Source: an uncultured Actinomycetes bacterium (GTDB lineage Bacteria > Actinomycetota > Humimicrobiia > Humimicrobiales > Humimicrobiaceae). Taken from it: 64,000 bases of DNA. Location of the stretch: assembly GCA_963847665.1 (NCBI GenBank), contig CAWKAO010000003.1, positions 85,453 through 149,452 on the forward strand. Reading direction: 5' to 3'. Below, piece by piece: positions 1-64,000 of this stretch. Numbering within the stretch: the first letter of the stretch is position 1; the number at the start of each line of letters is the position of its first letter. The notes below the pieces were generated by a model. The model was not told the DNA's origin. It worked only from the letters and a program-made list of their open reading frames with translations, and ran no database searches. The position numbers and the translations under genes were made by a program.

Positions 1-852
1 ATGATACCGCCTACTATCAATAAGAATATCATACTTACAATCAACGACCTTGCCTTTATAAGGTTCCCGCACTTTAACTTTGATTGGTTTGTAAAAAAAT
101 ACACAAAGCTGGTCTCAAAAAATGCAGGCCGGGCAAAAAAAATTATAGCGATATCAAAAAGCACAAAAAATGACATAATAAAATACTTTTGCACTGCAGA
201 AACAAAAATCGATGTGACACACCTGGCTGCAGAAGAATTCTTTAAAAAGCTTGATGACAGTGGTATCGATCCTGACTTGCTTAAAAAATTCAATATCAGA
301 AAGAATTTTATCCTATCGGTTGGGACAATAGAACCGAGGAAAAATTATGTAACACTCATAAGAGCTTTTAACAAATTAAAAGATAGCTATACTGATTTTG
401 ACCACAACCTTGTCATTGTAGGAAGGACGGGCTGGAAGAGTGAAGCAGCTTACCAGGAATATGAAACCAGCGCCTATAAAAAGGATATAATTTTTTTAGG
501 AAGGATATCTGATGAAGATCTACTGCAGCTTTATAATGCTGCAGACCTCTTTGTGTATCCATCTATATTTGAAGGATTCGGATTACCTGTAGTCGAAGCA
601 ATGCAGTGCGGACTTGCTGTGGTTGCTTCTGATACCTCCTCCATACCTGAGATCGTCAGTGATAAAAGATCGCTGTTTAACCCTGCAGATGAAATGGATA
701 TGGCAGATAAAATAATTGCAGTATTGAAAGATAAAAAATTAAAAGATGAGCTTTCTGAAAAATCTTTAAAAGAGGTGAAAGCATTTAATTGGAAAAAAAC
801 TGCCGAAAAAACGCTTGAGATCTATCGAAAAGCAATAAAAAAAGCAAATTGA
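1..852 (+). CDS. Glycosyltransferase, GT4 family (GT-B fold), C-terminal portion. The 5' end is truncated by the window start.
   Basis: Translation contains the GT4 C-terminal signature 'EGFGLPVVEAMQCGLAVVASDTSSIPEIV' (EX7E-type donor-binding region). The ORF is open to position 1 and ends with TGA at 850-852. Confidence 0.8.
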   Translation: MIPPTINKNIILTINDLAFIRFPHFNFDWFVKKYTKLVSKNAGRAKKIIAISKSTKNDIIKYFCTAETKIDVTHLAAEEFFKKLDDSGIDPDLLKKFNIRKNFILSVGTIEPRKNYVTLIRAFNKLKDSYTDFDHNLVIVGRTGWKSEAAYQEYETSAYKKDIIFLGRISDEDLLQLYNAADLFVYPSIFEGFGLPVVEAMQCGLAVVASDTSSIPEIVSDKRSLFNPADEMDMADKIIAVLKDKKLKDELSEKSLKEVKAFNWKKTAEKTLEIYRKAIKKAN

Positions 853-905
853 TCCCAAAACCTGAATATTTTTTTCTACTACAGTTTACTTTCAACTGCT
901 TTGAC

Positions 906-2222
906 TTAACCTATTTTCATAATACTGATCTCTGAATCAAGGTCAGCAATACCCTCAGCAATATTTCTATGCATAATATTTAAAGTCATCATGTTTATAA
1001 TCCAGTCGCAATAAGTCTTTGTGTCCTTGTTCCCAACTGAAGGTGAAACATAATAAGTTCCCCCCATGAGATTTATTTTCTGCTTGAAGACCACCCTGAT
1101 AATCTCCCCTGGCTTATAAATTCTTGTTTTTATCCTGTTTAGCCTGCTGTTTGTGCCATATACAATACTGTTTCTATGGTCCGTTATTCTTATACCGAAT
1201 ATCGGAGTCTCTACAATCGCATTAAACTTTACATCGAATGCTATCTTTACTTCATCTCCATATTTGCAGAAATCCAGTACATTACCATCCTTATCAAGCA
1301 GGTTTATCTGTGTTATTTCTGCATCCCCTGAACCAAACCTGTTTTCAAAGTCCCCGCCACCACTGATTTTGGATAGCTTATCTATTTCATCAGCATCGAT
1401 GACTTTTCTTTTACTGTCGATGACAGATTTAAATATCTTTCTTCTTTCCTCTCTCTGCTGTTCTATTATCCTGTTTCGCTCAAGTTCTTCAACAAAGGCC
1501 CTGTATTTGCTTACCACTTTTATAGAATCACCGATCTCGATTATTTTTCCATTCCTTAAAAAAATAACATGCTTGCAGAGGTCTGCTATTGTCTCAAGAT
1601 CATGGGATACGATTACAATAGTTTTGCCTCTCCTAACGAAATCATAGATGACCTTATAACACTTTGATTGAAAAGCCTGATCCCCAACAGTTAGCACTTC
1701 ATCAACAAGCAGGATATCCGGATCGACATTTATTGCTATAGAAAAACCAAGTCTCATATACATACCTGAAGAGTAACTTTTAACTGGCATATCTATGAAA
1801 CGGTCAAGCTCGGAAAACTCAACAATACCAGCAAATTTATTGTTGATCTGCTTTCTTTTCAATCCCAGTATTGATGCATTCAGGTAAATATTTTCTCTTC
1901 CAGTAAGGTCTGGATGGAACCCGGCACCAAGCTCAAGCAATGCAGAAACTGTGCCGTTTACTGTTATCACACCTTTAGTGGGTTTTAATACTCTTGCCAT
2001 TATTTTTAGAAGGGTACTTTTCCCGGAACCATTTGCTCCAATGATGCCAAAAGTCTCTCCATGGTCTATATTAAACGAAACATCATCCAGGGCAAGAAAG
2101 GTCTCATATTTATTTCTGCCTTTAAGTATTGTATCTTTTAAGGAGGGGCTTTTCTGGTGACGAATTATATAATTCTTCGTAATGTTTTTTACTTCTATCG
2201 CAAAATCGTTGTTTTTATTCAT
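906..2222 (-). CDS. wzt: Polysaccharide/O-antigen ABC exporter ATP-binding protein (Wzt/TagH-like) with a C-terminal extension
   Basis: Walker A 'GANGSGKST', ABC signature-like 'YSSGMYMRLGFSI' and Walker B 'ILLVDEVL'. An extra ~180-aa C-terminal domain follows the NBD, as in Wzt proteins whose C-terminus binds the glycan terminus. The gene lies directly downstream of an ABC-2 permease. Confidence 0.8.
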   Translation of the reverse strand: MNKNNDFAIEVKNITKNYIIRHQKSPSLKDTILKGRNKYETFLALDDVSFNIDHGETFGIIGANGSGKSTLLKIMARVLKPTKGVITVNGTVSALLELGAGFHPDLTGRENIYLNASILGLKRKQINNKFAGIVEFSELDRFIDMPVKSYSSGMYMRLGFSIAINVDPDILLVDEVLTVGDQAFQSKCYKVIYDFVRRGKTIVIVSHDLETIADLCKHVIFLRNGKIIEIGDSIKVVSKYRAFVEELERNRIIEQQREERRKIFKSVIDSKRKVIDADEIDKLSKISGGGDFENRFGSGDAEITQINLLDKDGNVLDFCKYGDEVKIAFDVKFNAIVETPIFGIRITDHRNSIVYGTNSRLNRIKTRIYKPGEIIRVVFKQKINLMGGTYYVSPSVGNKDTKTYCDWIINMMTLNIMHRNIAEGIADLDSEISIMKIG

Positions 2223-2280
2223 ATCAGAGTTTTTCTTTTTACCAGGATTACATTAGCTCCTTGCATGTATTTCTCTAAGT

Positions 2281-3075
2281 TCAAACTTCCTCTGCAAATC
2301 TCGGCTCGATCCTCTTAAACACATAATAACCAAGAAAGAAGAAACCGAAAGTTATTCCAAGCCCTATAAGTATTATTTCCCATGAAGGCCAGTAAATACC
2401 TTCTGGATATTTTACAAAATAAAAGATATCCCTGTAAAAGGTAACAAACACTGTCATTGGATTTAATTGCATCAAGAACTGGAATCTCTCCGGAACCATT
2501 GTCAGGGGATATATTATTGGTGTACCAAAAAACCACACTGTCATAAGTATTGAGACAAGGTGCTGTAGATCCCTGTAAAGCACATTAAGAGAAGACACAA
2601 GTAGCGTAAAACCCGAAACAAAAAAGATCTCTATGATTATTATGACCGGAAGGTAATAAAGATACATGTAAAATTTATACTTAAATATAGAAAGCACCAC
2701 AAACAATACGACAAGTTCTAAAAGAAAATTAATAAGATTGCTCAGGACAATTGAAAGCGGGATTATTTCTTTAGGAAAATATATCTTTTTAACAAGATTT
2801 GCATTGGATATAACACTGCTTGCTCCATAATTCACAGAATTAGAGAAAAAATTAAAGGGCAGCAGACCGCACAATAGAAAGATCGCAAATTCCTGGATGC
2901 CCTGCCTCAGCACAATCGAAAAGACAAATGAATAGACAAGCATAATAAGGATAGGGTTTAAAAGTGACCAGAAAAAACCAAGGGCAGAACCCCTGTACTT
3001 GACTTTAAGCTCCTTTTTGGTAAGGCTGAATAGGAGCTCCCTGTATGAAAATAAGTTCTTAAAGTAAGTTATCAT
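2281..3075 (-). CDS. wzm: ABC-2 type polysaccharide exporter permease (Wzm/TagG-like)
   Basis: 264 aa with six predicted TM segments. N-terminus 'YRELLFSLTKKELKVKYRGSALGFFWSLLNPIL' matches the conserved Wzm/TagG N-terminal motif. Adjacent to the Wzt-like ATPase. Confidence 0.8.
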   Translation of the reverse strand: MITYFKNLFSYRELLFSLTKKELKVKYRGSALGFFWSLLNPILIMLVYSFVFSIVLRQGIQEFAIFLLCGLLPFNFFSNSVNYGASSVISNANLVKKIYFPKEIIPLSIVLSNLINFLLELVVLFVVLSIFKYKFYMYLYYLPVIIIIEIFFVSGFTLLVSSLNVLYRDLQHLVSILMTVWFFGTPIIYPLTMVPERFQFLMQLNPMTVFVTFYRDIFYFVKYPEGIYWPSWEIILIGLGITFGFFFLGYYVFKRIEPRFAEEV

Positions 3076-3224
3076 TTAAATCCTGTATATTATAGCATTA
3101 TTTTTTTTATTAATAATAACAAAAGCATTATTCACCAGTAAGCAATTCTTCCCAAATCTTGAATAATTCGAAAGTCAGGGTTGCAGTTTGAAGAGTAAGC
3201 CATACCAGTCTTATTAACAATTAT

Positions 3225-5516
3225 TTAAATAAAATCCAGGGAAGTGACCATTATGCCAAGTTCCCTCGTATCGCTTCCAAAACCCCATTGTCTGGGGACC
3301 CATCCCCTGCTCGAAGATATTGTAAAAGTAAAGCTGTCCAGTTGATCTTTTGGAAGACCTATTGTTATATCGTGCCAATCGGTGTCATCAAGATTTATTT
3401 CTTTTATTAGAGTATTATTATAAATAAATCGCACCTGAACAGGTTTTTTCTCTACCTCGGGAGTCATTGATTTTATTTCAAAAGAAAGAGTGTTTCCTTC
3501 TCTTTTTAATACCTCACTGGCATCAATGTCAGTCCATCTTATTTTTCTGCCTTCTATCTGCTCATACTGGTAAAACCCATAATCGTTCTTCCATCCGATA
3601 TTATTCTGCTGGACATTTATTGAAAGTGACGTGAAGGAATTGAATAAGAATAATCCGAAGAAAGCAGCCAGTATTATCCCCAGTATTATTTTTTCAGAAA
3701 CAAGCATCTTAAGATCAGTTGAGACAGCTAATGCTCTTTTTATCTTGAAGGTCATAGCGATTCCTTCTTTTTCAACTCTGATAGGATCTGTTTTGAAAGG
3801 ATTTTCTAATTTCAAATTATCAGGAACCGTTATTTTAATATCCGGGCCTACTTTCATGTATGCAAAAATAAGTCCTATTACAAGCCAGAAAGAAAGCTGT
3901 ATTTCATGAAAGCTTGTATGTGCACCAAGAAGCTGAACTATTACCATACACATAAAAGAGACATATAATCCTGAAAGTAGCCAGTCGCTTCGCTCAAGAG
4001 TCTTTTGCCGCCTCTTATTCCTATAATAGAAAATAACCTTTTTTACTATCAAATAAAAAATGTATAGAATAAGTAAGAACCCGGGCAATCCAAGTTCCGC
4101 CATCACCTGTAGATAGTAGTTGCCTGCAAAATCAACATGGCGCACATCAGCATTGGTTTTTTCATAGTAATTTGGCAATTGCAATATAAACGAGCCAAGA
4201 CCCACTCCTGTTATGGGGTAATCCTTGAACATATTAAAAGCCTGCCCCCATAGAAAATGCCTGTAGGAAGACACCGACCTGAATGCTTCTACAAGGCTAT
4301 TTGAAGACTTATAATTATTAATATACATCCAGACTGTATCTACCATCCTATCTATAGTCGCTACACCTGTTCTTGGTTTGTCGATCTCATTTAACCTTTT
4401 CTCTCCACAGGCTGGCAGAAACAATACCGAAGAAAATATTAAAAACACCAGCAGTAAAATCAACATTGTAACAAATGGACCTTTTTTAGCTTTTGCTCTG
4501 CTTTTATTTATCTTTGCAGAAACAATTCTGCAAAGTGTGACAATAGCGATAATTATAAAAACAAGAAAAGTTATGAAGATCCCAATAAAAGCATTCCTTG
4601 AGCCAGACATAATTCCGGTAATAAAAAATAAGATAAACCCAATAAATACCAGTGTTTTCTGCCACCATCTCTTTAGAAAGATAAAGAGACCAAAATATAA
4701 TGGAAACATGATCACGATATAAATACCAAGAGAATTTGGGTCCGTAAAAGTAGCATTTATCCTGTTAGCATCCACCCAATACTGGAAAGTTCCCAGGTTA
4801 GGATTTACATAATACTGATATAGCCCAAAAACAGAGACAAGTACATTACTTATAATTATCACTACTGTAGCAATTATGATATCTTTCTTTTTCTTAATAA
4901 CATTGAATATAACAAAAAAGAAAGAAAATCCGGTCAGGGCATTAAAAAAGAAATTAATTGTCCAGAATATTGAGTTTGTGGACCTGTCACCCAGGATATT
5001 GACCAGCAGGTCATGGTATTTTGTTGAAAGAAAAGGAAAGAAGTTTGCATACCTGTAAATAGTGACAACTGCAGATATTGTAACGATAAGCATTAAAAAT
5101 AAAACAGGCAACGCAAGGTCCCTGTCAAACCAGATATTTAAGCCAGGGTTAAAATAAAGGATACCCTTTTTATTTAATGCCTTTTTGAAGTAGTTCTCAC
5201 CAGTCTCAGTAAAACGGTTGATCAGAAAACCCATAAAAACAGCAGAAAACAAAAATATTATTATATTCGTGTTCCTGACTGCAAGTACCGTAGTGACGGA
5301 ACTTAAAAGCGGGATCAAAAAGATCAGAAGGAAAAGACCGTATTTCAATCTGTAAACGCTCAATATAAACAATAAAAGGATGAGAGTATTTATAGCAATA
5401 AATAAAAATATATTCTGATACTGCTGTGCCCTGTGATAAACGAAAAACAAAAGAAAAAAGAGGGTAAAAATAAAAGCATTTAATATTTTTTTTCTAAAGA
5501 CTATGTTTACTATCAT
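3225..5516 (-). CDS. Large polytopic membrane protein with an O-antigen ligase/polymerase (Wzy_C-like) core and a ~170-aa C-terminal extracytoplasmic domain
   Basis: 763 aa, at least 12 hydrophobic segments. The central region is typical of the O-antigen ligase family, with a large loop containing conserved R/H residues. The C-terminus is a soluble beta-rich tail ('NIGWKNDYGFYQYEQIEGRKIRWTDIDASEV...'). Confidence 0.55.
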   Translation of the reverse strand: MIVNIVFRKKILNAFIFTLFFLLFFVYHRAQQYQNIFLFIAINTLILLLFILSVYRLKYGLFLLIFLIPLLSSVTTVLAVRNTNIIIFLFSAVFMGFLINRFTETGENYFKKALNKKGILYFNPGLNIWFDRDLALPVLFLMLIVTISAVVTIYRYANFFPFLSTKYHDLLVNILGDRSTNSIFWTINFFFNALTGFSFFFVIFNVIKKKKDIIIATVVIIISNVLVSVFGLYQYYVNPNLGTFQYWVDANRINATFTDPNSLGIYIVIMFPLYFGLFIFLKRWWQKTLVFIGFILFFITGIMSGSRNAFIGIFITFLVFIIIAIVTLCRIVSAKINKSRAKAKKGPFVTMLILLLVFLIFSSVLFLPACGEKRLNEIDKPRTGVATIDRMVDTVWMYINNYKSSNSLVEAFRSVSSYRHFLWGQAFNMFKDYPITGVGLGSFILQLPNYYEKTNADVRHVDFAGNYYLQVMAELGLPGFLLILYIFYLIVKKVIFYYRNKRRQKTLERSDWLLSGLYVSFMCMVIVQLLGAHTSFHEIQLSFWLVIGLIFAYMKVGPDIKITVPDNLKLENPFKTDPIRVEKEGIAMTFKIKRALAVSTDLKMLVSEKIILGIILAAFFGLFLFNSFTSLSINVQQNNIGWKNDYGFYQYEQIEGRKIRWTDIDASEVLKREGNTLSFEIKSMTPEVEKKPVQVRFIYNNTLIKEINLDDTDWHDITIGLPKDQLDSFTFTISSSRGWVPRQWGFGSDTRELGIMVTSLDFI

Positions 5517-5537
5517 AGATCAGTATTAATGTGCACC

Positions 5538-6977
5538 TTAATATGCGCCCCTGTTAAAAAACATCCTTAATATTGTCAGGATGATTATCCTGAATTCAAG
5601 TGCGATCGACCAGTTCTGGATATAATACAGATCCAGTTTCATGCGCTCCTCATAATTGACATCGCTTCTTCCGCTTACCTGCCATAATCCGGTAATGCCC
5701 TGATTTACCTCCATCCTTTTTTTCTCCCAATCCATTAGTCTGTCACCCTCAGGTATGGCAAGAGCCCTTGGGCCTATGACACTCAGCTCGCCTTTCAGGA
5801 CATTTATGATCTGGGGCAGCTCATCAATAGATGTCTTCCTTAAAAACTTACCGACTTTTGTAATCCTTGGATCATCTTTAAGCTTAAAATCCCCGCCCTG
5901 GCTACGGTCATAGAGTTTGTTAAGTATCTCTTTTTCCTTATCAGCTCCAGTCCGCATCGTCCTGAACTTATAGATCCTTATCTTCTTGAAGTCCTTACCA
6001 TACCTTTCCTGGGTAAAAAGGACAGGGCCCTTGGAGTTAAGCTTTATCATAGTCCCGATAACAGGATAAATAATCAAAAAGAGTAAAAACAGAACGAGCC
6101 CTATGGAATAGTCGATCAAATACTTAAAAAACTTATCTATCCCCCTTATAGTTATTTCCTGGATCTGGATAAGAGGTATTCCCATGTATTCAAATATTTT
6201 CATCCTTGATACAGAGAATTCGAAAAGTGATGGTGAAAGCTGTATTTCTATGTTCTGGTTCTTCACCTTATCGAGAAGAAGCAGTATATCAAAATACTTT
6301 ATATCACTTGATGATATTATCACCCGGTTTATATTATATTTTGATATGACTTCTTCAAAGTTTTCTATATTTCCGATTATCTTTATATCACTGTATCTCC
6401 CACTATTTTCCTTGTTCTTTATACTGCCGGATTTATCCACAAATCCTACGATATTTATATTCTCATATCCTTTTTTATCAAATGTATGCGCTATTCTGTA
6501 TCCTTCCTCATTGATGCCGACTATCAGAGTGTTTATCCTGAGTCCTGCTCTTCTATAAAACCAGAATATTATCCTTTTGATGACCACCCTGCTTAATATC
6601 AGTATAGCAAGCGTTATTAGTGCTGTATAAAAAAGCCATGCCCTTGAGAGCTGGAATGCATCTTTCTGCAGATAATAATTGAATATTATTACAATGAAAA
6701 TTCCAGAAAGCACACCTATGATTATTCCCTGGGCTTCACCCATGCCCCGGTAGAGGTTCTTGTAATTATAAAGCTTCCTTAAAAACAGGATAAGTATAAT
6801 AAGAAAAATGCATCCTATTGAATAATAAAGGTAATATTTTTCATAGGGCGCATATATTTCACCGGGTTCAATAAATCTTATCCTGTAGGAAATAAAAAAA
6901 GACACTCCAAGGAAAACAAGGTCGCTGAAAAAAACAAGTATGCCAAAAACAAATTCTCTCAGTTTCTGTTTGGACAT
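5538..6977 (-). CDS. Polyprenyl-phosphate hexose-1-phosphate transferase (WbaP/PglC 'bacterial sugar transferase' family), the initiating enzyme
   Basis: N-terminal TM bundle plus the C-terminal sugar-transferase catalytic domain with 'DELPQIINVLKGELSVIGPRA' and 'KPGITGLWQVSGRS' motifs. Overlaps the downstream GT4 by 1 nt. Confidence 0.85.
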   Translation of the reverse strand: MSKQKLREFVFGILVFFSDLVFLGVSFFISYRIRFIEPGEIYAPYEKYYLYYSIGCIFLIILILFLRKLYNYKNLYRGMGEAQGIIIGVLSGIFIVIIFNYYLQKDAFQLSRAWLFYTALITLAILILSRVVIKRIIFWFYRRAGLRINTLIVGINEEGYRIAHTFDKKGYENINIVGFVDKSGSIKNKENSGRYSDIKIIGNIENFEEVISKYNINRVIISSSDIKYFDILLLLDKVKNQNIEIQLSPSLFEFSVSRMKIFEYMGIPLIQIQEITIRGIDKFFKYLIDYSIGLVLFLLFLIIYPVIGTMIKLNSKGPVLFTQERYGKDFKKIRIYKFRTMRTGADKEKEILNKLYDRSQGGDFKLKDDPRITKVGKFLRKTSIDELPQIINVLKGELSVIGPRALAIPEGDRLMDWEKKRMEVNQGITGLWQVSGRSDVNYEERMKLDLYYIQNWSIALEFRIIILTILRMFFNRGAY

Positions 6978-8104
6978 CAGTTCCCTCCGTTGTATTCTCT
7001 ATATTTTTCCACGACAAAATCAGCAAACCTTTTTTCAAATACTTCCCTTGCAAACTTTTTCGCATTCTGTCTTATTATTTGAGGGTCAAGAGAGATGTCA
7101 CCGGATTCAAAGTGTTTTACCGCCTCTATAAGGCTTACCGCATCCTGCTTTTTAAAAAGCAGTCCTGTCTGGCCATCTATGACAGTCTCCAGCAGGCCTC
7201 CGCTTCCAAACCCGATGACGGGAGTGCCACTTGCCTGTGCTTCCACAGGTGTAATCCCGAAATCTTCTTCCCCGGGAAATATAAATGCTTTTGCATTGCT
7301 GTAATGTCCCACAATGCTTTCGAAGGGCTGCCATCCGAGAAATGTTATATTTTTGCCCGCCATCTTCTTTAGTCTCTTTAATTCCGGACCTTCTCCTATT
7401 ATGACAAGGGGTTTGCCCAGCATGTTGAAAGCTTCAACAGCAATATCTATTCTCTTATACGATACAAGCTGGCTCACCACAAGGTAGTAATCCTGTTTCT
7501 TTTCAATAAAGTGGAATCTATCTATATCCACTGGAGGATAGATAACCGCTGCATCCCTCCGGTAATATTTTTTTATCCTTTTCCTTACATTATGGGAATT
7601 GCAGACAAAATAATCCACCCTTGCTGCAGAGGCATAGTCCCACAACCTCAGGTAATTAAAATATATCTTTATAAAGGTTTTTTTAAAAACCCCCATTTTT
7701 TCATTATTGAGATAATCAAAGTACATGTTCCAGAGATACCGCATTGGTGAATGGACATAACATATATGGCAGGTCTCAGGTTTTGTTACTACTCCCTTGG
7801 CAATACCAGACTCAGAACTTATAACTATATCATAAGCAGACATGTCAAACTGTTCCACTGCAATGGGCATAAAAGGCAGATAGCTCTGGTATTTGCTTTT
7901 TGAAAAAGGCATCTTCTGTATAAATGAGGTCTGTATCCTGTGCCGGTTTATCTCTTCGCTTACCTTTTCCTTATTATAGACAAGAGTATAAATGTCTATA
8001 CCGGAAAAGACATTACAGATGGACTGGACGACCTTTTCTCCACCCCTCATCCCTGTAAGCCAGTAGTGTACAAGTGCTAATTTTTTATCTGCAAGTAAGC
8101 TCAT
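6977..8104 (-). CDS. Glycosyltransferase, GT4 family
   Basis: GT-B C-terminal motif 'EDFGITPVEAQASGTPVIGFGSGGLLETV'. Confidence 0.8.
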   Translation of the reverse strand: MSLLADKKLALVHYWLTGMRGGEKVVQSICNVFSGIDIYTLVYNKEKVSEEINRHRIQTSFIQKMPFSKSKYQSYLPFMPIAVEQFDMSAYDIVISSESGIAKGVVTKPETCHICYVHSPMRYLWNMYFDYLNNEKMGVFKKTFIKIYFNYLRLWDYASAARVDYFVCNSHNVRKRIKKYYRRDAAVIYPPVDIDRFHFIEKKQDYYLVVSQLVSYKRIDIAVEAFNMLGKPLVIIGEGPELKRLKKMAGKNITFLGWQPFESIVGHYSNAKAFIFPGEEDFGITPVEAQASGTPVIGFGSGGLLETVIDGQTGLLFKKQDAVSLIEAVKHFESGDISLDPQIIRQNAKKFAREVFEKRFADFVVEKYREYNGGN

Positions 8105-8213
8105 TTTTTAAGAGAGAAATTCTTTCTTTTCCCTATTTTTAAGAACAACTCATATTAGTTTAAAAAATAGTTTAATCAATAATCAACTATTTTACTAATT
8201 ATAATTCTTCTAT

Positions 8214-9527
8214 CTAAAGTTTTAATCTCCTATCATTTAAAAATCCCAGTCCTAATGCGATAGATACGGATAATAGCATCATCAAAGTCGGCGCAGTCAT
8301 ATAGTTTTCAGATATTGCAAGTATAAATAATGTTGCTATAGATCCTGAAATTGATAGGTACACCTTTTTTTCAAAAATATCGGAACTTACCCTGTAGGCT
8401 TTGATAAAAACATAGAAGACAAATATCCAGAAGACCATCATAAGGATCAACCCTATTATTCCTGTCTCCGCCATAAAACCAAGATATGAATTATGTGCAT
8501 TTGTGTCATTAAATATTGCCCTGCTGCCATTATAGAATTTTATCAGGCTAGAATATTTATAAAGCGGCAATTGATCAAAGTTCCATGGAATATCATTATA
8601 TCTTGCAAATCCAACACCAAATATAGGGCTAGCCTTTATTAATATTATTGCTTTTTCCCAGAGATTAAACCTGTTAAGCGCACTGGCATCCGTGAATGAA
8701 AACATCTGCGTTATTCTCTGATAAGTACCAGTTAAAAATACAGAAGCGGCAAAGCCGGCAATAAGTATGCCAATATTTCTCAACAGTCTTAATATCGATC
8801 TGCTACTGAGAAGAAAAATAAATACTATTCCTGTTAAAAATCCTGCAATGCTTCCCCTGCTTTTAGTTATCAGTAGGGTTATGGCGATTATTAAAAAAGA
8901 AGAACCATAAAAAATCTTTAAAGTCTTTTCTTTCGCTTCGAGAAAAAATGCAGCTGCAGCAACTCCGACAGTCGCATATACTGAACCGGTGGCATTATGA
9001 GCCTGGTTTTGTGCCACGAAGATCGGTCCGAGATAATTATCGTCAAGCCTCACATTTAGAAAGTGCTGGGCATTGATATATTCAAATATTCCAAGTATTC
9101 CAAAAAAAATAAAGACAATAAAAAGCGCAAAAAAATAGTATCTTAATGCCTTTTCATAATTTAAAAACCTGACTGCAAAAATAAAGAATGCGATGTAACA
9201 GAATAAAAAACCTCCATCATACCGCAGAAATCCAAAAGAAAATAAGTTTCTGAAGGTCTGGTTTGAAATGAAGTAACTCAGTAAGAAATAACTCCCGGCA
9301 ATAGTAATAAGTACCATTGCTTTAAAATTATAAATACTGATGGGAGTACCCCTGAAGAAATTTACCATGCCTACTACAGCAAGAAGTAAAATAGCTGCAA
9401 TGGGTCCATAAATGAATTTATTGGTAAGTAAAAAAACAGGCAATATGGCAACAAGGATATACAGGAGTTCTTTAACTTTAAAGTCTCTTACTGAGAATCT
9501 ATTTATATAAAAACTGTGTTCTTCCAT
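8214..9527 (-). CDS. O-antigen ligase/polymerase-like (Wzy family) membrane protein
   Basis: 437 aa, ~10-12 TM segments, with a large extracytoplasmic loop near the C-terminal third ('NDTNAHNSYLGFMAETGIIGL') typical of the Wzy_C family. Confidence 0.6.
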   Translation of the reverse strand: MEEHSFYINRFSVRDFKVKELLYILVAILPVFLLTNKFIYGPIAAILLLAVVGMVNFFRGTPISIYNFKAMVLITIAGSYFLLSYFISNQTFRNLFSFGFLRYDGGFLFCYIAFFIFAVRFLNYEKALRYYFFALFIVFIFFGILGIFEYINAQHFLNVRLDDNYLGPIFVAQNQAHNATGSVYATVGVAAAAFFLEAKEKTLKIFYGSSFLIIAITLLITKSRGSIAGFLTGIVFIFLLSSRSILRLLRNIGILIAGFAASVFLTGTYQRITQMFSFTDASALNRFNLWEKAIILIKASPIFGVGFARYNDIPWNFDQLPLYKYSSLIKFYNGSRAIFNDTNAHNSYLGFMAETGIIGLILMMVFWIFVFYVFIKAYRVSSDIFEKKVYLSISGSIATLFILAISENYMTAPTLMMLLSVSIALGLGFLNDRRLKL

Positions 9528-9557
9528 AGCAAATAAATCAATATTATTATTTATAAA

Positions 9558-10436
9558 TTATTTCCTCTTAATACGATACAGGACCTTGAACAAGGCAAAT
9601 TCAAGATTCCGTTCAAATCTAAACATATATTCCAGCATTTTATTTACTTTAAGGATTTTTTTTAGAAAATATAGCTCTCCATCATAAACAAACCGCTTTT
9701 TATTCAATACGCTGAAACTTTTTTTTACTGATGCTGAATGCTCATGAAGGACACTCAAGGTGGGGTCATAGATCACTTTTAGTCCATTATCCGCTACTTT
9801 TCTGTAAAGCAGCTCTTCCTCGTAATATATAAAAGTATTTTCATCAAGCTTGTCCACCTTGATAAAGTCAGCTGCATTACAAATAAAAAAAGCACCATTT
9901 ATAAGAAAAACCTCAAATGGGTGGTTTATTTTTTTTACATTCTTGCCAATGCCAAGTATCCTGTCCATTGTCCCGTTATTTCCAAGGTGCAGCAGGCACT
10001 TTAAATAATTAGACTTTTTAAGATGAGGCATCATGAGGGAACCATCAGTATTGATGACTTTTGGCCCCCAGAAGCTGCTGCCTGTTTCTTTAAATCTCCT
10101 CAAGGACTCCTCAAGAAAGCGGCTATTATCTATTACAATGTCTTCATTTGTAAATAAAACCCGCTCATCATCATTTATCAGCACATTGTCATAAAGATAT
10201 TCAAAACCTGCATTGTTTCCTCTTGAATATCCAATGTTCTTGTTTATGCTAAGAAGCCTAATCCTATCCTTATCATATTTGCCGATAACCTTTTTTATTG
10301 TGGTATCACTTTCACTGTTGTTGACGATGACCATTACCCAGTTGTCAAAAGTCTGGGCAAGAAGTGACTGGATCAACCTTTCAAGCAGATCCTCGGTATT
10401 GAAGTTTATTGTTACTATGCCTAGTTTTTCATTCAT
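9558..10436 (-). CDS. Glycosyltransferase, GT2 family (GT-A fold)
   Basis: N-terminal 'GIVTINFNTEDLLERLIQSL' and a DxD-containing region. 8-nt overlap with the upstream GT4 indicates translational coupling. Confidence 0.7.
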   Translation of the reverse strand: MNEKLGIVTINFNTEDLLERLIQSLLAQTFDNWVMVIVNNSESDTTIKKVIGKYDKDRIRLLSINKNIGYSRGNNAGFEYLYDNVLINDDERVLFTNEDIVIDNSRFLEESLRRFKETGSSFWGPKVINTDGSLMMPHLKKSNYLKCLLHLGNNGTMDRILGIGKNVKKINHPFEVFLINGAFFICNAADFIKVDKLDENTFIYYEEELLYRKVADNGLKVIYDPTLSVLHEHSASVKKSFSVLNKKRFVYDGELYFLKKILKVNKMLEYMFRFERNLEFALFKVLYRIKRK

Positions 10437-11625
10437 CTTTTACCCCTGCCAGGTCCTTATATAGGTCCTGCATATCTATAAGCTGATTCTTTAAGCTGAA
10501 CCTGTCTTTAAGTATGCTTATCGCATTTTCCCTGATATTTTTAAGATTATACCTGTTTTGATATACATCCAGGATCTTTTCAGCAAGTGCCTCCCTTTCT
10601 GTATCGACAAGAAACCCGTTTTTACCATCCTCTATTATCTCTGGTATGCCACCCACTTTTGTGGCTATTACAATATTTGCTGAAGCAAATCCTTCAAGGA
10701 TCACCCTTGGAAATGCATCATCTAATACAGGACAGTGGACAAGTACATCAGTAGATCTCAGTATCCCTTTTACATTTTTATTATAACCTATCATAAATAC
10801 TTTATCTTCAAGGCTGTTTTTCTTTATCATCTCTACAAGCCCTTCTTTATATGGCATGTCTTTTTCATTATAGATATCACCGACAAGTACGACTCTGATG
10901 TCTCTACCCTTCAGTTTATCGCTTGCCATGGAATCGACAAGCAAAGCCTGCCCTTTCAGCTCTGATATGTTTCCAATATTCACAATGATGAAGTCTCCGG
11001 TCTCCCTAGTAAAGAAAGCTCCAAGGTCTTCTTCCCTGACATTTTTTATATATTCATCATAATCAAGGCAATCATTGATGATTTTTAGCTTTTTCTTATT
11101 TACTTTCTGGCTGTTATAAGAACTAAAATCCAGAGCAGCTTTTTGTGACACAGCTACTACACTGTCTGCAAAAATCCCAGCAAATCTTGCCCTGATCTTT
11201 TTTTTCCACTTTTTATCAAGTATGTTCTTGAAGCTTATTATAAGCTTTTTCCCTGAAAGTTTTGCAGGAATAGCCACATAAAAGGCTTCCTGGATAGTGT
11301 GACATGAAATAATGTCTATCTTGTTTCTTATTATAAAAAAAAAGAAAATTATATTTATTATTTTTATGCTTATCAAAAACCATATAAGTAAAAATGGATT
11401 ATAATTGACATGCAAAAACGGCATCCTGATTATCCTGGTCTCTATATTGCTCTCAATCAGCCTGTAATACAGTGGACCCTTATCGTCAGGAAGGGCGACG
11501 ACCGGATGAAAACGTTCCTTGTCTATATTTTTTACAATATCCAGGAGAATACTTTCAGCACCTGTTATTTTTGATACCCTTGATATGTATAATATTTTTA
11601 TTTTTTTATCTTCCACATGCACCAT
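10429..11625 (-). CDS. Glycosyltransferase, GT4 family
   Basis: 'EGFASANIVIATKVGGIPEIIEDGKNGFLV' donor-binding motif of GT4 enzymes. Confidence 0.8.
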   Translation of the reverse strand: MVHVEDKKIKILYISRVSKITGAESILLDIVKNIDKERFHPVVALPDDKGPLYYRLIESNIETRIIRMPFLHVNYNPFLLIWFLISIKIINIIFFFFIIRNKIDIISCHTIQEAFYVAIPAKLSGKKLIISFKNILDKKWKKKIRARFAGIFADSVVAVSQKAALDFSSYNSQKVNKKKLKIINDCLDYDEYIKNVREEDLGAFFTRETGDFIIVNIGNISELKGQALLVDSMASDKLKGRDIRVVLVGDIYNEKDMPYKEGLVEMIKKNSLEDKVFMIGYNKNVKGILRSTDVLVHCPVLDDAFPRVILEGFASANIVIATKVGGIPEIIEDGKNGFLVDTEREALAEKILDVYQNRYNLKNIRENAISILKDRFSLKNQLIDMQDLYKDLAGVKDE

Positions 11626-11644
11626 TTTTAAAATTTTATTTACT

Positions 11645-12625
11645 TTATATTATCCTGATATCTTTTTTTCTTTTTATTATTTTTACAATGAAAGGAAGAT
11701 AACTCATAATAAAATAGACTAAAAGCTTTAAATCAAACCCATATTTTTTACGGTACTCCTTTATAGTATTTCTCAATTGCTGGTCTTTAAAGGCATAGAG
11801 CAGTAGATAAGCCTTCTGCCTGTAAAAATCCCCGTATGCATTACTGTCGCTGATATTATTTCCCTGAACAGTCTGTGAAGAATAAGGCTGCATCTGTGAA
11901 ATGTCAATATATCCTTCATGCAAGTGGCTGGCTCTTCTTTCATAGAAAATATGCGCAAGTCTCCTGTAATAATCCTGATGCTGCCTTTTTTTATAAGTTA
12001 TTGAATTTTCAGTCAGTCTTTCCTTTATCAGGAAATCGGGCAGGTTTACAAACCTTACATTATCTGACAGTAACCTGAGATAAAGGTCATAATCCTGTGA
12101 AAACTTAAATTTTTCCCTGTAAGAATATCTGCCATCATTACGAAACATTATCGACGAGTGATACATGCAATTATACTCAAGCATTGTCTTCCCTAGTATT
12201 TCTTCGTTTTCTAAGGCTGTTTCCCTACAGATCTCTTCACCTTTTTCATCGATTATTATCACTGAGGTTCCTGTCAGGTAGATTTCAGGATTACTCTCAA
12301 GGTATTCAAACTGTAACTTTATCCTGTCAGGAAGGGATATATTACCAGCGTCCTGGCGGACAATATATTTTGCTTTTGATATGCTTATCCCCTTAAGAAG
12401 TGAAAATGTCAATCCTAGATTTCTGTCGTTTTTAATGTACTTTAATCTTACATCATTAAAATCATCAATGACCTGTTTAAGGTCATAATCGCAGCCATCA
12501 TCGATTATAATGAGATCAAAGTCCGAATAGGTCTGGTCAAGAATGCTTTTAATGGAATCTGAGACATAGCTTTGGTATCCCAAAACACTCATCAAGACAG
12601 AGACTTTAAAAATTGAATTATTCAT
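11645..12625 (-). CDS. Glycosyltransferase, GT2 family
   Basis: 'VSVLMSVLGYQSYVSDSIKSILDQTYSDFDLIIIDDGCD' shows the GT-A N-terminus with a DDG motif. Confidence 0.75.
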   Translation of the reverse strand: MNNSIFKVSVLMSVLGYQSYVSDSIKSILDQTYSDFDLIIIDDGCDYDLKQVIDDFNDVRLKYIKNDRNLGLTFSLLKGISISKAKYIVRQDAGNISLPDRIKLQFEYLESNPEIYLTGTSVIIIDEKGEEICRETALENEEILGKTMLEYNCMYHSSIMFRNDGRYSYREKFKFSQDYDLYLRLLSDNVRFVNLPDFLIKERLTENSITYKKRQHQDYYRRLAHIFYERRASHLHEGYIDISQMQPYSSQTVQGNNISDSNAYGDFYRQKAYLLLYAFKDQQLRNTIKEYRKKYGFDLKLLVYFIMSYLPFIVKIIKRKKDIRII

Positions 12626-13499
12626 TCCTTTTCTTTAAAGGCAGGAATACGTCCGGTAAAAAAACAACTATCAGGCCTGCAAGTATGGATATGAGCAATA
12701 TTACCGGTACTTCTTTTAAATAATTTATGTTTACTGCTTCTGCTGGAACAGAAGGTTCTTGAGAAATAATGACTGTATTTAATATATAATCTTTATTATC
12801 TAAAATATTGTATTTTATTGAGCTTAAGTCTTCATATATTCTTTTATCTGCAGCTTCAGTAGGATTAAGTTCGTTTAACTTCTCGTTTATCTTCGCTTCG
12901 AGTTCACTTATGGCATTTGCCTTCTGATTGTAATAATTGTCCAGAAAAGTATTTATCAGGGTGCTGTTTATTTTATAAGCAACATCCGGATCATAATAAG
13001 AAATCCTTATTAATAGTACCCTGTTATTATTATCGGTAAGAGTAACAAGAGCAGATAGTATGCTGTCTGCGGTAACTCCATCACCAGTCTGAGCAGCAAC
13101 TTCATCCAAAAAAGATTTATCCTTTATCTGTTTTGAAAGAAAGTTGAGTTTTGATATCTCAAGCTCATCGCCCTTCTGGTTTGAAAGATAAACGTCAATA
13201 CTTGCTGATTCATCAGGGAAGTACTTTAACAGGTCATCATTATAATATACTCCTGAGAGCTTAAGTCTTGACGAGGACTCATAAATGGGTATTTTGATAA
13301 ATGTATACAAAAGGCCTGCAATAAGGATTATGACCATGGTAGCAATAAAAGCCCATTTGCGCCTTAAGAATATTATGAAAATATCTTTTATGGTCAAGCT
13401 ATGTTTCAAAAACTTATCTTCCCTGTAATTACTTTGTCTTGTTCGTCTAAAAAATATTAGAATTTTTTTACAGCTATTTGAGCTATTATTATATAACAT
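12618..13499 (-). CDS. Polysaccharide chain-length determinant (Wzz/PCP-like) protein
   Basis: Bitopic topology with N-terminal TM 'AFIATMVIILIAGLLYTFI' and C-terminal TM 'VILLISILAGLIVVFLP', and a coiled-coil-like periplasmic middle. First gene of the long minus-strand operon, overlapping the next GT2 by 8 nt. Confidence 0.5.
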   Translation of the reverse strand: MLYNNSSNSCKKILIFFRRTRQSNYREDKFLKHSLTIKDIFIIFLRRKWAFIATMVIILIAGLLYTFIKIPIYESSSRLKLSGVYYNDDLLKYFPDESASIDVYLSNQKGDELEISKLNFLSKQIKDKSFLDEVAAQTGDGVTADSILSALVTLTDNNNRVLLIRISYYDPDVAYKINSTLINTFLDNYYNQKANAISELEAKINEKLNELNPTEAADKRIYEDLSSIKYNILDNKDYILNTVIISQEPSVPAEAVNINYLKEVPVILLISILAGLIVVFLPDVFLPLKKRNE

Positions 13500-13604
13500 G
13501 CAAATTATAGATAAAACCTAATATTTCTTTACTTTGTAAATAAAATGTTTTATTTTAGAAAAACTATTTTTACTAAAAACCCGATAATACAATAGAGCAG
13601 TAAT

Positions 13605-14393
13605 ATGCAAACAGTCAGTAGTGGCATTAAGATAGGAGTGATCCCTGCAGCTGGATCTGGTTCCAGGCTTGGTTATCTTTCAAATCTACTCCCCAAGACT
13701 TTGTTTCCCGTCTATGACAGACCTATTCTGCACCATGTGATAAACCTTATGGAATCCCTTGGAATTGAGGATATTTACATAATCATCAATATTCATAAAG
13801 AAAAAATAAAAGAATATCTAAAAAATTCCCATGACGGGTTAAAAGCCAGAATACATTTTGTCGAACAGAAAGAATTAAATGGCACTGCTAATGCAATAAT
13901 GCTGATAAAGAATTATACTAAAAATCAACCTTTTCTTACCATGCTTGGTGATGAATGTATTTTCAATGATACTTTACAGGATTTTATAAAACTCTTCTAT
14001 AAAAATGATTGCGTGGCTGCAGAAATAGTAATCAGGGAAAAGGACAGGGAAATCATTATGCAGACATGTTGTGCAAGAATGGCAAAAGATAACAGGATAA
14101 TCGAGATAATTGAAAAACCTACTGAACCAAGTACAAATATCAGGGGTTGTGGAGTTTACCTTTTTGGCCCCGGTATATTTGAATTTATTGAAAAAACAGA
14201 GATAAATCCTTTAAGAAATGAGAAAGATATTACAACTGCCATAGACAATGTAGCAAAAGCTAAAAAAGCATTTGGGTACTTTTTAAAAGGATCGACCATC
14301 AATATAAATAATGCAGATGAGCTTCTGAAAGCAAGCAGTCTTGCTAAAAAATATATAAACTCTTTTCACGTTGGCAAAAATAATTCTTTCTAA
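13605..14393 (+). CDS. Sugar-1-phosphate nucleotidyltransferase (RmlA/GlmU-N-like NTP_transferase family)
   Basis: N-terminal 'GVIPAAGSGSRLGYLSNLLPKTLFPV' is the G-x-G-x-R-L nucleotide-binding signature. 262 aa. Confidence 0.75.
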   Translation: MQTVSSGIKIGVIPAAGSGSRLGYLSNLLPKTLFPVYDRPILHHVINLMESLGIEDIYIIINIHKEKIKEYLKNSHDGLKARIHFVEQKELNGTANAIMLIKNYTKNQPFLTMLGDECIFNDTLQDFIKLFYKNDCVAAEIVIREKDREIIMQTCCARMAKDNRIIEIIEKPTEPSTNIRGCGVYLFGPGIFEFIEKTEINPLRNEKDITTAIDNVAKAKKAFGYFLKGSTININNADELLKASSLAKKYINSFHVGKNNSF

Positions 14394-14409
14394 CCCTCTG
14401 GACTTACGT

Positions 14410-15678
14410 CTATTTTACTTCAAATCTCTTATTGCTTATAAAAAACCAGACCATAAGTATTATAAATGAAATAAACTCTCCAAGTATCACAGCTATGATT
14501 ATGCCGTTTATCTTAAAAAATGGGATAAAGATAGCAAAAAGCCCGACTTTTATTCCTTCAATAACTGGGTTCAGCTTTAAAATACTGTTACCACTGCCCT
14601 GGTAGCTTGCCATGTATTTAATAGTCAGGTTTACCGGGATAAAGATTACGGGTATCAGTATCATCTGGCCATAGCGGACGGTCGTAGTATCCACCACATC
14701 AAAAAAGACCCTTAATAAAAATGGTGTAATAAACCAAAAGATAACAAAAAGTAATACTCCGGTCAAAATTATGAGAACTAGGCCTTTTTTTAATATCCTC
14801 CTGTTATCCCCTTCGGTTCTTGAGGCAAGCTTTACAGTCGGGACGTTTACAAGGGTCTTTAGGCCGTTTTTTATAAAAGATGGAAATATATTTATTATGC
14901 TGTAAATACCTACAGTTGCAGCATTTGCGGCGGCATCAAGTATAAGTTTTTCAACGTTTGTAGCAATTACAGAAGCTACTGATGAACCGGTGATCTTGAT
15001 TCCATGCTTTATGAGTTCTTTATCTTTTTCCTTGTCCACAGGATCATGTCTGATACTTTTAAAGATTATGAAGTAATATATCACATTAAAGACGGCGACT
15101 ATCAGGATAAAAGCAAGTATAGTAAAAAGATAATTACGGTAATAGAACAGTATAAGTGCGCAGACACCAAACCTGATAACAGCCATTATGGTGTTAAATA
15201 TCAATATCTGCTTGAACTTCCTTTCACCATAGAAATATGACTCCCATATATTGAAGCCATAATATACTGGCAGCAGCAGGCTGGAGAAAATAAGGGCCAT
15301 TTTTACATCACTATTTTTATAATAAGTAAATGCAAGTATAACCATTATTATACTGCCGGCTAGGGAAGCTAAGGTGCTTATTTTTGTAGCTTTTATAAAA
15401 AAAGACCGGTACTTTTTTGCTACTGCTTTAGTTACAGAATTATTAAGTCCATTAATTGAGCATATTACAAGTATGTTAAATACAGAGAAGAAAATCTTAT
15501 AATTTCCCAGATCCTCTAAAGATAAGAATTTGACAAGCAGATAATTAAGAAAAAATCCATCAAGTGAGGCAATAAAGAGGTTCAATATGCTATAAACACT
15601 ATCATTGAAATTACCTTTAATATATCTGATCAAAAGGCCTGGATCAAAATATTTTTTTAATTTTTTTTTATTAAACAA
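14410..15678 (-). CDS. wzx: Wzx-type polysaccharide flippase (MOP/PST superfamily)
   Basis: 422 aa, ~12 TM segments with PST-family organisation. Convergent with the nucleotidyltransferase. Confidence 0.7.
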   Translation of the reverse strand: MFNKKKLKKYFDPGLLIRYIKGNFNDSVYSILNLFIASLDGFFLNYLLVKFLSLEDLGNYKIFFSVFNILVICSINGLNNSVTKAVAKKYRSFFIKATKISTLASLAGSIIMVILAFTYYKNSDVKMALIFSSLLLPVYYGFNIWESYFYGERKFKQILIFNTIMAVIRFGVCALILFYYRNYLFTILAFILIVAVFNVIYYFIIFKSIRHDPVDKEKDKELIKHGIKITGSSVASVIATNVEKLILDAAANAATVGIYSIINIFPSFIKNGLKTLVNVPTVKLASRTEGDNRRILKKGLVLIILTGVLLFVIFWFITPFLLRVFFDVVDTTTVRYGQMILIPVIFIPVNLTIKYMASYQGSGNSILKLNPVIEGIKVGLFAIFIPFFKINGIIIAVILGEFISFIILMVWFFISNKRFEVK

Positions 15679-15723
15679 TTTCAGGATATTATAAAGATAT
15701 CAACTTATATTTATTTTAAAATG

Positions 15724-16230
15724 TTATTTTACTGCTTTCAGGATAAACCCTGTTGTAAGGATGTCACTATTCACATTTAAAAGATTGTTTTCTTCAGCTT
15801 TTATTTCCTGTTTTACGAGATTTTTGAGATTATTACTTATGAATTTTATTTTTTCTTTAAAAAAAATATCTTTATCAATTTTTTTAAACCTCTCAAGATA
15901 TTTTTCCATATCGATTAAAAATTGGATACTACGGTAAGTACCCTGAAAATAAACGGATACTTCCCTGAAGCCAATCTCCCATAATTTTATGCTGAGCCAC
16001 TTGTATGAATAGACATTTAAATTATTTATGGGCTCAGTACCAAAAATAAACGGGCATGAAAATATTAGTTTTCCCCCATCATTTAGGTGATCATATATTT
16101 GTTTAAGGTCTTCCTCCGGATTTTCTAAATTATTATCCTTTATTATCGCGACATCATATTGTTTTTTGTTTAGATCACAATTGCCATAAAAGCAGATATC
16201 GCTGTCTTTCCTTAAATCCAGCGATCTCAT
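15724..16230 (-). CDS. Remnant of a class I SAM-dependent methyltransferase (C-terminal half only)
   Basis: 'YDVAIIKDNNLENPEEDLKQIYDHLNDGGKLIFS' matches motif II / post-II of the Methyltransf_11 family. A TAG lies 2 codons upstream of the Met and no GxGxG motif I is present in any frame upstream. Overlaps the 3' end of the next gene by 56 nt. Confidence 0.4.
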   Translation of the reverse strand: MRSLDLRKDSDICFYGNCDLNKKQYDVAIIKDNNLENPEEDLKQIYDHLNDGGKLIFSCPFIFGTEPINNLNVYSYKWLSIKLWEIGFREVSVYFQGTYRSIQFLIDMEKYLERFKKIDKDIFFKEKIKFISNNLKNLVKQEIKAEENNLLNVNSDILTTGFILKAVK

Positions 16231-17200
16231 TTTCTATAAAATGATCATTAAAAAAATCCCTGAGAGAAAAATCACCGGTCTCATTGACAACTGCTTTAGC
16301 AGCATCGATGCTTTGGAAGACTGCCTCCGAAAGCAGGCATCTGTTAATATAGTCTATCCACTGATCTGAAGTCGTTCTCTCTATATTCTTATACTTACCT
16401 TCAGTTTTTAATATTCCTCTGCCTAGATGCATATAAACCACATTATTATCATCATCAAATGCTCTTGTCGAATTAATATTATATATCTCCAGGGTCTCAG
16501 GTATAAGGTCCACTGATTCAGGTTCATCAAATGTATTTCTCGCAGCAAAGACCCCATAGTCATTTTTTAAAAACTCATGTATCAGCTTGTCGCCTATATC
16601 ATAAGCGGGCAGTTCAGGCATAAAACTTAAATTCAATTTTTTATAAAGTTGAAAATCGATAAGATATCCACAAACATGAAGGACGCCCTCTGGTACCCTT
16701 TCTTTTGTCAATCTAAAACCAGAAGCCCTGATCTTATTGTCTAGTTTTGAGAGCAGAAATTGCAACCATCCATATTTACAGACAACTGTATCTGAATGAA
16801 ACGTCACAACGTATTTTGCATTCTGATCTATTAGCCTTACCCCGACTTCCATTGCAATTCCATTAGAGTAAGAACCTCTTTCCTTTGGTTCGGTACGGAT
16901 GAACACCAGATTTACATCATTTAATTCATTCATCCATCCCAGGTTTTCAACAGGAGAATGGTCATCTATTACCCATAGCTCATAGGGAATATCTGTAAAT
17001 TTTTTAATACATTCTATACTTAGCCTCGTAAGAATCGATGCATCTTTATTAGGCTGGTAACTGACGATCAGTATTTTAGGAGCATCGGCAGGTCTTCTAT
17101 TATTTGCATTATATTTTATTTCATACTGTTTCCCATCAAATTCCAAGATTGTGTTTAGATATTTATTGCTTTCTAACCAGTTTTCCATCTTATTCCTCAT
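16175..17200 (-). CDS. Putative GT-A-fold glycosyltransferase
   Basis: 'KILIVSYQPNKDASILTRLSIECIKKFTDIPYELWVIDDHS' gives an N-terminal Rossmann-like pattern with a DxD-type motif. Weak family assignment. Confidence 0.45.
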   Translation of the reverse strand: MRNKMENWLESNKYLNTILEFDGKQYEIKYNANNRRPADAPKILIVSYQPNKDASILTRLSIECIKKFTDIPYELWVIDDHSPVENLGWMNELNDVNLVFIRTEPKERGSYSNGIAMEVGVRLIDQNAKYVVTFHSDTVVCKYGWLQFLLSKLDNKIRASGFRLTKERVPEGVLHVCGYLIDFQLYKKLNLSFMPELPAYDIGDKLIHEFLKNDYGVFAARNTFDEPESVDLIPETLEIYNINSTRAFDDDNNVVYMHLGRGILKTEGKYKNIERTTSDQWIDYINRCLLSEAVFQSIDAAKAVVNETGDFSLRDFFNDHFIENEIAGFKERQRYLLLWQL

Positions 17201-17247
17201 AATCTGCTGATTACAATATTTTTAAGTATTATTGACTTGGAACTAGC

Positions 17248-18240
17248 CTATTCAATGATAGACACTTCGTTGTTCCATTTGAGCTTCTTGAAGATCTCAA
17301 TATTTTTATATTTTTCCTGATTCAGATCTCCATAATAATCAAGATTGCTGTAGAGTTCTGAAATTATATCTGCTATATCAAATTGAGGTTGGAATCCAAG
17401 TTTGGTCTTGGCTCTTTCTATTTTTACTTTATAGTTTCTAAAATCCTGAATATTATTGATCTCCAATTTTATTTTTTCATTAGTCAATTTTTCAATCTCA
17501 CTTTTTACAAGATCTCCAACCTGGCCGACTGTATAATTACCGGATGCTACATTGAAGCACCCACTTATAGAATATACAGCTTGTATCGACCTGAGATAAG
17601 CTGAAACAGCATCCCGGATATCAAAAATTGGCCGCCATATTGATGGATTATTGATCGTAATCTTTCGCTCAGTAATAGCTGTTTTTAACATAGTGTTTAC
17701 TATCAGGTCAAATCTCATTCTCGGACTGTGTCCACATACTGTTCCCTGCCTTAAAGCAATAACTGAAAAGTCATCATCATGTAATTGAAATACTCCCCGC
17801 TCCCCCTGAAGTTTTGAAATACCATAAGGGTAAAAACAGGCCACAGGTGAATCTTCATCGTATAATTCATCAACAGTGTATCCATAGATCGAGCAAGAAG
17901 AAGCATATATAAATCTTCTTATTCCTGCCTGTTTACAAATAAAAGCCAGGTAAGCCGGGAGCGCAGCATTATAAATAAAATTCTTCGCGGGACTATATTC
18001 AGCCATCGGATCGTTGGAAAGACCAGCTAAAAAAATAAACTGGTCGAAACCGGTAAAGTCCTGTTTCTGGCAATTAAATAAATCCTTTTTTATAACAGTG
18101 ACATTTTCAGGCAGATGGTTACCAAACCAGCAAAGGTCGATCACCGTAATATCATAACCGTGCTCTATTAGTTCAGGTATCAATCTGGAGCCTATATAAC
18201 CTGCACCTCCACCAATAAGTAAGCGTATTTTTTTATCCAT
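17248..18240 (-). CDS. NAD-dependent nucleotide-sugar epimerase/dehydratase (extended SDR family)
   Basis: 'LLIGGGAGYIGSRLIPEL' glycine-rich NAD-binding motif and the 'YGISK' (YxxxK) catalytic motif. Confidence 0.8.
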   Translation of the reverse strand: MDKKIRLLIGGGAGYIGSRLIPELIEHGYDITVIDLCWFGNHLPENVTVIKKDLFNCQKQDFTGFDQFIFLAGLSNDPMAEYSPAKNFIYNAALPAYLAFICKQAGIRRFIYASSCSIYGYTVDELYDEDSPVACFYPYGISKLQGERGVFQLHDDDFSVIALRQGTVCGHSPRMRFDLIVNTMLKTAITERKITINNPSIWRPIFDIRDAVSAYLRSIQAVYSISGCFNVASGNYTVGQVGDLVKSEIEKLTNEKIKLEINNIQDFRNYKVKIERAKTKLGFQPQFDIADIISELYSNLDYYGDLNQEKYKNIEIFKKLKWNNEVSIIE

Positions 18241-18975
18241 TTAGTTCCTTTTTGACTTTAATAATTTATTATACCTGTCACAGATCAATGATGTATCCCT
18301 GGGGGCAATAAAAGAAACATCTTTAACTGAAATTGTCCCGATCTTTTTTCGTTCGTCCAGTCCACAGGCATATTCGTAAACTGTTTTCCTTTTTCCCCCA
18401 ATATGAATAATGCCAGTTATATTTTCTCCATTTTTAAGTATATCAATGATCTTTTTTGCAATTACACTTACATTTTCACGGCTGGTCCACTGATCAATAA
18501 AAGCTTTTTCATATGGGAATACATTTGGACCAAAACTTGTCCTGATTATCAAAGAATTATTGTAAAGATGTACGGCGCATTCTCCCCCCAGTTTGGACCA
18601 TGCATATTTATTCACCGGGAATACAGGATCGTATTCTTTATATTTCCCCTTGTCACCTTTGAAAACATAATCGGTTGAAATATAAATAAGCCATAAGTTA
18701 TATTTTAAACATAGCTTAACAATATTAGCCGTACCAATAATATTTATATCTATACCTTTTATAGGGTCTTCATTGACTTTTGGCGGAGAAGTAAATGCAG
18801 CAGCATGTATTACTAGCTTATATTTTTTACTCCTTTATAAAATTATCCATCTTTTTATGGTCAGTGATATCAAATTCTCCATGTGAGGGAAAATACGCTT
18901 CCGGGACAAGTTTTTTGAGTTCACTTCCCAGCATACCGCTCCCACCTGTAATAAGAACTTCTTCGGGATTAATCA
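18241..18975 (-). pseudogene. rmlD: dTDP-4-dehydrorhamnose reductase (RmlD) interrupted by a +1 frameshift in an A6 run
   Basis: The N-terminal 49 codons ('MINPEEVLITGGSGMLGSELKKL...DNFIKE') end at TAA (18827-18829, minus strand). The RmlD reading continues in the +1 frame ('KKYKLVIHAAAFTSPPKVNED...NKYAWSKLGGE...') down to 18241. The shift falls within the A6 run 'gagtaaaaaatat'. Confidence 0.7.
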
Positions 18976-19066
18976 TTTAGTATCCTATAAATTATTTGAA
19001 TAAATAAAATTATTAGAACGTTCGTCATTAAGCCAACCGTTTAGAGTAAGGCCAGTTTTGTCTTTT

Positions 19067-19627
19067 TCAGAAATGAAGTTCAGTAATATGGATTATGCTT
19101 TCGAATTTCTGTTTTAAATCCTTTTTACATAGCGACCAGTCAAAATCTTCTGCAAGCGGTGAGATACTTGCTTCGCATCCGGGACTGTATTCTCCTGTAC
19201 AGAAGTACTCTATCAAGCTGTTTTTTACCAGCAGTATTCCATGGGCAAACCCCGGCGGGACCCAGATCCATTCAGCTATATTACTCTCGGGATCATTTGG
19301 CATATCATAAGCAATAATATTTCCAAGAGTAGGTGAGTTCTTTCTTATATCAAGCGCAAAATCGACTAAATGCCCTGATAAGGGCCTGACTAATTTCCCC
19401 ATATATGGGTTCCATTGAAAGTGAAGACCCCTAAAAGCACCAGTGTAGGAAAAACTCTCATTTGCCTGTACAAAATTTTTACCTTTTAAAAAACCAATAT
19501 CATCGTTATTGAGAAGGTCACTTTTTCTATACTGCTCCGTAAAGTACCCCCGGTGATCACGGAAACGCTCAAAAACTACTACTTTAACTTCCGGTATGGC
19601 CAGTTCTCTGATTTCTTTGATCTTCAT
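19067..19627 (-). CDS. rmlC: dTDP-4-dehydrorhamnose 3,5-epimerase
   Basis: 186 aa. 'FERFRDHRGYFTEQY', 'GLHFQ' and the cupin core are typical of RmlC. Confidence 0.85.
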   Translation of the reverse strand: MKIKEIRELAIPEVKVVVFERFRDHRGYFTEQYRKSDLLNNDDIGFLKGKNFVQANESFSYTGAFRGLHFQWNPYMGKLVRPLSGHLVDFALDIRKNSPTLGNIIAYDMPNDPESNIAEWIWVPPGFAHGILLVKNSLIEYFCTGEYSPGCEASISPLAEDFDWSLCKKDLKQKFESIIHITELHF

Positions 19628-19769
19628 AGGTTTTTCCTTAAATTTAAATATTTTCTTCTAAATTTTAATCTTTTTAGGTTAACTTATCACTAATATAATA
19701 TCAATAAATAAAAGAGGTTTTCAAAGCTTATTGAATATTTCTACATAAGCTTTACATGACTTATTATTA

Positions 19770-20699
19770 TCATAAAGACCAGAATTGATCAGCGATATCC
19801 TGCCTGTATTTTTTATAATTTTCAATACAGTACTCCATTTTTTCTGCAAGCTTCCTGTGGTCAAAATCCCTGTACTGCTTAAAAATCTCGTTTGAAACAT
19901 TAGCAAGAAGTTCAGGAGCAAAATTAAGAACTTCTGCCATAGCCCCCGTATCAAAACCTACAACCGGGATACCGCAGGAAAGAGCTTCGATGACAGAATT
20001 GGGGCAAGCAGGATTTAGCTGGCAATGCACCAAAATATCCGATTTCCTCAGTTCGTCCCCGATCTGTTTCTTATCCATCCTGCCAAGGCATCTTATATAA
20101 TCCCTGTCAGTATATTTTAAGACGTCATCACTTGTTATAGGCCCAATGACCTTAAGCTCCAGGTCATAGCTTCCCTTCAAACTGTCCATTGCAAGCACTA
20201 CCGGTTCTATCATGTCTCTATTCCTAAACGAACCAGTAGTGACAAATATGATCTTATCCTTATTAAATTTTCTTTCTGAAGGATAGAAAATAGTCTTATC
20301 TGCACCATTATTAATAATCACATATTTATCTTTACTGAGTTCACCCATAATGGTAAAACATTCGAGTCTGCTGTATTTACTCTGGAATATGATAAAATCC
20401 GAGTATTTAAAGTATTCCCGCTTTATATGCCTGTTTAACCAAAGATATTTTAATCCATGTTTTGAAGGATAATAGATTCCGTCAAGCCGCTGTATTATTG
20501 GATATTTTTTCGATTTAAAATATTCTAAAATGGTCTTATTATAAGATATGGGAAAGAATATCTTATCTGCTTTTTTAAAGTCAGAATCTTCATCATAGTA
20601 CCTGTGATTATTTTTTATCATGTATTCTTGCAGGTACTGCATAAATGTCGAAGGGCCCCCGACATTTCTGGTAAAAGTCTTAAATGGTATAAAGATCAT
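19770..20699 (-). CDS. Glycosyltransferase, GT4 family
   Basis: GT-B fold with C-terminal 'PNSVIEALSCGIPVVGFDTGAMAEV'. Confidence 0.75.
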   Translation of the reverse strand: MIFIPFKTFTRNVGGPSTFMQYLQEYMIKNNHRYYDEDSDFKKADKIFFPISYNKTILEYFKSKKYPIIQRLDGIYYPSKHGLKYLWLNRHIKREYFKYSDFIIFQSKYSRLECFTIMGELSKDKYVIINNGADKTIFYPSERKFNKDKIIFVTTGSFRNRDMIEPVVLAMDSLKGSYDLELKVIGPITSDDVLKYTDRDYIRCLGRMDKKQIGDELRKSDILVHCQLNPACPNSVIEALSCGIPVVGFDTGAMAEVLNFAPELLANVSNEIFKQYRDFDHRKLAEKMEYCIENYKKYRQDIADQFWSL

Positions 20700-21020
20700 A
20701 ATTATTTCAATAAATATAATTCAGGCTAAAATATATCAAATTATGAAAAGTATTAATACAATAAAATATATAAAAGAGAATTTTTTAATTCATCAATTCA
20801 GTTAAAAAAAAGATGGAATTTCACTAAACTGAATTATTATTTTTTATTTAAAGATCTATAATTAACTTTAAAATTTTAATATATTTTTATATATTTCAGG
20901 TATTATGCTTTATAAGTATCGTCAGTGTTTTATTTGATTCAGATTAAAAAAACAGTATTCCTAATTATTAATATTAAAATTAAATAAACATTTTATTGAT
21001 CAATTTTCAGAAATATCAAG
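20700..21020. promoter_or_regulatory. AT-rich divergent promoter region between the GT4 operon and the ATP-grasp gene. Contains a perfect 9-bp inverted repeat.
   Basis: 321-bp non-coding gap between divergent start codons. The inverted repeat is aattcagtt (20795-20803) / aactgaatt (20827-20835), separated by 23 nt. Confidence 0.3.
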
Positions 21021-22250
21021 ATGAAAAAAATAATGATACTTGGCGCTGGAGATTTCCAGGTCCCCTTGATCAAAGAAGCAAAAAAAATGGGCCTGAACGT
21101 GATCGTTATAGGTCCAAAGGGAGAATATCCGGGGTTTGAACTCGCAGACCAGAAATACTACCTTGATGTAAGAGACAGGGAAAAGATACTGGAATTAGCA
21201 AAAAATAACCATATTGACGGTATAGCCACAGACCAAACGGACTTACCTGTCAGGACTGTGGCATATATCGCTGAAAAATTAGGTTTATATGGAATAGGTT
21301 CAGACACCGCAAATCTATTTTCAGACAAATACCTTATGAGGGAAAAATGCAGAAGTCTGGGTCTACCGGTTTTGAATTATGGACTTTTTAATGATATAAG
21401 CTCCGCAACGAAATATTGTGAAAAATACGGTTTTCCGAAGGTCATAAAACCTGTTGATAACCAGGGAAGCAGAGGGGTTTTTAAAATATATAACATTGAT
21501 GATCTTGAAAAATTTTTTGTACAGGCACAGAATTATTCTTCAAATAACTCTGTCCTTATCGAGGAGTTTATAGATGGTTGGGAATTTGTAGTGGATAGCC
21601 TGACTATAAATCATGAATATAAAAACCTCATAATAGGTGATTCACATCTCTTTAAAATAAGAAATATGTTTATTCCTAAAAAAAGATTATTCCCTACGAT
21701 TGTCGGTAAAGAAACTCAAGATCAAGTCCTTGAAATGGACAGAAAAATAATAAGGGGGTATGGTCTAAGAAATGGGATCACTTTTGCTGAATACATCTGG
21801 GATAAAAAAACCAATAAAATATATTTACTGGAAATAGGGGCCAGAGGACAGGGTGTTTACATATCTTCTGACATAATCCCTGAATTTACCGGATTAAATG
21901 TTAACAGATTTATTTTAAATACGGCGATAAGAAATTCTTATAAAGTCGTGTTGAGTATCAACAAAAAAATATCTGCAGGTTACATGGCTTTTTATCTTCC
22001 CGAAGGAATTGTGACAGATATATCTGGTATAAAAAAACTAAATAAAATTGATGGAGTTATCGGCCATAACTTATATTCAATCAAAAAAAATCAGCAAATT
22101 AGATCTATCGATGATAAATCTGCAAGAAAGACTATAGCTCTTAAGGCTTATAATAGAAAAGAGCTTGATATTTTAATAAATAGAGTTAAATCTATTTTAA
22201 CTATAAAAGTAAAAACACAAAAAGGTTTAAGCTCAATAGTATGGGATTGA
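21021..22250 (+). CDS. ATP-grasp domain carboxylate-amine ligase
   Basis: 409 aa. Pre-ATP-grasp Rossmann N-terminus 'KIMILGAGDFQVPLIKEAKKMGLNVIVIG' followed by an ATP-grasp core ('KPVDNQGSRGVFKI', 'IEEFIDGWEF'). Confidence 0.75.
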   Translation: MKKIMILGAGDFQVPLIKEAKKMGLNVIVIGPKGEYPGFELADQKYYLDVRDREKILELAKNNHIDGIATDQTDLPVRTVAYIAEKLGLYGIGSDTANLFSDKYLMREKCRSLGLPVLNYGLFNDISSATKYCEKYGFPKVIKPVDNQGSRGVFKIYNIDDLEKFFVQAQNYSSNNSVLIEEFIDGWEFVVDSLTINHEYKNLIIGDSHLFKIRNMFIPKKRLFPTIVGKETQDQVLEMDRKIIRGYGLRNGITFAEYIWDKKTNKIYLLEIGARGQGVYISSDIIPEFTGLNVNRFILNTAIRNSYKVVLSINKKISAGYMAFYLPEGIVTDISGIKKLNKIDGVIGHNLYSIKKNQQIRSIDDKSARKTIALKAYNRKELDILINRVKSILTIKVKTQKGLSSIVWD

Positions 22251-22562
22251 TTAAAATAGCATAAACGATCTTTATATTTAATTATAAATCTTATGGTTTT
22301 TAAAGTTTTCCTTAAAAATAACAAATTAAACATATTTTTAATCCTTGTCTATCTTGTTTTACCGTTTATTTTTTTTGAAGGCAGCTTCAGGTTAAACACT
22401 CTTATACAGGGTTTTGCAGATACCAATAACTCACAGATCCCCATTCTTTTACTGAAGATTAATACTATCAAAGCATTACAGTTTCCGTTCTGAAATCCTT
22501 ATGAATTAAACGGGTTTCCATTTTTTGCTAATATTCAGTCTGGTATTTTCTATCCAGTCACA

Positions 22563-24722
22563 TTGGTATTGGGATTAATATTTCCACTCATAACTGCTTA
22601 TAATCTGACAGTATTTCTCAGCTATTCACTTGCAGGTATTTTTATGTACCTCTTTTTAAATGAATATAAATTGGAGAAAGCAGCTAGTTTTACAGCGGGT
22701 CTTATTTTTATGTTCAGCGGTTCACTGATCGCACATAAAAGCCACCTAGTGTTACTCAATACAGTAATCTGGTTACCACTAATTCTGCTTTTCCTGGAGA
22801 AATTTTTCAGATCAAAGAGATTTGAGTTTCTACTTTTAGCATCTATTGTTTACAGCATAGCTTTTTTTGGAGGGGCAATTCATACATTCCTTATCATTTC
22901 TTTGATTTTATTGATTTTTATTGTTTTTAAGGTATTTTTTTCGGACTACGGTAGCAATTATTATTTCCTTTATTCACTTATTATTTTCATAATAGGATTT
23001 TTAATAGTTCTTGCACAGGCACTACCGGCAATCGAGCTTGTATCACTAGCACGAAGTGAAAAACTTTCATATGAGGGATTCACGCTCAATTCATACAATC
23101 CTAAAATGGCTGTCACTTTATTCTTCCCTTATATTTTTGGTTTTAAGCATAATTTGACCAGTGCTTTTTATTATCCCCACTGGTTTGGTTATGATGAAGT
23201 TGGTGAAGTACTTCGTTACTTTGGTATTTTTACCATTCCAGTTTTTATATTTGGTTTCTTCAAAAAAGACAAAAATAAATATTTATGGTTCTTTTTATTG
23301 TTTATTTCGATATTCCTCTTAACCGGTAAATATAATCCACTTTATAAGATAGTATATTATATACCTGTTTTGAATCTATTCCATTTTCCTGCACGCGATT
23401 GGTTGGAATTTAGCTTCGCCTTTGCCATTATCTGTGGATTTGGTTTCAATGACCTGGTCAAAGCCGATAATAAAAAATTTAAAAACATTATATCAGGAAT
23501 TATAATATTCTTTACCTTTGTACTGGCATCATTTTCAGTATTCTATTTCCTGTTTAAATATAGTCTAAAAGATGAGATATCGGGTTTTTTCAGCAGTTTT
23601 TTAAAAAAGGAATTCTTAAGTGAAAGCATAGATATATCAAACTACGCAGTATATATGCCCCTTATTATAATTGGTACTCTAATAGTATTTTTGATCATTT
23701 TCCTATATAAAAGAAATAAAATAACATATGCCCTGCTTATAATATTTATTTTTTTGGACCTTTTATCAGTCGGCAGGGTATATGATGATAATACTAAAAA
23801 CATCATTTTAAATAAATCCGATTATGAAGATGGATTCATATATAAAGAAAACAAGGAAGAATCATTCAGAGTCTTTGTAATAGATGAGATACCCGAAAAG
23901 GATCTGTTTAAACCCAATATGAATGTACAATTTGGCCTGGAAAGTATTGACGGTTACGAGCCGTTATTTTTAAATGATTATTCTGATATGTTTATGAAAA
24001 AATTTATAAATTATGGCTTGATATGGAGTGAAGATTATAAAAAATACTTAATCAATAATAATCTGCTTTCAGTCTCAAACTGCAAATACATAGCTTTGAG
24101 TAAAGAGCACCTGAATGATTATATAAATCATATTAGGGAACAATCAGGTGGAAGTGATAGTGGATTAGAAGATTATGAGATTATTTACGAAGCAAATAGC
24201 AGTATAATACTGGAAAATAAGAAGTATCAGCCAAGGTTTTATTTTGCTGGAAAACTTATAAATGTCCAGAACATAGATGAGGCAAAAGATATAATCTGGG
24301 ATGATAAGGCTGGCGATGTAAAGTTCGATCCTTCATCAGATGTTATTGCCGAAAACATCAATTTTGAAAATACATCCTTTGAAGCACAGAACAACAGGCT
24401 GGAAATAATATCCAGCAAAAACAACAGTATTGAATTGGATATATCTGCACAGGAAAATTCATTTCTTGTATTTTCCGATACTTTTTACCCCGGGTGGAGA
24501 GCTTATGTGGATGGAAAAGAGACAGAGATCTACAGGACAAACGGTCTCTTTAAAGGAATATATATACCTGCAGGCAAACACATGATAGTTTTTAATTTTA
24601 TGCCCAGCCATTTCATTTTATACAGTACGATAAGTCTAATAAGTTTTTCAGGATGTATTTTAACGATAATAATATTAATTGCCAGAAGGAGGAGAAAAAG
24701 TATTTCTATTTCAGGACAATGA
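22563..24722 (+). CDS. YfhO-family GT-C glycosyltransferase (glycopolymer glycosylation type). The N-terminus is probably incomplete.
   Basis: Polytopic membrane protein with the YfhO C-terminal domain 'FYPGWRAYVDGKETEIYRTNGLFKGIYIPAGKHMIVFNF'. The same frame is open upstream from 22293 except for a single TGA at 22491-22493. Confidence 0.7.
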   Translation: MVLGLIFPLITAYNLTVFLSYSLAGIFMYLFLNEYKLEKAASFTAGLIFMFSGSLIAHKSHLVLLNTVIWLPLILLFLEKFFRSKRFEFLLLASIVYSIAFFGGAIHTFLIISLILLIFIVFKVFFSDYGSNYYFLYSLIIFIIGFLIVLAQALPAIELVSLARSEKLSYEGFTLNSYNPKMAVTLFFPYIFGFKHNLTSAFYYPHWFGYDEVGEVLRYFGIFTIPVFIFGFFKKDKNKYLWFFLLFISIFLLTGKYNPLYKIVYYIPVLNLFHFPARDWLEFSFAFAIICGFGFNDLVKADNKKFKNIISGIIIFFTFVLASFSVFYFLFKYSLKDEISGFFSSFLKKEFLSESIDISNYAVYMPLIIIGTLIVFLIIFLYKRNKITYALLIIFIFLDLLSVGRVYDDNTKNIILNKSDYEDGFIYKENKEESFRVFVIDEIPEKDLFKPNMNVQFGLESIDGYEPLFLNDYSDMFMKKFINYGLIWSEDYKKYLINNNLLSVSNCKYIALSKEHLNDYINHIREQSGGSDSGLEDYEIIYEANSSIILENKKYQPRFYFAGKLINVQNIDEAKDIIWDDKAGDVKFDPSSDVIAENINFENTSFEAQNNRLEIISSKNNSIELDISAQENSFLVFSDTFYPGWRAYVDGKETEIYRTNGLFKGIYIPAGKHMIVFNFMPSHFILYSTISLISFSGCILTIIILIARRRRKSISISGQ

Positions 24723-25694
24723 TATTTTCTTTCTTTTACCAGTGAAGATAAATGGCAAGCCTACGATACCGGTTATTACACTCACAGAAAAAATATATAG
24801 TGAAAGTGCTGTTGCTGATTCTGCAGATAGTCCATATTGACCTAGGATTGAAATATATGATATCTCCCTTAACCCTATACCTGAAATAGAGATCGGTATC
24901 ACGGTTATAAACCACACTATACAACTTGAAATGCTTATATCAAAAAAGGATAACCTGATACCAATAGAATAAGCAATGAGATAATTAATTGCAAAAAAAA
25001 TAGTATGTATAACAAAACTTAAAAAAAAGAGCATAAATAAAAATCCGGGGATTTTTTAAATAAAACTTTATGATCTCATCAATCAGAATAAAAGTCTCCT
25101 TTATTTTAATAATGATCTTTTTATCCGTCTTCCATTTTTTAAGAATCCTTTTAATATCGCCCCTTTTAACAAATAATATCAACAGGATCGACAATATACA
25201 GATGGATAGAAAAATACACCAGACTATTAGTTTTATTTTTAATTGAAAAAAGGGCTCAGTGAGAAAGCAGCAACCCCTAGAATAAATAATGAAAGAAAAC
25301 CTATCGTACGGTCAAAAAAAATCGATAAAATATTCCTTGTCTTGTTATAAGAAGTGTCGCTTCCCACCCAGACAGCTTTTACAATATCCCCTCCAAGAGC
25401 CCCTGGCATAACAAGGTTAAAGGTCGAGGACATCATCATGTACCTGAAATAATCCCAATTACTTAACTGCCTGAGGTCATCTGTATTTACGAGCTTCCAC
25501 CTTATACCATTCAGCCAGACTCTTAAGATTGACATTAAAACAGAGACGGCCAGAATCCAAAAGGAGATTTTTTTTAACGTATTGAAAAGTATTCCAAAAT
25601 CAACCTTATAAATAAGGAAAACAACAGAAGCAGCTAATACCAGTATTCTCAAAAATATGAAAATCAGCTTTTTTGTTTTGCCCTGCATAACCAT
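24711..25694 (-). pseudogene. Flippase-like (LPG-synthase TM-region / UPF0104 family) membrane protein, split across three frames
   Basis: The N-terminal fragment (25239-25694, 'ILRVWLNGIRWKLV...PGALGGD') and C-terminal fragment (24711-25034) are bridged by a third-frame ORF (24985-25194). Same architecture as the intact paralog at 60234-61274. Confidence 0.5.
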
Positions 25695-25717
25695 GAATGA
25701 AATCCGTTATGGTATTT

Positions 25718-26870
25718 TTATATTTCTTTTATATGGTAGCCCGTTTTTTCAAACCAACCATTGGAGTCTCTTACAATTTCACCGGGTTCGTAATAAAACT
25801 GGAATTCAAGGCATGATCCTTGATCGAAACCATCAGGAATATTGAACGCTTCACCTGGTCTCTGGTGAAAGAACTCGATCTGGTATCTTTTATCTATTTG
25901 CTCTGAAATGACTGGAATTTGCTTTTCTGAAGTGATTTTACCCAGCAATCTGTCGATATTCAAGCCCAGTAAATCGATCCCATACCTGTATTTTATGATC
26001 TTCCATATATGTCCACCATCAAACCTCGGGGCAGCCTCTATAAGATTAAATTCCCCATCGTTATATTTGCCCTGCATATATATGCAACCATTTTTAATTT
26101 TTGATATTATAATAAAATTTTTAACAAATTCCACGATCTTTTCTTGATCCTTCGGTGGTATTTCACTTGGAATGATATGATTTTTTAACAACTCCGACAG
26201 GCATATCAGGTCGTATTATCTCCGGTATACTTTCCTCTACAAGTATCCTGTCACTTATGAATGTAAAAAGTGCGATCCCCCGATAGACAAAAACAAGTAT
26301 ATTAAATTCACTGCCATTTAAAAATTCTTCGACTATCACTTTTTAAAACCTGGATTGTGCACTGCACCTTAAATAAATATTTTACAGTTCGCTGCTTGCC
26401 TGTGACTTTTCTTACTCCACGCTGTCCCTGGCTGTTAACAGGTTTTATTATTGCAGGAAATTTATCCCATTTTTCAAAATCCGCAGTTTAGAACCAGTCT
26501 TATATTTTACTGGTCTGAGATTATTGGCTATTCAAAAATCTTCGGAAATCTCCCTTATTTATAAACATTTGGACCTGATCTAATCAAAGTCAAATGGCAG
26601 ACCAAGCTTCCTCAGACACTTCTGCTATTGCCGGCATTGCAATATCAGAACCAGTGGAATAGACAAGATCAAAATTATTTTTTTTGTATAATCAAGAACT
26701 GATTTTATATCTGTAATATTTATCTGCTCAAAATGGTCAATAAACGGGAGTGCCATACCCTCTTTTTGCCAGCTTAAACCGTGGACTTTAAATCCCTGTT
26801 TTTTGAAATAAAGGATCGCATCGATCTGGGGATGTGTTATACCAAGTATCAAGACTTTTTTAGAATCCAT
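25718..26870 (-). pseudogene. Decayed paralog of the ATP-grasp ligase
   Basis: N-terminal fragment (26625-26870, 'KKVLILGITHPQIDAILYFKKQGFKV') and C-terminal fragment (25718-26191, ATP-grasp C-domain). The intervening 26192-26624 translates to 'IKPVNSQGQRGV...', matching 'IKPVDNQGSRGV' of the 21021 gene, but is riddled with stops and frame changes. Confidence 0.6.
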
Positions 26871-26891
26871 TTTTTACTTTTAGCTCTGCAC

Positions 26892-27648
26892 TCATATCTC
26901 CAGATTATTATAAAGCTTTTTCCAGAGTTTCATAAATTCCACTGTTTCTGGCATCCTTGGTATTTCCAATGAATTTTGCATAAATAGCCTGATTTTTGCG
27001 GGTATCTGTGAAAGAACCATTATTTTATTTCCAAGTATGATTGACTCCTGTATATTATGTGTAATAAAAACAATCGTTGTCTCAGTTTTCTGCCATATTT
27101 CGATCAGTTCATTTTGAAGGGTATTACGGGTCTGTGCATCTAGTGCCCCAAATGGTTCATCCATCAATAGGATTTTAGGTTTTATAGCAAATGCTCTTGC
27201 AATCGCCACTCTCTGACGCATTCCACCTGAAAGCTGGCGTGGATAAGCATTTTTAAATCCTGATAATTTTACCATCTCCAGAAAATGCAGGGCTATTTCC
27301 AATCTCTCTGCTTTTTTTAACTTCCTGAATTTAAGGTTTAGGGGATAAATTATATTCTCAAGAACTGTCTTCCAGTGAAAAAGTTGATCATAACCCTGGA
27401 AAACCATTATCCTGTCAGGTCCTGGTTTGTTTACAGGTATTGCCCTCGACTTTAATATTGCCTTCGTCTTTTTTTTCAAAGCAGCTTATACATCTTAGTA
27501 AAGTGGTCTTGCCACAACCTGATGGTCCCAGTACAGTCAGGAAGTCGCCATATTCAAGAGCAAGCGATACGCCATTTAGTACAACTAATGTCTTGTTGTT
27601 TATGGTGAACTTCTTTTTTAGATCTTCTATTTCAAGTACAAATCCCAT
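26892..27648 (-). pseudogene. ABC transporter ATP-binding protein (NitT/TauT family, SsuB/TauB-like) with a frameshift
   Basis: The Walker A fragment (27415-27648, 'GPSGCGKTT') and the Q-loop/signature/Walker B fragment (26892-27479, 'LSGGMRQRVAIARA', 'ILLMDEPFGALD') overlap in different frames. The junction is near 27440, where a 1-nt indel converts 'KVEG|IPVNKPGPDRIMVFQ'. Confidence 0.6.
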
Positions 27649-28437
27649 TCAATCAGAGATCCCCCATTTTATAATGGTCCTTTTTTCAACCTGTTTCATC
27701 AAAACTTCTTCGATCATTATTCCAATAATCACTATTACAAAAAGACCTGCAAATACGTCGGGTATTTCAAGGAAATACCTTTTCTGATATATATACCATC
27801 CCAGTCCACCTATCAGACCAGTAGCTCCAAATACCATTTCAGCCCCCACCAGTGCCCTCCAGCTCCTGGACCATGCTATTTTTAGACCTGAAAAAATATG
27901 AGGGAAAGCATTGGGTATCATCACTGAAAAAACAAGATGTAATTCTGACATGCCCAGACTCCTGCCCAATTCTATCTGCGTTTTAGGTACCGTGCGAAAT
28001 CCTGCAATTGAATTTACAATCACCGGCCAAATAACAGAATGGACGATGATTATTATTATTGCTTTTGCTCCCAACCCGACAATAAGCATTACTATCGGTA
28101 AAAGCGCAATACCGGGAAGTGGGTGCATTATGGATATTACCAGGTCAAGGATATGCGCAAAACTTTTATTGACCATATAAAATGCTGTCAGGATGAAAGC
28201 AGCGATCATACCGATCGCAATACCAGTAAATATTAGATACAAGGAATAGAGCGTATACTTTATGATCTCGCCTGAAATGATATTTTTCCACAATGCAACA
28301 AAAATAATAGATACGGGGGGTATAAGATTTGTTGAAGAAATAACAAACCTGGCCAGAAGTTCCCAAATTAAAAATACTGAAGCCAAAAATCCAAGCTTTA
28401 TAAATATTCCGGAGTATTTTTTCCTAAATGAAACCAT
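27649..28437 (-). CDS. ABC transporter permease (NitT/TauT family, SsuC/TauC-like)
   Basis: 262 aa, 6 TM segments, with the EAA-like loop 'ELGRSLGMSELHLVFSVMIPNAFPHI'. Confidence 0.8.
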   Translation of the reverse strand: MVSFRKKYSGIFIKLGFLASVFLIWELLARFVISSTNLIPPVSIIFVALWKNIISGEIIKYTLYSLYLIFTGIAIGMIAAFILTAFYMVNKSFAHILDLVISIMHPLPGIALLPIVMLIVGLGAKAIIIIIVHSVIWPVIVNSIAGFRTVPKTQIELGRSLGMSELHLVFSVMIPNAFPHIFSGLKIAWSRSWRALVGAEMVFGATGLIGGLGWYIYQKRYFLEIPDVFAGLFVIVIIGIMIEEVLMKQVEKRTIIKWGISD

Positions 28438-28485
28438 TCCAAGAATTCATTTTCTTCAAATATAGCCTGATAATAACGTATTAAT

Positions 28486-29463
28486 TCAATTTGCTTTCGA
28501 AGGATCAAGGTTATCCCAGATAAGTTCCGAGACATCTGTGGTTGTCTTCTGGACATAATCCGAGCTTTTCATAAAATCCAGAAACTTCAACATACCTTCT
28601 GGATTTTTAGAAAAAACCACTCCAGGCCATGTCAATTGCTTATATACTTCTTCACTTTCAAGGTCCATATCTTCTGCAAGCAATTTTGCTGCTTCTTCTG
28701 GATTTTCATTTATCCAATTTATTGAGTCATCAAGAGCTGAATCAATCGCTTTATAAAGGGAAGGGTTGCTGTTTTTAAATTTTTCAGTGCTGATGACAAC
28801 TAAAAAAGTAAATTGGGAGCCAAAGCAATCTTTTTCAGCATCAAGTACCTGATGTATGCTCTTATCTTCAAGCTCCATAAAAATATAGGGAGGTGATGTA
28901 AAATGAGCATCTATCTCTATCTTATTGATAAGAGCATTTGCTGCGTCTGGATGTGCCATCGCGACAATCTGATTATCAAGAGCTTTTGGGTCACCAAGCT
29001 GTTGTTTACATGCCATAGATAGGAGGATATGCTGGATACTTCCCGGCCCGGGTAGGGCTATCTTCATTTCTGGCTTTATATCATTGAGTGTCTTTATTTC
29101 TTCGTGATATGTCTGTAAACCAAGCGGCATCTTACATAGGGCTCCTAATACCTTAACGCCCAGATCTTTATTCCAGGATATTAAAAAAGGTGGAACACCC
29201 ATACTGCCGATATCGACTGCTCCGGATGCTATTGCTTCATTTATCGTCCCGCCCGATCCTAACTGGACCCATTCCACCTCAGCTCCCTCATAATATTTTT
29301 CAATAAGGTTTTTCTTTTGCATTATCATAAGAGGAGCATACCCCAGTCCGAATTGTTGAGCTATTACTACTTTTTGTGATTCCTGGGCAGCAGACTTGCA
29401 TCCCGGTAAAACAAAGATTAATATAAAAAAAATAACTAAAAAAATTATAGAATATTTCCTCAC
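28486..29463 (-). CDS. ABC transporter substrate-binding lipoprotein (NMT1/SsuA/TauA-like)
   Basis: Signal peptide with lipobox 'LPGC'. Periplasmic-binding-protein type II fold features. Confidence 0.7.
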   Translation of the reverse strand: MRKYSIIFLVIFFILIFVLPGCKSAAQESQKVVIAQQFGLGYAPLMIMQKKNLIEKYYEGAEVEWVQLGSGGTINEAIASGAVDIGSMGVPPFLISWNKDLGVKVLGALCKMPLGLQTYHEEIKTLNDIKPEMKIALPGPGSIQHILLSMACKQQLGDPKALDNQIVAMAHPDAANALINKIEIDAHFTSPPYIFMELEDKSIHQVLDAEKDCFGSQFTFLVVISTEKFKNSNPSLYKAIDSALDDSINWINENPEEAAKLLAEDMDLESEEVYKQLTWPGVVFSKNPEGMLKFLDFMKSSDYVQKTTTDVSELIWDNLDPSKAN

Positions 29464-29685
29464 AAGAACACTCCTTGGATTTAATTTTTTTAATCTGAAA
29501 AATTATATCATTTGTAAATAATTTTATAAATACTTTATTCATTAATCAGAGGATCTGATTACTAGTTAATGGTTTTTAAGTATTAAATATTTTTATTCTT
29601 TGCTAAAATGCCATAGAACACAATTTTTAAATTTGACTATATCTTTATATATTAAAATGCTGGATTATAAGAAGGATAAAACTCC

Positions 29686-30357
29686 TTGGGGTCAGTAGAT
29701 ATATTGGGATTCAGTCCAGGTTTTATCAGTATGGTAATTACTGTGCTTATAAAATGCTACGGCAAGGATCTGAACATCCGAATAATAAAAAATATTGCCA
29801 TTGAGGGAAATATCCCTTACAAAATATCCGGACCTGCTTATGATACGATAATGCACACTGAATGGGACGCGGGACACGTCTACAATCGAAAAAATTTTCT
29901 TGGTGTCGGTAATGTATTATCAAAAAAAACAGTATTTGATTTTTTTTATAAAAACTATTCACTGGATTTCAAAATGTATTGCAATATTATTCATCCAGGT
30001 GCAGATATCGCAGAAAATATAAAAATAGGATTTGGAAATTTTCTTAATTATGGTGTAACTATTGGCCCGTTTTCTGAAATAGGTAATTTCGTCACTTTTA
30101 ACAGACACGTCGGTATTGGTCACCATACTCAGATATCGGATTTTTGTGTAATAAATCCAGGGGTCAATATTGCAGGTTTTTGTGAAATTGGAGAGGGTTC
30201 GTCTATAGGTATGGGTTCAAACATTATAGATGGAATAAAAATCGGTAAAAACGTTATAATCGGCGCGGGTTCACTAGTAAATAAGGACATAGAAGATAAT
30301 GTTGTAGCATATGGAATTCCCGCAAAAACCATCAGGGTAAATGACCAAATAAAGTAA
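29686..30357 (+). CDS. Sugar N/O-acetyltransferase of the NeuD/PglD/WeeI family (left-handed beta-helix)
   Basis: N-terminal alpha/beta domain followed by hexapeptide repeats: 'IGEGSSIGMGSNIIDGIKIGKNVIIGAGSLVNKDIEDNVVAYGIPAK'. Confidence 0.7.
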   Translation: MGSVDILGFSPGFISMVITVLIKCYGKDLNIRIIKNIAIEGNIPYKISGPAYDTIMHTEWDAGHVYNRKNFLGVGNVLSKKTVFDFFYKNYSLDFKMYCNIIHPGADIAENIKIGFGNFLNYGVTIGPFSEIGNFVTFNRHVGIGHHTQISDFCVINPGVNIAGFCEIGEGSSIGMGSNIIDGIKIGKNVIIGAGSLVNKDIEDNVVAYGIPAKTIRVNDQIK

Positions 30358-30386
30358 AAATTTTTATCTTAAATTGAATATCAGAA

Positions 30387-31220
30387 ATGTCTAAACTAAT
30401 AATAAATTTTGCTCCTACAGGTATGAAGCCAACGAAAGACTGGACCCCTCATGTGCCAATAACACCAGATGAAATAATAGAGCAGGTGCACGAGGCATAT
30501 GATCTGGGCATAACTATTGTACACCTGCATGCAAGAGACAGCCAGACTGGAAAGCCGGATTATAGAGCTTTTATCTATGAAAAAATTATCAGTGGCATAA
30601 GAAAACACTGTAAAGATTTGATTATCAGCCTTTCAACAAGCGGCAGGTCTTTTTCAGAGTTCGAAAAAAGATCAGAGGTATTGCAGCTAAAACCTGATTT
30701 AGCGTCACTAACAATGTCATCACTGAATTTTCTTCATGATTCTCATATGAACGATCCTGAAATGATAAATAAATTAGCTTGTAGGATGAATGAATTAGGA
30801 GTACACCCCGAGATCGAATGTTTTGATAGTGGGATGGTAAATTATGCCAAATACATGATAAGTAAAAACATCCTGAAACCACCTCTTTATTGGAACCTTT
30901 TGTTTGGAAACATTTTTACTGCCCAGCCTGATCTGGCAAATATAGGCATTACAGTAAGGGATCTTCCCCCGGACTCTATTTATGCCTTTGCTGGTCTGGG
31001 AGCTTCTCAACTTAAAGTATCTACATATGCTATTGCTTCAGGTGCCCCAGGTGTCAGGATAGGGATAGAGGACAATGTGTATTACGATGCTAAAAAATCT
31101 TTGTTTGCATCAAACTTCATGCTGGTAAAAAGAATCCACCAGATCTCTGAGATTTTTGAAAGAGAAATCATGAAACCTTCAGAATTCGGAGCAATGGGAT
31201 TTTATAATTCAAAAAAATGA
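30387..31220 (+). CDS. BKACE-family enzyme (3-keto-5-aminohexanoate cleavage enzyme-like, DUF849)
   Basis: 'LIINFAPTGMKPTKDWTPHVPITPDEIIEQVHEAYDLGITIVHLHARD' is the characteristic BKACE TIM-barrel N-terminus with the metal-binding H-x-H. Confidence 0.65.
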   Translation: MSKLIINFAPTGMKPTKDWTPHVPITPDEIIEQVHEAYDLGITIVHLHARDSQTGKPDYRAFIYEKIISGIRKHCKDLIISLSTSGRSFSEFEKRSEVLQLKPDLASLTMSSLNFLHDSHMNDPEMINKLACRMNELGVHPEIECFDSGMVNYAKYMISKNILKPPLYWNLLFGNIFTAQPDLANIGITVRDLPPDSIYAFAGLGASQLKVSTYAIASGAPGVRIGIEDNVYYDAKKSLFASNFMLVKRIHQISEIFEREIMKPSEFGAMGFYNSKK

Positions 31221-33229
31221 AACTTTTTTATCGTTCAAGTCCTTATAAGTATATTATACTGGCAATTTTAATAAACCTTCTTTTGTTCTCACTATTTTTT
31301 TGTTTTATTACACCGAGATATCAGTCAAACGATGACAGTACAATGGAAGGGATCGCTTCAGGTATAAGGACAGGACAGCCTTCTGAATACCTGGTTTTCA
31401 TTGACATATTAATAGGAAAATTGCTTGTTTTTTTGTATAGCAACCTTATAAATATAAACTGGTACCCGGTTTTATTTTATTTACTGCATTTCATATCAAT
31501 GTCAATAATGTGTTTTTGCCTGCTTTTAAGAAAAAAGTTTTTACCGGGACTTGCCTTTTATTTGCTTATCTTTGCATTTTTTGAATTGTTTCTGCTTACA
31601 AATATACAGTTTACTACAACTTCATTTGTTTCTGCTATATCAGGTGTAATATTATTTTTGTCATTTCTTGATTCCAGGGGCTCCAGGTTCTATATCGCAA
31701 CAGTTATAAGTATTTTTTTATTTATAATCTCAGAATTTATAAGACACTATATGTCTTTCCTGGTACTCGGACTTTTTTCTATTTTGTTATTATTTAAGTT
31801 CATTAAAAAACCGGGGCTTAAAATACCAGTTTTTCTGATAATAACAGCTGTTCTTTTTACTTTGATTTATTTCCACAATATTAACTACTACCAGAAAGAT
31901 CCTAAATGGGCTTTTTATATCCAGTATAATAAGCTTAGACCCGAAATCAGTGATTATCCGCAAAAAAAATATAGTGAAAGTACAAAGGATGTTTACAGGA
32001 TTGTGGGTTGGAGTGAAAATGATGTCAAAATGTATAAATCCTGGTTTTTTAGTGATCTTGAATTGTATTCCCTTGAAAAAGTCCAATATATTGTAGACAG
32101 CATCAGTAATGATAACGGGCCAAAAGAGACATTTGATGTGTGGAAGAAGGCATTTAATGATCTGAATTTGAAAATCAGGATTTTTACAATATTTTTTTTA
32201 ATAGTTCTGATTATTGAAGCAATAAAAAACAGGAACAAATATCTTTTATTTACGACAATACCCCCTTTTATAATATCTTTATACTTTTCATATACCAACA
32301 GGTTGCCCAACAGATTATTTATACCACTAATATTTTTTACCATCCTCACATCCGCTTTTTTTAAAAGTGATTTTGTTTTCCTGACTGCACTAAAAAGTAA
32401 GAAAAAGACATTTATGCTTATATCACTAGCAGTCTGTATTATCATATTCTCTTCAATTTTTATTACCACTTCAATCGCAAGCAGGACAAACTTTGAAAAA
32501 CAGGAAGAATTTAATGAAAAAATAAGCAGGATGAAAGAACATGACTTTATATATGTCAGATGGGGTGCTGCGCCATTGCATGATAAAAAAATTTCATTTA
32601 CCATCCCGGAAAATCTTAAAGGTCTCAAGTATATACAGCAGGGATGGTTGCAGCACAGCCCGATATACAATGAGATACTACTTAAATATTCAATTGAAAA
32701 TATCTATACAGATATAATCCTAAGGAATGATATCAGGGTCTTATGTACCAAGGATCAGGGTAAATTATTAAAAATATTTATTGAAGAGCACTATGGTGTC
32801 TATATTGAAAGTAGTATCGATTCGAATTTTAATGGGGGTTACAATATAACAAGTTTTTACATTCCTGACGGTCCTTTAAGCCTTCTTTTTAAAAGGGCAT
32901 ATTTCTACAAATATGGTAAAGGTGCAAGTAATGATGAAGCTTTAAAATATTATAAATTACTTCAAACAGGAGGCCTTCGATCGGATGCAATCGGCATTGA
33001 AATAAAAAAAATACTTCTAAGTGAAGGCTCGCTGCTCGAAAGTAAAAGTGATAAAGAATTTTTAATAGCATTGTATGCTGTGTTCTTTGATAGAAAACCT
33101 GATATTACAGGACAGGTCATGTGGTTACAGAAATTAAGTAACGGCTACTCACGCTCAGATATTATTGATTCTTTTCTGGCATCGGTTGAATTTCAAAAAA
33201 AATATAAAGATAGCCTGGATACTTTGTGA
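31217..33229 (+). CDS. Polytopic membrane protein (GT-C-like N-terminal region) with a C-terminal DUF4214 domain
   Basis: About 11 TM segments, acidic motif 'QSNDD' in the first extracytoplasmic loop. C-terminal 'FLIALYAVFFDRKPDITGQVMWLQKLSNGYSRSDIIDSFLASVEFQKKY' matches the DUF4214 consensus. Overlaps the BKACE gene by 4 nt. Confidence 0.5.
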   Translation: MKLFYRSSPYKYIILAILINLLLFSLFFCFITPRYQSNDDSTMEGIASGIRTGQPSEYLVFIDILIGKLLVFLYSNLININWYPVLFYLLHFISMSIMCFCLLLRKKFLPGLAFYLLIFAFFELFLLTNIQFTTTSFVSAISGVILFLSFLDSRGSRFYIATVISIFLFIISEFIRHYMSFLVLGLFSILLLFKFIKKPGLKIPVFLIITAVLFTLIYFHNINYYQKDPKWAFYIQYNKLRPEISDYPQKKYSESTKDVYRIVGWSENDVKMYKSWFFSDLELYSLEKVQYIVDSISNDNGPKETFDVWKKAFNDLNLKIRIFTIFFLIVLIIEAIKNRNKYLLFTTIPPFIISLYFSYTNRLPNRLFIPLIFFTILTSAFFKSDFVFLTALKSKKKTFMLISLAVCIIIFSSIFITTSIASRTNFEKQEEFNEKISRMKEHDFIYVRWGAAPLHDKKISFTIPENLKGLKYIQQGWLQHSPIYNEILLKYSIENIYTDIILRNDIRVLCTKDQGKLLKIFIEEHYGVYIESSIDSNFNGGYNITSFYIPDGPLSLLFKRAYFYKYGKGASNDEALKYYKLLQTGGLRSDAIGIEIKKILLSEGSLLESKSDKEFLIALYAVFFDRKPDITGQVMWLQKLSNGYSRSDIIDSFLASVEFQKKYKDSLDTL

Positions 33230-33323
33230 TGATTAGTTGGAATTATATAGAATACTTGCCGAATTTCAGTCATTATTAGTCACTTACATTTTAAAACAGA
33301 ACTATTTATTCTACAGAAAATAT

Positions 33324-34529
33324 TTAAATACTATTTTTGTCATCTTTAAAAAAACTTTTTATCACCTTTATTATCCTGTCCAGGTCTTCTTTATTTAAAT
33401 CATAAAAAAGCGGTAGTCTTAATATGCGATCCGATACATCTTCAGTTACAGGAAAGTCACCTGGTCTGTAACCCAACTTCGCTCCCATAGGGGATAAGTG
33501 AAGCGGCAAAAAATGGAATACAGCAATGATGTTGCTTCTTTTAAAATGATCCATCAGATCATTTCTTGTTTTTAGATCATTTAATAATATATAAAAAATA
33601 TGGCTGTTATGAGTGCAGTTATCGGGTATTACAGGTAGTCTTAAAAGTCCTTTTTTTTGAAATATTTCAAGATTTTCATAATAATGATTCCAGATATAAG
33701 ACCTTTTTTTATTTATATTATAAATTTTTTCAAATTGAGCATATAGAAAAGCAGAAAGCACCTCTGAGGGAAGGAATGATGAACCAATATCCACCCAGCT
33801 ATATTTATCGACTTCACCCCTGAAAAATTTGCTCCTGTTCGTACCCTTCTCTCTTATTATCTCTGCTCTCTCAAAAAAACTTTCATCATTTAACAAAAGT
33901 GCTCCACCCTCACCGCAAATTACATTTTTAGTCTCATGAAAGCTATAACAGCCTAGATTTCCAATACTGCCGAGATAACTATCCTTATATTTTGCTTCTA
34001 TGGCATGGGCAGCATCTTCAATAAGGATAAGGTTATAGTTTCTTGCAATTTGTACTATCTTATCCATTTCACAGGAGACACCTGCATAGTGGATCAGGAC
34101 AATAGCCCTGGTAAACGGGTTTATTGCTTCTTCAATTTTGTCTTCATCGATATTTAAAGTATCTTCCCTGATTTCTGCAAACCTTATGGTCGCATTTCTT
34201 ATGTAAAATGAGTTTGCAGCAGAAACAAAATTAAATGAAGGCATTATGACTTCATCTTCCTTTTTAATGCCAGCAAGTATTGCTGTCATATCCAGGGCAC
34301 TTGAGCATGACGTGGTCAGCAAGGCTTTTTTTACCCCATATCTTGCCTGGATAAAATCATGGCACTTTGTGGTGAAATCCCCGTCCCCGCTTATTTTTCC
34401 GCTTTCAACAGCCTGCTTTATATAGGAAAGCTCATTTCCGACTATTGAAGGTTTATTAAACGGGATCTTTGCGGTTTGCTTTTTTTCTGTTTCCTTCAAT
34501 ATATTTATTTTATTAATGTTCACTGTCAC
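33324..34529 (-). CDS. DegT/DnrJ/EryC1/StrS-family PLP-dependent sugar aminotransferase (ArnB/PglE-like)
   Basis: 'ALLTTSCSSALDMTAILAGIKKEDEVIMPSFNFVSAANSF' and 'YSFHETKNVICGEGGALL', which includes the PLP-lysine region. Confidence 0.85.
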   Translation of the reverse strand: MTVNINKINILKETEKKQTAKIPFNKPSIVGNELSYIKQAVESGKISGDGDFTTKCHDFIQARYGVKKALLTTSCSSALDMTAILAGIKKEDEVIMPSFNFVSAANSFYIRNATIRFAEIREDTLNIDEDKIEEAINPFTRAIVLIHYAGVSCEMDKIVQIARNYNLILIEDAAHAIEAKYKDSYLGSIGNLGCYSFHETKNVICGEGGALLLNDESFFERAEIIREKGTNRSKFFRGEVDKYSWVDIGSSFLPSEVLSAFLYAQFEKIYNINKKRSYIWNHYYENLEIFQKKGLLRLPVIPDNCTHNSHIFYILLNDLKTRNDLMDHFKRSNIIAVFHFLPLHLSPMGAKLGYRPGDFPVTEDVSDRILRLPLFYDLNKEDLDRIIKVIKSFFKDDKNSI

Positions 34530-35454
34530 TATTTATATTGATTGTATCTCTTATGACATACTGAGGCTGTTTATTCTGTGACATAAAAATCCTTCCAACA
34601 TATTCACCTATTAAGCCTACTGAGATCAGCTGTATTCCCGAAAAGAAAAGGATAGCAACAATTGTCGAAGTCCAACCTGTAACAAGAACCGAATCTAACA
34701 TTTTTCTTATCAGTAATATTAATGCGATTATAAAACCTGCTGCAGCACATAATAAACCAAAAAATAATGCGATCCTTAAAGGTTTTACTGAAAAGTTAGT
34801 AAATCCGTTAAACCATAGCCGCAATAATTTAATGAAACTGTAATTCGACTTTCCATGTGCTCTTTTTTTATGCTCTATGTTTACCACTCCTATATTGCTT
34901 GTAATTCTTAAAACAAGACCAGGCAGGTAGGGATATGGTCCCTGGTATTCCAGTATCTCTGTAGCAAGGTATTTTCTAATTACAAAATAACTTGAAGTTT
35001 TTAAATTTCTTGGCTTTTTTAACAGGATATTTGCCATAACAGCATTGATGGTACTGCCAAATTTTCTGAAAATGTTGTGTTTTTTATTAATATAATTTGC
35101 ATATATGATATCATAGCCTTCATCTAACTTTTTTATAAGTTTCCAGATCTCTTCAGGAGGAGTCTGGAGATCATCATCCATAAAAACTGCAACTTCGCCC
35201 TGTATAAACTTTAAACCTGCGATCATTGCATTGTGCTGGCCAAAATTTCTGGAAAGGTTTACAAGTTTGATAGAGTTGTATGATTGTGCTAACTTTAAGC
35301 ACCTGCTGTAACTTGAATCAGTACTCCCGTCGTTCACAAGAATTATTTCATAAGAAACCTTTTCATCTAATTCCCTTAGAAGTCTACCAACGACTTCATC
35401 AATTGTGTTTTCTGAATTATAAACCGGTATGATTATGGATAACATAAAAGACAT
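34513..35454 (-). CDS. Polyprenyl-phosphate sugar synthase, GT2 (GtrB/ArnC/DPM1-like) with two C-terminal TM helices
   Basis: 'MSFMLSIIIPVYNSENTI...ILVNDGSTDSS...VFMDDDLQTPPEEI' plus a C-terminal TM pair. The ORF is open to 35586, but the GT2 consensus starts at the Met at 35454. Overlaps the aminotransferase by 17 nt. Confidence 0.8.
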   Translation of the reverse strand: MSFMLSIIIPVYNSENTIDEVVGRLLRELDEKVSYEIILVNDGSTDSSYSRCLKLAQSYNSIKLVNLSRNFGQHNAMIAGLKFIQGEVAVFMDDDLQTPPEEIWKLIKKLDEGYDIIYANYINKKHNIFRKFGSTINAVMANILLKKPRNLKTSSYFVIRKYLATEILEYQGPYPYLPGLVLRITSNIGVVNIEHKKRAHGKSNYSFIKLLRLWFNGFTNFSVKPLRIALFFGLLCAAAGFIIALILLIRKMLDSVLVTGWTSTIVAILFFSGIQLISVGLIGEYVGRIFMSQNKQPQYVIRDTININSDSEH

Positions 35455-35694
35455 AAAAATATTCTTTCTATTTATGTTTATTAATACTTCGGCAGAAATT
35501 TTAATTACTCTTATTTTAGACATTATATAATAATTATCCATATTTTTTAGTGCTAATAATGATATTAAAGGAAGTATTCTTACCATTTATGTTAAGAATA
35601 CATGCTGATATAATGAGACTGCCAACAGTTACCCAGTAAATATCACTTGCCGAAGCTGGAAAAAAGAACAGTTAAGCAAGATTTATAAATTTAT

Positions 35695-37334
35695 TTGATA
35701 TTTAAAAGTATGTATTTTTTTAGTTCTATCAGAAGTTTTGCAGACAGTAAATATAAGTTGATCATAGTACTTTTTTTCATTATCTTCTTCATAATTGGTA
35801 TATTATCGGTAAGTGATTATGGGATTTCAACAGATGAAGGAGTCCAGCGTGATTTAGGCAATAATGCCTTAAATCTTGTTCTTAAAAATGATAAGGCCAT
35901 ATTTGAATATGAAAATAAGTACCATGGTACTGGTTTTACACTACCCCTAACCATCCTGGTGAAAAGCTTAAATATTAAGAATTTAAGGACTATTTTTTTA
36001 ATCAGGCATTATTTTACTTTTTTATTATTCTACATCTCAGTTATATTCTTCTACTTACTTTGCAGGAAATATTTTTAAGGACTGGAAACTTGGACTGCTT
36101 GGAGGCATTTTTTTAGTCCTTTCACCAAGAATATTTGCAGATTCATTTTACAACCCAAAAGACCTTCCTTTTTTATCAGCTTTTATTGTTTCTATTTTTA
36201 CTCTTAGCAGGTTTCTTGAGACTAAAAATATAAAATTTGCATTCTTACACGGTTTTGCTACAGGATTTGCTACAAGTATCAGGATAATAGGTATCATCAT
36301 TGTCTTTTTTACTTTTCTTTTTTTTATTTTTGATCTGATCCAGATAAAAAAACAGAAAAAAACCATAAATTCATCGCACATCTCCAATGTAATAATAAAT
36401 CTTTTAATATATCTATTTATTATGATAACTATTTTTCTTCTTTTTATGCCTGCACTGATTCCAAACACTATAAATAATTTTATTGGTGCCATAAAGCTTA
36501 TGTCAGACTATCCACACTCAAAAATAGGTCTTTACATGGGAAATATCATTTACGATACCAACCTTCCCTGGCATTATTTGCCTGTAAATATAGCAATAAT
36601 GACACCTATAATTTACACAGTATTATTTCTTTCAGGTTTAATATATTTTTTCAGCCGTTTCAGAAAAAATCTGGATACTTTTTATACCGAAAACAAATAT
36701 ATCATTATTGCTATTTTGTGGTTTTTTATTCCTGATGTTTTCCCAGATATTACTGAGCTCCAACCTGTATAACGGATGGAGGCAGATGTATTTTATCTAT
36801 CCAGCTTTATTGATCATCACACTGATCGGTATTAAATTTTTATTTGATTTCTTTAAAAAAAAGTTGAGTATCAAGAAATATAATGTAGTTGCTACAATTA
36901 TTACCTGTATATTAATCATTAATATAGCTTTTATTGCACAACTAATGATACGGCAGCATCCATACCAATATGTTTATTATAATATACTTGCAGGGAGAAA
37001 CCTGGAAGAGGTAAAGGAAAAGTATCCACTTGATTACTGGGGATTATCTTTCAAAGATGGGCTTGAATACATTCTAAGGACTGATAGCAGGGAAAAGATA
37101 ACTTATTATAACGGAGCCGGGCCAACAAGCTATTCTCAGCTTCTTCTGGATAAACAAGACAGTAAAAGATTAGTTTACGTCAATGATATCGATAAAGCCG
37201 ATTATTATTTAGATAATTATAAAAATATGGATTCTGAATATTACAAACCTTTTAACGGTTTTAGTCTCGAGAAAAAAGTCTTCAGTCTAATAGTAGATAG
37301 CGGAGAAATATTAACTGTTTATAAACTGAAATAG
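35695..37334 (+). pseudogene. Decayed paralog of the ~540-aa GT-C-fold membrane glycosyltransferase (GtrC-type)
   Basis: Three consecutive frames carry the colinear homologue of 43662-45311. A +1 shift sits at ~36072 in a T5 run ('CRKYF|KDWKLG' vs paralog 'CKKIFKDWKFG'). A second shift at ~36745 is a non-homopolymer 2-nt indel ('WFFIP|VFSQILLSSNLYNGW' is restored if 'at' is removed). Confidence 0.7.
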
Positions 37335-37422
37335 TGTGATCTGGCTTCTAATAATCTATAGACTTCGGTCAATAACGTTGAAACAAGAGTCTTTTCATCT
37401 TAACTATCATAATCTTATAAGA

Positions 37423-38487
37423 TTATAAATAACTTGTATAAATCTCCTTATAATATCTTCCAGCCAGTATTTTCCAGTCCAGCTCATCTACTTTTTGAAA
37501 ACCATTTTCTATTATCCTGACCCTCTGGTCACCATCATTTATAATCGATTTACAATTATCAGTAAGGTCCAAGATATCATCAACAGGACTTATCATGGCA
37601 TTCTGGCCGTTTATTGCTATATCATGCACCATGCCTACATCAGTGCTGACTACAGGTATGCACATAGCAAAAGATTCCATCAGAGCCTTTGGTCCCCCCT
37701 CAGTCCTTGAAGTGATAAGATACAGATCAAGGGCTCTATAATAATAAGGTATTTTTAATACATCCCTTGGGTAGAAATGTGCAAACGGGATACCTGCTTC
37801 TTTAAGTTTTTCTTTTACAAACCCTCTTGCAGGCCCGGTTAGCAGAACAAAAACAGGAAAGTCTTTTCTCAACCTTTTAACGACCTCGCAGAATATATCA
37901 GGGCCTTTTATAAGTTTGGGTTTTAAACCTTCGCCCCATCCGTCACCGTCTTTCTGGAAAGAGCCGATACATATAGAACCTTCGGGGATCATAAGCTTTC
38001 TTCTAATCTCTTCCCTGTCTTGTTTAAGGAAACTTTTAAAATATCCGACATCTATTCCTATAGGTATTATGATTATCTTTTCAGATGGAATCCCCCATTT
38101 TATAAGATTGTCCCTGCTCATGGTACATGAAGTAGTAACAACATCTATTTTTTTAGAGATTTCAGATAAATTATCTATATATTCCCTGTCCTTATCAGTA
38201 CCGTGATACCAGGTTAGAATAATATTATTAGTATTTGAGATATAATTATGTATGTCTGGCAAGTATGTGTTTCTTGACCCAAAATGTAATATCTGATTTT
38301 TTATGCCTGATAATCTCCTCTTAGAAGATTTAACAAGCTTTATATCAAGATCAAAAATCCTTTTTATATTTTGCGCTATGGATCGGCCTTCCCAGGCAAT
38401 GACCCATTCTATCCCTTCTATAACATAGTAGATATTTTTTTTATGGCTCAATCTCATCGTATCCTGATAAAATTTATCTCTATTCAA
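37423..38487 (-). CDS. Glycosyltransferase, GT4 family
   Basis: 'RTEGGPKALMESFAMCIPVVSTDVGMVHDI' GT-B donor-binding motif. Confidence 0.8.
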   Translation of the reverse strand: MNRDKFYQDTMRLSHKKNIYYVIEGIEWVIAWEGRSIAQNIKRIFDLDIKLVKSSKRRLSGIKNQILHFGSRNTYLPDIHNYISNTNNIILTWYHGTDKDREYIDNLSEISKKIDVVTTSCTMSRDNLIKWGIPSEKIIIIPIGIDVGYFKSFLKQDREEIRRKLMIPEGSICIGSFQKDGDGWGEGLKPKLIKGPDIFCEVVKRLRKDFPVFVLLTGPARGFVKEKLKEAGIPFAHFYPRDVLKIPYYYRALDLYLITSRTEGGPKALMESFAMCIPVVSTDVGMVHDIAINGQNAMISPVDDILDLTDNCKSIINDGDQRVRIIENGFQKVDELDWKILAGRYYKEIYTSYL

Positions 38488-38580
38488 AAAAAAATAAATT
38501 TAATAGAATTAATAAATAAAATATAATAAAATTTCAGAGCTAAATTATATTATAAAATCATCATTTATATAAATAGAAAA

Positions 38581-39901
38581 TGAATCCGGATTTGTTTTAC
38601 GACCAGCTTATAAAAAAAGAAACAAGATATAGCTGTAGTAGGGCTCGGCTATGTCGGTCTTCCATTGCTTATCGAACTTTCCAGATATTTTGATGTCATC
38701 GGCTTTGATTTAAACAGGCAACGAATATCGGAATTGAGGGAAAATCACGACAAGGACAGGAATGTAAGCATTGAAGAACTTACAGGTATTAAATGTAAAT
38801 ATACTGCCGACGTATAAGATCTTAATCTGGCTAACTTCTTTATAATCGCAGTACCTACTCCCATAGATACTGATAAAAACCCTGACATTACACTCTTAAG
38901 GGAGGCGACAATTACTGCTGGTGAGAATATGCCGTCTGGCTCTATCGTTGTCTATGAATCAACTGTATATCCTGGTGTCACTGAAGAAATCTGCATTCCT
39001 TTACTTGAGGAACATTCAAATCTAAAAAGTGGGCGGGACTTTTTTGTCGGTTACTCGCCCGAAAGGGTCAACCCTGGGGACAGGCAGCACACCCTTAAAA
39101 ATATACAGAAAGTCATATCTGCACAGGATGATGATTCTCTGGAAGTAATATCAAAAGTCTACAATAAAATTGTACCTGCTGGTGTTTTTAAGGCTTCAAG
39201 CATAAAAGTCGCAGAAGCCGCCAAAGTCATTGAAAACACCCAGAGAGATCTTAATATAGCTCTTATCAATGAACTTGCTATTATTTTTTCTAAAATGCGA
39301 TATCGATACAAGTGAGGTCCTTGAGGCAGCATCGACTAAATGGAACTTTATTAAATTTTATCCGGGCCTTGTCGGAGGGCATTGTATTGGAGTGGACCCA
39401 TACTACCTTACTTACAAAGCAAAAAAAATAGGATACCAGCCGGATGTGATACTTGCAGGCAGGAAAATAAATGATGGGATGGGATTATTTATTGGTCAGG
39501 AAATAATTAAAAACCTGGAAACAACCTACAAGGATATTAAAGGATCAAAAGCTATTATCTTCGGAATTACTTTTAAAGAGAACGTATCAGACATCAGAAA
39601 TTCCAGGGTGACTGATATTTATGATCACCTAAAGGTAAATGGTATAGATGCTCTTATATATGATCCTATTGCTAATAAAAATGATGTAAAAAAACATTAT
39701 GGAATAGATCTCATCGAGTTTGAAGAAATTAAAGGGGCAGATGCATTTATTTTTTGTGTATCACATAATGAGTTTAAAAATATTGATCTTAAAAGCTTAA
39801 AAGAAAAACAGAACAAAGAAAATCCTTTTATTTTTGATATAAAATGGATATTTAGAAAAGAAGATATAGAAAAGCTTGGTTACAGATACTGGAGAGTATA
39901 A
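38581..39901 (+). pseudogene. UDP-N-acetylhexosamine 6-dehydrogenase (TviB/WbpO/Cap5O-like), multiply disrupted
   Basis: (1) Frameshift in an A7 run at 38611-38617 between 'MNPDLFYDQLIKK' and 'DIAVVGLGYVGLPLLIEL'. (2) In-frame TAA at 38815-38817 ('[21 protein letters not shown]'). (3) Frameshift at ~39285-39300 between 'NELAIIF..' and '[16 protein letters not shown]...GGHCIGVDPYYL'. Confidence 0.75.
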
Positions 39902-40795
39902 ATGAGGCTTAATGAACTTAAGTTTAACAAGAAAATAAAAATACTTGTTACAGGCTGCGCAGGTTTTATCGGCAGCAATATAATGGAATTCCTACTCAGT
40001 AGGGATATGGCTGTTATCGGCCTAGATGATTTTTCTACAGGAACAAAAGATAATATGGATGAAGTTATCAATTCAATTTCTGAAGTCAATGAAAATCCGG
40101 ATTTCAAGTTTATCCAGGGAGATATAAGAGATTATAATTCATGTATTGCGGCGACAAAAAGTACAGACATTGTACTTCACCATGCTGCACTTGGTTCAGT
40201 TCAACGCTCAATTGAAAATCCCGCTGATTCAAGTTCTGTAAATATCGAAGGCACCCTTAATTTGTTAAGAGCTTCAACAGAAAACAAAGTCAAAAAATTT
40301 ATATATGCATCTTCATCATCTGTTTATGGTGATACAGCAATACTGCCAAAAGTCGAAGACATGCCTCCCAATCCAAAATCCATTTATGCAGTGACTAAAC
40401 TAACAGCAGAGTATTATTGCCGCCTGTATTTTGAAATGTTTGGTTTAATGACAATATCATTGAGATATTTTAATGTATTTGGAAGACGTCAAAACCCTGG
40501 TTCCATTTATTCAGCGGTCATACCAAAATTTTTAAAGAAGATTTCAGAGAACCAGCAACCTGAGGTATATGGAGATGGAAATCAGAGCAGGGATTTTACA
40601 TATATTGATAATGTAATATTTGCCAATTATCTTGCTATGACTTCGGAGAATGACAGATTGTATGGCAATTTTTACAATATCGCATGCGCAAAGAGGATCA
40701 GCCTCAATGAAATCATAGGTTTTATTTCAAAGACAAAGGGCATCCAATGTTACACCGGTCTATCTTCCAGAAAGAAAAGGAGATGTAAGGCATAG
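39902..40795 (+). CDS. UDP-sugar 4-epimerase of the WbpP/TviC type (extended SDR), with two frameshifts in the last ~50 codons
   Basis: 'KILVTGCAGFIGSNIMEFLL' NAD motif. The true C-terminus ('PVYLPERKGDVRHSLAGIEKAKK' then 'ILGYYPLVCFDEGFKRTCGSILNK*') is reached only after frame changes at ~40740 and in an A6 run at ~40825. The stop is at 40897-40899. Confidence 0.7.
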   Translation: MRLNELKFNKKIKILVTGCAGFIGSNIMEFLLSRDMAVIGLDDFSTGTKDNMDEVINSISEVNENPDFKFIQGDIRDYNSCIAATKSTDIVLHHAALGSVQRSIENPADSSSVNIEGTLNLLRASTENKVKKFIYASSSSVYGDTAILPKVEDMPPNPKSIYAVTKLTAEYYCRLYFEMFGLMTISLRYFNVFGRRQNPGSIYSAVIPKFLKKISENQQPEVYGDGNQSRDFTYIDNVIFANYLAMTSENDRLYGNFYNIACAKRISLNEIIGFISKTKGIQCYTGLSSRKKRRCKA

Positions 40796-41048
40796 CCTTG
40801 CAGGAATAGAAAAAGCAAAAAAGGATCCTGGGTTATTATCCGCTTGTATGTTTTGATGAAGGCTTCAAACGGACCTGTGGATCTATTTTAAATAAATAAT
40901 AGGTTTTACACCCTTCGACCTCATATCTATATTCATGCATAGATGATTCATATATCCCTCATAATCGACTATAGCAATTTGACATATTAAAAAAAATAAT
41001 AGTAATAATATTCTTATAAATGTATAATGATTTTTTTAAAAAAATTAA

Positions 41049-41744
41049 ATGAAAAATCATATGAAAATAAATTTTCCAGAGAAGAAATTTATTATTAGCC
41101 TTTTTTCTATTACATTGACACTTGCAATTCTAAGTATATTGGGGACAGGTATCGAGATTTTATTTGGGGCATGGAAGATTATGGGAATTAATTATCTTTT
41201 TAATTTTGGGTCAGAACAAAATATTCCTACTATATTTACAACTTTTCTATTCCTTTTGGCAGCACTTCTTCAATTTTTTATTTATCTAAATACAAAAAAA
41301 AGTAGGATTTCTAGATATTGGATTGGACTGTTTTTGTTATTTATATACTTAGCCATTGACGAAGTTTGTGTTGTTCATGAGAGAATCTTAAGAACTGCTA
41401 AACAAATTTTTTCATCAGCGAATTTTAATTCCCATTTTATAATAATGGCTACTGTTTTTATTATTACAGTGATTTTTTTATTTTATAGGTTTTTATTTCT
41501 TATTCCAAAAAAATATTTATTAATTGCAATTCTCTCGGCGATTGTTTATCTTGTGGGCGCAGTAGGTTTTGAAGTTATATCGATTTTTTATCTTAAGACT
41601 TCTAAGGGTGGTTTCATATTGGAGATGATATCCACTATAGAGGAGCTACTTGAAATAACAGGGATTATCTTATACATTAGTTTTATCCTTAAGTATATTA
41701 AAAACGAATTAGATGAACAAGGATTAATAATAAAAATAACATGA
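41049..41744 (+). CDS. Hypothetical integral membrane protein (~6 TM)
   Basis: Hydrophobicity pattern only. No recognisable motif. Confidence 0.35.
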   Translation: MKNHMKINFPEKKFIISLFSITLTLAILSILGTGIEILFGAWKIMGINYLFNFGSEQNIPTIFTTFLFLLAALLQFFIYLNTKKSRISRYWIGLFLLFIYLAIDEVCVVHERILRTAKQIFSSANFNSHFIIMATVFIITVIFLFYRFLFLIPKKYLLIAILSAIVYLVGAVGFEVISIFYLKTSKGGFILEMISTIEELLEITGIILYISFILKYIKNELDEQGLIIKIT

Positions 41745-41821
41745 CCTCTTTTATTCTATTATATCCACTTATTAATTTACATTATCTTACTTTCTATTCA
41801 ATTTAATCGAATATATATTAT

Positions 41822-43622
41822 ATGAAAATTATTATTTCAATTTTAATAGCTCTTTTTTTATGTGTTTCAGGTATTTTTGGAGTTGCTTTTATCAAAAATG
41901 CGAGCAAGCCTGAATCAGCGAATAATATAGAAACAACATTAAAAGAAATTGTTGAAACTGCCGGAGAGAAAGTTTCAAATATAAACCAATCTTCAGAATA
42001 TGAGCAGACTAACGTACAGGAAACAATAACTGGAACTGAGTTGAAAGATACAGCAATAGATAAAATAACTTCTGGTGATATAGGTATTGAGTCTCTACCT
42101 TGATGGAGACAGAAATACAGGAATATATCTGGGTAATGCCGTATATGGAGTGAAATCAGATGAAGCTGCTAAAGTCTTTGGAGATGAATATAGAAATACA
42201 GGATTTTATCTTGAATGGGATAGGGCGGGATACGAATTTGAACCCGGTTCTGTTCATTATCTTTATATGTATAATGACATTCCCGGACAGGAGGAGTCCT
42301 ATATAAAAAAAGAAGTAAAGATACCGGGTGACTTAAATACAGCAGGTAATATTATAATGTATCTTGAATTTCCCGTAGAAACAGTACTGGATGAGGGTAA
42401 AAAAGAATTAGGCTTTTCCGGTTGGGCAGTCGATAAAAACAGTAGCAGCGGTACTAACATAGATAGGATCGAGTTTTATCTGGACGGTCCAAGAGGATTT
42501 GGCAAGCTTTTAGGTAATGCAGATTATGGATCTGCAAGGGATGATATTGCAACAAATTATGGCAGTGAATTTATGAACAGTGGTTTCAGGTTTAAATTGG
42601 ACATAAGCGGATTTACAAATGGGTCGCAGCATTCCATTTATATTTATGCAATCTCAGGTTCCGGACAATATCAATTGATCATTAAAAATATAAATATTGC
42701 TGGAGAGTTAAAGAGGCCAGACTCAAATATCTTTATTTCCACCAGTCTTGAAGATGACCCCCAAACAAATCCTGTAGTTATTTCTGGCTGGCTGGCTGAC
42801 ATAGAATATGCTGTCCAAAGAATAGTATTTGTATCAGATGTCAATGGCAATGAAGATATCTTCAGCATGAATCTTGATGGTTCGGATTTAAAGCAGCTTA
42901 CAGATACTCCAGGTGCAGATCTTTATCCAGCAGCATCGTCAGATGGTAAAAGAATACTTTATTCCTCGGATGTAAATGGTGTCTGGCAGATAATGGTAAT
43001 GGACTGGGACGGCTCAAATAAGAAGCAGCTTACATTTAATTCCGAGAGAAATGGAGACCCAAGCTGGTCATTTGATGATAGATATGTCTATTATGAAATC
43101 TTCCAAGATGAAAACTGGGAACTTTACAAAATGGATATAAATGGCAGCAATGTCCAGCGCCTTACTATTAACCCTGTTGTAGATGACTGGCACCCCTTTG
43201 GCCATTCAAGCCAGTACAAGATACTTTATGAAGTGGGGATATCAGGATCCTATGATCTGTATATTATGAATGATGACGGAACAGACATTATAAAAATACT
43301 TGATATACCATTTGATAAAAGAGTTCCCTCGATGTCACCTGATGGAAAATATATCATTTTTCAGGGGAAAGCCTCGGGCGATAAAAATTATAACATTTAT
43401 ATAGTACAGGAAGATGGAAAGAATTTAAAAAAACTTACCAACAATGGGTCTCTGGATGGTCACGCCTTAATATCACCAGATAACCAGCATATTGTCTATG
43501 AGAGTGATCAAAAGGGTAAAAAGCAATTATTTTTGATGAATTTTGATGGTTCTGATAATAAACAACTTACTTTTAACACTAATTACTCATCCTACATGCC
43601 AGATTTCATTTTTATAAAATAG
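41822..43622 (+). CDS. Secreted protein with two tandem ~90-aa N-terminal repeats and a C-terminal TolB-like PD40 beta-propeller. The reading frame is broken at ~42095.
   Basis: Signal peptide 'MKIIISILIALFLCVSGIFG'. Repeats: '...YLDGDRNTGIYLGNAVYGVKSDEAAKVFGDEYRNTGFYLEWD...' and 'IEFYLDGPRGFGKLLGNADYGSARDDIATNYGSEFMNSGFRFKLD...'. PD40 repeats follow ('SPDGKYIIFQG...YNIYIV', 'DIYIMNDDGTD'). The 41822 and 42087 ORFs are the same gene in two frames. Confidence 0.55.
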
Positions 43623-43661
43623 CAGAGAAAATTTTCAAATCTATTTTATAAAAACAAGCCT

Positions 43662-45311
43662 TTGTTATATTATAAAAATATGCATTTTCTGGAGAATGTT
43701 AAAAACTTAGCCGAAAAAAAATATAAGTTTATAATAATCTCTTTCTTCATCTTATTTTTAATTATTGGGATCTTGATTGTTAAAGACTATGGATACTCTA
43801 CAGATGAAGAATATGAAAGAGAACTGGGTAATGACGCTTCAAATCTTGTCTTGAAGAACGATACAAGCTTGTTTGGTATCAGTTATATGTTTCATGGTAC
43901 AGCTTTTACGTTCCCTTTAACAATTATGCAGAAGATTTTTAATATTGAAAATCCAAGGACTACCTTTTTACTTAGGCACTATTCTACTTTTTTACTATTT
44001 TATATAGCTGTTATATTTTTTTATTTACTATGTAAAAAAATTTTTAAAGATTGGAAATTTGGATTTCTTGCAAGTATTTTTTTGGTACTTTCCCCAAGAA
44101 TATTTGTTGATTCATTTTATAATCCCAAGGATCTGCCATTTTTATCATTTTTTATAATTTCCATTTTCACTCTTCAAAGATTTTTCGAGACTAAAAATAT
44201 TAAATTCGCTTTTTTGCATGGTTTCGCTTCAGGATTTGCTGTAGCTTCCAGAATAATAGGTATTATTATACCCTTTTTTACAATTCTTTTTTTTATTGCA
44301 GATTTGTTAATAGAAAAAAAGCAACTAAGAGAAGATAGTAAAACTCAAAGATCCTCTAAAAAAATTCAATACCTACTTATTTATTTATTTATAACAATAA
44401 CTGTTTTTCTTATCTTGATGCCAGCCATGCTACCGGACCCTTTAAATAATTTTATTGCTGCTATAAGAAGAATGTCAGATTATCCCCTTAATGCCAGATT
44501 TCTATATATGGGACAAAATATATCTAGTCTTAACAACCTTCCCTGGCATTATTTACCAGTGAATATAATAATAATGACTCCAATAGCTTATACTGTGTTA
44601 TTCTTTATTGGTCTGGCATTTTTTATTAGCAATATACGAAAAAACATACTTATTTTTTACATACAAAATAAGTATATCATTATAGCTGTTTTATGGTTTT
44701 TTATCCCAGTATTTGCTGCGATACTTTTGAAATCAAATCTATATAATGGATGGAGACAGATGTATTTTATCTATCCAGCATTCTTAATAATCGCATTAAA
44801 GGGTGTCAATTCTTTATATGGGATCTTTAGACAGAAACTGGCACTAAAAACGTATAACTGTTTAGCTGCTGTTATTACTGTATTTCTCATCTTTAACTCC
44901 ATATTTATACTACAGTTGATGATAAAAGAGCATCCATATCAATATATATACCACAACATTATTGCAGGAAAAAATTTAATAGAAGTAAAAGATGATTTTA
45001 CTCTCGACTACTGGGGATTATCATTTAAAGATGGGCTTGATTATATCTTGAAGACCGATAATCGAATTAGAATAACTTATACGTCCCGAAACAGCCCAAA
45101 AGAAAAATCTGAATATCTTTTATCGGAGCAGGACAGCAAAAGACTAGTTTTTGTTACTGATATTAATGAAGCAGATTATTTCTTAAATCATTATAAATCC
45201 TCTGATATAAGACTGGAATTGCAAGGAATAAAGCAAGAATACTTAATAAATAAAGTATATAGTCTGACTGTTGGTGGTGCAGAAATAATGACAGTATTTA
45301 AATTAAGATAG
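43662..45311 (+). CDS. GT-C-fold membrane glycosyltransferase (GtrC-type), paralog 1 of 4
   Basis: 549 aa, ~11 TM segments. Acidic motif 'YSTDEEYE' in the first extracytoplasmic loop, conserved 'FYNPKDLPFLSFF' and 'LPWHYLPVNIIIMTP'. Colinear with 53719-55341, 61311-62927 and the pseudogene at 35695-37334. Confidence 0.65.
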   Translation: MLYYKNMHFLENVKNLAEKKYKFIIISFFILFLIIGILIVKDYGYSTDEEYERELGNDASNLVLKNDTSLFGISYMFHGTAFTFPLTIMQKIFNIENPRTTFLLRHYSTFLLFYIAVIFFYLLCKKIFKDWKFGFLASIFLVLSPRIFVDSFYNPKDLPFLSFFIISIFTLQRFFETKNIKFAFLHGFASGFAVASRIIGIIIPFFTILFFIADLLIEKKQLREDSKTQRSSKKIQYLLIYLFITITVFLILMPAMLPDPLNNFIAAIRRMSDYPLNARFLYMGQNISSLNNLPWHYLPVNIIIMTPIAYTVLFFIGLAFFISNIRKNILIFYIQNKYIIIAVLWFFIPVFAAILLKSNLYNGWRQMYFIYPAFLIIALKGVNSLYGIFRQKLALKTYNCLAAVITVFLIFNSIFILQLMIKEHPYQYIYHNIIAGKNLIEVKDDFTLDYWGLSFKDGLDYILKTDNRIRITYTSRNSPKEKSEYLLSEQDSKRLVFVTDINEADYFLNHYKSSDIRLELQGIKQEYLINKVYSLTVGGAEIMTVFKLR

Positions 45312-45327
45312 CGATAATATTCCCTTA

Positions 45328-46341
45328 TTAATCAACATTCATAATGCAGATATCAGATTTACCTTTATTTATTGATACGTAAGCTATTTTCTTACCATCC
45401 GGTGCCCATGATAGATTCCCATCATCTGATAAATTGTTTGATGAATTCACCTGATCTGATCCGTCAGAATTCATAATATAGATCTCGACATTGCTATCCC
45501 TTTCTGATATAAAAGCTATTTTCCTGCCATCTGGGGACCACGAAGCTGCCGCGTCAGAAGCCGGATTATCTGTCAATCTTGTCTGACCTGTACCATCAGC
45601 ATTCATACTGTATATTTCAACATTATTATTACTAAAAGAAGTAAAAACTATTTTTGTATTATCTGGAGACCAGTCAGGGTAAAGATCATCACCAGGATTA
45701 TCTGTCAATCTTGTCTGGCCTGAACCATCAGCATTCATACTGTATATTTCAGAGTTGCCATCACGTCTTGATTGAAAAAGGATTTTTTTACTATCTAAAG
45801 ACCAAGCAATAGAAGCAGAGTCAGAAGCCGGATTATCTGTCAATCTTGTCTGGCCTGAACCATCAGCATTCATACTGTATATTTCCCAATTGCTATTTCT
45901 GTCTGACATAAAAGCAATTTTCTTGCCATCAGGCGACCAGACAGGGTACGAATCATTTGCTGGATTATTTGTTAGATTATATTCCGTTGATCCGTCAGAA
46001 TTCATAATATAGATCTCAATATTGCCATCCCTTTCTGTTATAAAAGCTATTTTCTTGCCGTCTGGCGACCACGAAGCTGCCGCGTCAGAAGCCGGATTAT
46101 CTGTCAATCTTGTCTGGCCTGAACCATCAGCATTCATACTGTATATTTCCCAATTGCCATCTCTGTTTGACATAAAAGCAATTTTCTTGCCATCAGGCGA
46201 CCAGGCAGGTGAACGATTATCCAAAGAGTCATGAGTGAGAATTATCTTTCCTGTGAGAATCTCTTCATTTTGGCATGCAGAGTTTAGTAAAAAGAAAAAA
46301 ATAACAAATATTGATAGTAATAAAAAAAAGCTTCTCTTCAT
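45328..46341 (-). CDS. Lipoprotein made of seven TolB-like PD40 beta-propeller repeats
   Basis: Lipobox 'LLNSAC'. Repeats of the type 'SPDGKKIAF.S.RDGNWEIYSMNADGSGQTRLTDNPASD'. Confidence 0.7.
   Translation of the reverse strand: MKRSFFLLLSIFVIFFFLLNSACQNEEILTGKIILTHDSLDNRSPAWSPDGKKIAFMSNRDGNWEIYSMNADGSGQTRLTDNPASDAAASWSPDGKKIAFITERDGNIEIYIMNSDGSTEYNLTNNPANDSYPVWSPDGKKIAFMSDRNSNWEIYSMNADGSGQTRLTDNPASDSASIAWSLDSKKILFQSRRDGNSEIYSMNADGSGQTRLTDNPGDDLYPDWSPDNTKIVFTSFSNNNVEIYSMNADGTGQTRLTDNPASDAAASWSPDGRKIAFISERDSNVEIYIMNSDGSDQVNSSNNLSDDGNLSWAPDGKKIAYVSINKGKSDICIMNVD
45541..46150. repeat. Near-identical intragenic tandem DNA repeats (132-141-nt period) encoding the PD40 blades
   Basis: 'ggattatctgtcaatcttgtctggcctgaaccatcagcattcatactgtatatttc' recurs at 45563, 45704, 45830 and 46094 with 0-3 mismatches. 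An ~80-nt block at 45541-45620 is repeated at 46071-46150. Confidence 0.7.
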
Positions 46342-46548
46342 TTTTTATTTAATTAATCTTCTAATATTAAAAAGAAATTATATTTTTATTTTTATATATT
46401 TTCTAAATATATTTTATATTAATTATAAATAAGTTAGAATAACCAATGATATTAAGTTTATTTTAGAAATAATAATTTATCTGTTTATTTCTTCCTTGGT
46501 GATTTATTACATATTTATCCAATAAATAGATAGCTAAGAGTGATTTAA

Positions 46549-47286
46549 TTGGAAAATATATTATCAATAGTAATACCTGCCTATAATGAGCAGAGCAGCA
46601 TCGAGTGTACACTAGATAAAATAATTGAGTATTTTCAAGATACAAACACAACATTTGAATTAATAATAGTCGATGATGGAAGTAGCGATAATTCATTAGA
46701 AATACTAAAAAAATACAGAGCACTAAAATATAAAAATATACTTCCAAATAAGATTATTCTTTTAAATAACAAACGGAATATGGGAAAAGGTTTCTCTGTA
46801 CAAAGAGGAGTACTGAAGTCCAAAGGTAAATTTGTTTTGTTTACCGATGCTGACCTATCTACACCGATAGAAGAAGTTGGAAAAATGCTTCTTTACTTGC
46901 AAAATGGTTATAATATCACTTTAGGCTCTAGAAGTTTGAAAGAATCCAAAGTCATTATCAGACAAAATATTTTAAGACAATCGATGGGAAAAATTTTTAA
47001 CAAGCTTGTGCGTTTGTTTTTGAATATAAAATATTCTGACACCCAATGTGGTTTTAAATGTTTTGATAGAAAAGCAGTTGACATGATCTTTCCAATCCTG
47101 AAAATAATGGATTTCAGTTTTGATGTTGAAATACTTTATTTGGCTCAAAAGCTAGGATTAAATGTAATAGAAATTCCTGTCAGATGGAAAAATGTAGAGG
47201 ATTCTAAAGTAAATATAATAAAAGACTCAATCAAGATGCTCTACAACTTGACCAGAATACGAAGGATACACAAAAAAATTCTATAA
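46549..47286 (+). CDS. Polyprenyl-phosphate sugar synthase, GT2 (DPM1/Ppm1-like, no C-terminal TM)
   Basis: 'LSIVIPAYNEQSSI...LIIVDDGSSDNS...FTDADLSTPIEEV' and 'DTQCGFKCF'. 245 aa. Confidence 0.8.
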   Translation: MENILSIVIPAYNEQSSIECTLDKIIEYFQDTNTTFELIIVDDGSSDNSLEILKKYRALKYKNILPNKIILLNNKRNMGKGFSVQRGVLKSKGKFVLFTDADLSTPIEEVGKMLLYLQNGYNITLGSRSLKESKVIIRQNILRQSMGKIFNKLVRLFLNIKYSDTQCGFKCFDRKAVDMIFPILKIMDFSFDVEILYLAQKLGLNVIEIPVRWKNVEDSKVNIIKDSIKMLYNLTRIRRIHKKIL

Positions 47287-47380
47287 AGCTTTTTGATATA
47301 TTTATTCTGATTTAATAAAAGGAATTTTAGATTATTATAAATTTAATAGTATTCAATTTATAAATAAAGAAAATCACCAT

Positions 47381-48823
47381 ATGACTGAAAACGGAAAAAA
47401 GAGATTATTATATCTAATTATCTTCCTAATTTTTATAGTTTCAGTTTTCTCAACAAACTACATCATGATCAGTAATGATGTACCAGTCAAGGATGCAGGC
47501 GAATATCTATTAATGGCCTACAATTTCGAGAAATACGGAACTTTTTCACTTGAGACCAGAGATATCCCTGACCCTGAACCGACTGCGTACAGGGAACCTG
47601 TGTTTCCTGCATATATGGCCTTTTGTATTTTAATAAATCCGGCAATAAATAATATGGACAGGGAAACACTGTTTAAAGAAGGAAATTTTTATATAAAAGT
47701 AATGCAAATACCTGTTTTGCTAATATTGTCTTTCCTGGTATTTTATATAGTCTTTCTAATCACCAAAAATCCTGTAACAAGCTTTATTACATTGTTTCTG
47801 GTCGGGACAAGTATGACTCTTTCCGATACTGTTTCAAGGTTGTTGTCTGAAAATATTTCGGCATTGCTGATTATTCTAACAGCAATATTTTTTTATAAAT
47901 TAATAACACAGAAAAAAATAATTTTTTTTATCTTATCAAGTATTTCTTTAGGCATTTTAATCCTGGATAAAGCTGTATTCTTATACTTCATTTTTATTGC
48001 CTTCATTTTCTTACTCATTTATTATCTAAAAACAAAATTCTGCACGAAAAAGATATTTATAACGGGATTATTGATTTTTATTCTGACCAGCTCTATTATA
48101 CCCGGTGCATGGATGGCAAGAAATTATTATCACTTTGGCCATTTTGCATTAACCGGAAGAGGAGGAATAGTGCTGTTAGTGCGTGCAGAAAAAAATCTGA
48201 TGACACCAAAAGAATACCTGGCATCATTTTTTTATTGGTCTCCTAGCGAAAAAGTCAGGACGTTGATTTTATCAAAAATTTTATCGGAAAAAGATTATGA
48301 GAGGTTAGATAGGTCTAATAAAAATAGTTTCTATTACCAGGTCACGAGAGTGGAATTAGGTGTTAAGAATGTTCCTGAAACCAATACAATATCACCTGAA
48401 TATACTACCTTTGAAAAAGATTCAGAACTCAGAAAAAAAGCTATTGACCTGATCTTAAAACATCCTATTCGACATATTCTCGCTATACCTCAATTCGTAT
48501 GGAGAGGGCTTTTCCCTGAATCGGGTTTTTTAATAGACCTGCCTGGCAGTACAGAGTTCAAGATTGCAAATAATAACATACTTAATCTATTCATATCCTT
48601 CAGTTTCTTTTACATGTTTATTTTTAGCATTAGAAAAAAAATGTGGAACTTATTTGCATTCTTACTACCCGGAATTTATTTGTTTTCAATAAATTCTTTA
48701 ATGACTCATAATATCGCAAGATATAGCGCACCCATCATCCCGGTTTTAATAATAAGTACTGTGCTTTTCTTTTATTTCAGATTGAAACAACCACACAGCC
48801 ATTCAATTAAAAAAACGGGGTAG
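47381..48823 (+). CDS. GT-C-fold glycosyltransferase of the ArnT/PMT type (GT39/GT83-like)
   Basis: 480 aa polytopic protein. First-loop motif 'NDVPVKDAGEYLLMAYN' and a general ArnT-like TM arrangement. Confidence 0.6.
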   Translation: MTENGKKRLLYLIIFLIFIVSVFSTNYIMISNDVPVKDAGEYLLMAYNFEKYGTFSLETRDIPDPEPTAYREPVFPAYMAFCILINPAINNMDRETLFKEGNFYIKVMQIPVLLILSFLVFYIVFLITKNPVTSFITLFLVGTSMTLSDTVSRLLSENISALLIILTAIFFYKLITQKKIIFFILSSISLGILILDKAVFLYFIFIAFIFLLIYYLKTKFCTKKIFITGLLIFILTSSIIPGAWMARNYYHFGHFALTGRGGIVLLVRAEKNLMTPKEYLASFFYWSPSEKVRTLILSKILSEKDYERLDRSNKNSFYYQVTRVELGVKNVPETNTISPEYTTFEKDSELRKKAIDLILKHPIRHILAIPQFVWRGLFPESGFLIDLPGSTEFKIANNNILNLFISFSFFYMFIFSIRKKMWNLFAFLLPGIYLFSINSLMTHNIARYSAPIIPVLIISTVLFFYFRLKQPHSHSIKKTG

Positions 48824-48852
48824 AAATTTAATCAAATCAATTAGCAGTATTA

Positions 48853-50859
48853 TTATTCAGAATATTTAATCTCATATATTTCAAGATTTTTTATCACTGC
48901 GGTACCATCATCTAAGGTATAGATCCTGAAATATATATTTCCGCTTTCTGGGATCTCTCCTGAATTTAATATTTCTATTATCTGGGTAAATTTTTCACCT
49001 GGATCCTCAAGGGCAACATTGAACTCCTGTTCAGGTCTGTCATACCCATCGGCAAAGAAATCAAAATTTATATAAGCGTCGCTAAAGGTTTCATTTTTGA
49101 TCTCAAAACTTATCAGATAATCCGTATTGTCTTTAATATCTATAGGTGTTTTTAAAACCTTAAGAATATTTTTTCCACCATTTAAAAATATACTTTTCTT
49201 ATCAGGCAATATCTCCATATTTTCATATTCCGCAGAATCTAGAGTTTTATAATCAAGCAATGGGTTAATTGAAGACTTTTTAAAAGAGTAAAGGACAAAA
49301 TCTTCAAAACCGACTATTGAGTCATCAAATTTTTTATTGATCCTCTTAAATAAATATTTTTCCGGGACTCTATCATCCTGCACCGCACTTCCATTGACTA
49401 CGACAAGGATTTCCTGGCTCTTATTCATAAACGAAAGCGCTTTTTTAAATATTACCTCTTCCCTGAGATCATTTGACCTTATACTGTAAGGGCAAATCCT
49501 CCCGAAGGTATCAGACTGTGGAAAGTATATATCCTTGTTCAGATAAGCGACAATTGTATGGACGTCAATATCTTTATAACCTACTATCACTGTATTTTTA
49601 AGGTCAAAATTTCCATCGATATATTCTGCGATCTGTTTTCCTGAAGAATAAGGATACCTATAATCATAATAAGCTGCTGTGGCTGAGCTGCTTATAGTTA
49701 GTGATAGGACTAATATTAAAAATATTTTACCCAGTAAAATATTTTTATTTCGCTTAAATCTAATAAGGTAAGCACTTCTGTCATCCTGTAGGTCAGATAG
49801 CCAGATGCACGCGGCCATAAATATAAAAATCAGTCCACCGTGCCTTGTGCCGCCGTATATAAAATAAATCGCACCTATAAGGGTTGAAGCACCGATCAAA
49901 TATAGCCATGCTATTCTTTTTTTCATTAACAGGACTGGAAATAAAAATATTACCAGCGAAAGTATATAAAGATAAACATGGTTAAATCTTAAAAGAAATG
50001 AATAGATAAGATTAGTATTCCTGAACTCAAAACCAAAACGTGGTATCTGCAAAAAGACAGATATTATATATTTGGATGCCAGAAAAGGAAATCTGCTTAG
50101 TTGTTCGGCTGTCACATTAAATATAGTCGTCACTGATGGTCCCCAAACAGTCCCCTGTATCGCCTGTGAGCCAAGTTCCCAGAAAAGCAGCACAAAACCT
50201 GCAATGATTATCAATGAAAAGATAGATAATTTTGTCCTGGTTGTTTGTTTAAGAATATCTCTTCTGTCAGAAATAAAATCGATTATCATTAACAGCAAAA
50301 AAAATAAAGATATTAGAAAAGTATATAGATGGGCCTGGCCCATAAAAAATAATGCAATCGATATGGGGATCAGATTCTTATACTTATCCCTGTAAAGAAC
50401 GCAAAAAATAATGATCGGCAGGACCCCCAGCGCATAATTTCTTGAAACTATTGAATATTCATAAAATGGAAAGTATCCAAAAACAAATAAAACATTGATT
50501 ATTTTATTAAAGGGGGAATATTTCACAAAGAGAAAACAGGTTGAGGAGGATAATATCAAATGGACTATTTTCATACTTTCAGGATTTCCAGTCGCGAAGT
50601 GGGAGATCAAATACAGAATGGCGTTCCATAAAAAAGGATGCCCATAATTATCCCGCATATTGAAAAGAAATTCCCGGATATTACTGCTTCCTATTGCAAT
50701 GTTCCAGGCTTTTGCTTCATCGCCCCAGAGTTCATGGCGGAGGATGAGTATTACACTTAAAATCAAAAATAAAGCAGTTATGATATAAGGAAAAGCTTTC
50801 TCCAAGGTTTGGTATTTTTTACTGTTAAGATTTGACATTTTTCTTTGAGTCCGAAACAT
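48853..50859 (-). CDS. GT-C-like polytopic membrane protein with a conserved ~120-aa C-terminal soluble domain (domain type A)
   Basis: N-terminal ~400 aa with about 11 TM segments and a 'WGDEAKAW' first-loop acidic motif. The C-terminal 'DYLISFEIKNETFSDAYINFDFFADGYDRPEQEFNV...ILNSGEIPESGNIYFRIYT...IKNLEIYEI' is homologous to the C-terminus of 55365-57488. Confidence 0.5.
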   Translation of the reverse strand: MFRTQRKMSNLNSKKYQTLEKAFPYIITALFLILSVILILRHELWGDEAKAWNIAIGSSNIREFLFNMRDNYGHPFLWNAILYLISHFATGNPESMKIVHLILSSSTCFLFVKYSPFNKIINVLFVFGYFPFYEYSIVSRNYALGVLPIIIFCVLYRDKYKNLIPISIALFFMGQAHLYTFLISLFFLLLMIIDFISDRRDILKQTTRTKLSIFSLIIIAGFVLLFWELGSQAIQGTVWGPSVTTIFNVTAEQLSRFPFLASKYIISVFLQIPRFGFEFRNTNLIYSFLLRFNHVYLYILSLVIFLFPVLLMKKRIAWLYLIGASTLIGAIYFIYGGTRHGGLIFIFMAACIWLSDLQDDRSAYLIRFKRNKNILLGKIFLILVLSLTISSSATAAYYDYRYPYSSGKQIAEYIDGNFDLKNTVIVGYKDIDVHTIVAYLNKDIYFPQSDTFGRICPYSIRSNDLREEVIFKKALSFMNKSQEILVVVNGSAVQDDRVPEKYLFKRINKKFDDSIVGFEDFVLYSFKKSSINPLLDYKTLDSAEYENMEILPDKKSIFLNGGKNILKVLKTPIDIKDNTDYLISFEIKNETFSDAYINFDFFADGYDRPEQEFNVALEDPGEKFTQIIEILNSGEIPESGNIYFRIYTLDDGTAVIKNLEIYEIKYSE

Positions 50860-51093
50860 ATTAGGTAATGATATTTATTATAATTTATTATAGAAACTTG
50901 AAAAGACTTTGATCAACAAGAATATACCATATAATGACAGAATCAAATTATAATGTTAATTATTTTATTTTAATCAATAATAAATTAAATGTTTAAAAAT
51001 ATCTCTTAAAAATTTATAATAAGAAAAAATATTTTTTTCGGACCTGACATAGTAATCAGAACTTTTTCATGGACTGATATCCTTGAGGGAAAA

Positions 51094-52689
51094 ATGACGG
51101 AAAATTTTAACCATCAATTAAATGACTCCAACAGCTTTGGTAATGATATCAAGTCCATCTTCATAAAAGACTATAAATTTATAATATTTGCTTTTATTTT
51201 CGCTATCACTACACACATATTACTATGGATAGCATACCCGCTTCACTGGGGCCCGGATGGTCCAAATTACATTTATTACTACCTGGATATTTTTAATAAA
51301 AATCCATTATTTCCGATGATTTTGACATACAGGACTCCTGTTGCGCCTCTTTTCTATGGGTTTTTATTGGAGCTCGGTGGAAGCATTGCTGTTTCAATGG
51401 TAATTGAGGTCCTATCGCTTCTTCTTATTCCTGCAGTTTATTTACTGTCACTATCATGGGGAAAATATTCTGCCAGGGTAGCGACTATACTTTTTATCGC
51501 ATTCCTGCCATATCAAATTCAGTTTCACCAGATCAGTTCAGATGCTCTCTTCTCATGGTTTGTACTGATTTTCTTTCTTTCGCTTAAATATGCTATCGCT
51601 CATAAAAATATCTATTCATGGTTGATATCGGGTATTATTGCATCTTTGACAATCCTTACCAGGCCTTCAGGCCTTGTAATAGTTATTATCCCTGTTGTCT
51701 TATTTTTCCTTAATCTAAAATTTAAAAAAATATTAAAACTTGCCGGAGTCTTCCTATTATGTATAATTGTTTTTCTTGGCTCATTTATTATTTTTAAGGG
51801 AGTAAGGTTAAACGACTATGGTCTGTCCAGAGGCTCAAATTATACCGCTTTTATGAGGATCTACACTCTTCAGGAATCTTTATGGAGCCCGGATAATGGG
51901 CCAGAATCAAAAAAACTTGTTTCAATAGTCGAGGAAAAACTTCTAACTACAGATCTTTATAAAAAATATGATATCGATATTAAAAAGGTTCTGGCACACC
52001 AACCAAACAGAAGAATACTTGGAGATATCATAGTCACAGTTGACCGGGTAGAAGGCTGGAACACTGAATATGAGCTTTTAAAAAAAGTCGCCTATGAGTC
52101 AATTAAGGCCAGCTCTTTTTCATTTCTTGAACATTATTTAAGGGATATATTATTGCTTATCACCATAAACCAAGATGTCCCGGAAGCCCCTGGAATAAAT
52201 GATACAAAAATATACCTGAACGATATAAATTCTTATACTGAAGAGGATCTTCCCAAACCAACAGAAGGAGAGTTAATTCCTTTTTCAAATACCTGGTGGA
52301 TGCTTTCCCGCCCAGATGGAAGTCTTCCCAGTACCTTGCAACTAAGTAATTTCAATGAAAGATATGAGGCTATTGTATCAGACATTGACAATCCAGGAGG
52401 TTCAGAAAAGCTTGTAAAGCTAGTAAACAGGTTATGGGATACGATTAATATACCTATCTCATATTTTTGGGTGTTTGGAATTTTTGCAATAATATTTTCT
52501 AAAAAGTTAAACAGGATTTTATTGATCACGATAATCATTTTTTCTCTGATAATAATTGTCGGCACATTGTATGCGGCACATGTATATACACGATACAGGC
52601 TACCACTTGACCCTTTATTGATGATAGCAGGTGTTGCAGGATTTTTTTCGATAATCGAAAGAATCCATCAAAAAAATCAAAATAATTAA
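51094..52689 (+). CDS. GT-C-fold glycosyltransferase (ArnT/PMT-like)
   Basis: 531 aa, multi-TM, first loop 'YPLHWGPDGPNYIYY'. ArnT-like architecture. Confidence 0.5.
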   Translation: MTENFNHQLNDSNSFGNDIKSIFIKDYKFIIFAFIFAITTHILLWIAYPLHWGPDGPNYIYYYLDIFNKNPLFPMILTYRTPVAPLFYGFLLELGGSIAVSMVIEVLSLLLIPAVYLLSLSWGKYSARVATILFIAFLPYQIQFHQISSDALFSWFVLIFFLSLKYAIAHKNIYSWLISGIIASLTILTRPSGLVIVIIPVVLFFLNLKFKKILKLAGVFLLCIIVFLGSFIIFKGVRLNDYGLSRGSNYTAFMRIYTLQESLWSPDNGPESKKLVSIVEEKLLTTDLYKKYDIDIKKVLAHQPNRRILGDIIVTVDRVEGWNTEYELLKKVAYESIKASSFSFLEHYLRDILLLITINQDVPEAPGINDTKIYLNDINSYTEEDLPKPTEGELIPFSNTWWMLSRPDGSLPSTLQLSNFNERYEAIVSDIDNPGGSEKLVKLVNRLWDTINIPISYFWVFGIFAIIFSKKLNRILLITIIIFSLIIIVGTLYAAHVYTRYRLPLDPLLMIAGVAGFFSIIERIHQKNQNN

Positions 52690-52703
52690 AAAGGCAGACC
52701 GCT

Positions 52704-53660
52704 ATGAAACTTTTTATACAGGTACCATGCTTTAATGAAGAAGCATTTATCAGAGATACGCTTGATGCTTTCCCTGAAAAAATTAATGGCATAGACACAA
52801 TAGAAATCCTTATAATCGATGATGGCAGTAGCGATAATACTATAGAAGTCGCAAAAAAATGGGGTATCGAGCATATTTTAAAACTTCCGGGACATTTGGG
52901 CCTTGCAAAGGCATATATTGCAGGTATAGAGTACTGCCTTAAAAATGGTGCTGACATTATAGTCAATACAGATGCTGATAACCAATATTATTCTGAGGAT
53001 ATAGAAACCCTTGTAAAGCCCATACTGGGGAGGGAGGCAGAATTAGTAATCGGGACAAGACCGATCGATGAAATAAAGACTTTTTCATTTACGAAAAAAC
53101 TGCTTCAGAAATTTGGAAGCTGGGTTGTTAGGGTTGTCTCAAATTCTGAAGTTAAAGATGTCACCAGCGGATTCAGGGCACTTACCAGAGATGCAGCAAG
53201 TAAAATAAACGTCTTTTCCAATTATACCTACACAGTCGAAACAATAATCCAGGCTGGCCTGAGCGGCATTACAACAATTTCCGTTCCGATCAGGGTCAAC
53301 AAACAGACCAGGCCTTCAAGACTGATCCGGAATATTCCTGAATATATTTTCAGGAATCTGTTCACTATACTTAGAATTTTTTTACTCTATAAACCCTTTC
53401 GGTTTTTTGCACTGATAAGCTTAATATTCGGCATTCCCGGTATTACACTCGGCATAAGATATTTATACATTCTCGTAAATGGTATCCCCGGGCAACATAT
53501 TCAATCCCTTATACTTTCAGCTATACTTATAATCGCTGGAGTCTTATTTTTTATCCTTGGGTTGCTGGGAGACCTTATATCAGTTAACAAGAAACTTTTG
53601 ATCGATATAAAAGCATCTTTAAGATTATCAAAATTCGATGGAGATAAAAACAATAATTGA
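52704..53660 (+). CDS. Polyprenyl-phosphate sugar synthase, GT2 (GtrB-like) with C-terminal TM pair
   Basis: 'KLFIQVPCFNEEAFI...LIIDDGSSDNT...VNTDADNQYYSEDI' followed by two C-terminal TM helices. Immediately upstream of GT-C paralog 2. Confidence 0.8.
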   Translation: MKLFIQVPCFNEEAFIRDTLDAFPEKINGIDTIEILIIDDGSSDNTIEVAKKWGIEHILKLPGHLGLAKAYIAGIEYCLKNGADIIVNTDADNQYYSEDIETLVKPILGREAELVIGTRPIDEIKTFSFTKKLLQKFGSWVVRVVSNSEVKDVTSGFRALTRDAASKINVFSNYTYTVETIIQAGLSGITTISVPIRVNKQTRPSRLIRNIPEYIFRNLFTILRIFLLYKPFRFFALISLIFGIPGITLGIRYLYILVNGIPGQHIQSLILSAILIIAGVLFFILGLLGDLISVNKKLLIDIKASLRLSKFDGDKNNN

Positions 53661-53718
53661 TTTTTAACATATGATTGTTATATATAAAAATAAATATTTT
53701 TATTAAAAAACTTTTTAT

Positions 53719-55341
53719 ATGCTAGAAAGAATAAAAAAAATAGCTGAAAATAATTACAGGGTCATTGTAATTATTTTTTTTATAGCTTTTCTTATAATCG
53801 GCCTGATTTCTGTCGGCGATTATGGATTTTCCACAGATGAAGGACTGCAGTATGATCTTGGGAACTCTGCTGTAAAATTGTTATTAAATAATGATAGGGT
53901 CATTTATGAATTAAATAACAGGTATCATGGCACGGCTTTTACACTCATCATGACCATAATACAGAGAAATTTTGATATCAGTGACACAAGGACTATTTTT
54001 TTATTAAGACATTATTTTACTTTTTTACTTTTCTTTACCTCAGTTATACTTTTCTATTTTCTCTGCAGGAACATTTTTAAATCATGGAAAATCGGATTAC
54101 TTGGCAGCATCTTCCTGGTCCTTTCTCCAAGAATATTTGTAGACGCTTTCTATAATCCAAAAGATCTTCCTTTTTTATCTATGTTTGTTATTTCTATCTT
54201 TACACTCAATAGGTTCCTTGAAAAAGGTGGGCTAGGGCTGGCATTTTTTCATGGGATAGCTTCAGGTTTTGCCTGTAGCATGAGAATTGTCGGTGTATTG
54301 GTTCCCTTTTTCACAATATTATTTCTTATTTTTGAACTGGTCCTTAAAAAAAAGGACAGCCAAAATACTAAAGACATGCAGATCAAAAAAAGGATACAGC
54401 ATCTGCTGATATACTTACTTATTACGATAATTGTCTTTCTCGTACTTATGCCTTCTATCGTTACAGATCCTATAAAACATTTCTTTGCCGCCATCAAGCA
54501 TATGTCAGATTTTCCCCATAACACTACATTTTTATATATGGGACAGGTTTTAACCACCGGAAATGGCCTGCCCTGGCATTATTTGCCTGTAAATATATTA
54601 ATAATGACTCCTATTCCCTATACCATTTTATTTTTTATAGGGATCGTATTTTTATTCGTCCAGGTAAAAAGAAAAAACGGGATTTATTATAATGCGAACA
54701 AATATATTATTATTGCTGTCTTATGGTTCTTAATGCCTGTACTTTCTGCAATTTTTTTAAGCTCCAATATGTACAACGGATGGCGCCAGATGTATTTTGT
54801 TTATCCGGCATTTTTAATAATAGGGTTAAATGGTGTTAAAAAAATATATGGGATTTTTGAGAAAAAATTAAAGCCGGGATACTATAATATTATTTCAATA
54901 ATGATTACTGGTCTATTATTAATTAATATAGTATTTTTTACACAGATAATAGTAAGATTGCACCCATATGAATATGTCTATCACAATATGCTTGCAGGAA
55001 AAGACCTGAAAGAAGTCAAAGAAAACTTCATACTTGATTACTGGGCTTTATCCTATAAAGACGGTTTTGAATATATTTTAAGAACTGATAATAGAGATAA
55101 AATAACTTTTACAGTAAGATGTGCTCCAAAGGAATCGCTAATATCTCTTTTCCCGGAGCAGGATAGAAATAGGTTGAAATACGTTACTAACATCCAGGAT
55201 GCAGATTATTTTTTGAATAATTATCAGTGCGGTGATCTGATCCTTGAATCACAGGGAGTCGAGCAGTCAGACTTGAAGAATAAGGTATACTCTACATATT
55301 TAAATGGTGTAGAATTACTGGTAGTCTATAAGTTAAAATAA
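53719..55341 (+). CDS. GT-C-fold membrane glycosyltransferase (GtrC-type), paralog 2 of 4
   Basis: 540 aa. 'DYGFSTDEGLQYDLGN', 'FYNPKDLPFLSMF' and 'LPWHYLPVNILIMTP' are colinear with 43662-45311. Confidence 0.65.
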   Translation: MLERIKKIAENNYRVIVIIFFIAFLIIGLISVGDYGFSTDEGLQYDLGNSAVKLLLNNDRVIYELNNRYHGTAFTLIMTIIQRNFDISDTRTIFLLRHYFTFLLFFTSVILFYFLCRNIFKSWKIGLLGSIFLVLSPRIFVDAFYNPKDLPFLSMFVISIFTLNRFLEKGGLGLAFFHGIASGFACSMRIVGVLVPFFTILFLIFELVLKKKDSQNTKDMQIKKRIQHLLIYLLITIIVFLVLMPSIVTDPIKHFFAAIKHMSDFPHNTTFLYMGQVLTTGNGLPWHYLPVNILIMTPIPYTILFFIGIVFLFVQVKRKNGIYYNANKYIIIAVLWFLMPVLSAIFLSSNMYNGWRQMYFVYPAFLIIGLNGVKKIYGIFEKKLKPGYYNIISIMITGLLLINIVFFTQIIVRLHPYEYVYHNMLAGKDLKEVKENFILDYWALSYKDGFEYILRTDNRDKITFTVRCAPKESLISLFPEQDRNRLKYVTNIQDADYFLNNYQCGDLILESQGVEQSDLKNKVYSTYLNGVELLVVYKLK

Positions 55342-55364
55342 AACAAGAGGGATAAACGTTTAAT

Positions 55365-57488
55365 ATGAAAAATAAGAAATTGAAAGTATTGCTCATAATC
55401 CTGACATCAATAATAATTTTTGCAGGTTTTTTACTTCTTGTCCTCCCTTTTTTAAAATTATCTATCAAAGGTACTGAGTTTAGTGGCATTATGTTGATTT
55501 TATCAGGCAGCATAATAATGCTGGGGCTTGAAAGATTGGAAAACTTAACAGGTAGATTTTTTAAAAAGCTTTTTTCTGCAATTAAAGATGAGGGAAGACC
55601 CCATCTTATTTTTTTGCTGATCATATTTATATCCGGAATCATTTTCAGGATTATTTTTATTACAAAACAGATCAATTACAGTGAAGCATTTATTTACCTT
55701 GATTATCTGAGAGAGAGGACTTTTAATGACCTTTTCTTCTACTCATCCGCAGATAATTTTATTCTTAATAATCTCTTTATGAAGCCATTGTCTTTAATAT
55801 CCAGTGATCTATGGGTCTTAAGGTTGCCTTCATTAATAGCAGGTATGATTATAATCCCCGCATCTTATGTCACAACAAGGATCTTATATAATAAGCATGC
55901 AGCACTGATCGCTTCAGCAATCATATCCTCCTCTTCATACTTCATTTATTATTCTACCGATATGAGAGGCGTCTCTCTTCTTCTACTTGTTTTTCTATTT
56001 ACCGTAATGACTGCTACGTTTTTAAGAAAAAACGATGAGATGATCGCATGGGTCTTTATATCATTGCTATCAGCTTTAGGATTCTATCTAACCGCTTTTT
56101 ATTTTTTACCTTTTATGACAGTTATGATTTGGCTTATTCTTTCTGCAATTTTTAAGGACACTGCATATAGTCTGTGGAATGCAATAAAACGTGTTCTTTT
56201 AGTTGCAGCTGTGTCTTTTATGTTTACTTTTCTTTTTTATATTCCAGTTATCATAACTTCAGGAATAAGAGATACGGTAAACTTTAATTTTTCAAAAGCT
56301 GAAAATTTAAAATTAGCGCTTAAATCCTTAATAGACCTGATCAGGCCAGAATGGATTGGCTTAAATGCAATTATTAACTTGATTTTTATAATTCTGTTAT
56401 TTATTGCAGTTATCTTTTCAGTAACTATAAGCAGAAAAAATAAAAAGCATAAGATTTCCTTATTTTATGCTGTCGCAATAGTAATTACTATATTTATGCT
56501 TTCTTTAGTAAAATTTTCTTCTGCAGTTTCAATGGCTTTTATTCCACTATCCTTGATCATTATTGCATCATATGGAATAAGCTACATCCTGGGAACTGAC
56601 AGAATATTAAATGGAACAGCAATAAACAGAAAGTTATCCCGGTCAGCAGCTATTTTCGCAACAGTGTCTTTGATTGCAATATTTTCTGTGGGGCTTATTT
56701 TTAATTCTATTTCACTTATAAATGTGACTGACACTTTAAAGGATTCTGACAGGATTGTATCAGATTACGGCAGTAAATTTACAACTGGAAATAAAGTGAT
56801 CCTTCAAAAACCAGCTGATTATCTGATGATGTACTCACTTAAAACCCAGGGAATTAACTATACAGGATATGAAGATGTCTTATACCCTGATAATAATATT
56901 ATTATTTTAGTAAGCAAATCAGCCGGGCAAAATGTTGATGAAATATTAAATAACTTCTACTCGACACACGACCTTCTATCTCTAGGTTTTACAGATCCTG
57001 AAATCTTAAAAGATTATCCTACCGCAACAATTTACGAATCCAGAAATAGGGTTGTGGCAGATAATATTATTTTTGATCTGACCGATCCTTCAAATGAAAA
57101 TAATATTGAAATGGAAAAATTCATATTCTCCTCTGAACCTGAGATTGACGAGTTTCTTTTAGATGATTTTAATCCGGAATCTCTAAAATATGTAAAAATA
57201 TCTGTCAGCCTTCAAAAAGATACAGAATACCTAATAAGATTTAAGATCAAAGCAGACCAACTGACCAATAAGATATTTATTGATTTTTTCGGAGACAATT
57301 ATGACAATCCTGATCAGGAATTTAATATTGACCCTGAAACAATCAAACAGGGCTCCTTTGTAGAGGTCAGAAAGGTCATTAATTCAGGTGAATTTAAAGA
57401 TGGGATAGATACATTTTTCAGGATTTTCACATATGCTAACGGGCACCTACAGATACAGGATCTCAAGATCTATAAGGTTGATGATTAA
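55365..57488 (+). CDS. GT-C-like polytopic membrane protein with the same conserved C-terminal domain (type A) as 48853-50859
   Basis: 707 aa. ~13 TM segments, then a soluble region ending 'EYLIRFKIKADQLTNKIFIDFFGDNYDNPDQEFNI...VINSGEFKDGIDTFFRIFT...IQDLKIYKV'. Confidence 0.5.
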   Translation: MKNKKLKVLLIILTSIIIFAGFLLLVLPFLKLSIKGTEFSGIMLILSGSIIMLGLERLENLTGRFFKKLFSAIKDEGRPHLIFLLIIFISGIIFRIIFITKQINYSEAFIYLDYLRERTFNDLFFYSSADNFILNNLFMKPLSLISSDLWVLRLPSLIAGMIIIPASYVTTRILYNKHAALIASAIISSSSYFIYYSTDMRGVSLLLLVFLFTVMTATFLRKNDEMIAWVFISLLSALGFYLTAFYFLPFMTVMIWLILSAIFKDTAYSLWNAIKRVLLVAAVSFMFTFLFYIPVIITSGIRDTVNFNFSKAENLKLALKSLIDLIRPEWIGLNAIINLIFIILLFIAVIFSVTISRKNKKHKISLFYAVAIVITIFMLSLVKFSSAVSMAFIPLSLIIIASYGISYILGTDRILNGTAINRKLSRSAAIFATVSLIAIFSVGLIFNSISLINVTDTLKDSDRIVSDYGSKFTTGNKVILQKPADYLMMYSLKTQGINYTGYEDVLYPDNNIIILVSKSAGQNVDEILNNFYSTHDLLSLGFTDPEILKDYPTATIYESRNRVVADNIIFDLTDPSNENNIEMEKFIFSSEPEIDEFLLDDFNPESLKYVKISVSLQKDTEYLIRFKIKADQLTNKIFIDFFGDNYDNPDQEFNIDPETIKQGSFVEVRKVINSGEFKDGIDTFFRIFTYANGHLQIQDLKIYKVDD

Positions 57489-57567
57489 TTTAACAGGATA
57501 TTTTTACATATCATTTAGATGGAAAAAAATATATAATATCGACAGTTAAAAACAGCAAAAAGGTTTT

Positions 57568-59235
57568 ATGGAATTAAAAAGCGGATATATAGATTTTATT
57601 CAAAGATATGTTCCTAAAGTACTGACTCATTTAGATAGAGACCCTGATTCAATAAATTTCGGGTGTTGCGACAGAAATTACTGGCATCTCAGATCAAGTG
57701 ACTTTGCTTCTGCTATTCTTCAGCAAACCAGTCTCACGCTTTCACTGTTATACAGCACTGATTTTGAAGGAAACAGGTATTACAAAAATCGTAATATATA
57801 TGATTGGGCGATCGGTTCGATCGATTATTGGAAAAGAATTCAGCACCGTGATGGTTCTTTCAATGAGTATTTCCCAAATGAACATGGGTTTCCGCCCACT
57901 GCTTTTTCCTTATTTGCTATTGCCTATTCTTATATGCTTTTAAAACTTAATGACAATTCAGTAATAGATTCAATGCTTAAATCTGTAAAATGGCTTTCCC
58001 AAAGGGAAGAGTTTAAAGCATACAATCATGAAATAGCCTCAATAAGTGCCTTATACTGTACTTATCTGATAACAGACCAGAAGTGGATTCTAGAAGTTGT
58101 GAATAAAAAATTAGATGTTTTTCTAAGAGGCCAGTCTGGGGAAGGGTGGTTTCCAGAGCAAGGGGGCGCCGACCTCGGTTACCTGACAGTCACTTTTGAT
58201 ATGTTTTCTGAGTATTACTGGCTCAGCAGGGACAGTAAAGTTATTGAACCATTAAATAAAGTTACAGATTTTATTAAATATTTCTGTCACCCTGATAAAA
58301 CATATGGAGGTGAATACGGTTCAAGGAATACCATATATTTTTTACCCAGCAGTCTTGAAGTCTTATCCAGTATCGGAAATTTCAATGCTAAACAGATAAA
58401 AGATTTTTTATTTAAGAATACGGGTGGTTATGATTATTTCCAGAACTCTATCGACGACAGATACCTGCTTCATTATGTGATGCACTCTTTTTTAAGGGCT
58501 CTTCAAAAAGAAAATGAATTAAAAAAGGGAAACGGGACCAGTGATAAGAATAATTACCAGGAAAATCTACAATACAATTTCCATAAAGAGTTGCCCTGCT
58601 TTAAAAACCATGAAAAATATTTTTCAGATAGCGGCTTGCTAACCTTGAAAAATGACAATTATTTTGCGGTGGTCAGTGCAAAGAAAGGTGGGGTAATCAA
58701 AGTATTTGATTCTGGTAACGAGATATTTGCCGATTTTGGATTCAGGGCGATCCATAAAAATAATACGATTTCTGCAACTAACTGGCTTGATGATTCATAT
58801 AAGATAAAAATTGAAAAAAATACTATAACAGTCAAAGGTTATTTCAATAAAATAAAACTCCAGCATTCGTCCACTCTAAGGCATTTTCTACTACGGATTT
58901 TTTCCCCTTTTTTAAATAGTATTTTAAGGGAGTTTTTATATAAGAAACTAATATTCATAGACAAACATTCAAATATCAAATTCGAAAGAACTATAAACCT
59001 AAGACATAGTAATATTCAAATAACAGATATTATCACTGATAATAATGAAATGCTACCCCTTCATTCAGCACCAAATATTTCATTAAGATTTGTTGCTTCA
59101 GATAAATTTTTCAGCAAGACTGACCTTCTGAGTGAAAAAAGGATCGAACTGGATGGAGTAAAAGCCATAAAAATTATTCAGGATTTTAACGTTTTCTCGA
59201 AAAATACAAGTACCCTGGTTGAGAAGTTATCATGA
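57568..59235 (+). CDS. Hypothetical soluble protein (555 aa), possibly a polysaccharide-modifying enzyme
   Basis: No TM segment or signal peptide. W/Y/H-rich N-terminal half ('NYWHLRSSDFASAIL', 'DYWKRIQHRDGSFNEYFPNEHGF') weakly resembles alpha/alpha-toroid lyase/epimerase folds. No firm family assignment. Confidence 0.35.
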   Translation: MELKSGYIDFIQRYVPKVLTHLDRDPDSINFGCCDRNYWHLRSSDFASAILQQTSLTLSLLYSTDFEGNRYYKNRNIYDWAIGSIDYWKRIQHRDGSFNEYFPNEHGFPPTAFSLFAIAYSYMLLKLNDNSVIDSMLKSVKWLSQREEFKAYNHEIASISALYCTYLITDQKWILEVVNKKLDVFLRGQSGEGWFPEQGGADLGYLTVTFDMFSEYYWLSRDSKVIEPLNKVTDFIKYFCHPDKTYGGEYGSRNTIYFLPSSLEVLSSIGNFNAKQIKDFLFKNTGGYDYFQNSIDDRYLLHYVMHSFLRALQKENELKKGNGTSDKNNYQENLQYNFHKELPCFKNHEKYFSDSGLLTLKNDNYFAVVSAKKGGVIKVFDSGNEIFADFGFRAIHKNNTISATNWLDDSYKIKIEKNTITVKGYFNKIKLQHSSTLRHFLLRIFSPFLNSILREFLYKKLIFIDKHSNIKFERTINLRHSNIQITDIITDNNEMLPLHSAPNISLRFVASDKFFSKTDLLSEKRIELDGVKAIKIIQDFNVFSKNTSTLVEKLS

Positions 59236-60182
59236 CCGATTATTCCATAATAATACCATGTTATAATGAGCAGGATAGCATAGAAGAGCTATATGATAGG
59301 CTATTAACTATCTTTAAAAGTTTAGGTGCCTCTTCTGAGATAATTTTTATCGATGACGGCTCAATAGATGATACATGGGAGAAAATAATTGGTTTAAGCA
59401 AAAAGGACCCTGGAGTCAAGGGCGTCTCCTTCAGGCGGAATTTCGGAAAATCCATGGCATTTTCATGTGGCTTTGACCTTGCAATTGGTGAAGTGATATT
59501 TACTATTGATGGTGATCTGCAGGACACCCCGGAAGAGATCCCAAAATTCATTGAAAAATTGAATGAGGGGTATGACCTTGTTTCAGGCTGGAAAAGAAAA
59601 AGAAAAGATACTTTTGCCAAGGTAGCTGCTTCAAGGATATTTAATTTTTTTACATCTCGGTTGACTGGTGTTAGGATACATGACTTTAATTGCGGTTTTA
59701 AAGCCTATAGAAAAAAGGTCATAAAAAATCTTGATATTTATGGTGATCTTTTCCGTTTTATTCCTGCAATTGTGAAATGGAACGGGTTTAAGGTAGGGGA
59801 AATAGTAGTAGAGCATAATGTAAGGAAATATAGCAAATCAAAATATGGTCCGAGGCGATTATTGAGGGGGTTTTTTGACTTATTTACAATTCTATTTCTA
59901 TCAAGATACTTAAGAAAACCACTGCATTTTTTTGGAGTTGTCGGGGGGGCAATATTATTGATAGGCTTTGGGATAAACCTGTATCTCGCGATTATATGGT
60001 TTCAGGGGCAGCTGATAGGAGGCAGGCCTTTACTTATTTTAGGGACCTTGCTAATGATCATAGGAATTCAATTTACAATGACAGGTTTGCTGGCAGAAAT
60101 GATAGCACATTTCCAGACTAAAATGGACAGGTCAATATATCCTATCGCAGAAAAAACTGACAATATTGACAGGTTTAAATAA
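59232..60182 (+). CDS. Polyprenyl-phosphate sugar synthase, GT2 (GtrB/ArnC-like) with C-terminal TM pair
   Basis: 'YSIIIPCYNEQDSI...IIFIDDGSIDDT...FTIDGDLQDTPEEI' plus two C-terminal TM helices. 4-nt overlap with the upstream gene. Confidence 0.8.
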   Translation: MTDYSIIIPCYNEQDSIEELYDRLLTIFKSLGASSEIIFIDDGSIDDTWEKIIGLSKKDPGVKGVSFRRNFGKSMAFSCGFDLAIGEVIFTIDGDLQDTPEEIPKFIEKLNEGYDLVSGWKRKRKDTFAKVAASRIFNFFTSRLTGVRIHDFNCGFKAYRKKVIKNLDIYGDLFRFIPAIVKWNGFKVGEIVVEHNVRKYSKSKYGPRRLLRGFFDLFTILFLSRYLRKPLHFFGVVGGAILLIGFGINLYLAIIWFQGQLIGGRPLLILGTLLMIIGIQFTMTGLLAEMIAHFQTKMDRSIYPIAEKTDNIDRFK

Positions 60183-60233
60183 AAATTTATATTCAGATTT
60201 AAATAATATTAGATAAAATCCTCAACTTAAAAT

Positions 60234-61274
60234 ATGAGTAGCATAGCTTCCAAAATTTCGGGGAAAAAAACCCTGATAATTAGATTAACTGCCAGCCTGA
60301 TTATAACTGGCAGTTTTATTTATTTTCTCGTTAAATACCTTGATATAAATGATTTCAAACAGCTTTTTAGCAACATTAATATTTATTTTTTCCTGATGGC
60401 CCTTCTACTTCATTCTTTCGATTATGCTATCAGGAGTTTCAGGACAATACTTATACTGGACCTTAAAATGAAAAGCTTCAGTAATATGTTCTTTATGTAT
60501 TCAAGATATTACCTGCTTAACAAGATCCTGCCTTTCAGGCTTGGGGAGCTTTCCTTTATTTATTTTCTAAAGAATGAATACAATACTTCATATGGCAAAG
60601 CAGTGGGGATACTTATTTATTTTCGTATCATAGACCTTCTGACTGTGCCTATTTTCTTTATAGCGGCATACTTGTTTAACTACTCAACCTTCCAGAGTGC
60701 AAACAATTCTGCAATCCTCGTAATATCTTTTATTTCTTTAATACTGATTTTCTTAATCTTTATCTTTTTTAAGAGAATTTTAGATAAGTTGTATTATTTC
60801 TTTTTTTGGCTTTCAAAAAAGTTCAATTTTTTCCAAAAAAAATTATATTTAAACCTACTTAAAAAACTTGAAAATTTTACCATTGAGACCAAAGCATTTA
60901 TTAACTGGAAGACAAATTTAAACACTGCATTATTACTTCTCTTTGACAGGTTTTTGGTTTACCTTATTATGTTCCTGCTATTTATTGGTTTTGGTATAAA
61001 GATCAATTTTGGGATTTTTATCATAGCCTCAAGCCTATCTATCCTCACCAATGTTCTTCCGATCAATGGAGTCGGCAATTTCGGGACATTTGAGGCCGGT
61101 TGGACATTTGGATTTATACTGGCCGGGTATAACAGGAACCTATCACTTGTTTCAGGCTTTGGCATTAATATAATTTATTTTATTTTTACTGTTGTCGTAC
61201 TTATAATAGGTTTCTTTATTTCAGACTACAGAGCCAAATTTTTCAGGACCGTCAGATCAAAAATAAAAAGATAA
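60234..61274 (+). CDS. Flippase-like membrane protein (lysyl-PG synthase TM-region / UPF0104 family)
   Basis: 346 aa, ~8 TM segments. 'ILPFRLGELSFIYFLK' matches the conserved P-x-R-x-G-E loop of this family. Directly downstream of a GtrB-like gene. Confidence 0.6.
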   Translation: MSSIASKISGKKTLIIRLTASLIITGSFIYFLVKYLDINDFKQLFSNINIYFFLMALLLHSFDYAIRSFRTILILDLKMKSFSNMFFMYSRYYLLNKILPFRLGELSFIYFLKNEYNTSYGKAVGILIYFRIIDLLTVPIFFIAAYLFNYSTFQSANNSAILVISFISLILIFLIFIFFKRILDKLYYFFFWLSKKFNFFQKKLYLNLLKKLENFTIETKAFINWKTNLNTALLLLFDRFLVYLIMFLLFIGFGIKINFGIFIIASSLSILTNVLPINGVGNFGTFEAGWTFGFILAGYNRNLSLVSGFGINIIYFIFTVVVLIIGFFISDYRAKFFRTVRSKIKR

Positions 61275-61310
61275 CGTGGGCCTTTTCATAATGAAAAAAA
61301 TAGCAACTTT

Positions 61311-62927
61311 TTACTTCAAGTAATAAGGATAATACCTTAATCTGTAGACAGTCGAGATCTCCCCGCCATTAACAAGCACACTGTATACTTTATTTTTGGG
61401 ATTCAGGTATTCGTCTTCTTCAAACCTGTGGTTAATGATCAAATATTCAGTCTCTTCGAGAGTATTGACAAAAACAAGGCGCTCTTTATCCTGTTCAGAA
61501 AACATATATTCAGCAGCTTCATTACTGCCTTCTCTGGTCGTATAAGTTATCCTTTTCCTGTTATCTGTTTTTAAGATAAACTCCAGGGCGTCTTTATATG
61601 CCATGCCCCAGTAATCAAGTATAAACCTTCCTTTTACCACTTTCATATCCCTGCCAGCAAGAATATTGTAATAGATGTATTGATAGGGATGCTGCCTGAC
61701 CATAAGCTGGGTTATATATACCTGGTTCATGATAATAGCTGCAGCAAGAATCATAGCAGCAAGATTATAATATTTTATCTTTAACTTAGTAAATAATAGT
61801 CTATACATAAACTTTACTCCATTAAGGGCAAGTATCAGCAATGCCGGATATATAAAATACATCTGCCGCCAGCCGTTATATAATGTTGAACCTAATATTA
61901 TTACAGCAAGGACCGGAATAAAAAACCACATAATAGAGATAATGATAAATTTATTCTCCAAATAATAATCTATAAGGCCCTTTCTGAAGTGGCTGAAAAA
62001 ATATAAAAGTCCTATAAAGAATAGAATAGAGTAAGGTATTGGTGTCATTAGCAAAATATTAACAGGTAAATAGTGCCATGGTAAATCAAAACTCGATAAA
62101 TATTGCCCCATATATAAAAACCTTGTATCAAGGGGGAAATCAGACATTGTCTTTAATGCAGCGATAAAATTATTTAAGGGATCAGGAAGCAGCGCAGGCA
62201 TCAAGGCAAGAAAAACTATTATTGTCACAAACAGATAAATAAGAAGAATCATTATTTGTCTGTTAGTTTTTATATAAATGCTGTTATTAGTTTGTTTTTT
62301 TAATATTAATAGGTCAAGGATAAAAAATAATATTGTAAAAACAAAAATAAGAATACTGATTATTCTTAGGCCAGTTGCAATTCCAGTAACAATCCCATGT
62401 AAAAATGCATAACTTGCAGACCGCTTTTGCAGAAACCTGTAAAGTGTAAAAATTGCAATAATAAATAATGATAAGAATGGCAAGTCTTTAGGATTATAAA
62501 ATGAGTCAGCAAATATCCTAGGAGAAAGTACCAAAAAAACACTTCCAAGCAGGCCCAGTTTCCATGATTTAAAAATATTCCTGCAGAGAAAATAGAAAAA
62601 TATCACTGAGGTATAAAACAGTATAAAAGTAGCGTAATGCCTTAAAATAAATACTGTACTAGTATTATTAATATTAAAGATTCTTTCTATTATAGTTAAA
62701 ATAAGGGTGAAGGTGGTGCCATGGTATTTGTTGATATGTCCATAAATAGACCTATCGTTTCTTAATAATAATTTTATTGCTGAAATACCAAGATTTTTTT
62801 GAGAATTTTCATCCCAGGTGATCCCATAGTCTTTGACAGATAAAATACCAATTATCAAAAATATACTAAAAAATATTATTATAATTATCTTATGATTTCT
62901 ATCCGTAAAGTCTTTGATTTTATCCAT
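61311..62927 (-). CDS. GT-C-fold membrane glycosyltransferase (GtrC-type), paralog 3 of 4
   Basis: 538 aa. 'DYGITWDENSQKNLG', 'FYNPKDLPFLSLF' and 'LPWHYLPVNILLMTP'. Confidence 0.65.
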   Translation of the reverse strand: MDKIKDFTDRNHKIIIIIFFSIFLIIGILSVKDYGITWDENSQKNLGISAIKLLLRNDRSIYGHINKYHGTTFTLILTIIERIFNINNTSTVFILRHYATFILFYTSVIFFYFLCRNIFKSWKLGLLGSVFLVLSPRIFADSFYNPKDLPFLSLFIIAIFTLYRFLQKRSASYAFLHGIVTGIATGLRIISILIFVFTILFFILDLLILKKQTNNSIYIKTNRQIMILLIYLFVTIIVFLALMPALLPDPLNNFIAALKTMSDFPLDTRFLYMGQYLSSFDLPWHYLPVNILLMTPIPYSILFFIGLLYFFSHFRKGLIDYYLENKFIIISIMWFFIPVLAVIILGSTLYNGWRQMYFIYPALLILALNGVKFMYRLLFTKLKIKYYNLAAMILAAAIIMNQVYITQLMVRQHPYQYIYYNILAGRDMKVVKGRFILDYWGMAYKDALEFILKTDNRKRITYTTREGSNEAAEYMFSEQDKERLVFVNTLEETEYLIINHRFEEDEYLNPKNKVYSVLVNGGEISTVYRLRYYPYYLK

Positions 62928-62953
62928 TTGAAAAAATTATATATTAATTCTAT

Positions 62954-63997
62954 TTAACATTTACCGCTTAACGCACTGATAATTTTTTCAGCAGCATCAA
63001 AACCCATCTTGATCGCAATATGTCCATTGACATACTGAAACAGACCCTGCCTGCCTGCAGTTTCCAGATTATGTATTCCATCAAAGAAATCCTGCAGCTT
63101 TTTCAGATGCTTTTCATATCCAAGCTTATAGACCGGGTAACCATACCTGTACCTGTAGACATTTACCTCAAGAATATCATCTTTTGATGTTATATTTTCC
63201 CTGAAAACATCCTCCAGAGCTTTGCTCCTGCAATACTCATCATCGTTCCACCATATGTCATCTCCGCTGCTGCTTATTTCAGCAACAAGTATGGTCGTAT
63301 CTGGCAGTACCGTATCATGGCTGAAGTAAGAAGAATCATATATTCGGTTAAAGCTGTGTTCCCTGAAATACATAAAAGAAACAGGTAAAACTTTTGGTTT
63401 ATTTACAAGGATCCCGACAAATACAATGGACCTGAACTCTAAAAAATTAGCAGAGGCGATAATATCGGAAGACGGTACAGGATTTATACTTAAAATAGCT
63501 TCATTTATAGGCACTGTGCTTATGACTCCATCAAATTCATGGTTTTCTATTCTATCACTTTTCTTTATTGAAACACTTGAGACATGACTATTATCAATAT
63601 TTATATTGACCATCGATGAATTCAGGAGGATCTTCCCACCTGCCTTCCTGATCTCCTCTTCCATTTTCTCTATAATTCCCCTGTATCCCTTGGCAGTGGT
63701 AAAAAGCTGGCCATCGACATTTTCAACAAATTTTTCTGTACTATTTTTCCTGGAAAACCTTGTTCTTAACGGTGAGATCAATTTATTTAAAAATATGGAG
63801 GCAGAGATATTCGGTATTCTCTCCTTCGCAAATTCCGAAGAAAATTTATCAGGATATATTCCCCAGACGTGATATATGTAATCTTTAAAAAAAAGCTCAT
63901 ACAATATCCTGCCATAAAAACCCAGCAGCACAGTCTCTGAATTTTCTTTTTCCGGTTTCCTGATCTTTCTCTGCAGATTATTCTTAACGAGGCTCAA
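62954..63997 (-). CDS. FAD/NAD(P)-dependent oxidoreductase (amine-oxidase / phytoene-desaturase-like fold), C-terminal part. The N-terminus lies beyond the window end.
   Basis: C-terminal 'TAGRQGLFQYVNGHIAIKMGFDAAEKI' is typical of the FAD-binding C-terminal helix of this superfamily. The ORF is open to the window edge. Confidence 0.45.
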   Translation of the reverse strand: MSLVKNNLQRKIRKPEKENSETVLLGFYGRILYELFFKDYIYHVWGIYPDKFSSEFAKERIPNISASIFLNKLISPLRTRFSRKNSTEKFVENVDGQLFTTAKGYRGIIEKMEEEIRKAGGKILLNSSMVNINIDNSHVSSVSIKKSDRIENHEFDGVISTVPINEAILSINPVPSSDIIASANFLEFRSIVFVGILVNKPKVLPVSFMYFREHSFNRIYDSSYFSHDTVLPDTTILVAEISSSGDDIWWNDDEYCRSKALEDVFRENITSKDDILEVNVYRYRYGYPVYKLGYEKHLKKLQDFFDGIHNLETAGRQGLFQYVNGHIAIKMGFDAAEKIISALSGKC

Positions 63998-64000
63998 TAT

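Follow-up and report, generated by a model that had tools for sequence, protein, structure and literature searches.

The window analysed here, a 64-kb stretch of DNA, is a single large cell-surface glycan biosynthesis island of an uncultured low-GC bacterium, and three consecutive genes in it have broken reading frames. The chances are about even that these broken frames stem mostly from consensus errors, made by a metagenome assembly in a glycan island that varies between strains. This artefact reading is slightly favoured over real decay, and localised damage is compatible with assembly error. The original prediction was of localised gene decay rather than uniform sequencing error; the strong localisation holds, but the damage pattern is at least as error-like as it is decay-like.

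The three genes are part of a five-gene module that encodes three importer subunits (binding protein, permease, ATPase), an ATP-grasp ligase of 383 aa and a membrane protein of the flippase-like kind:

24711 to 25694, minus strand: gene for a flippase-like membrane protein (LPG_synthase_TM, PF03706 / TIGR00374), split into three pieces that use two frames
25718 to 26870, minus strand: ATP-grasp ligase gene of the 383-aa family, with seven +/-1-nt frameshifts between 26690 and 26180
26892 to 27648, minus strand: gene for the ATP-binding subunit of a NitT/TauT-type ABC importer; a single +1-nt lesion at 27441 shifts its frame
27649 to 28437, minus strand: importer permease, intact (BPD_transp_1, 77.5 bits)
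28486 to 29463, minus strand: importer substrate-binding protein (NMT1/SsuA-like), intact (NMT1, 49.5 bits)

Related loci contain an intact homologue of each focal gene (tblastn E = 1e-94 to 1e-111), and frameshift-aware alignment to these homologues confirms that all three genes are broken on the minus strand. There are 10 frameshifts between 24711 and 27648, every one a single-base insertion or deletion. Measured against the homologues in the relatives L005 and L006, two lie in the flippase-like gene, seven in the ATP-grasp gene and one in the ATPase gene.

The flippase-like gene carries a -1-nt lesion near 25241 and a +1-nt lesion near 25026 (T7 to T8). It is indeed split into three pieces, but these occupy two frames and not three, as first described. 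Its fragments score 82.7 and 44.1 bits in Pfam (cut-off 33.4 bits). With its 2 frameshifts corrected, the protein shares 63% identity with the L005 homologue, which is intact at 313 aa, and scores 62.2 bits on TIGR00374 (cut-off 43.2 bits) over profile positions 3-292 of 323; this places it in the LPG_synthase_TM / flippase-like family (PF03706, TIGR00374) above the curated cut-off.

In the ATP-grasp gene the frameshifts lie near 26690 (A9 to A8), 26610, 26585, 26532, 26483, 26343-26364 and 26180. All seven fall inside 511 nt (P = 0.003); the initial 60 and final 152 codons are free of lesions. The gene was thought to have multiple stops and shifts; the shifts are present, but there is no clear in-frame nonsense codon and the stops result from the frameshifts. 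The reading toggles between two frames six times, an alternation that is not significant by estimate (about 11%). Compensated, functional frameshifts can be rejected, because the actual frame meets a stop at 26625 ahead of the first restoring shift. Once repaired, the protein aligns along its whole length (100%), at 57% identity, with the intact 383-aa proteins P0001 and P0002, a type that carries PF13535 and PF07478. With 29.3 bits on PF13535 (cut-off 27 bits) it falls within the ATP-grasp superfamily, and its frameshift-dense centre retains 31 of 34 family-invariant residues.

The ATPase frameshift was first described as near 27440 and away from homopolymers, and this is borne out: an additional A at 27441, in GGCAATA, lies outside long homopolymers. 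Both fragments match ABC_tran (Pfam), and the source gene call, P0134, is a 171-aa C-terminal fragment. The repaired ATPase is 69% identical to 254-aa homologues. The NMT1/SsuA-like binding protein, BPD_transp_1 permease and ABC_tran ATPase occur together, which identifies the importer as a member of the NitT/TauT family. Identity to the L005 and L006 counterparts is 71-72% for the binding protein (325 aa in those relatives) and 68-71% for the permease. The nearest NCBIfam models are the SaoA, nitrate and taurine ATPases for the ATPase, TauC/SaoP for the permease and SsuA for the binding protein (93 bits); since all hits are under the equivalog cut-offs, the models assign no substrate to the importer.

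Damage is not confined to the module. Four further genes of the island are broken:

18241 to 18976, minus strand: RmlD-like reductase gene, with one frameshift near 18830; three-frame translation shows two frames
22260 to 24722, plus strand: YfhO-family membrane glycosyltransferase gene, with a premature TGA at 22491-22493 in a conserved Trp codon
35689 to 37334, plus strand: gene for a PMT_2-like membrane glycosyltransferase, shifted twice by +1-nt insertions (36070 and 36734)
38581 to 39901, plus strand: UDP-glucose/GDP-mannose dehydrogenase gene, with two +1-nt insertions and one in-frame TAA

The genes flanking the focal run were originally taken to be intact; this is correct for the permease and the substrate-binding protein but not for YfhO. 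The YfhO gene reads QFPF*NPYELNGFPFFANIQSG, while its syntenic orthologue in the relative L010 has QFPFWN at the corresponding site; the lesion is a TGG to TGA substitution. YfhO homologues are about 790-950 aa long and the source gene call, P0249, is 719 aa. An alternative genetic code in which TGA encodes Trp or Gly can be dismissed, as TGA terminates 15 of 42 intact genes and the open reading frames are long under table 11. In the dehydrogenase gene the lesions are a +1-nt insertion in the A-run 38613-38619, a TAA at 38815-38817 and a +1-nt insertion near 39297; this TAA and the YfhO TGA are the two nonsense substitutions of the window. Once repaired, the dehydrogenase matches all three Pfam domains end to end, the RmlD-like protein scores 126.5 bits on RmlD_sub_bind, and the PMT_2-like protein is 63% identical, with 2 frameshifts, to the intact paralog at 43662-45311.

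The focal genes had been suggested to be a redundant duplicate module that is being lost, a spare of an intact module elsewhere in the window. This is very improbable. The window does have intact genes for an ATP-grasp (at 21021) and for a flippase-like protein (at 60234), and the broken PMT_2-like gene at 35.7 kb has three intact paralogs at 53-61% identity. However, the broken ATP-grasp aligns with the 21021 copy at the superfamily level only (blastp, 24% identity over 351 aa). The nucleotide alignment proposed for dating the duplication, 25718-26870 against 21021-22250, returns no match, and tblastn yields a 33-aa motif only; dating by this route is therefore impossible, and the pair lacks both the high protein identity and the nucleotide similarity of recent paralogs. 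For the flippase-like gene, blastp finds no similarity between the broken copy and the one at 60234. The window also lacks a second NitT/TauT importer; its sole other ABC ATPase is a Wzt exporter with 23% identity.

Comparison with related genomes also argues against a redundant duplicate. In relatives an ATP-grasp of 383 aa stands beside one of 390-406 aa, and the two are separate enzymes. The broken gene is the counterpart of a distinct enzyme, which is sited with the same NitT/TauT-type importer in related metagenome genomes. The low identity already refutes the duplicate reading for the focal genes, as far as sequence comparison can.

In total, seven genes have 18 lesions, all of them in the stretch from 18.2 to 39.9 kb; the rest of the 64-kb window is free of them. 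The 16 frameshifts are all +/-1 nt, and the broken genes differ from their homologues by at most 3 codons in length. Ten of the 17 lesions counted at the time of the test fall within 2.9 of 64 kb (binomial P = 6e-10). The damage is non-uniform, in agreement with the original prediction, but it extends outside 24.7-27.7 kb. Uniform sequencing error is ruled out by the absence of lesions from the flanks (1-15.7 kb and 39.9-64 kb, 39.8 kb together; P = 6.5e-8 under uniform placement). A search for tRNAs and structural RNAs found none in the window.

Most lesions lie outside long homopolymers. The window has 47 A/T runs of at least 8 nt, distributed over its full length, and 45 of them are unbroken; assembly quality is thus generally good, and errors would require a local cause, which counts against the artefact reading. 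A/T runs end at 8-9 nt also in three JGI relatives, which were assumed to be Illumina-style; the limit is a property of the lineage, and truncated homopolymers can be discarded as a basecaller signature.

Phase variation, in which homopolymer slippage toggles surface-glycan genes and the off state was sequenced, is the least credible of the explanations. The setting in a surface-glycan island is in its favour, as are the two lesions found within 8-9-nt runs (A9 to A8 near 26690, T7 to T8 near 25026); in addition, a contig of another sequencing run ends in the T-run 36072-36076, which could mean a length polymorphism. Against this, the other eight of the ten focal lesions lie in runs of 1-6 nt or outside runs, and long tracts are avoided in this lineage: the 64 kb contain three of 9 nt and none longer. 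Each focal gene other than the ATPase gene carries several lesions, and one tract change restores no frame; the single ATPase lesion lies outside any tract, leaving no focal gene with one toggling tract.

Real recent decay is a serious but less probable explanation. Under this explanation the glycan-decoration module and other island genes have been inactivated because the surface structure is unneeded or counter-selected, and the organism is at an early stage of loss in which remnants are not yet deleted. It is supported by the confinement of the damage to seven genes of one functional island, with none outside, and by the two nonsense substitutions. Most indels lie within short base runs, as expected from polymerase slippage. 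As the three focal genes form one module, one hit would release the others from selection. Neither the ATP-grasp nor the importer occurs in L010; the clade can therefore do without the module, which also favours decay.

The lesion spectrum is less easily explained by decay. In the ATP-grasp gene, seven indels in 511 nt with no nonsense codon, no deletion longer than 1 nt and nearly all invariant residues retained are an odd combination. Free-living bacteria with large populations seldom carry pseudogenes with several lesions. Bacterial indels in nature are usually deletion-biased, but in the window 10 insertions can be typed against 4 deletions. Including the flippase-like and YfhO genes of L010 (8 against 1), there are 18 insertions and 5 deletions; an earlier tally gave 16 insertions among 21 (P = 0.027).

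Selective constraint on the repaired genes shows no relaxation of the kind expected of a genuine pseudogene. The repaired proteins have dN/dS of about 0.1, equal to that of intact neighbours, although these tests have low power for very recent events and are blind to recent neutral divergence of up to roughly 5%. Compared with its L010 counterpart, the broken flippase-like gene of the window has a dN of 0.19 and a dS of 1.9, the same values as intact DegT and GT2. When window-to-relative divergence is scaled by the divergence between L005 and L006, the broken genes are not above their intact neighbours.

L010 also bears on the choice between error and decay. Its contig contains gene fragments throughout, and its flippase-like gene has eight +/-1 frameshifts at positions different from those in the window; the protein is still 71% identical to that of the window. 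Decay would require independent and very recent multiple hits to this gene in a second lineage. The name of the L010 contig, contig_59209, looks like the output of a Flye-like assembler.

Consensus error is slightly preferred: all indels are +/-1 nt, constraint is not relaxed, the flippase-like gene of L010 has eight other frameshifts, insertions are in excess and the damage is patchy. The ten focal indels and the similar lesions of four nearby genes would then be mostly consensus errors, arising where a long-read-type metagenome assembly passes over low-coverage or strain-mixed patches of a variable island. The genes would be intact or nearly so in the living organism, and real change in gene content of the island is likely too. 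Two observations do not fit: stop-creating substitutions, of which there are two, are not predicted by indel-type error, and relatives differ in real gene content, as the absence of the ATP-grasp and importer from L010 demonstrates.

Assembly errors, including internal stops, are known to raise pseudogene counts (PMC11017572), and Nanopore-derived metagenome genomes contain indel-driven false pseudogenes, more commonly at low coverage (PMC8103633). The focal genes resemble these false pseudogenes (PMC11017572, PMC8103633) in that single-base indels interrupt proteins that are fully conserved once repaired; the damage is also patchy, and a related contig is full of the same lesion type. In contrast to those cases (PMC11017572, PMC8103633), few of the lesions here fall in long homopolymers, no lesions occur in the remainder of the window, and two are substitutions.

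For decay, a precedent is the O-antigen cluster of Yersinia pestis, which has five inactivated genes (PMC3521224). As in the window, small lesions disable several genes of a glycan locus while their neighbours are intact (PMC3521224). Unlike in that cluster (PMC3521224), here there are up to seven hits per gene, an excess of insertions and no measurable relaxation of constraint. Y. pestis is also a recently bottlenecked pathogen, whereas the window comes from an environmental bacterium that is uncultured.

Other sources were also searched for copies of the broken stretch. The sequencing runs ERR15459714 and ERR12037369 contain this population; a literature search for run and assembly accessions gave no hits. 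The source contig is 708 kb long and its proteins are singletons. We infer a long-read origin for the source. Exact look-ups of three fragments and of flanking proteins gave no usable independent copy, and two scans of JGI metagenome contigs gave no copy. Setting aside the source's own fragments, the closest allele in protein searches, intact or broken, is 57% identical for the ATP-grasp and 70% for the ATPase. The genome collection searched contains no genome of the same species. An identical permease protein is present on a contig of another sequencing run. The k-mer contig of the other run spans about 27567-36074, as mapped via gene coordinates; it ends near lesion patches on both sides, one end being inside the T-run with the 36070 frameshift. 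These ends, the length of the source contig and the fragmented contig_59209 are indirect hints of error-prone reads or of coverage that may be locally low or mixed.

The ATP-grasp gene and the importer stay together in the relatives L001-L006, in the same kind of glycan island; L005 adds the flippase-like gene. Metagenome genomes of low-GC 'Actinomycetota' show this linkage, and a spirochaete one shows it in looser form. For the functions of the module we can only infer that the importer probably takes up a small organic substituent, that the ATP-grasp probably attaches it via an amide bond to a sugar or lipid-linked glycan, and that the flippase-like protein probably translocates the lipid-linked intermediate across the membrane. 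It is conceivable, though rather unlikely, that the module is an undescribed route of surface-glycan decoration, comprising import of an external small molecule, ligation by the 383-aa ATP-grasp and export by the flippase-like protein.

Two known systems offer partial parallels. Transmembrane glycosylation systems of Gram-positive cell walls combine a GT2 enzyme, a small flippase and a YfhO/GT-C enzyme (PMC8035078, PMC7389260), and the window likewise has GT2 enzymes, flippase-like proteins, a YfhO-family protein and six PMT_2-like paralogs. However, its flippase-like gene is of the LPG_synthase_TM type and not GtrA/GtcA, and its module includes an ATP-grasp and an ABC importer, both of which are absent from those systems (PMC8035078, PMC7389260). 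The C-terminal domain of Campylobacter jejuni Cj1438 is an ATP-grasp amide ligase that decorates capsule sugars (PMC11800379). The window enzyme, also an ATP-grasp in a glycan cluster, would plausibly couple a sugar carboxylate to a small amine or an amino acid; the likeness drawn is one of gene context and possible role. The fold of Cj1438C is TupA-like, and a GT2 domain is fused to it (PMC11800379), while the gene here is standalone and paired with an importer.

Whether they are artefact or decay, the broken frames are an ordinary finding. If they are artefact, runs of 'pseudogenes' in metagenome genomes can flag strain-variable or poorly polished islands instead of biology, and gene-decay claims from a single assembly require read support. 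If they are real, a sediment-type bacterium is losing one surface-glycan decoration pathway, a theme familiar from pathogens that adds little new. Less likely, the lesions are real and polymorphic, reflecting an ongoing population-level switch-off of glycan decoration under phage or grazer pressure. The more useful by-product is the recurrent linkage of an ATP-grasp ligase with a NitT/TauT-type importer in glycan clusters, joined in L005 by the flippase-like gene.

At 24711-27648 the minus-strand ORF map falls apart into short pieces with Pfam matches to LPG_synthase_TM (the flippase-like protein), ATP-grasp and ABC_tran. These three focal genes were reconstructed by eye from the three-frame translation. 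Used as a query, the reconstructed ATP-grasp protein finds intact 383-aa proteins at 57% identity across its full length; the contigs bearing these matches yielded intact counterparts for each of the three, and the lesions of these genes were mapped by frameshift-aware protein-to-DNA alignment. In this alignment, identity to the homologues is 63% for the repaired flippase-like protein, 58% for ATP-grasp and 69% for the ATPase, and all three exceed family profile cut-offs.

Broken genes in the window (coordinates, strand, product and lesions)
18241-18976, minus strand: RmlD-like dTDP-sugar reductase; single frameshift near 18830
22260-24722, plus strand: YfhO-family protein; premature TGA at 22491-22493, interrupting QFPF*NPY
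24711-25694, minus strand: flippase-like protein; -1 nt near 25241, +1 nt near 25026 (T7 to T8)
25718-26870, minus strand: ATP-grasp; seven frameshifts, near 26690 (A9 to A8), 26610, 26585, 26532, 26483, 26343-26364 and 26180
26892-27648, minus strand: ABC ATPase; one additional base at 27441
35689-37334, plus strand: PMT_2-like membrane glycosyltransferase; +1 nt at 36070, +1 nt at 36734
38581-39901, plus strand: UDP-glucose/GDP-mannose dehydrogenase; three lesions: a surplus A in the A-run 38613-38619, parting the ATG from the Rossmann motif; TAA at 38815-38817; +1 nt near 39297

Read by hand against the homologues, all focal lesions are single-base (six gains and four losses); all three genes lack convincing in-frame nonsense substitutions and gaps longer than one codon. 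The flippase-like gene, described in the original prediction as split over three frames, is in three pieces but uses just two frames. The proposed run of three consecutive broken genes stands in that the frames are truly broken in the deposited sequence and the damage is strongly localised; however, breakage reaches other genes. The YfhO-family gene, earlier taken to be intact, is broken by a TGA where L010, a syntenic metagenome relative, reads QFPFWN and encodes a conserved Trp. This genome uses TGA as a regular stop codon; the source annotation gives only an N-terminally truncated protein of 719 aa starting at TTG 22563. The repaired RmlD-like protein scores about 126 bits on RmlD_sub_bind. 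At 15724-17200 (minus strand), 341-aa and 168-aa ORFs lie in different frames with a 56-nt overlap, and the latter resembles a methyltransferase-type C-terminus; the pair is a further candidate for a frameshifted gene.

The broken ATP-grasp gene had been regarded as a paralog of the gene at 21021-22250; the two are 24% identical with no nucleotide match. In related loci the 383-aa ATP-grasp and a 390-406-aa ATP-grasp are separate genes, and the window's 409-aa enzyme is about 31% identical to the latter. Judged by sequence, the broken gene is not a recent paralog, and the redundant-duplicate reading fails for the focal genes. The PMT_2-like gene at 35689-37334 has three intact paralogs (at 43662, 53719 and 61311; 53-61% identical) and is plausibly the sole case in the window where loss of a redundant copy fits.

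The window is AT-rich (GC about 33%) and densely packed with cell-surface glycan genes throughout; no RNA genes were found across it. It encodes a Wzm/Wzt exporter, Wzy-like proteins, an initiating sugar transferase, many GT1, GT2 and GT4 enzymes, sugar-nucleotide enzymes, six PMT_2-like paralogs, one YfhO-family protein and two flippase-like proteins. The stretch at 41.8-62.9 kb holds an expanded PMT_2-like set (43662, 47381, 53719, 55365, 61311), two PD40 beta-propeller proteins and GT2 genes at 46549, 52704 and 59232, the last adjoining the flippase-like gene at 60234; the region resembles a series of multi-component glycosylation sets in parallel. A/T homopolymers comprise 44 runs of 8 and three of 9, with none longer. 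This abrupt limit recurs in three relatives (L001, L005 and L006) and looks like lineage-wide avoidance of long A/T runs.

In total, 18 lesions (16 frameshifts and two stop codons) affect seven genes at 18.2-39.9 kb; none were found at 1-15.7 kb or 39.9-64 kb. Statistics used 17 lesions, omitting the third in the dehydrogenase; conclusions are the same with 18. At least 10 of the 17 fall in the focal 2.9 kb (P = 6e-10) and none in the outer 39.8 kb (P = 6.5e-8).

The broken genes show no excess divergence. The distance from window to relatives is 1.6-2.4 times the L005-L006 distance for broken and intact genes alike, and is smallest for ATP-grasp. The frameshift-dense centre of ATP-grasp keeps 31 of 34 residues invariant in nine homologues, and its flanks keep 25 of 26 (Fisher P = 0.63). 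L010 (ENA ERZ25039527 contig_59209, 12380-13600) is syntenic with window positions 22304-25642 and 30386-35447 at about 70% nucleotide identity. Between the two, the broken flippase-like gene (dN 0.19, dS 1.9) is indistinguishable from intact DegT (0.185, 2.1) and GT2 (0.216, 2.3).

The broken frames have about an even chance of being explained by consensus errors, in a glycan island that is strain-variable or thinly covered. Insertions outnumber deletions, and seven hits lie inside 511 nt of ATP-grasp (P = 0.003), which also favours artefact. So does the flippase-like gene of L010, which carries eight other +/-1 frameshifts (seven insertions) at positions different from the window's, amid abundant fragmented genes. 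As biology, two and eight recent hits in one gene of two lineages with no relaxation are unlikely; multiple hits in the same gene of both are expected of noisy consensus. An 8,523-bp k-mer contig from run ERR15459714 with the same genes spans about 27567-36074 (gene-coordinate mapping), its ends lying 81 nt inside the ATPase gene and in the T-run holding the 36070 frameshift. These ends, close to lesion patches on both sides, suggest read-level heterogeneity there. Assembler, platform and coverage can produce false frameshift and stop-codon pseudogenes (PMC11017572); nanopore-derived metagenome genomes bear them too, most at low coverage (PMC8103633).

Genuine, very recent gene decay is somewhat less likely. 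In its favour, base substitutions account for two lesions, both creating stop codons, every hit lies within one functional island, and the assembly is clean elsewhere (45 of 47 A/T runs of at least 8 nt are unbroken). L010 truly lacks ATP-grasp and the importer: its flippase-like gene is followed directly by BKACE (which has lost about 60 internal codons), and the acetyltransferase is also absent. Glycan clusters are well known to lose several genes to inactivation (PMC3521224). Artefact and decay are both ordinary readings; the remaining probability is shared by duplicate loss, phase variation and other causes.

In L001-L006, related loci labelled Actinomycetota (29-35% GC), the 383-aa ATP-grasp directly adjoins a NitT/TauT-type importer (NMT1/SsuA-like binding protein, permease, ATPase), amid genes for GT2, DUF4214 and DegT proteins, a methyltransferase and a second ATP-grasp. 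L005 additionally has a flippase-like gene next to the set; in L009, a GC-rich spirochaete locus, ATP-grasp immediately follows the ATPase. This linkage indicates that the three broken genes and two intact transporter genes form one functional module. The window order is binding protein, permease, ATPase, ATP-grasp, flippase-like, whereas relatives have ATP-grasp, binding protein, permease, ATPase (in L005 with the flippase-like gene upstream); BKACE and NeuD-like acetyltransferase genes adjoin it in the window only. All NCBIfam matches fall below equivalog cut-offs. By analogy with ATP-grasp amide ligases of capsule loci (PMC11800379) and multi-component transmembrane glycosylation systems (PMC8035078), the importer would take up a small substituent, which would be ligated to a glycan intermediate at the expense of ATP before the intermediate is flipped. 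The one feature that merits follow-up is this conserved importer and ATP-grasp module of putative function, which in the window and L005 also includes a flippase-like gene.

Follow-up and report, generated by a model that had tools for sequence, protein, structure and literature searches.

A BKACE-Family Enzyme Paired with a Hexapeptide N-Acyltransferase in a Bacterial Glycan Locus: a Candidate Cassette for Amino-Sugar N-Acylation

Results

Gene organization of the locus

The genes considered here are listed in Table 1. They lie in the window, the whole stretch of 64,000 nucleotides of DNA that was analysed. The earlier note had placed the hexapeptide acyltransferase and the BKACE inside a glycan locus, and the wider window bears this out: it contains Wzm/Wzt, two Wzy_C proteins, Bac_transf, many GT1 and GT2 glycosyltransferases and a Wzx-like protein, together with RmlC-like, epimerase, NTP_transferase and YfhO genes. 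The hexapeptide acyltransferase (HEX) and BKACE genes are both present where that note had put them, and a gap of 29 nt separates the stop of HEX from the start of BKACE. The next gene, coding for a membrane protein of 670 residues, shares its first 4 nt with the end of the BKACE gene, a case of translational coupling. Five genes, with products of 223, 277, 670, 401 and 357 residues, keep this order in three independent short-read assemblies with an identical BKACE protein.

An upstream ABC transporter of the SsuA/NMT1 type was considered as part of the module and rejected; it is kept only in sibling contigs of the same organism. A scan for sigma-70 promoters and terminators was uninformative in this AT-rich region (28 sites against 20.6 expected).

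Table 1. Coordinates of the HEX and BKACE genes and of the neighbouring genes discussed in the text
Feature	Position	Strand	Length	Remarks
HEX, PglD/PerB/VioB (NeuD)-type left-handed β-helix N-acyltransferase	29686..30357	+	223 aa	TTG start
BKACE (DUF849), acyltransferase-linked clade	30387..31220	+	277 aa	PF05853
Polytopic membrane protein, predicted GT-C glycosyltransferase	31217..33229	+	670 aa	C-terminal DUF4214
WecE-type dTDP-4-amino-4,6-dideoxyhexose transaminase (DegT family)	33324..34529	-	401 aa	Convergent gene
Polyprenyl-phosphate-type GT2 (ArnC/PgfS-like)	34513..35586	-	357 aa	PF00535; convergent gene
Second membrane protein, GT-C-like	35695..37334	+		Weak PMT_2 match; divergent from GT2; three frame fragments in this assembly
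LPG_synthase_TM-family membrane protein	24711..25694	-		PF03706; in-frame stop

The acyltransferase and the BKACE enzyme

HEX is matched by the Pfam Hexapep profile (E 1.8e-14). The NCBIfam model TIGR03570 (NeuD/PglB/VioB) gives 134.1 bits, below its curated cut-off of 160.8, and covers residues 69-214 only. The closest solved structures are PerB (PDB code 4ea7, E 9e-19), VioB (7txp), PglB-ATD (4m98) and PglD (3bss). The alignment with PerB has no gaps over residues 99-215, and the catalytic His of PerB and PglD is kept: His146 of HEX aligns with the His that is mutated in the His-to-Asn variant of PerB (4eaa). By its sequence HEX resembles the 4-amino-sugar N-acetyltransferases, a likeness from which its donor preference cannot be read.

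The earlier note had reported a DUF849/BKACE signature at the N-terminus of the second protein, and the profile comparison shows that this was an understatement. The whole protein is a BKACE, matched by PF05853 with E 8.2e-76 and 255.4 bits (gathering cut-off 24.8) over positions 1-268 of the 274 in the profile. Its matches in the PDB include 3no5, 3fa5, 3chv and Kce (2y7d), with E from 1e-39 to 1e-36. The residues compared were the Zn-binding His-x-His and Glu, the catalytic Glu (E143 of Kce, E171 of PdKce), Arg226 and Asp231. In the alignment with Kce 2y7d all are present in the window BKACE, as the Zn ligands His46, His48 and Glu228 and the catalytic residues Glu144, Arg224 and Asp229, and the same six positions are invariant in 16 members of the clade. 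A catalytic role for the Glu is supported by published work (PMC11961710). Acetyl-CoA-dependent cleavage of a β-keto acid to acetoacetate and an acyl-CoA is the reaction proposed for the enzyme.

The protein appears distinct from the BKACEs of defined function. It misses all NCBIfam equivalog cut-offs, with 222.5 bits against 382 for Kce and 198.3 bits against 350 for 3-oxoadipate:acetyl-CoA acetyltransferase (NF053568); the cut-off for the dioxohexanoate enzyme is also missed. In Kce, Glu14 binds the 5-amino group of the substrate (PMC10470551). This position is Lys in the window BKACE. Of the best 120 homologues, 94 match the motif, and 80 of these carry Ile or Val here. Because the amine-binding Glu14 is absent, the Kce substrate is ruled out for the window enzyme. 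Lys14 was considered as a clade-wide pointer to an anionic substrate, a reading that did not hold: only the subclade of the window protein (P0001-P0009, at least 67% identity) has Lys or Arg there. The clade has its own signature, consisting of NF.PTGM.PTK, S.SGR, SLTLSSLNF and Y(W/F)N..FGN. The position of Kce Tyr145 is occupied by Phe, as in BsfD, 3no5, 3fa5 and 3chv. The superfamily also includes a hydrolase, cis-epoxysuccinate hydrolase (5zmy), which matches the window BKACE at E 4e-7.

Conservation of the pairing

The earlier note had raised conserved co-occurrence of a BKACE and a NeuD/PglD-like enzyme in other genomes. The adjacency of BKACE and an acyltransferase was found in well over 100 loci, in several bacterial phyla and in viral contigs. 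A failed profile match, or an adjacency absent from all relatives, would have refuted the reading of the earlier note; neither outcome was obtained. Of the 27 genome loci retrieved with BKACE, 22 have an acyltransferase as the immediate neighbour (18 hexapeptide enzymes and 4 GNAT). The only assessable loci without such a neighbour are one archaeal locus with 41% identity and the two true Kce-like loci, with BKACEs only 34% identical to that of the window. A further locus (L003), with a BKACE 70% identical, has no acyltransferase neighbour. Starting from the HEX side, a BKACE lies within one gene in seven of seven homologues, that of Klosneuvirus KNV1 included; in one of the seven the adjacent BKACE is a remnant and an intact copy is found 5 kb away. 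No close relative of HEX free of BKACE was found among these look-ups, and even P0185 (C-terminal 57% match only), chosen as a control, adjoins a BKACE.

The same arrangement is found in the IMG/VR viral contigs. An acyltransferase adjoins BKACE in 78 of 80 (71 hexapeptide, 7 GNAT), with a spacing that is typically -13, -7 or +2 nt. At 90% identity these loci collapse into 54 clusters, of which 48 have a hexapeptide partner and 5 a GNAT. In 50,697 records of cultured phages no BKACE homologue was found.

The partners of BKACE are CoA-dependent acyltransferases of two unrelated folds, hexapeptide and GNAT. No fusion of the two genes was found among the loci examined. An apparent fusion in locus L027 (an ORF of 514 residues) is a frame artefact: Pfam recognizes only the hexapeptide part, and the BKACE lies in another frame, adjacent to it.

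The pairing is a common and mobile cassette in genomes and no local accident. The earlier note had called a BKACE in a surface-polysaccharide cluster atypical. This holds for the literature, as no link to glycans was found in the open-access literature on BKACE, DUF849 or Kce, but it does not hold for genomes. Two literature matches from Vibrio parahaemolyticus concern a metabolic gene of a pathogenicity island. The characterised BKACEs are catabolic, and one might suppose that a catabolic enzyme of lysine, carnitine or aromatic degradation lies beside HEX by chance. However, an adjacency kept in more than 100 loci across phyla and viruses contradicts chance. In addition, Glu14 and the equivalog scores of the catabolic enzymes are lacking, and catabolic partner genes, including the lysine-fermentation context of Kce, are not present around the window BKACE, with glycan genes as its neighbours. 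Such an explanation is hardly credible.

The genes around the pair are also informative. Its recurrent partners are DegT aminotransferases, ArnC/PgfS-like GT2 enzymes, GT-C membrane transferases, small EamA proteins (ArnE/F-like in related loci), WbqC and LPG_synthase_TM proteins. The aminotransferases vary, and include WecE-like enzymes, other DegT types, DegT-FdtA fusions and short DegT proteins; the glycosyltransferase contexts vary as well, from GT2 with GT-C to WecF-like GT56, Bac_transf and NeuB loci. What stays constant is therefore the acylation step.

It is possible to imagine that the pair acylates a non-sugar amine, such as an amino acid, a polyamine or another small molecule, and that the location in glycan loci is secondary or the product is attached later. 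Unrelated housekeeping genes (Nramp, a ComM-like gene, topoisomerase) surround the BKACE-GNAT pair in Flavobacteriaceae, among them Flagellimonas and Algibacter; in these two the pair is intact while all remaining neighbours differ. The GNAT of these pairs matched no NCBIfam family. Many viral loci also lack any full-length DegT or GT2 up to 6 kb away. However, the hexapeptide partners resemble acetyltransferases of nucleotide-sugar 4-amines, and the gene most often found beside the two is a DegT (full-length or short), in 48 of the 80 viral loci and in many bacterial ones. Glycosyltransferases, WbqC and methyl- and sulfotransferases of the sugar type also recur near the pair. A non-sugar acceptor is improbable in our view.

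The neighbouring glycosyltransferase genes

The 670-residue protein has a DUF4214 domain at residues 610-662 and belongs to a rare family with no Pfam model, for which 26 homologues were found. Its AF2 model (pLDDT 87.7, pTM 0.82) was compared with the PDB by Foldseek. The best matches are ArnT (5ezm/5f15), PglB, ALG12, DPY19 and AglB; ranks 1-13 are all GT-C, with modest TM-scores (0.35-0.5), and the weaker lower ranks match the C-terminal domain only. Residues D39 and D40 of a DD motif are invariant in 22 homologues. The protein is predicted from its modelled fold to be a GT-C enzyme of the ArnT/PglB-like kind. Its homologues adjoin HEX-BKACE in three other loci and keep a syntenic position in a fourth.

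The transaminase is above the cut-offs of two models, NF008687 (568.8 bits, cut-off 375) and TIGR02379 (538.3 bits, cut-off 434.85), and homologues with 48-56% identity adjoin BKACE-HEX in six loci. The GT2 has full-length similarity to PgfS (198.7 bits, equivalog cut-off 500) and ArnC (186.5 bits, cut-off 529), which is homology short of equivalog status. Such a GT2 is kept beside BKACE-HEX in 12 loci. The PMT_2-like gene is represented by fragments of 127, 116 and 208 residues in different frames, and at this site the sibling short-read contigs have a single gene of 540 residues with a weak PF13231 match; in six loci the corresponding place is taken by PMT_2 proteins. The LPG_synthase_TM protein gives a single tblastn HSP, with 51% identity over 316 residues, to an intact gene that adjoins HEX-BKACE in locus L001, and the family is also present in three other loci. 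It is possibly a member of the module and a candidate flippase.

These genes mirror the Arn pathway, and this brings up another function for the BKACE homologue: a Zn-dependent hydrolase that would strip the N-acyl group once the sugar is on the lipid carrier, as a counterpart of ArnD, NaxD and LgmC, and leave a free amine at the surface. The window and the annotated related loci yielded no ArnD-like deacylase, and the similarity to the hydrolase 5zmy would fit this function. However, the full Claisen set Glu144, Arg224 and Asp229 is invariant, and a soluble cytoplasmic TIM barrel is unlikely to act on a lipid-linked substrate. In addition, the pair is found in NeuB loci, beside a WecF-like GT56, with GNATs in non-glycan contexts and in viruses that have neither GT2 nor GT-C, where deacylation of a lipid-linked sugar makes no sense. 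We consider this hydrolase function very improbable.

Discussion

Proposed function of the pair

The arrangement described above allows us to propose that HEX and BKACE form a two-enzyme N-acylation cassette, in which a non-acetyl acyl-CoA is made and used for an amino sugar that enters an Arn-like polyprenyl-phosphate route. The probability of this proposal is estimated at about 0.55. BKACE, a Zn-dependent TIM barrel, would convert a free β-keto acid (R-CO-CH2-COO-) and acetyl-CoA to acetoacetate and R-CO-SCoA, an acyl-CoA that may be labile or outside the normal pool. HEX would then use this acyl-CoA to acylate the 4-amine of a dTDP-4-amino-4,6-dideoxyhexose, supplied by the adjacent WecE-type transaminase. 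The N-acylated sugar could be placed on undecaprenyl phosphate by the ArnC/PgfS-like GT2 and, after flipping, transferred by the 670-residue GT-C protein, its PMT_2-like neighbour or both to a periplasmic acceptor, which may be LPS, another glycan or a protein. The identities of the genes, the intact catalytic residues, the conserved adjacency and the GT-C fold prediction are supported directly; the direction of the BKACE reaction, the passage of its acyl-CoA to HEX, the sugar, the lipid-linked route and the acceptor are what we infer.

That BKACE supplies an acyl donor to the acyltransferase was one of the suggestions in the earlier note, and it has become the best-supported explanation, although its chemistry stays at the level of a proposal. 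It is favoured because every partner, of the one fold or the other, is a CoA-dependent acyltransferase, and because the HEX subfamily is linked to BKACE in every case examined; a shared thioester is the simplest account of such a constant partner. The obligate pairing argues for a donor of HEX other than acetyl-CoA. Members of the BKACE family make unusual acyl-CoAs, for example formyl-CoA and glyceryl-CoA (PMC11961710; 10.1101/205583). No dedicated gene for a special β-keto acid is conserved in the cassette, and the β-keto acid must therefore come from general metabolism. Common β-keto acids could give, for example, formyl-CoA (from malonate semialdehyde), oxalyl-CoA (from oxaloacetate) or a hydroxyacyl-CoA. 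Some features count against the donor model, namely the lack of such a dedicated gene, an acetoacetate by-product with no obvious fate, the failure to find a fusion of the two genes among the loci examined, the 70%-identical BKACE of L003 that has no acyltransferase beside it, the Phe at the position of Kce Tyr145, as in BsfD, and the score of HEX below the TIGR03570 cut-off.

In a different assignment, HEX is an ordinary N-acetyltransferase using acetyl-CoA, and the BKACE-like enzyme performs another, non-canonical step of the same pathway, the two being linked by sequential action. The step could be a BsfD-like acetyl transfer with decarboxylation, giving a substituent of the diketone or acetoacetyl type, or an action on an N-malonylated intermediate. 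BsfD, encoded in the flavophos phosphonate cluster, is a BKACE homologue; it acetylates and decarboxylates its substrate and yields a diketone, not an acyl-CoA (bioRxiv 10.64898/2026.01.15.699783). It shows that BKACE homologues in biosynthetic clusters can have divergent chemistry, and the missing precursor-forming gene would fit such a role. The Phe that the clade shares with BsfD is not diagnostic, because 3no5, 3fa5 and 3chv carry it too. In the solved structure of BKACE15 (PDB code 9HNF) a single entry channel is filled once acetyl-CoA is bound, and a substrate linked to a nucleotide sugar would fit poorly if the clade is built in the same way. The constant presence of a partner that uses acyl-CoA, whichever its fold, also speaks against this assignment, which we regard as rather unlikely.

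Returning to donor supply by BKACE, the pair may represent a widespread and previously unrecognised route of amino-sugar decoration, in which a non-standard acyl-CoA is provided on demand and its acyl group is passed to the sugar immediately by a dedicated partner transferase; it would have spread over Bacteroidota, further phyla, phage-like elements and giant viruses. We put this wider generalization at slightly less than an even chance. Antigenicity and recognition by phages and the immune system depend to a major extent on the N-acyl groups that 4-amino-6-deoxyhexoses, bacillosamine and nonulosonic acids carry, and for many of the non-acetyl ones no source of the acyl donor is established. 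If the proposal is correct, this would be the first biosynthetic glycan role of the BKACE family. The pair would then serve as a genomic marker by which non-acetyl N-acylated sugars could be recognised in Bacteroidota, Lentisphaerota, Omnitrophota, uncultured viruses and Klosneuvirus, and as a compact, ATP-independent two-enzyme tool for glycoengineering with unusual acyl groups, made of soluble proteins of about 25-30 kDa each. If the acyl group is formyl, it would offer a CoA-dependent alternative to the folate-dependent N-formylation of the ArnA/VioF type.

Comparison with known systems

It is important to compare the pair with characterised enzymes and pathways. Like HEX, the enzymes PerB, VioB, PglD and PglB-ATD have a left-handed β-helix with an N-terminal domain, the catalytic His and a neighbouring DegT transaminase. 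HEX differs in its score under the family cut-off and in that all of its homologues examined are BKACE-paired. To our knowledge, pairing with a BKACE is not a described feature of these acetyl-CoA-using enzymes. Kce and the window BKACE belong to one fold family over their entire length and have the Zn ligands and the catalytic Glu, Arg and Asp in common. However, the window enzyme differs at the positions of Glu14 and Tyr145, has its own clade signature and is found in a biosynthetic (glycan or viral) context and not in a catabolic one.

The anthrose operon antABCD of Bacillus anthracis codes for the crotonase AntA, the DegT aminotransferase AntC and the hexapeptide N-acyltransferase AntD. 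AntD adds a non-acetyl acyl group to dTDP-4-amino-4,6-dideoxyglucose, and AntA provides dedicated acyl-CoA tailoring. The window module follows the same logic of an acyl-CoA-tailoring enzyme, a DegT enzyme and a hexapeptide N-acyltransferase, but a BKACE would take the place of the crotonase as supplier of the acyl-CoA, and the downstream route would be lipid-linked (GT2 and GT-C).

The Arn pathway consists of ArnA, ArnB, ArnC, ArnD, ArnE/F and ArnT, and related systems for lipid-linked aminosugars are Gtr, PgfS, FlmF/FlmK and Lgm. A DegT transaminase, a GT2 with homology to ArnC, a predicted ArnT-like GT-C fold and, in the proposed scheme, N-acylation before transfer are common to these systems and the window module, and the small EamA/SMR-like proteins to these systems and the relatives of the module. 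The differences are a transaminase of the WecE type (dTDP-6-deoxyhexose) in place of ArnB, putative acylation by HEX with BKACE, and a predicted GT-C protein from a rare family that has no Pfam model. Neither ArnA (formyltransferase/decarboxylase) nor ArnD (deformylase) was found in the window module or its relatives.

BsfD differs from the window BKACE in an insertion of about 20 residues with an Arg for the phosphonate, in having no acyltransferase partner and in forming a diketone, where an acyl-CoA is the product proposed for the window enzyme. The two are alike in the Phe at the position equivalent to Tyr145, and each is a BKACE-family enzyme recruited to a biosynthetic cluster.

Results and Discussion

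The cassette and its surroundings

An earlier note described a BKACE (beta-keto acid cleavage, DUF849) enzyme directly after a NeuD/PglD-like hexapeptide acyltransferase, HEX. Both reading frames were found at those positions, and the BKACE identity is supported by the PF05853 match of a complete protein. The two genes are separated by 29 nt.

Features of the window, with differences between this assembly and three short-read contigs encoding an identical BKACE protein
Feature	Position	Strand	Remarks
HEX, 223 aa	29686-30357	+	Pfam Hexapep, E 1.8e-14
BKACE, 277 aa, complete	30387-31220	+	PF05853, E 8.2e-76
670-aa polytopic protein, C-terminal DUF4214	31217-33229		start overlaps BKACE stop codon by 4 nt
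DUF4214 of the 670-aa protein, residues 610-662	33044-33202		
SsuA/NMT1-type ABC transporter (binding protein, permease, split ATPase)	26892-29463	-	divergently adjoins HEX
ABC ATPase	26892-27648		two ORFs here, one gene in short-read contigs
LPG_synthase_TM gene	24711-25694		in-frame stop here, intact in short-read contigs
ATP-grasp ligase (409 aa) adjoining YfhO-family GT-C (719 aa)	21021-24722		
PMT_2-like membrane protein	35695-37334		three frames here, single 540-aa gene in short-read contigs
UDP-glucose dehydrogenase	38578-40893 region		210 aa here, 439 aa in short-read contigs
Epimerase after UDP-glucose dehydrogenase			297 aa here, 331 aa in short-read contigs
GT-C (PMT_2), with PD40 beta-propeller genes	43662-45311		downstream of ATP-grasp/YfhO pair

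The structural relatives of the BKACE are 3no5, 3fa5, 3chv and 2y7d, the last being Kce of lysine fermentation (E 1e-39 to 1e-36). In the alignment with Kce, the residues His46, His48, Glu228 (the Zn-site Glu), the catalytic Glu144, Arg224 and Asp229 are all retained, and they are invariant in 16 aligned members of the clade of acyltransferase-linked BKACEs. The equivalent of Glu144 acts as catalytic base (PMC11961710). However, Glu14 of Kce, which binds the 5-amino group of its substrate (PMC10470551), corresponds to Lys in the window protein, and Tyr145 of Kce to Phe. All NCBIfam equivalog cut-offs are missed (Kce, 222 vs 382 bits; 3-oxoadipate enzyme, 198 vs 350). Since the catalytic residues are kept and every cut-off is missed, the protein is, judged by its residues, an active-looking enzyme without an NCBIfam equivalog specificity. 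The clade also has the Phe of BsfD, a BKACE homologue with non-canonical chemistry (bioRxiv 10.64898/2026.01.15.699783), and the BKACE might likewise carry out a non-canonical step next to a plain acetyltransferase. However, the same Phe is present in ordinary structural-genomics BKACEs, and we regard such a step as rather unlikely.

The best NCBIfam match of HEX is TIGR03570 (NeuD/PglB/VioB), with 134 bits, below the curated cut-off of 160.8. Its nearest solved structures, PerB 4ea7 (E 9e-19), VioB, PglB-ATD and PglD, are nucleotide-sugar 4-amine N-acetyltransferases, and HEX His146 aligns without gaps with the PerB His replaced in the mutant 4eaa.

The 670-aa protein belongs to a rare family (26 homologues found), and its membrane part has no Pfam model. 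An AF2 model from 22 homologues (pLDDT 87.7, pTM 0.82) has its best matches among GT-C enzymes, namely ArnT, PglB, ALG12, DPY19 and AglB (E 1.5e-4 to 2e-2, TM 0.3-0.5), and Asp is invariant at both positions 39 and 40. By this fold match, with modest TM-scores, it is a predicted GT-C glycosyltransferase. The DUF4214-bearing C-terminal region gives local Foldseek matches to phycobilisome linker (PF00427) domains, with about 113 aligned columns and a target TM of about 0.5.

A WecE-type transaminase (569 and 538 bits, above both curated cut-offs) and an ArnC/PgfS-like GT2 are convergent with the HEX-BKACE operon. Divergent from the GT2 is a second GT-C-like gene with a weak PMT_2 match, which is one intact gene in sibling assemblies. 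The remainder of the window is a large surface-glycan locus, and the whole comprises several independent periplasmic glycan-modification systems. The GC content is about 33%, and the closest relatives belong to Bacteroidota. The SsuA/NMT1-type transporter shows no conservation beyond contigs of the same organism and is therefore probably unrelated to the cassette. The gene breaks in the table look less like true pseudogenes than like errors of a long-read assembly, either indels or wrong bases; the five focal genes have equal lengths here and in the three short-read contigs.

Conservation of the pair

A BKACE-side scan with one genome per species gave 27 loci at 34-58% identity, in which adjacency was counted from tblastn and our own ORF clustering. 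In 18 loci a hexapeptide acyltransferase directly adjoins the BKACE; the two genes are co-directional, 2-230 nt apart and occur in either order. These loci are from Saprospiraceae, Cytophagales, Gillisia, Cyclobacteriaceae, Chitinophagaceae, Prolixibacteraceae, Flavobacteriaceae, Lentisphaerota, Omnitrophota and Planctomycetota. Four loci, all Flavobacteriaceae, have a GNAT after the BKACE instead. The HEX-side look-up found a BKACE within one gene for 7/7 homologues (42-66% identity), including the copy of Klosneuvirus KNV1 and one matching only the C-terminal 57%; for one of the seven, the adjoining BKACE is a remnant and the intact one lies 5 kb off. The adjacency described in the earlier note thus holds in relatives, and chance adjacency is excluded because the pairing is conserved across loci. 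No acyltransferase was found beside the BKACE in 3/27 loci, one archaeal (41% identity) and two Kce-like (34%) with the Kce motif GAELT; two further loci, with a contig end beside the BKACE, fall outside the assessment.

In the four Flavobacteriaceae loci the BKACE-GNAT pair is the sole conserved element, the other neighbours differing. Such stand-alone pairs would fit an action on a non-sugar acceptor, but the evidence from the hexapeptide partner points the opposite way, and we consider a non-sugar acceptor improbable. In Flagellimonas, Algibacter and other Flavobacteriaceae (L021-L024, about 9990-11520 in each), the unit consists of the BKACE and a 213-221-aa GNAT without an NCBIfam family match, among Nramp, ComM-like, topoisomerase and metallophosphoesterase genes.

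Several loci show other arrangements. A metagenomic BKACE of 70% identity has no acyltransferase neighbour and is flanked by fragments of 165 and 85 aa that are both annotated as one amidohydrolase family, as if it had entered that gene by insertion (L003:244-2024). A 29-aa BKACE remnant directly follows HEX at L007:867-953 and L008:877-963, and 5 kb downstream, between NeuB genes, an intact BKACE is followed by a PseH-like GNAT (L007:5938-7386), which suggests cassette turnover within a nonulosonic-acid locus. A class-III aminotransferase is directly upstream of a clade-type BKACE in Anaerolineales (L025:2-1222; the contig ends before the downstream side) and of the BKACE in a Kce-like locus (L033:1048-2322), where it is probably the 3-aminobutyryl-CoA transaminase of lysine fermentation.

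Scanning IMG/VR with the clade alignment gave at least 80 loci, of viral status as IMG/VR assigns it; adjacency was counted as in the genome scan. Among the matches listed, a hexapeptide acyltransferase is beside the BKACE in 71/80, with a gap within about 100 nt in 66 of these 71 (frequent spacings -13, -7 and +2 nt), and a GNAT in 7/80; the other two are one at a contig edge and one with just an unassigned 110-aa ORF. Clustering of the listed loci at 90% identity left 54 clusters, 48 with hexapeptide enzymes and five with GNATs. On these contigs, up to 335 kb (L047-L126; also L127), the clade-type BKACE is nearly always followed by the acyltransferase, and often the pair by a short DegT-like protein (about 200-212 aa). 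Neighbours include PhoH-like and dUTPase-like genes (judged by eye), GT2s, WbqC, TylF-like methyltransferases and sulfotransferases. No BKACE homologue was found in 50,697 records of cultured phages. The cassette of the bacterial glycan loci recurs in the giant virus Klosneuvirus KNV1 (KY684113.1; L040:6001-9528), as HEX, an opposite-strand 331-aa gene, a BKACE and a DegT aminotransferase.

Proposed function

Clustering of the neighbour genes across loci gave the recurrent partners of the pair. These are DegT aminotransferases (WecE-like at 48-56% identity in six bacterial loci, other DegT types, DegT-FdtA fusions, and a 200-aa short DegT in 48 viral loci among the matches listed), ArnC-like GT2, GT-C-type membrane proteins (PMT_2, DUF4214 family, DUF6044), small EamA proteins resembling ArnE/F, LPG_synthase_TM, WbqC, TylF-like methyltransferases and sulfotransferases. 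The pair also occurs with a WecF-like GT56, with PglF/PglC-like genes and in NeuB loci. Between loci, sugar scaffold and glycosyltransferases vary, and the BKACE-acyltransferase pair stays constant. An ArnD-like deacylase role of the BKACE is very unlikely, since the Claisen residues are invariant and many contexts of the pair are without a lipid-linked step. The WbqC-like family (PF08889) lies beside or between BKACE and HEX in five loci (L012:11561-12250, L016, L018, L034, L039:8934-9686) and in seven viral loci (e.g. L118:1882-2583), and is a possible further component of the pair's modification pathway.

Canonical BKACEs convert R-CO-CH2-COO- and acetyl-CoA to R-CO-SCoA and acetoacetate, and both hexapeptide and GNAT transferases use acyl-CoA. 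Because the pairing is obligate with either fold, the simplest explanation is that the BKACE makes the acyl donor for its partner. The BKACE would convert a beta-keto acid and acetyl-CoA to the acyl-CoA, and HEX would transfer the acyl group to its acceptor, most likely the dTDP-4-amino-4,6-dideoxyhexose made by the WecE-type enzyme. By an Arn-like route, the GT2 would load the acylated sugar onto undecaprenyl phosphate, and after flipping the GT-C would transfer it to a periplasmic acceptor.

The cassette, also in viruses, contains no gene for synthesis of a special beta-keto acid, which makes general metabolism the more likely source of the substrate. Malonate semialdehyde, for example, would yield formyl-CoA, a reaction demonstrated for another BKACE (PMC11961710), and oxaloacetate would yield oxalyl-CoA. 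At position 14 most clade members have Ile or Val, and Lys is confined to the subclade of the window protein; this residue pattern weakly suggests a distal acyl group that is neutral in the clade generally and polar or anionic in the subclade.

In the literature searched, no paper linking BKACE, DUF849 or Kce to glycan biosynthesis was found, and the parts consulted of a NetSyn study on the gene contexts of 725 BKACEs, mostly from Proteobacteria, do not mention a glycan context. The distribution of the pair is unexpectedly wide, viruses included. A dedicated acyl-CoA supplier with an amino-sugar N-acyltransferase is a known principle, and the BKACE is unexpected as the supplier family. Anthrose synthesis employs AntA and AntD, and the supply of a donor by the BKACE to its transferase would follow a parallel logic.

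Follow-up and report, generated by a model that had tools for sequence, protein, structure and literature searches.

The GtrA/GtrB/GtrC systems for O-antigen glucosylation of Shigella and Salmonella phages and the Gram-positive CsbB/GtlA, GtcA and YfhO/GtlB proteins combine a flippase and an extracytoplasmic GT-C with a GT2 polyprenyl-phosphate sugar synthase that has a TM pair at its C-terminus; the same classes, with a candidate flippase, are encoded in the locus described here. In the ArnC/ArnT system, Und-P-L-Ara4N is used on lipid A, with ArnT belonging to GT83. RgtA-C are ArnT-like paralogs of the GT-C type, each with its own acceptor position, and are fed by one GT2-made donor. RgtE and several Rgt proteins of Rhizobium transfer bactoprenyl-P-GalA to the LPS core and lipid A from one GT2-made lipid donor (PMC7663294). 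The mycobacterial and corynebacterial set of EmbA-C, AftA-D, PimE and Pmt (with DPA and polyprenyl-P-mannose/Ppm1) consists of many GT-Cs using few lipid-monophosphate donors, and some of its GT-Cs have C-terminal CBMs. In lactococci, a polymerase/ligase role on Und-P-linked oligosaccharides was proposed for WpsH/WpsJ (PMC10821137). For the neighbouring archaeal genes arCOG00899 (UPF0104 flippase), arCOG00897 (AglD-like GT2) and arCOG00563 (PMT/STT3-like), a joint role in glycosylation and flipping was predicted (Makarova et al. 2015, PMC5898192). In the three-component GT136 pentofuranose system of Citrobacter youngae (ORF12-15), a CBM-bearing GT-C binds the glycan backbone and side chains are added in the periplasm after polymerisation (Kelly et al. 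2024, PMC11127046). CBMs that bind glycan acceptors are documented on GT-Cs for GT136, EmbC and AftD (PMC11127046).

We analyzed a 64-kb window, the whole stretch of DNA under study, from an uncultured bacterium whose genome has 33% GC. A preliminary description had proposed four recently diverged modules in positions 33324-62927, each with a GT2 next to a GT-C of about 540 aa. An ORF is present at every coordinate it gave. Its remark that one or two such modules per genome are usual is an understatement in view of the several systems in lactococci (PMC10821137), Rgt and mycobacterial Emb/Aft. The gene stretch is a crowded, uncharacterised case of a well-known type of surface-glycan machinery, and not four recent copies of a module. 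An island for cell-envelope glycans probably fills the whole window, with this stretch as its distal half; the rest of the window codes for Wzx-like, Wzy_C, Bac_transf, Wzt/ABC-2 and many GT1/GT2 proteins. The genes discussed below are as follows.

22563-24722, + strand: YfhO-family GT-C (Pfam YfhO 66.6 bits), outside the span described before
33324-34529, - strand: WecE-type dTDP-4-amino-4,6-dideoxyhexose aminotransferase, DegT family (Pfam DegT_DnrJ_EryC1 282 bits)
34513-35454, - strand: GT2 no. 1, putative polyprenyl-phosphate glycosyltransferase of GtrB/ArnC/PgfS type with C-terminal TM pair
35695-37334, + strand: ~540-aa GT-C family pseudogene, frameshifted by +1 twice (near 36062-36076 and at 36735)
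37423-38487, - strand: GT4-type (GT-B fold) cytoplasmic glycosyltransferase (Pfam Glycos_transf_1 64.9 bits)
38580-39901, + strand: UDP-glucose/GDP-mannose dehydrogenase (Ugd) pseudogene (Pfam fragments)
39902-40795, + strand: TviC-like NAD-dependent sugar-nucleotide (uronate) 4-epimerase (Pfam Epimerase 206 bits)
41049-41744, + strand: six-TM membrane protein, no Pfam match
42087-43622, + strand: PD40 (TolB-like) beta-propeller with duplicated N-terminal domains (Pfam PD40 103 bits)
43662-45311, + strand: GT-C paralog A of the ~540-aa ArnT/PMT-like family (PMT_2 27.3 bits, cut-off 26.1)
45328-46341, - strand: PD40 beta-propeller with N-terminal signal peptide (Pfam PD40 241 bits, 7 repeats)
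46549-47286, + strand: GT2 no. 2, 245-aa DPM1/GtrB-like catalytic domain
47381-48823, + strand: D, polytopic membrane protein (PMT_2 23.7 bits, E 6e-5, under the cut-off of 26.1)
48853-50859, - strand: E, predicted GT-C-fold protein with C-terminal beta-sandwich resembling carbohydrate-binding modules
51094-52689, + strand: F, ArnT/GT87-like GT-C candidate (PMT_2 E 0.011)
52704-53660, + strand: GT2 no. 3, AglJ/DPMS-like, with C-terminal TM segments
53719-55341, + strand: GT-C paralog B of the ~540-aa family, the copy chosen for the structure model
55365-57488, + strand: G, putative 707-aa GT-C (PMT_2 28.6 bits, cut-off 26.1)
57568-59235, + strand: H, soluble 555-aa protein, its stop overlapping the start of GT2 no. 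4
59232-60182, + strand: GT2 no. 4, ArnC/GtrB-like, with C-terminal TM pair
60234-61274, + strand: UPF0104 / MprF-flippase-like membrane protein, candidate flippase for lipid-linked sugar
61311-62927, - strand: GT-C paralog C (PMT_2 29.8 bits), convergent with the flippase-like gene

The four GT2 proteins of this stretch face at least eight GT-C-type proteins or candidates, including the upstream YfhO protein. The earlier inventory was incomplete: it left out D, E, F and G, all from the same stretch, and the YfhO protein, which also belong to the GT-C type or are candidates for it.

All four GT2 proteins hit Pfam Glycos_transf_2 (83-111 bits) and possess a DxD motif, and three of the four align over their full length to PDB structures, including the C-terminal TM pair. 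By sequence, the solved structures closest to them are those of ArnC, GtrB (sll0501) and P. furiosus DPMS. The signature of polyprenyl-phosphate-sugar synthases was looked for and is present, and homology supports the assignment of the four to this type. GT2 no. 1 matches GtrB sll0501 (E 2e-50) and ArnC (7e-49) best, both at full length, and PgfS (199 bits) and ArnC (187 bits) in NCBIfam, under the equivalog cut-offs; it has a DDDLQ motif and TM segments at 265-330. Its longest ORF reaches 35586, and homology begins near the ATG at 35454. GT2 no. 2 has a DADLS motif and matches GtrB (4e-17), ArnC (2e-16, residues 5-234) and DPMS (1e-12); a search of its 245 aa for a hydrophobic segment found none, and it is taken to lack a TM segment. 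GT2 no. 3, with a DADNQ motif, has P. furiosus DPMS as top PDB match (1e-13), a full-length alignment to ArnC (3e-8) and an NCBIfam match to AglJ (112 bits, under its cut-off). GT2 no. 4, with a DGDLQ motif, matches ArnC (3e-49) and GtrB (5e-37), both at full length, and has orthologues of 75-76% identity in loci L004 and L005 of relatives.

Paralogs A, B and C are colinear, as described before, and 54-57% identical. A is 57% identical to both B and C, and C is 55-57% identical to A and B; both retain all the family invariants, A also the DE motif. The database entry for paralog A (P0003) has 543 aa, and the start is therefore implied at 43680. The region 35695-37334 is a fourth copy, split over three frames by its two +1 shifts. 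Three tblastn pieces in frames 0, 1 and 2 display 57-68% identity to A. The junctions were read directly; once repaired, the reading frame contains no stop, and all 19 residues that are invariant in the family are retained. Pfam PMT_2 is passed, if marginally (26.6-29.8 bits, cut-off 26.1), and the structure model supports a GT-C fold. ArnT and ALG12 score as well as PMT or better, and the extra domain sits at the C-terminal end, like that of ArnT. A profile of the family found no sequence match among solved structures, ArnT included. Some members of the family are fused to PA14, a carbohydrate-binding domain, and a distant member in L011 sits in a canonical GT2 - GT-C - GtrA trio; others, for example that of the Omnitrophota locus L009, lack a neighbouring GT2.

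D, which begins 94 nt downstream of GT2 no. 2 and has a homologue (63%) directly upstream of F in L006, is probably a GT-C. F is a candidate GT-C, with homologues that include some with PMT_2, one named 'ArnT-like' and distant ones with GT87 (PF09594). According to its AlphaFold model (pLDDT 89), E is a GT-C fold with a CBM-like domain, in a family without Pfam match (no Pfam domain in any of 49 homologues). Foldseek matches of the model are EmbC, AftD, STT3 and ArnT, with CBM16 and CBM4 for the C-terminus; the similarity to EmbC and AftD, the best matches, is at fold level only (TM-score 0.3). H42, W45 and D47 are invariant and E48 is near-invariant among E homologues, and these Asp/Glu residues follow TM1. 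The C-terminal ~100 aa of G are homologous to the C-terminus of E (37% identity to E residues 566-664). The YfhO protein has a 40% homologue in L005. H has no match in Pfam, NCBIfam or PDB sequences, and its homologue (63-65%) adjoins the gene of GT2 no. 4 type in L004. The protein reported as flippase-like was confirmed by Pfam LPG_synthase_TM (PF03706, 101.8 bits, cut-off 33.4), with TIGR00374 at 42.1 bits against a cut-off of 43.2, and an orthologue (72%) adjoins a GT2 in L004. The cargo in MprF and gpg/hex systems is a glycerolipid, and UPF0104 proteins are not known to flip polyprenyl-phosphate sugars.

Sugar-nucleotide genes are found in the same stretch. The aminotransferase matches NCBIfam PRK11706 (dTDP-4-amino-4,6-dideoxygalactose transaminase) with 568.8 bits, against a cut-off of 375, and its gene overlaps the 3' end of GT2 no. 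1 by 17 nt. Ugd is disrupted by an in-frame TAA at 38815 and by frameshifts, and is intact in L006 (439 aa), where it adjoins the homologue of the GT4-type gene. TviC is the top NCBIfam match of the epimerase (260 bits, under cut-off). The six-TM protein is 48% identical to the product of the L005 gene directly after the one of GT2 no. 4 type. The first PD40 protein has homologues in L005 (59%) and, fragmented, in L004 (44-58%), in the same cluster as GT-C genes. The second has internal 132-nt repeats in its gene; its signal peptide ends in Cys (...LLNSAC), and it is therefore a probable lipoprotein.

F, GT2 no. 3, B, G, H, GT2 no. 4 and the flippase-like gene lie on the same strand (51094-61274) with gaps of -4 to 79 nt, an operon-like arrangement. 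Linkage is conserved in L004, L005, L006-8 and a JGI contig. The conserved units are two gene sets, D-F-GT2-E and GT-C540-G-H-GT2-flippase, and not GT2/GT-C pairs. A gene of GT2 no. 3 type comes after the F homologue in L004 and L006-8, and G homologues stand directly after the 540-aa GT-C gene in L004, L005 and the JGI contig. The adjacency of each GT2 to a 540-aa GT-C holds only loosely. The opposite-strand PD40 gene stands between GT2 no. 2 and A, leaving D as the direct neighbour, and GT2 no. 3 is placed between F and B and travels with F in relatives. The locus is a mosaic of the two conserved gene sets and extra copies of one GT-C family.

We consider the locus likely to be a transmembrane glycosylation island of multiple components, where many GT-Cs, acting on an extracytoplasmic glycan target, would be fed by several lipid-phosphate-sugar donors. 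By homology, the four different GT2s of the GtrB/ArnC/DPMS class would each charge polyprenyl phosphate with a sugar taken from a nucleotide sugar, on the cytoplasmic side of the membrane. The UPF0104 protein, and possibly other membrane proteins, may move these lipid-linked sugars to the outer face. A GT-C-fold battery would then transfer the sugars to extracytoplasmic acceptors; it consists of the three ~540-aa ArnT/PMT-like paralogs that are intact, E and G, and, as candidates, D and F, together with the upstream YfhO protein. With a ratio of GT-C to GT2 of about 2:1, it is probable that a single donor serves several GT-Cs with different acceptor sites, the arrangement known from RgtE and RgtA-D/F and from DPA and Emb/Aft. 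A polysaccharide acceptor is suggested by the CBM-like beta-sandwich of E and by its homologue in G; most simply, it would be the glycan from the Wzx/Wzy- and ABC-type genes located in the window's first half.

It is highly improbable that the locus consists of four recently duplicated GT2/GT-C modules forming an actively diversifying, possibly switchable decoration system, as first proposed. This proposal can draw on the four copies of one GT-C family within 28 kb, against one or two in relatives, on the inactivation of one of them and on a G7 tract within GT2 no. 4. However, the GT2s supposed to be close paralogs share just 24-35% pairwise identity and are therefore not duplicates, and their best family matches differ (PgfS/ArnC/GtrB type, AglJ/DPMS type, and the 245-aa form without TM segment). 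The GT-C copies, at 54-57% protein identity and 65-78% DNA identity in the best segments, are not recently diverged either. In a neighbor-joining tree, A and the pseudogene do not group with each other but with P0002 and P0006, respectively (67% each); at least two of the four copies thus have a closer relative on another metagenome contig. Nor do the differences lie mostly in loops: three-way identity amounts to 45% within TM helices and 41% elsewhere (Fisher p=0.30), and the most variable segments include TM11 and TM5. No gene-conversion tracts of high identity were found among the copies, and the only inverted repeats found are those between the paralogs themselves. Every copy retains all catalytic and invariant residues. 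There is no sign of active diversification; judged by their sequences, the four copies are old paralogs, of which one is decaying together with the neighbouring Ugd gene.

Other functions were considered for the GT-Cs. They could build or ligate a polymer outside the membrane, by Emb/Aft-like stepwise polymerisation or as a WpsH/WpsJ-like polymerase/ligase. In favour of this, four donors stand against at least eight GT-C-type proteins, which belong to five sequence families; EmbC and AftD, each with CBM-like domains, top the fold matches of E; and GT-Cs handle GT2-primed Und-P oligosaccharides in the lactococcal model (PMC10821137). We regard this as unlikely, since conventional Wzx/Wzy_C and ABC-transporter genes for polymerisation and export are already in the window, the EmbC/AftD likeness stays at fold level and no DPA-type donor pathway was found. 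A role of the 540-aa GT-Cs as PMT-type protein O-glycosyltransferases for secreted or lipid-anchored proteins is rather unlikely. Such enzymes would use polyprenyl-phosphate hexose from the DPM1-like GT2s, like actinobacterial Ppm1/Pmt, and the PD40 propellers, conserved neighbours and candidate substrates, are compatible with a protein acceptor. The 540-aa proteins lack, however, the MIR domain and the large TM7-TM8 loop domain, and resemble ArnT and ALG12 at least as well as PMT, with the extra domain placed as in ArnT; the CBM-like domains of E and G and the PA14 fusions suggest glycan acceptors, and the PD40 sequences have no Ser/Thr-rich linker. Quite unlikely, too, is an ArnT/Rgt-like role in a diderm host, where the paralogs of the 540-aa family would each place a charged sugar (amino sugar or uronic acid) at another position of lipid A or the LPS core, in the manner of RgtA-D/F with RgtE. 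The window has no lipid A, Kdo or outer-membrane genes, and the relative L006 has genes for GerMN and Amidase_3, a feature more typical of monoderms. Moreover, the aminotransferase is WecE-type and not ArnB, ArnA, ArnD and ArnE/F are missing, Ugd is a pseudogene and no ArnT-family profile matches.

The proposed multi-donor island can be set beside the described systems. GtrB (sll0501) is the best solved relative of GT2 no. 1 and no. 2, but no GtrA (PF04138) is present here, UPF0104 being the flippase candidate, and there are many GT-Cs per GT2. YfhO is matched only by the upstream protein and not by the 540-aa family. Compared with ArnC/ArnT, the 540-aa profile has no ArnT sequence match, ArnA/B/D/E/F genes are absent beside the WecE-type aminotransferase, and a lipid A acceptor is unsupported. 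The likeness to Rgt in proposed roles and gene set extends to Ugd and a uronate 4-epimerase-like gene at the locus, although Ugd is broken here. The Emb/Aft set shares the pattern of many GT-Cs with few lipid-monophosphate donors, and GT2 no. 2, DPM1-like and without TM segment, presumably resembles the Ppm1 catalytic domain; the likeness is at fold level only, and the window, from a genome of 33% GC whose Actinomycetota label derives from two short binned contigs, has no DPA pathway. The archaeal trio consists of the same three protein classes as the run GT2 no. 4 - UPF0104 - C, a likeness by protein class to a system that is archaeal, predicted only and presumed to glycosylate proteins (S-layer). 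The GT136 system differs in its donor, made by a PRPP-dependent synthase and not by a GT2, and in its MATE-type flippase, but its GT-C with an appended, backbone-binding CBM and its addition of side chains after polymerisation resemble what is proposed for the locus.

Cell-envelope glycan genes fill the window end to end, at a GC content of 33%. They encode a Wzt-type ABC transporter, two Wzy_C proteins, a Bac_transf initiating transferase, a Wzx-like flippase, many GT1 and GT2 enzymes, one YfhO and sugar-nucleotide enzymes. No tRNA genes were found in the window, and no marker genes among the window ORFs examined. All ORFs named in the preliminary description are present at the coordinates it gave. 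The genes of main concern are as follows.

43662-45311, + strand: A, intact ~540-aa GT-C protein
53719-55341, + strand: B, intact ~540-aa GT-C protein
61311-62927, - strand: C, intact ~540-aa GT-C protein
35695-37334, + strand: pseudogene of the same ~540-aa family
34513-35454, - strand: GT2_34513, GT2 protein
46549-47286, + strand: GT2_46549, GT2 protein
52704-53660, + strand: GT2_52704, GT2 protein
59232-60182, + strand: GT2_59232, GT2 protein
47381-48823, + strand: D, polytopic protein
48853-50859, - strand: E, polytopic protein
51094-52689, + strand: F, polytopic protein
55365-57488, + strand: G, polytopic protein
57568-59235, + strand: H, soluble protein
60234-61274, + strand: UPF0104 protein, flippase-like
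22563-24722, + strand: YfhO protein
42087-43622, + strand: PD40 protein
45328-46341, - strand: PD40 protein

Proteins A, B and C are colinear, with mutual identity of 54-57%. The 540-aa proteins match PMT_2 marginally, with scores of 26.6-29.8 bits against a cut-off of 26.1. A (27.3 bits) and C (29.8 bits) match PMT_2 only, and B alone matches PMT (PF02366; 29.7 bits, cut-off 22.7). A profile of 53 family members found no match at E<=1 among all PDB sequences, ArnT included. An AlphaFold2 model of B was built from the 53-member family alignment (pLDDT 90.8, pTM 0.92), and its best PDB matches in Foldseek were ArnT (E 1e-7), followed by STT3, PglB, ALG9, AftA, PMT and Emb. The catalytic acid of GT-C enzymes is located in the first extracytoplasmic loop after TM1. 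Right after TM1 in the 53 family members, D40 is invariant and E41 is at least 90% conserved; neither is lost from A, B, C or the pseudogene, and the two are putative catalytic residues. Because the B model matches ArnT and related enzymes and D40/E41 follow TM1, the predicted fold of the family is GT-C (GT-C_A class), as the preliminary description had supposed. No MIR domain was matched by Pfam in the 540-aa proteins, and the sole sizeable extramembrane domain of the B model is C-terminal (residues 420-540), with no TM7-TM8 MIR loop as in GT39. The NCBIfam ArnT model has no match in these proteins either; judged by sequence and model, the family falls outside GT83 (ArnT) at the sequence level, and its likeness is at the fold level only. 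YfhO (PF09586) has no match in the 540-aa family or in D, E, F and G.

The family is large. A phmmer search of 1.84 billion cluster representatives gave 6,506 matches at E<=1e-3 and 1,580 at E<=1e-30, the latter number counting 50%-identity clusters. Nearly all are unnamed metagenomic proteins, with a few labelled Omnitrophota or 'GT39 family', and the named homologues are from Omnitrophota at ~37% identity. In a scan of a genome collection, the only matches were a 1.7-kb contig from one 'Actinomycetota' MAG and two MAGs of Chloroflexota. Six extended members of 735-894 aa (P0057, P0073, P0075, P0082, P0094 and P0107) carry PA14 (PF07691), a hint of carbohydrate recognition in this family.

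The GT-C inventory of the preliminary description was incomplete, as four more polytopic proteins, D, E, F and G, lie within the same 30 kb. G scores above the PMT_2 cut-off, D falls just below it (E 6e-5), and F matches weakly (E 0.011). Some homologues of F have PMT_2, one is annotated ArnT-like, distant ones have GT87, and one of the named homologues is an 'Actinomycetota' fragment. E belongs to a family of ~49 detectable members, none of which has a Pfam domain. After TM1, H42, W45 and D47 are invariant in this family and E48 is near-invariant; D47/E48 would be the catalytic residues. The model of E (pLDDT 89) matches EmbC, AftD, STT3 and ArnT in fold, and when the profiles of the E and 540-aa families were compared with each other, their DE motifs aligned, though only weakly (E 8e-4, probability 24%). 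The modelled C-terminal beta-sandwich of E resembles CBM16 and CBM4, with target TM-scores of ~0.6-0.66. A beta-sandwich of this kind, ~100-130 aa long and C-terminal, is common to three GT-C scaffolds, namely E (~540-668), G (607-705) and a YfhO-like 947-aa protein at the related locus L005 (1934-4777). Between the C-terminal domain of E and the final ~100 residues of G, identity is 37%. Pfam has no match for this shared domain, and the G sequence has none in the PDB. YfhO was matched in the window at 22563-24722 only (66.6 bits). With it, GT-C-type proteins or candidates, all of them intact, number at least eight in the window, against four GT2s. A further protein of 670 aa at 31217-33229 is rich in TM segments and ends in a DUF4214 domain. 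It may be yet another GT-C-type enzyme, since PMT_2 is fused to DUF4214 in P0064, a homologue of the 540-aa family.

All four GT2 proteins match Pfam Glycos_transf_2. Their closest relatives by sequence among all PDB sequences are ArnC, GtrB (sll0501) and P. furiosus DPMS, which agrees with their earlier placement in the polyprenyl-phosphate-sugar synthase class, and the alignments of GT2_34513 and GT2_59232 are full-length (E 1e-49 to 1e-50). Each has a DxD motif (DDDLQ, DADLS, DADNQ, DGDLQ). A C-terminal hydrophobic or TM helix pair is present in GT2_34513, GT2_52704 and GT2_59232 and absent from GT2_46549 (245 aa), as it is from short DPM1-type enzymes. Their predicted product is a polyprenyl-phosphate sugar. 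Pairwise identity among the four is 24-35%, and none reaches an NCBIfam equivalog cut-off, so that no GT2 is orthologous to a named enzyme; they are four different members of the class and not recent paralogs. A G7 tract at 59943-59949 within GT2_59232 (V-G-G-A codons), in a genome of 33% GC, is a possible slipped-strand site.

The gene of a WecE-type dTDP-4-amino-4,6-dideoxyhexose aminotransferase (33324-34529; WecE equivalog 568.8 bits, cut-off 375) overlaps that of GtrB/ArnC-like GT2_34513 by 17 nt, the two genes together spanning 33324-35454. This overlap suggests that GT2_34513 may attach an amino-dideoxyhexose to the lipid carrier. An Arn-like aminoarabinose pathway was considered for the left-hand genes (DegT, GT2, GT-C pseudogene, Ugd and epimerase) and rejected, as the aminotransferase passes WecE and not ArnB, and the epimerase is TviC-like and not ArnA.

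Gene orders on contigs of relatives show two conserved gene sets in place of the GT2/GT-C pairs described before. The orders are given below, with GT2 types named after their counterparts in the window and GT-C540 denoting the ~540-aa family.

L004: UPF0104 - GT2_59232 type - H - PD40 - F - GT2_52704 type - GT-C540 - G
L005: YfhO - UPF0104 - F - GT-C540 - G - PD40 - GT2_59232 type - homologue of 41049-41744 - amine oxidase - DegT
JGI contig: UPF0104 - GT-C533 - GT-C530 - G709 - GT2
L006-8: D - F - GT2_52704 type, with E nearby and GT-C540 absent

From these orders, GT2_52704 goes with F, and GT2_59232 goes with UPF0104, H and the GT-C540/G pair. Within the window, F, GT2_52704, B, G, H, GT2_59232 and the UPF0104 gene form a same-strand run (51094-61274) with gaps of -4 to 79 nt. 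Of other family members, a more distant one (41% identical) lies in a classic GT2 - GT-C - GtrA trio (L011), another lies beside a GT2 and a YfhO (L012), and an Omnitrophota member is an orphan amid housekeeping genes (L009). A FAD amine-oxidase-like protein at 62954-63997, which continues past the window end and has 463 aa in a Logan contig, adjoins the GT-C locus both here and in L005 (15792-17180). It is 73% conserved, and its NCBIfam matches are 'hypothetical protein' models only (PRK07208).

Relatives have one or two GT-C540 copies, and the window has three intact copies and the pseudogene. These copies had been thought recently diverged. Their DNA identity is 65-78% in the best segments, and in a neighbour-joining tree A groups with P0002 (67%), as the pseudogene does with P0006 (67%), each of these homologues coming from another contig. 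No gene-conversion tracts were found among the paralogs, and recent duplication or gene conversion is ruled out by the identity and the tree. Nor do the differences lie mainly in loops: the TM helices have a three-way identity of 45% and the remaining positions one of 41% (Fisher p=0.30), the most variable segments include TM11 (16%) and TM5 (32%), and the TM3/4 region is the most conserved (71%). Of the four GtrB-like/GT-C modules first described, the genes and their biochemical class stand, and their reading as paralogous, recently diverged and diversifying modules is largely excluded.

The fourth GT-C540 copy (35695-37334) is spread over three frames by two +1 insertions. The repaired translation has no stop and keeps all family-invariant residues. 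Long-read assembly error was considered as the cause and is possible for the first shift, which lies in or beside a T5/A3 run (36062-36076). The second shift, however, comes from one additional A at 36735, where there is no homopolymer. Moreover, the adjoining Ugd pseudogene (38580-39901) has two frameshifts, one in an A7 run near its start and the other close to a T6 run at ~39250-39300, as well as a substitution that creates an in-frame TAA at 38815, and its L006 homologue is intact with 439 aa. For these reasons genuine decay of this corner appears more likely than assembly error. Two other ORFs are candidates for broken genes or indel errors: a half-length UPF0104/LPG_synthase_TM ORF just downstream of YfhO (25239-25694; profile 1-134 of 302) and, near the YfhO gene, an ABC ATPase ORF lacking its N-terminal part (26892-27479).

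GtrA (PF04138) was matched by none of the 51 ORFs of at least 100 aa scanned across the window, and a UPF0104 protein is found there instead. The protein at 60234-61274 matches PF03706 (UPF0104, MprF-flippase-like) with 101.8 bits (cut-off 33.4), and the match covers positions 3-301 of the 302 in the profile. Experimental support for flipping by UPF0104 proteins concerns glycerolipids only. H (555 aa) ends in a stop codon overlapping the GT2_59232 start (ATGA), and its 63-65% identical homologue lies beside the same GT2 type in L004. No Pfam, NCBIfam or PDB-sequence match was found for H, which may be a new donor-sugar modifying enzyme. A six-TM protein at 41049-41744, assigned to no known family, has a 48% identical homologue directly after the GT2_59232-type gene of L005 (14976-15653); it may assist a GT2 as an accessory subunit or serve as an alternative flippase.

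Taken together, homology and gene context point to a mechanism in which the GT2s would make polyprenyl-phosphate sugars in the cytoplasm, the UPF0104 protein or another membrane protein would flip these lipid-linked sugars, and the GT-Cs would move the sugar to an acceptor outside the membrane. A trio of UPF0104, AglD-like GT2 and PMT/STT3-like proteins has been predicted as an archaeal glycosylation unit (PMC5898192). Since GT-Cs outnumber GT2s ~2:1, several GT-Cs that differ in acceptor site probably draw on one donor. A shared donor serving several GT-Cs, as proposed here, is found in the Rhizobium Rgt system (PMC7663294), and the mycobacterial Emb/Aft enzymes share donors likewise. As to the acceptor, the GT-Cs might carry out PMT-like O-glycosylation of the conserved PD40 propeller proteins, and PD40 (TolB-like) beta-propeller genes do adjoin GT-C540/G in three genomes (the window, L004 at ~4390-5919 and L005 at 11787-13442). 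The PD40 protein at 45328-46341 has 337 aa, a lipoprotein-like signal (…LLNSAC) and internal 132-nt repeats. The PD40 proteins may be acceptors, scaffolds or unrelated neighbours. We favour a glycan acceptor, because of the CBM-like domains on E and G and the PA14 fusions in some 540-aa family members. GT136, EmbC and AftD are documented cases of GT-Cs with CBMs that bind glycan (PMC11127046).

A rival reading is ArnT/Rgt-like modification of lipid A or LPS core. There are weak hints that the host is a monoderm, possibly of a deep actinobacterial lineage: homologues at 56-64% identity lie on two short contigs in MAGs labelled Actinomycetota, and a relative's locus (L006) has GerMN and Amidase_3 genes. 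Such a lineage, if true, would suit a GT-C-rich envelope. The remaining alternative is extracytoplasmic polymer assembly or ligation, either Emb/Aft-like, in keeping with the fold matches of E, or lactococcal WpsH/WpsJ-like (PMC10821137).

Rather than revealing a new mechanism, the locus adds a dense and uncharacterised example to a known class of systems. It is of use as a compact catalogue, and its main value is that it draws attention to two GT-C families, large and poorly annotated, together with the genes linked to them. One is a very large environmental family that is tied genetically to GtrB/ArnC-type GT2s and UPF0104 flippase-like proteins and is detected marginally by Pfam PMT_2; the other, that of E, is missed entirely by current domain libraries. 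To our knowledge, the majority of GT-C families are uncharacterised. By transferring lipid-phosphate sugars outside the membrane, GT-C enzymes shape surface antigens, phage receptors and antimicrobial-peptide resistance, and the three intact paralogs in one genome are a natural set for the study of acceptor specificity.

The most far-reaching reading, which we think improbable as a whole, sees the locus as a bacterial equivalent, beyond the cultured Actinobacteria, of arabinan assembly in mycobacteria. Here a large mixed GT-C battery, some of it with CBM-like domains, would build a branched extracytoplasmic glycan stepwise from four different lipid-monophosphate sugars, the 540-aa and E families would be new at the CAZy level, and UPF0104 would be the long-sought polyprenyl-phosphate-sugar flippase.

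Follow-up and report, generated by a model that had tools for sequence, protein, structure and literature searches.

Gene content of the locus

The window analysed here, a stretch of 64,000 nucleotides, is as a whole one very large glycan locus, with numerous glycosyltransferase (GT) and dTDP-sugar genes. The region under study (33324 to 37334) holds three genes, all of them recognized in the initial annotation and confirmed by the agreement of open reading frames (ORFs) and family matches. The first, on the minus strand at 33324..34529, encodes a DegT/WecE-type PLP aminotransferase of 401 aa, counted from a GTG start, with matches in Pfam, NCBIfam, and the PDB. Beside it on the same strand lies a gene for a GtrB/ArnC-family polyprenyl-phosphate GT2 with a C-terminal membrane hairpin (34513..35454; Pfam Glycos_transf_2). 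The longest ORF of this gene spans 34513..35586, and homology starts at the ATG at 35454. Divergent from the GT2 gene is a plus-strand gene for a PMT_2-type GT-C protein (35710..37334), which runs from an ATG at 35710 to a stop codon at 37334 and is spread, in translation, over three frames: a first segment of 122 codons followed by a stop (35710..36078), a second segment at 36077..36772, and a third, up to the stop codon, at 36745..37334. In the window, the GT2 gene shares a divergent promoter region with this PMT_2-type gene and not with the M670 gene described below; a scan for promoters and terminators gave signals no better than chance.

To the left of these genes, all on the plus strand, lie three others. 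M670 (31217..33229) is an intact 670-aa membrane protein with a GT-C-fold domain, seen with AF2 and Foldseek, and a C-terminal DUF4214, which is all that Pfam recognizes. The gene before it (30387..31220; Pfam PF05853, 255 bits) encodes a BKACE-family enzyme (beta-keto acid cleavage) and is kept, at 75-81% identity, in L113, the closest related locus. The leftmost gene (29686..30357; Pfam Hexapep) encodes a left-handed beta-helix (hexapeptide) sugar N-acyltransferase of the NeuD/PglB/VioB type, with a score against NCBIfam TIGR03570 of 134 bits, under the cut-off of 160.8. Its place in the gene order is kept in the read-set assemblies discussed below, a Hexapep gene is present in L113 too, and by sequence its product is a candidate N-acylase for an amino sugar. 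To the right lie a minus-strand gene for an intact GT4 (GT-B) glycosyltransferase (37423..38457; Pfam) and two plus-strand genes that are broken in this assembly, one for a UDP-sugar 6-dehydrogenase-like (Ugd-like) protein (38580..39901), with a +1 shift in an A7 run (38611-38617), a TAA at 38815, and a +1 shift near 39300, and one for an NAD-dependent sugar epimerase (39902..40899), with two +1 shifts close to its 3' end.

A WecE-type aminotransferase linked to a lipid-sugar synthase

In the initial annotation the aminotransferase was called ArnB-like. Against the NCBIfam WecE model NF008687 it scores 568.8 bits (cut-off, 375), with residues 21-394 of 401 aligned, and it also passes TIGR02379 (538.3 bits; cut-off, 434.85), whereas its score against the ArnB equivalog NF008658, 203.3 bits, falls below the cut-off of 631. 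Comparison with PDB sequences gave 427 bits (E of about 1e-127) for WecE (6blg and 4piw) and 148 bits for ArnB (1mdo), and the ArnB label is best abandoned. By its sequence the enzyme is of the WecE type, predicted to convert dTDP-4-keto-6-deoxyglucose to dTDP-4-amino-4,6-dideoxyhexose. It shares its family, above the equivalog cut-off, with WecE/RffA of enterobacterial common antigen synthesis, in which dTDP-Fuc4NAc is used by the cytoplasmic enzyme WecF on lipid II, but it differs from WecE/RffA in being coupled to a GtrB/ArnC-type lipid-sugar synthase. The 17-nt overlap reported between the aminotransferase and GT2 ORFs (34513..34529) holds only if translation starts at GTG 34529; it shrinks to 11 nt with GTG 34523 and gives way to a 13-nt gap with TTG 34499. 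In L113 the aminotransferase gene starts with ATG and is separated from the GT2 gene by a 9-nt gap, and the real start in the window may be TTG 34499.

Residues 4-304 of the 313-residue GT2 align with GtrB (PDB 5ekp; 175 bits) and residues 5-309 with ArnC (PDB 9hwj; 170 bits). This end-to-end alignment with solved members, taking in the catalytic domain and the C-terminal hairpin, identifies the predicted protein as GtrB/ArnC type. Its scores lie under the equivalog cut-offs of both PgfS (199 bits) and ArnC (NF007986; 187.1 bits, cut-off 529).

Of about 16 metagenome loci that were informative for orthologs of the GT2, 8 also have a WecE-type aminotransferase gene, whereas a control set of 83 loci has none (Fisher p = 7.5e-8). 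The two genes are adjacent in L084, L085, and L087 and at most 6 kb apart in L091, L093, L096, L101, and L102, and the linkage holds as GT2 identity falls from 64% to 37%, over varied gene orders. Together with the alignment of the GT2 to GtrB and ArnC, this linkage supports the earlier proposal that these genes put a 4-amino sugar on a lipid carrier. It is conceivable, if rather improbable, that the two genes are neighbours merely through operon packing, with the WecE-type enzyme feeding cytoplasmic Leloir GTs such as the GT4 and the GT2 loading an ordinary hexose on the lipid carrier. The wealth of GT and dTDP-sugar genes in so large a locus is compatible with such an arrangement, as is the half of the informative GT2 loci in which no WecE gene lies within reach. 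Arguing against it are the persistence of the linkage over such divergence and its absence from the control loci. There is also a precedent in the Arn pathway, where the aminotransferase is encoded beside its lipid-sugar synthase. Several of the linked loci also carry ArnE/F-like paired half-size EamA genes, GtrA, and PMT_2 GT-C genes (EamA-pair or GtrA-type genes in L093, L091, L096, and L101). A tblastn search of the window with the EamA-pair and GtrA proteins of related loci found no flippase gene of the ArnE/F or GtrA type; the window does have LPG_synthase_TM-like genes.

Frameshifts in the divergent GT-C gene

Frameshift 1 in the PMT_2-type gene is a single extra base in GGAAATATTTTT (36065..36076), in an A3 or T5 run, and single-base deletions there yield CRNIFKDWKLG, CRKIFKDWKLG, or CRKYFKDWKLG, in agreement with the paralogs. 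Frameshift 2 had been described as a 2-nt indel at about 36745, corrected by removing the dinucleotide 'at'. Its actual site is 36733..36744, where TGATGTTTTCCC contains a single extra base. No dinucleotide deletion between 36690 and 36775 recovers the frame, including deletion of 'at' at 36735, 36747, or 36749, whereas removal of one base suffices. The restored peptide given in the initial annotation, WFFIPVFSQILLSSNLYNGWRQMYF, can be obtained, but by deleting A36735 alone; the repair that best fits the paralogs does not involve a homopolymer run.

The repaired GT-C protein has 540 aa and matches Pfam PMT_2 at 32.2 bits (cut-off, 26.1). It has no match in NCBIfam, its matches in the protein collection are all at 66% identity or less, and a profile of its family found no match among PDB sequences at E values up to 1. 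The window contains three intact paralogs (43680..45311, 53719..55341, and 61311..62927). A model of one intact paralog (P0002; 63% identical) had a pLDDT of 85.6, and its top 30 Foldseek matches are all GT-C proteins (PglB, STT3, ALG9, ArnT, DPY19, PMT, AftD, and Emb), which points to a GT-C fold for the 35710..37334 product as judged on this paralog. ArnT (5ezm) ranks only 10th by fold, with PglB, STT3, and ALG9 ahead, and this ranking, with the empty NCBIfam and PDB sequence searches, led us to reject an assignment to ArnT (GT83). Among 30 family members, D42 is invariant and E43 is present in at least 90%; these acidic residues of the first extracytoplasmic loop are both kept in the repaired protein. 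So are all 43 invariant columns and, of the 93 columns with at least 90% conservation, 90, the three departures comparing with one to six in intact homologs. By conserved columns, there is no sign of relaxed constraint beyond the lesions themselves.

We compared the contig with assemblies of three other read sets (ERR12037369, ERR12037370, and ERR15459714), in which a gene is called intact from called ORF lengths and spacing. In ERR12037370 the GT-C gene is intact at 540 aa (1623 nt, compared with 1625 nt in this contig); the spacers, 89 and 124 nt, are identical in the two, and the Ugd-like protein (439 aa) and the epimerase (331 aa) are intact as well. ERR15459714 is open over both GT-C frameshift sites and, in the Ugd-like gene, over the first 128 codons, and ERR12037369 carries frameshift 1 without frameshift 2. 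Frameshift 2 is thus unique to this contig and frameshift 1 is missing from two of the three assemblies. The earlier view that the final transferase is dead through an indel is not supported by this comparison: at assembly level, by ORF lengths and spacing, the indel is absent elsewhere. The window has eight simple frameshifts, every one of them +1; seven were inspected at sequence level and lie at or beside short homopolymer runs (A7, A6, T5, A4, T4, and G3), and the eighth, in an ATPase gene, was read from translation only. Sister assemblies with 'contig_N' names show split genes as well.

These data suggest that the GT-C frameshifts are most likely assembly consensus errors, or at most an unfixed variant, and that the organism probably carries a functional gene. 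The case for a pseudogene at 35710..37334 is weak, and the call as such carries no weight; it serves as a warning against reading biology into frameshifts of this contig before the reads have been checked. There is some chance, which we consider fairly small, that the lesions are real and that recent decay took the PMT_2-type GT-C, the UDP-sugar dehydrogenase, and the epimerase in this strain, with close relatives in other samples keeping all three. The grouping of lesions in three adjoining glycan genes would fit such decay: seven fall within 5.2 kb, a clustering whose chance a rough scan statistic puts at about 2e-5 and which random error does not predict, and one is a TAA substitution rather than an indel. 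The recurrence of frameshift 1 in ERR12037369 and the heavily degraded genes at 24.7-26.9 kb of the window also speak for it. Set against these points are the uniform +1 sign of the indels and their position at or beside short homopolymer runs wherever sequence was inspected, the lack of frameshift 2 even in ERR12037369, and the retention of conserved residues in the repaired GT-C. Moreover, the WecE protein (401 aa) is 100% identical in the assemblies of all three other read sets, and the GT4 protein (344 aa) has an exact match in two. The ERR12037370 contig has an apparent break of its own in an ABC permease gene, so that there seem to be true strain differences or noise in both data sets. 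Phase variation or programmed frameshifting was rejected in view of the short runs, the two sites within a single gene, and the intact alleles elsewhere, and an alternative genetic code was rejected because table 11 gives full-length ORFs almost throughout the window.

M670 and the proposed lipid-carrier route

The flagged GT-C gene had been taken for the transferase of the pathway, yet the membrane protein conserved alongside the GT2-WecE pair is another one, the intact M670. Its homologs adjoin GT2/WecE orthologs in L113, L114/L115, and L104. In L114/L115 and L104 the GT2 gene is followed directly by an M670 homolog; L113 has the same convergent arrangement as the window, with the GT2 gene directly beside the GT4 gene and no PMT_2 gene between. 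The AF2 model of M670 (pLDDT 88.7) has as its best Foldseek matches ArnT 5ezm (E = 2.7e-4), PglB, ArnT 5f15, ALG12, and DPY19, at modest TM-scores of 0.34-0.40, and D39 and D40, right after TM1, are invariant in 24 homologs. The model therefore points to a GT-C architecture with an acidic motif past the first transmembrane helix, and M670 is most likely the final transferase. Its family comprises 7,595 cluster representatives, with no Pfam or NCBIfam match for the GT-C-fold part. By BLAST, M670 and the PMT_2-type gene share no homology with the GT-C genes of L091, L093, and L101, suggesting that lineages pair GT2-WecE with different GT-C families.

Overall, the data are best explained jointly by an amino-dideoxyhexose lipid-carrier route, with M670 as its conserved partner and artefactual frameshifts in the GT-C gene, a reading to which we give a probability of roughly 0.6. 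On the strength of family assignment, the WecE-type enzyme would make a dTDP-4-amino-4,6-dideoxyhexose of the Fuc4N (galacto) or Qui4N (gluco) type, which the nearby hexapeptide acyltransferase probably N-acylates. The GT2 would then place the amino sugar on polyprenyl phosphate at the inner membrane face, a role suggested by its family, with the choice of sugar suggested by gene linkage. After a flip across the membrane, a GT-C-fold enzyme would transfer the sugar to an envelope polymer or protein. A bolder and more tentative proposal is that the ArnC-like GT2, the WecE-type aminotransferase, and M670 form an undescribed Arn-like pathway delivering a 4-amino-4,6-dideoxyhexose to an envelope acceptor through a GT-C family that has neither a model nor a characterised member; further acylation may use co-located ATP-grasp ligases and a compound from an adjacent NMT1-type ABC transporter.

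One rival reading, built on the initial annotation, takes these genes for an aminoarabinose-like ArnB/ArnC/ArnT module that modifies a glycolipid, for instance lipid A, with the divergent GT-C, now dead, as its sole transferase. The Gram-negative Arn (Pmr) system (ArnB, ArnC, ArnE/F, and ArnT) does share much with the locus: a sugar 4-aminotransferase gene beside that of a GT2 for attaching the amino sugar to undecaprenyl phosphate (here predicted), end-to-end alignment of the GT2 to ArnC structures, divergently arranged genes, and a GT-C-fold enzyme expected to make the last transfer outside the cytoplasm, with ArnT the top fold match of M670 and among the matches of the PMT_2-type model. ArnE/F-like EamA pairs are shared with related loci and not with the window. 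We nevertheless regard a true Arn module as very improbable. A WecE-type enzyme implies a dTDP-6-deoxyhexose substrate instead of UDP-Ara4O, the ArnB and ArnC equivalog cut-offs are both missed, the window has no ArnE/F gene by tblastn, the 15 neighbouring proteins scanned include no ArnA or ArnD homolog, ArnT is only 10th for the PMT_2-type model, and the GT-C gene is intact, by ORF lengths and spacing, in other assemblies. The nearest named relatives are MAGs labelled Actinomycetota or Ca. Humimicrobiaceae, which would make lipid A unlikely, and the acceptor here may be a different one. Because of the WecE-type enzyme and M670 as conserved partner, the logic of the locus appears to be Arn-like and three-component, with another predicted sugar and another candidate transferase. 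The main value of these observations is comparative, in the recurrent coupling of a WecE-type aminotransferase to an ArnC/GtrB-type synthase and in a widespread unannotated GT-C-fold family. If the route is correct, lipid-carrier surface modification would extend to 4-amino-4,6-dideoxyhexoses, and several thousand hypothetical membrane proteins would gain a candidate function.

A polyprenyl-phosphate sugar synthase paired with a GT-C transferase is also the hallmark of the three-component periplasmic glycosylation systems (GtrA/GtrB/Gtr* and CsbB/GtcA/YfhO; PMC11127046). The window has four such GT2/GT-C gene pairs but differs from these systems in having no recognized GtrA or SMR-type flippase, in its predicted amino-dideoxyhexose donor in place of Glc, Gal, GlcNAc, or pentofuranose, and in GT-C proteins from families without a characterised member. 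The PMT_2-type GT-C may use the GT2-WecE donor or another one; the four PMT_2-type paralogs in the window each have a GtrB-like synthase gene of their own no more than about 1.3 kb away.

The aminotransferase and its companion glycosyltransferase

The initial annotation described an ArnB/ArnC/ArnT-like trio, and the three genes it pointed to are present: a DegT/DnrJ/EryC1 aminotransferase (33324..34529, minus strand; Pfam E 9e-84), a GT2 glycosyltransferase (ORF 34513..35586, minus strand, with homology from ATG 35454), and, on the strand opposite the GT2, a membrane-protein gene running in three successive frames from ATG 35710 to a stop at 37334. The aminotransferase is not ArnB-like: it scored 203 bits against the NCBIfam ArnB model (cut-off 631) and 568.8 bits against dTDP-4-amino-4,6-dideoxygalactose transaminase (cut-off 375), and among solved structures WecE scored 427 bits and ArnB 148. 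Judged by these scores it is of the WecE type, with a dTDP-derived 4-amino-4,6-dideoxyhexose as the predicted sugar. The GT2 can be aligned end to end with GtrB and ArnC structures and scores below all NCBIfam equivalog cut-offs; it is a polyprenyl-phosphate glycosyltransferase of the GtrB/ArnC/PgfS family. The 17-nt overlap reported for the two genes exists only if the aminotransferase starts at GTG 34529. A start at TTG 34499 leaves a 13-nt gap, and in the closest relative, metagenome locus L113, the start is ATG and 9 nt separate the same pair; the genes are co-oriented and closely packed whichever start is used.

A WecE ortholog occurs in 8 of approximately 16 informative loci carrying an ortholog of the GT2 (37-64% identical to the window protein), compared with 0 of 83 control loci holding a member of the PMT_2-type family to which the membrane protein belongs (Fisher p = 7.5e-8); a GtrB-like GT2 lies nearby in about a quarter of those 83. 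WecE is directly downstream of the GT2 ortholog in L084, L085, and L087 and lies within 6 kb of it in L091, L093, L096, L101, and L102. GT2-WecE loci also encode half-size EamA proteins in pairs, as in the ArnE/F architecture, or, in L101, a GtrA-family protein, and in L093 and L091 a PMT_2 GT-C gene directly follows WecE. Together, these associations support an Arn-like logic for the module. The arrangement would work like the Arn pathway and like three-component extracytoplasmic glycosylation systems, which are characterized by a lipid-linked donor combined with a GT-C enzyme (PMC11127046). Membership in the Arn pathway itself was rejected, given that the ArnB and ArnC equivalog tests failed and a search of the window for ArnE/F genes had no hit. 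We found no description of a WecE-fed system of this type in the literature searched, which is absence of evidence only.

Frameshifts in the PMT_2-type gene and in neighboring genes

Both frameshifts in the PMT_2-type gene (35710..37334, plus strand) are net +1, one extra base. The second had been read as a 2-nt indel, but when every dinucleotide between 36690 and 36775 was deleted in turn, none, any "at" included, brought the gene back in frame, whereas single-base deletions did. The family alignment places this shift between an invariant Pro codon (36731-36733) and ~36744. The peptide proposed earlier, WFFIPVFSQILLSSNLYNGWRQMYF, results from deletion of A36735 alone, and other possible repairs give IPMFSQ or, with the T4 run shortened, IPDVSQ. 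The first shift falls within GGAAATATTTTT (36065-36076), where shortening the A3 run yields CRNIFKDWKLG (CRNIFKSWK in the paralogs).

The window WecE protein (exact 401 aa) was found on contigs from three independently assembled public read sets, in which the intact state was read from ORF lengths and spacing. On a 14,241-bp contig of ERR12037370 with the gene order of the window, the GT-C is a single 540-aa ORF (1623 nt versus 1625 nt in the window) with the same spacers to both neighbors (89 and 124 nt), and the Ugd-like gene (439 aa) and epimerase (331 aa), both broken in the window, are intact. In ERR15459714, the N-terminal GT-C ORF is open for 126 codons to the contig end, where the window has a stop after 122, and a single ORF on a second contig encodes the C-terminal 420 aa. 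The Ugd-like gene of this assembly reads through its first 128 codons and therefore lacks the window TAA at 38815. ERR12037369 has the 122-aa N-terminal piece, and hence the first shift, but its ORF from the equivalent of 36422 is open for 209 codons, across the second site. Because that site is open in all three assemblies, the second frameshift, on which the initial pseudogene call depended, is seen only in the window contig; the first is absent from two. The claim of a transferase killed by frameshift is weak; the frameshifts are probably a consensus error, at most an unfixed variant, and the pseudogene is probably an artefact. Overall, the genes of the initial annotation are confirmed and its Arn-like logic is supported, its 2-nt indel is not, and its dead transferase is unlikely.

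The other lesions at 35.7-40.9 kb fit an artefact. The Ugd-like gene (38580-39901, plus strand) has a +1 in an A7 run, the TAA at 38815, and a +1 beside an A4 run, and the epimerase (39902-40899, plus strand) has a +1 beside a G3/A3 run and a +1 in an A6 run; the broken genes are each longer than their ERR12037370 counterparts by exactly two bases. Single +1 frameshifts also occur in an RmlD-like reductase (18241-19040, minus strand) and an ABC transporter ATPase (26892-27648, minus strand). Sister assemblies with "contig_N" names contain split genes too. Real strain-specific decay of the lesioned genes is unlikely, given that the second shift is private to the window contig, that all eight simple frameshifts in the window are +1, with the seven inspected in sequence at or beside short homopolymer runs (for the ATPase, the translation alone was used), and that the repaired GT-C, like intact homologs, retains 43/43 invariant and 90/93 near-invariant family columns. 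Decay nevertheless keeps some probability because the lesions at 35.7-40.9 kb cluster far above random-error expectation, one (the TAA) is a substitution, and ERR12037370 has an apparent break of its own in an ABC permease.

The "contig_N" contigs of L002 and L113 (ENA assemblies ERZ25039602 and ERZ25039527) hold many split genes, including a beta-keto acid cleavage enzyme (BKACE; 104 + 107 aa), a YfhO-like protein (633 + 181 aa), and fragments of DctM and Tricorn, as expected from uncorrected long-read indel errors. ATP-grasp and LPG_synthase_TM-like genes at 24700-26900 (minus strand), with intact homologs in L114 and L113, show numerous in-frame stops and frame changes of either sign, damage far beyond that of the other broken genes of the window.

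M670 as the candidate transferase

M670, a 670-aa membrane protein (31217..33229, plus strand), has a single Pfam match, a C-terminal DUF4214. A profile search recovered 7,595 cluster representatives; ten sampled members matched no Pfam family, and no Pfam or NCBIfam model was found for this family of ~7,600. A GT-C fold is predicted from its structural model (pLDDT 88.7), for which ArnT is the best match, followed by PglB, ALG12, and DPY19, and residues D39 and D40, directly past the first membrane helix, are invariant. M670 is the membrane partner kept with the GT2-WecE pair in the closest relatives. In L113 it (60% identity) is convergent with WecE (76%) and GT2 (68%), as in the window, and a GT4 gene directly follows the GT2 with no PMT_2-type gene between; in L114/L115 and L104 an M670 homolog lies directly after the GT2. 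This conservation and the ArnT-like fold suggest that the final transferase of the module is most likely the intact M670. The PMT_2-type gene, previously assigned that role, is more likely a neighbor from a family with four copies in the window.

PMT_2-type paralogs and surrounding genes

The repaired 540-aa product matches Pfam PMT_2 (32.2 bits; cut-off 26.1) and is 54-63% identical to three intact window paralogs (43680..45311, 53719..55341, and 61311..62927). The family profile had no sequence match in the PDB, and a model of one intact paralog, P0002 (pLDDT 85.6), matched only GT-C enzymes, PglB and STT3 first and ArnT tenth, indicating a GT-C fold. The family is common in MAGs labelled Omnitrophota, Planctomycetota, Bacteroidota, Deltaproteobacteria, and others, and cultured carriers are Bellilinea caldifistulae and Adhaeribacter terrigena. 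Each of the four copies has its own GtrB-like GT2 within ~1.3 kb (34513-35454, 46549-47286, 52704-53660, and 59232-60182), and the locus may thus hold four distinct lipid-sugar/transferase pairs. Interspersed among these pairs are two proteins whose sequences show repeated motifs resembling TolB-type PD40 beta-propellers (42087-43622, plus strand; 45328-46341, minus strand), which could be acceptors or partners; PD40-annotated proteins again adjoin the GT-C family in L002 and L003.

A BKACE gene (30387-31220, plus strand), conserved in L113, lies inside the glycan locus, its last 4 nt overlapping the start of the M670 gene. In the window, the neighbors of the GT2-M670-WecE module include an NMT1-type ABC importer and ATP-grasp ligases (26892-29463 and 21021-22250). 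Genes of both kinds also adjoin the module in L114 (3028-15104), a distant relative, where all are on one strand and methyltransferases are present, hinting that the amino sugar may be further acylated or aminoacylated.
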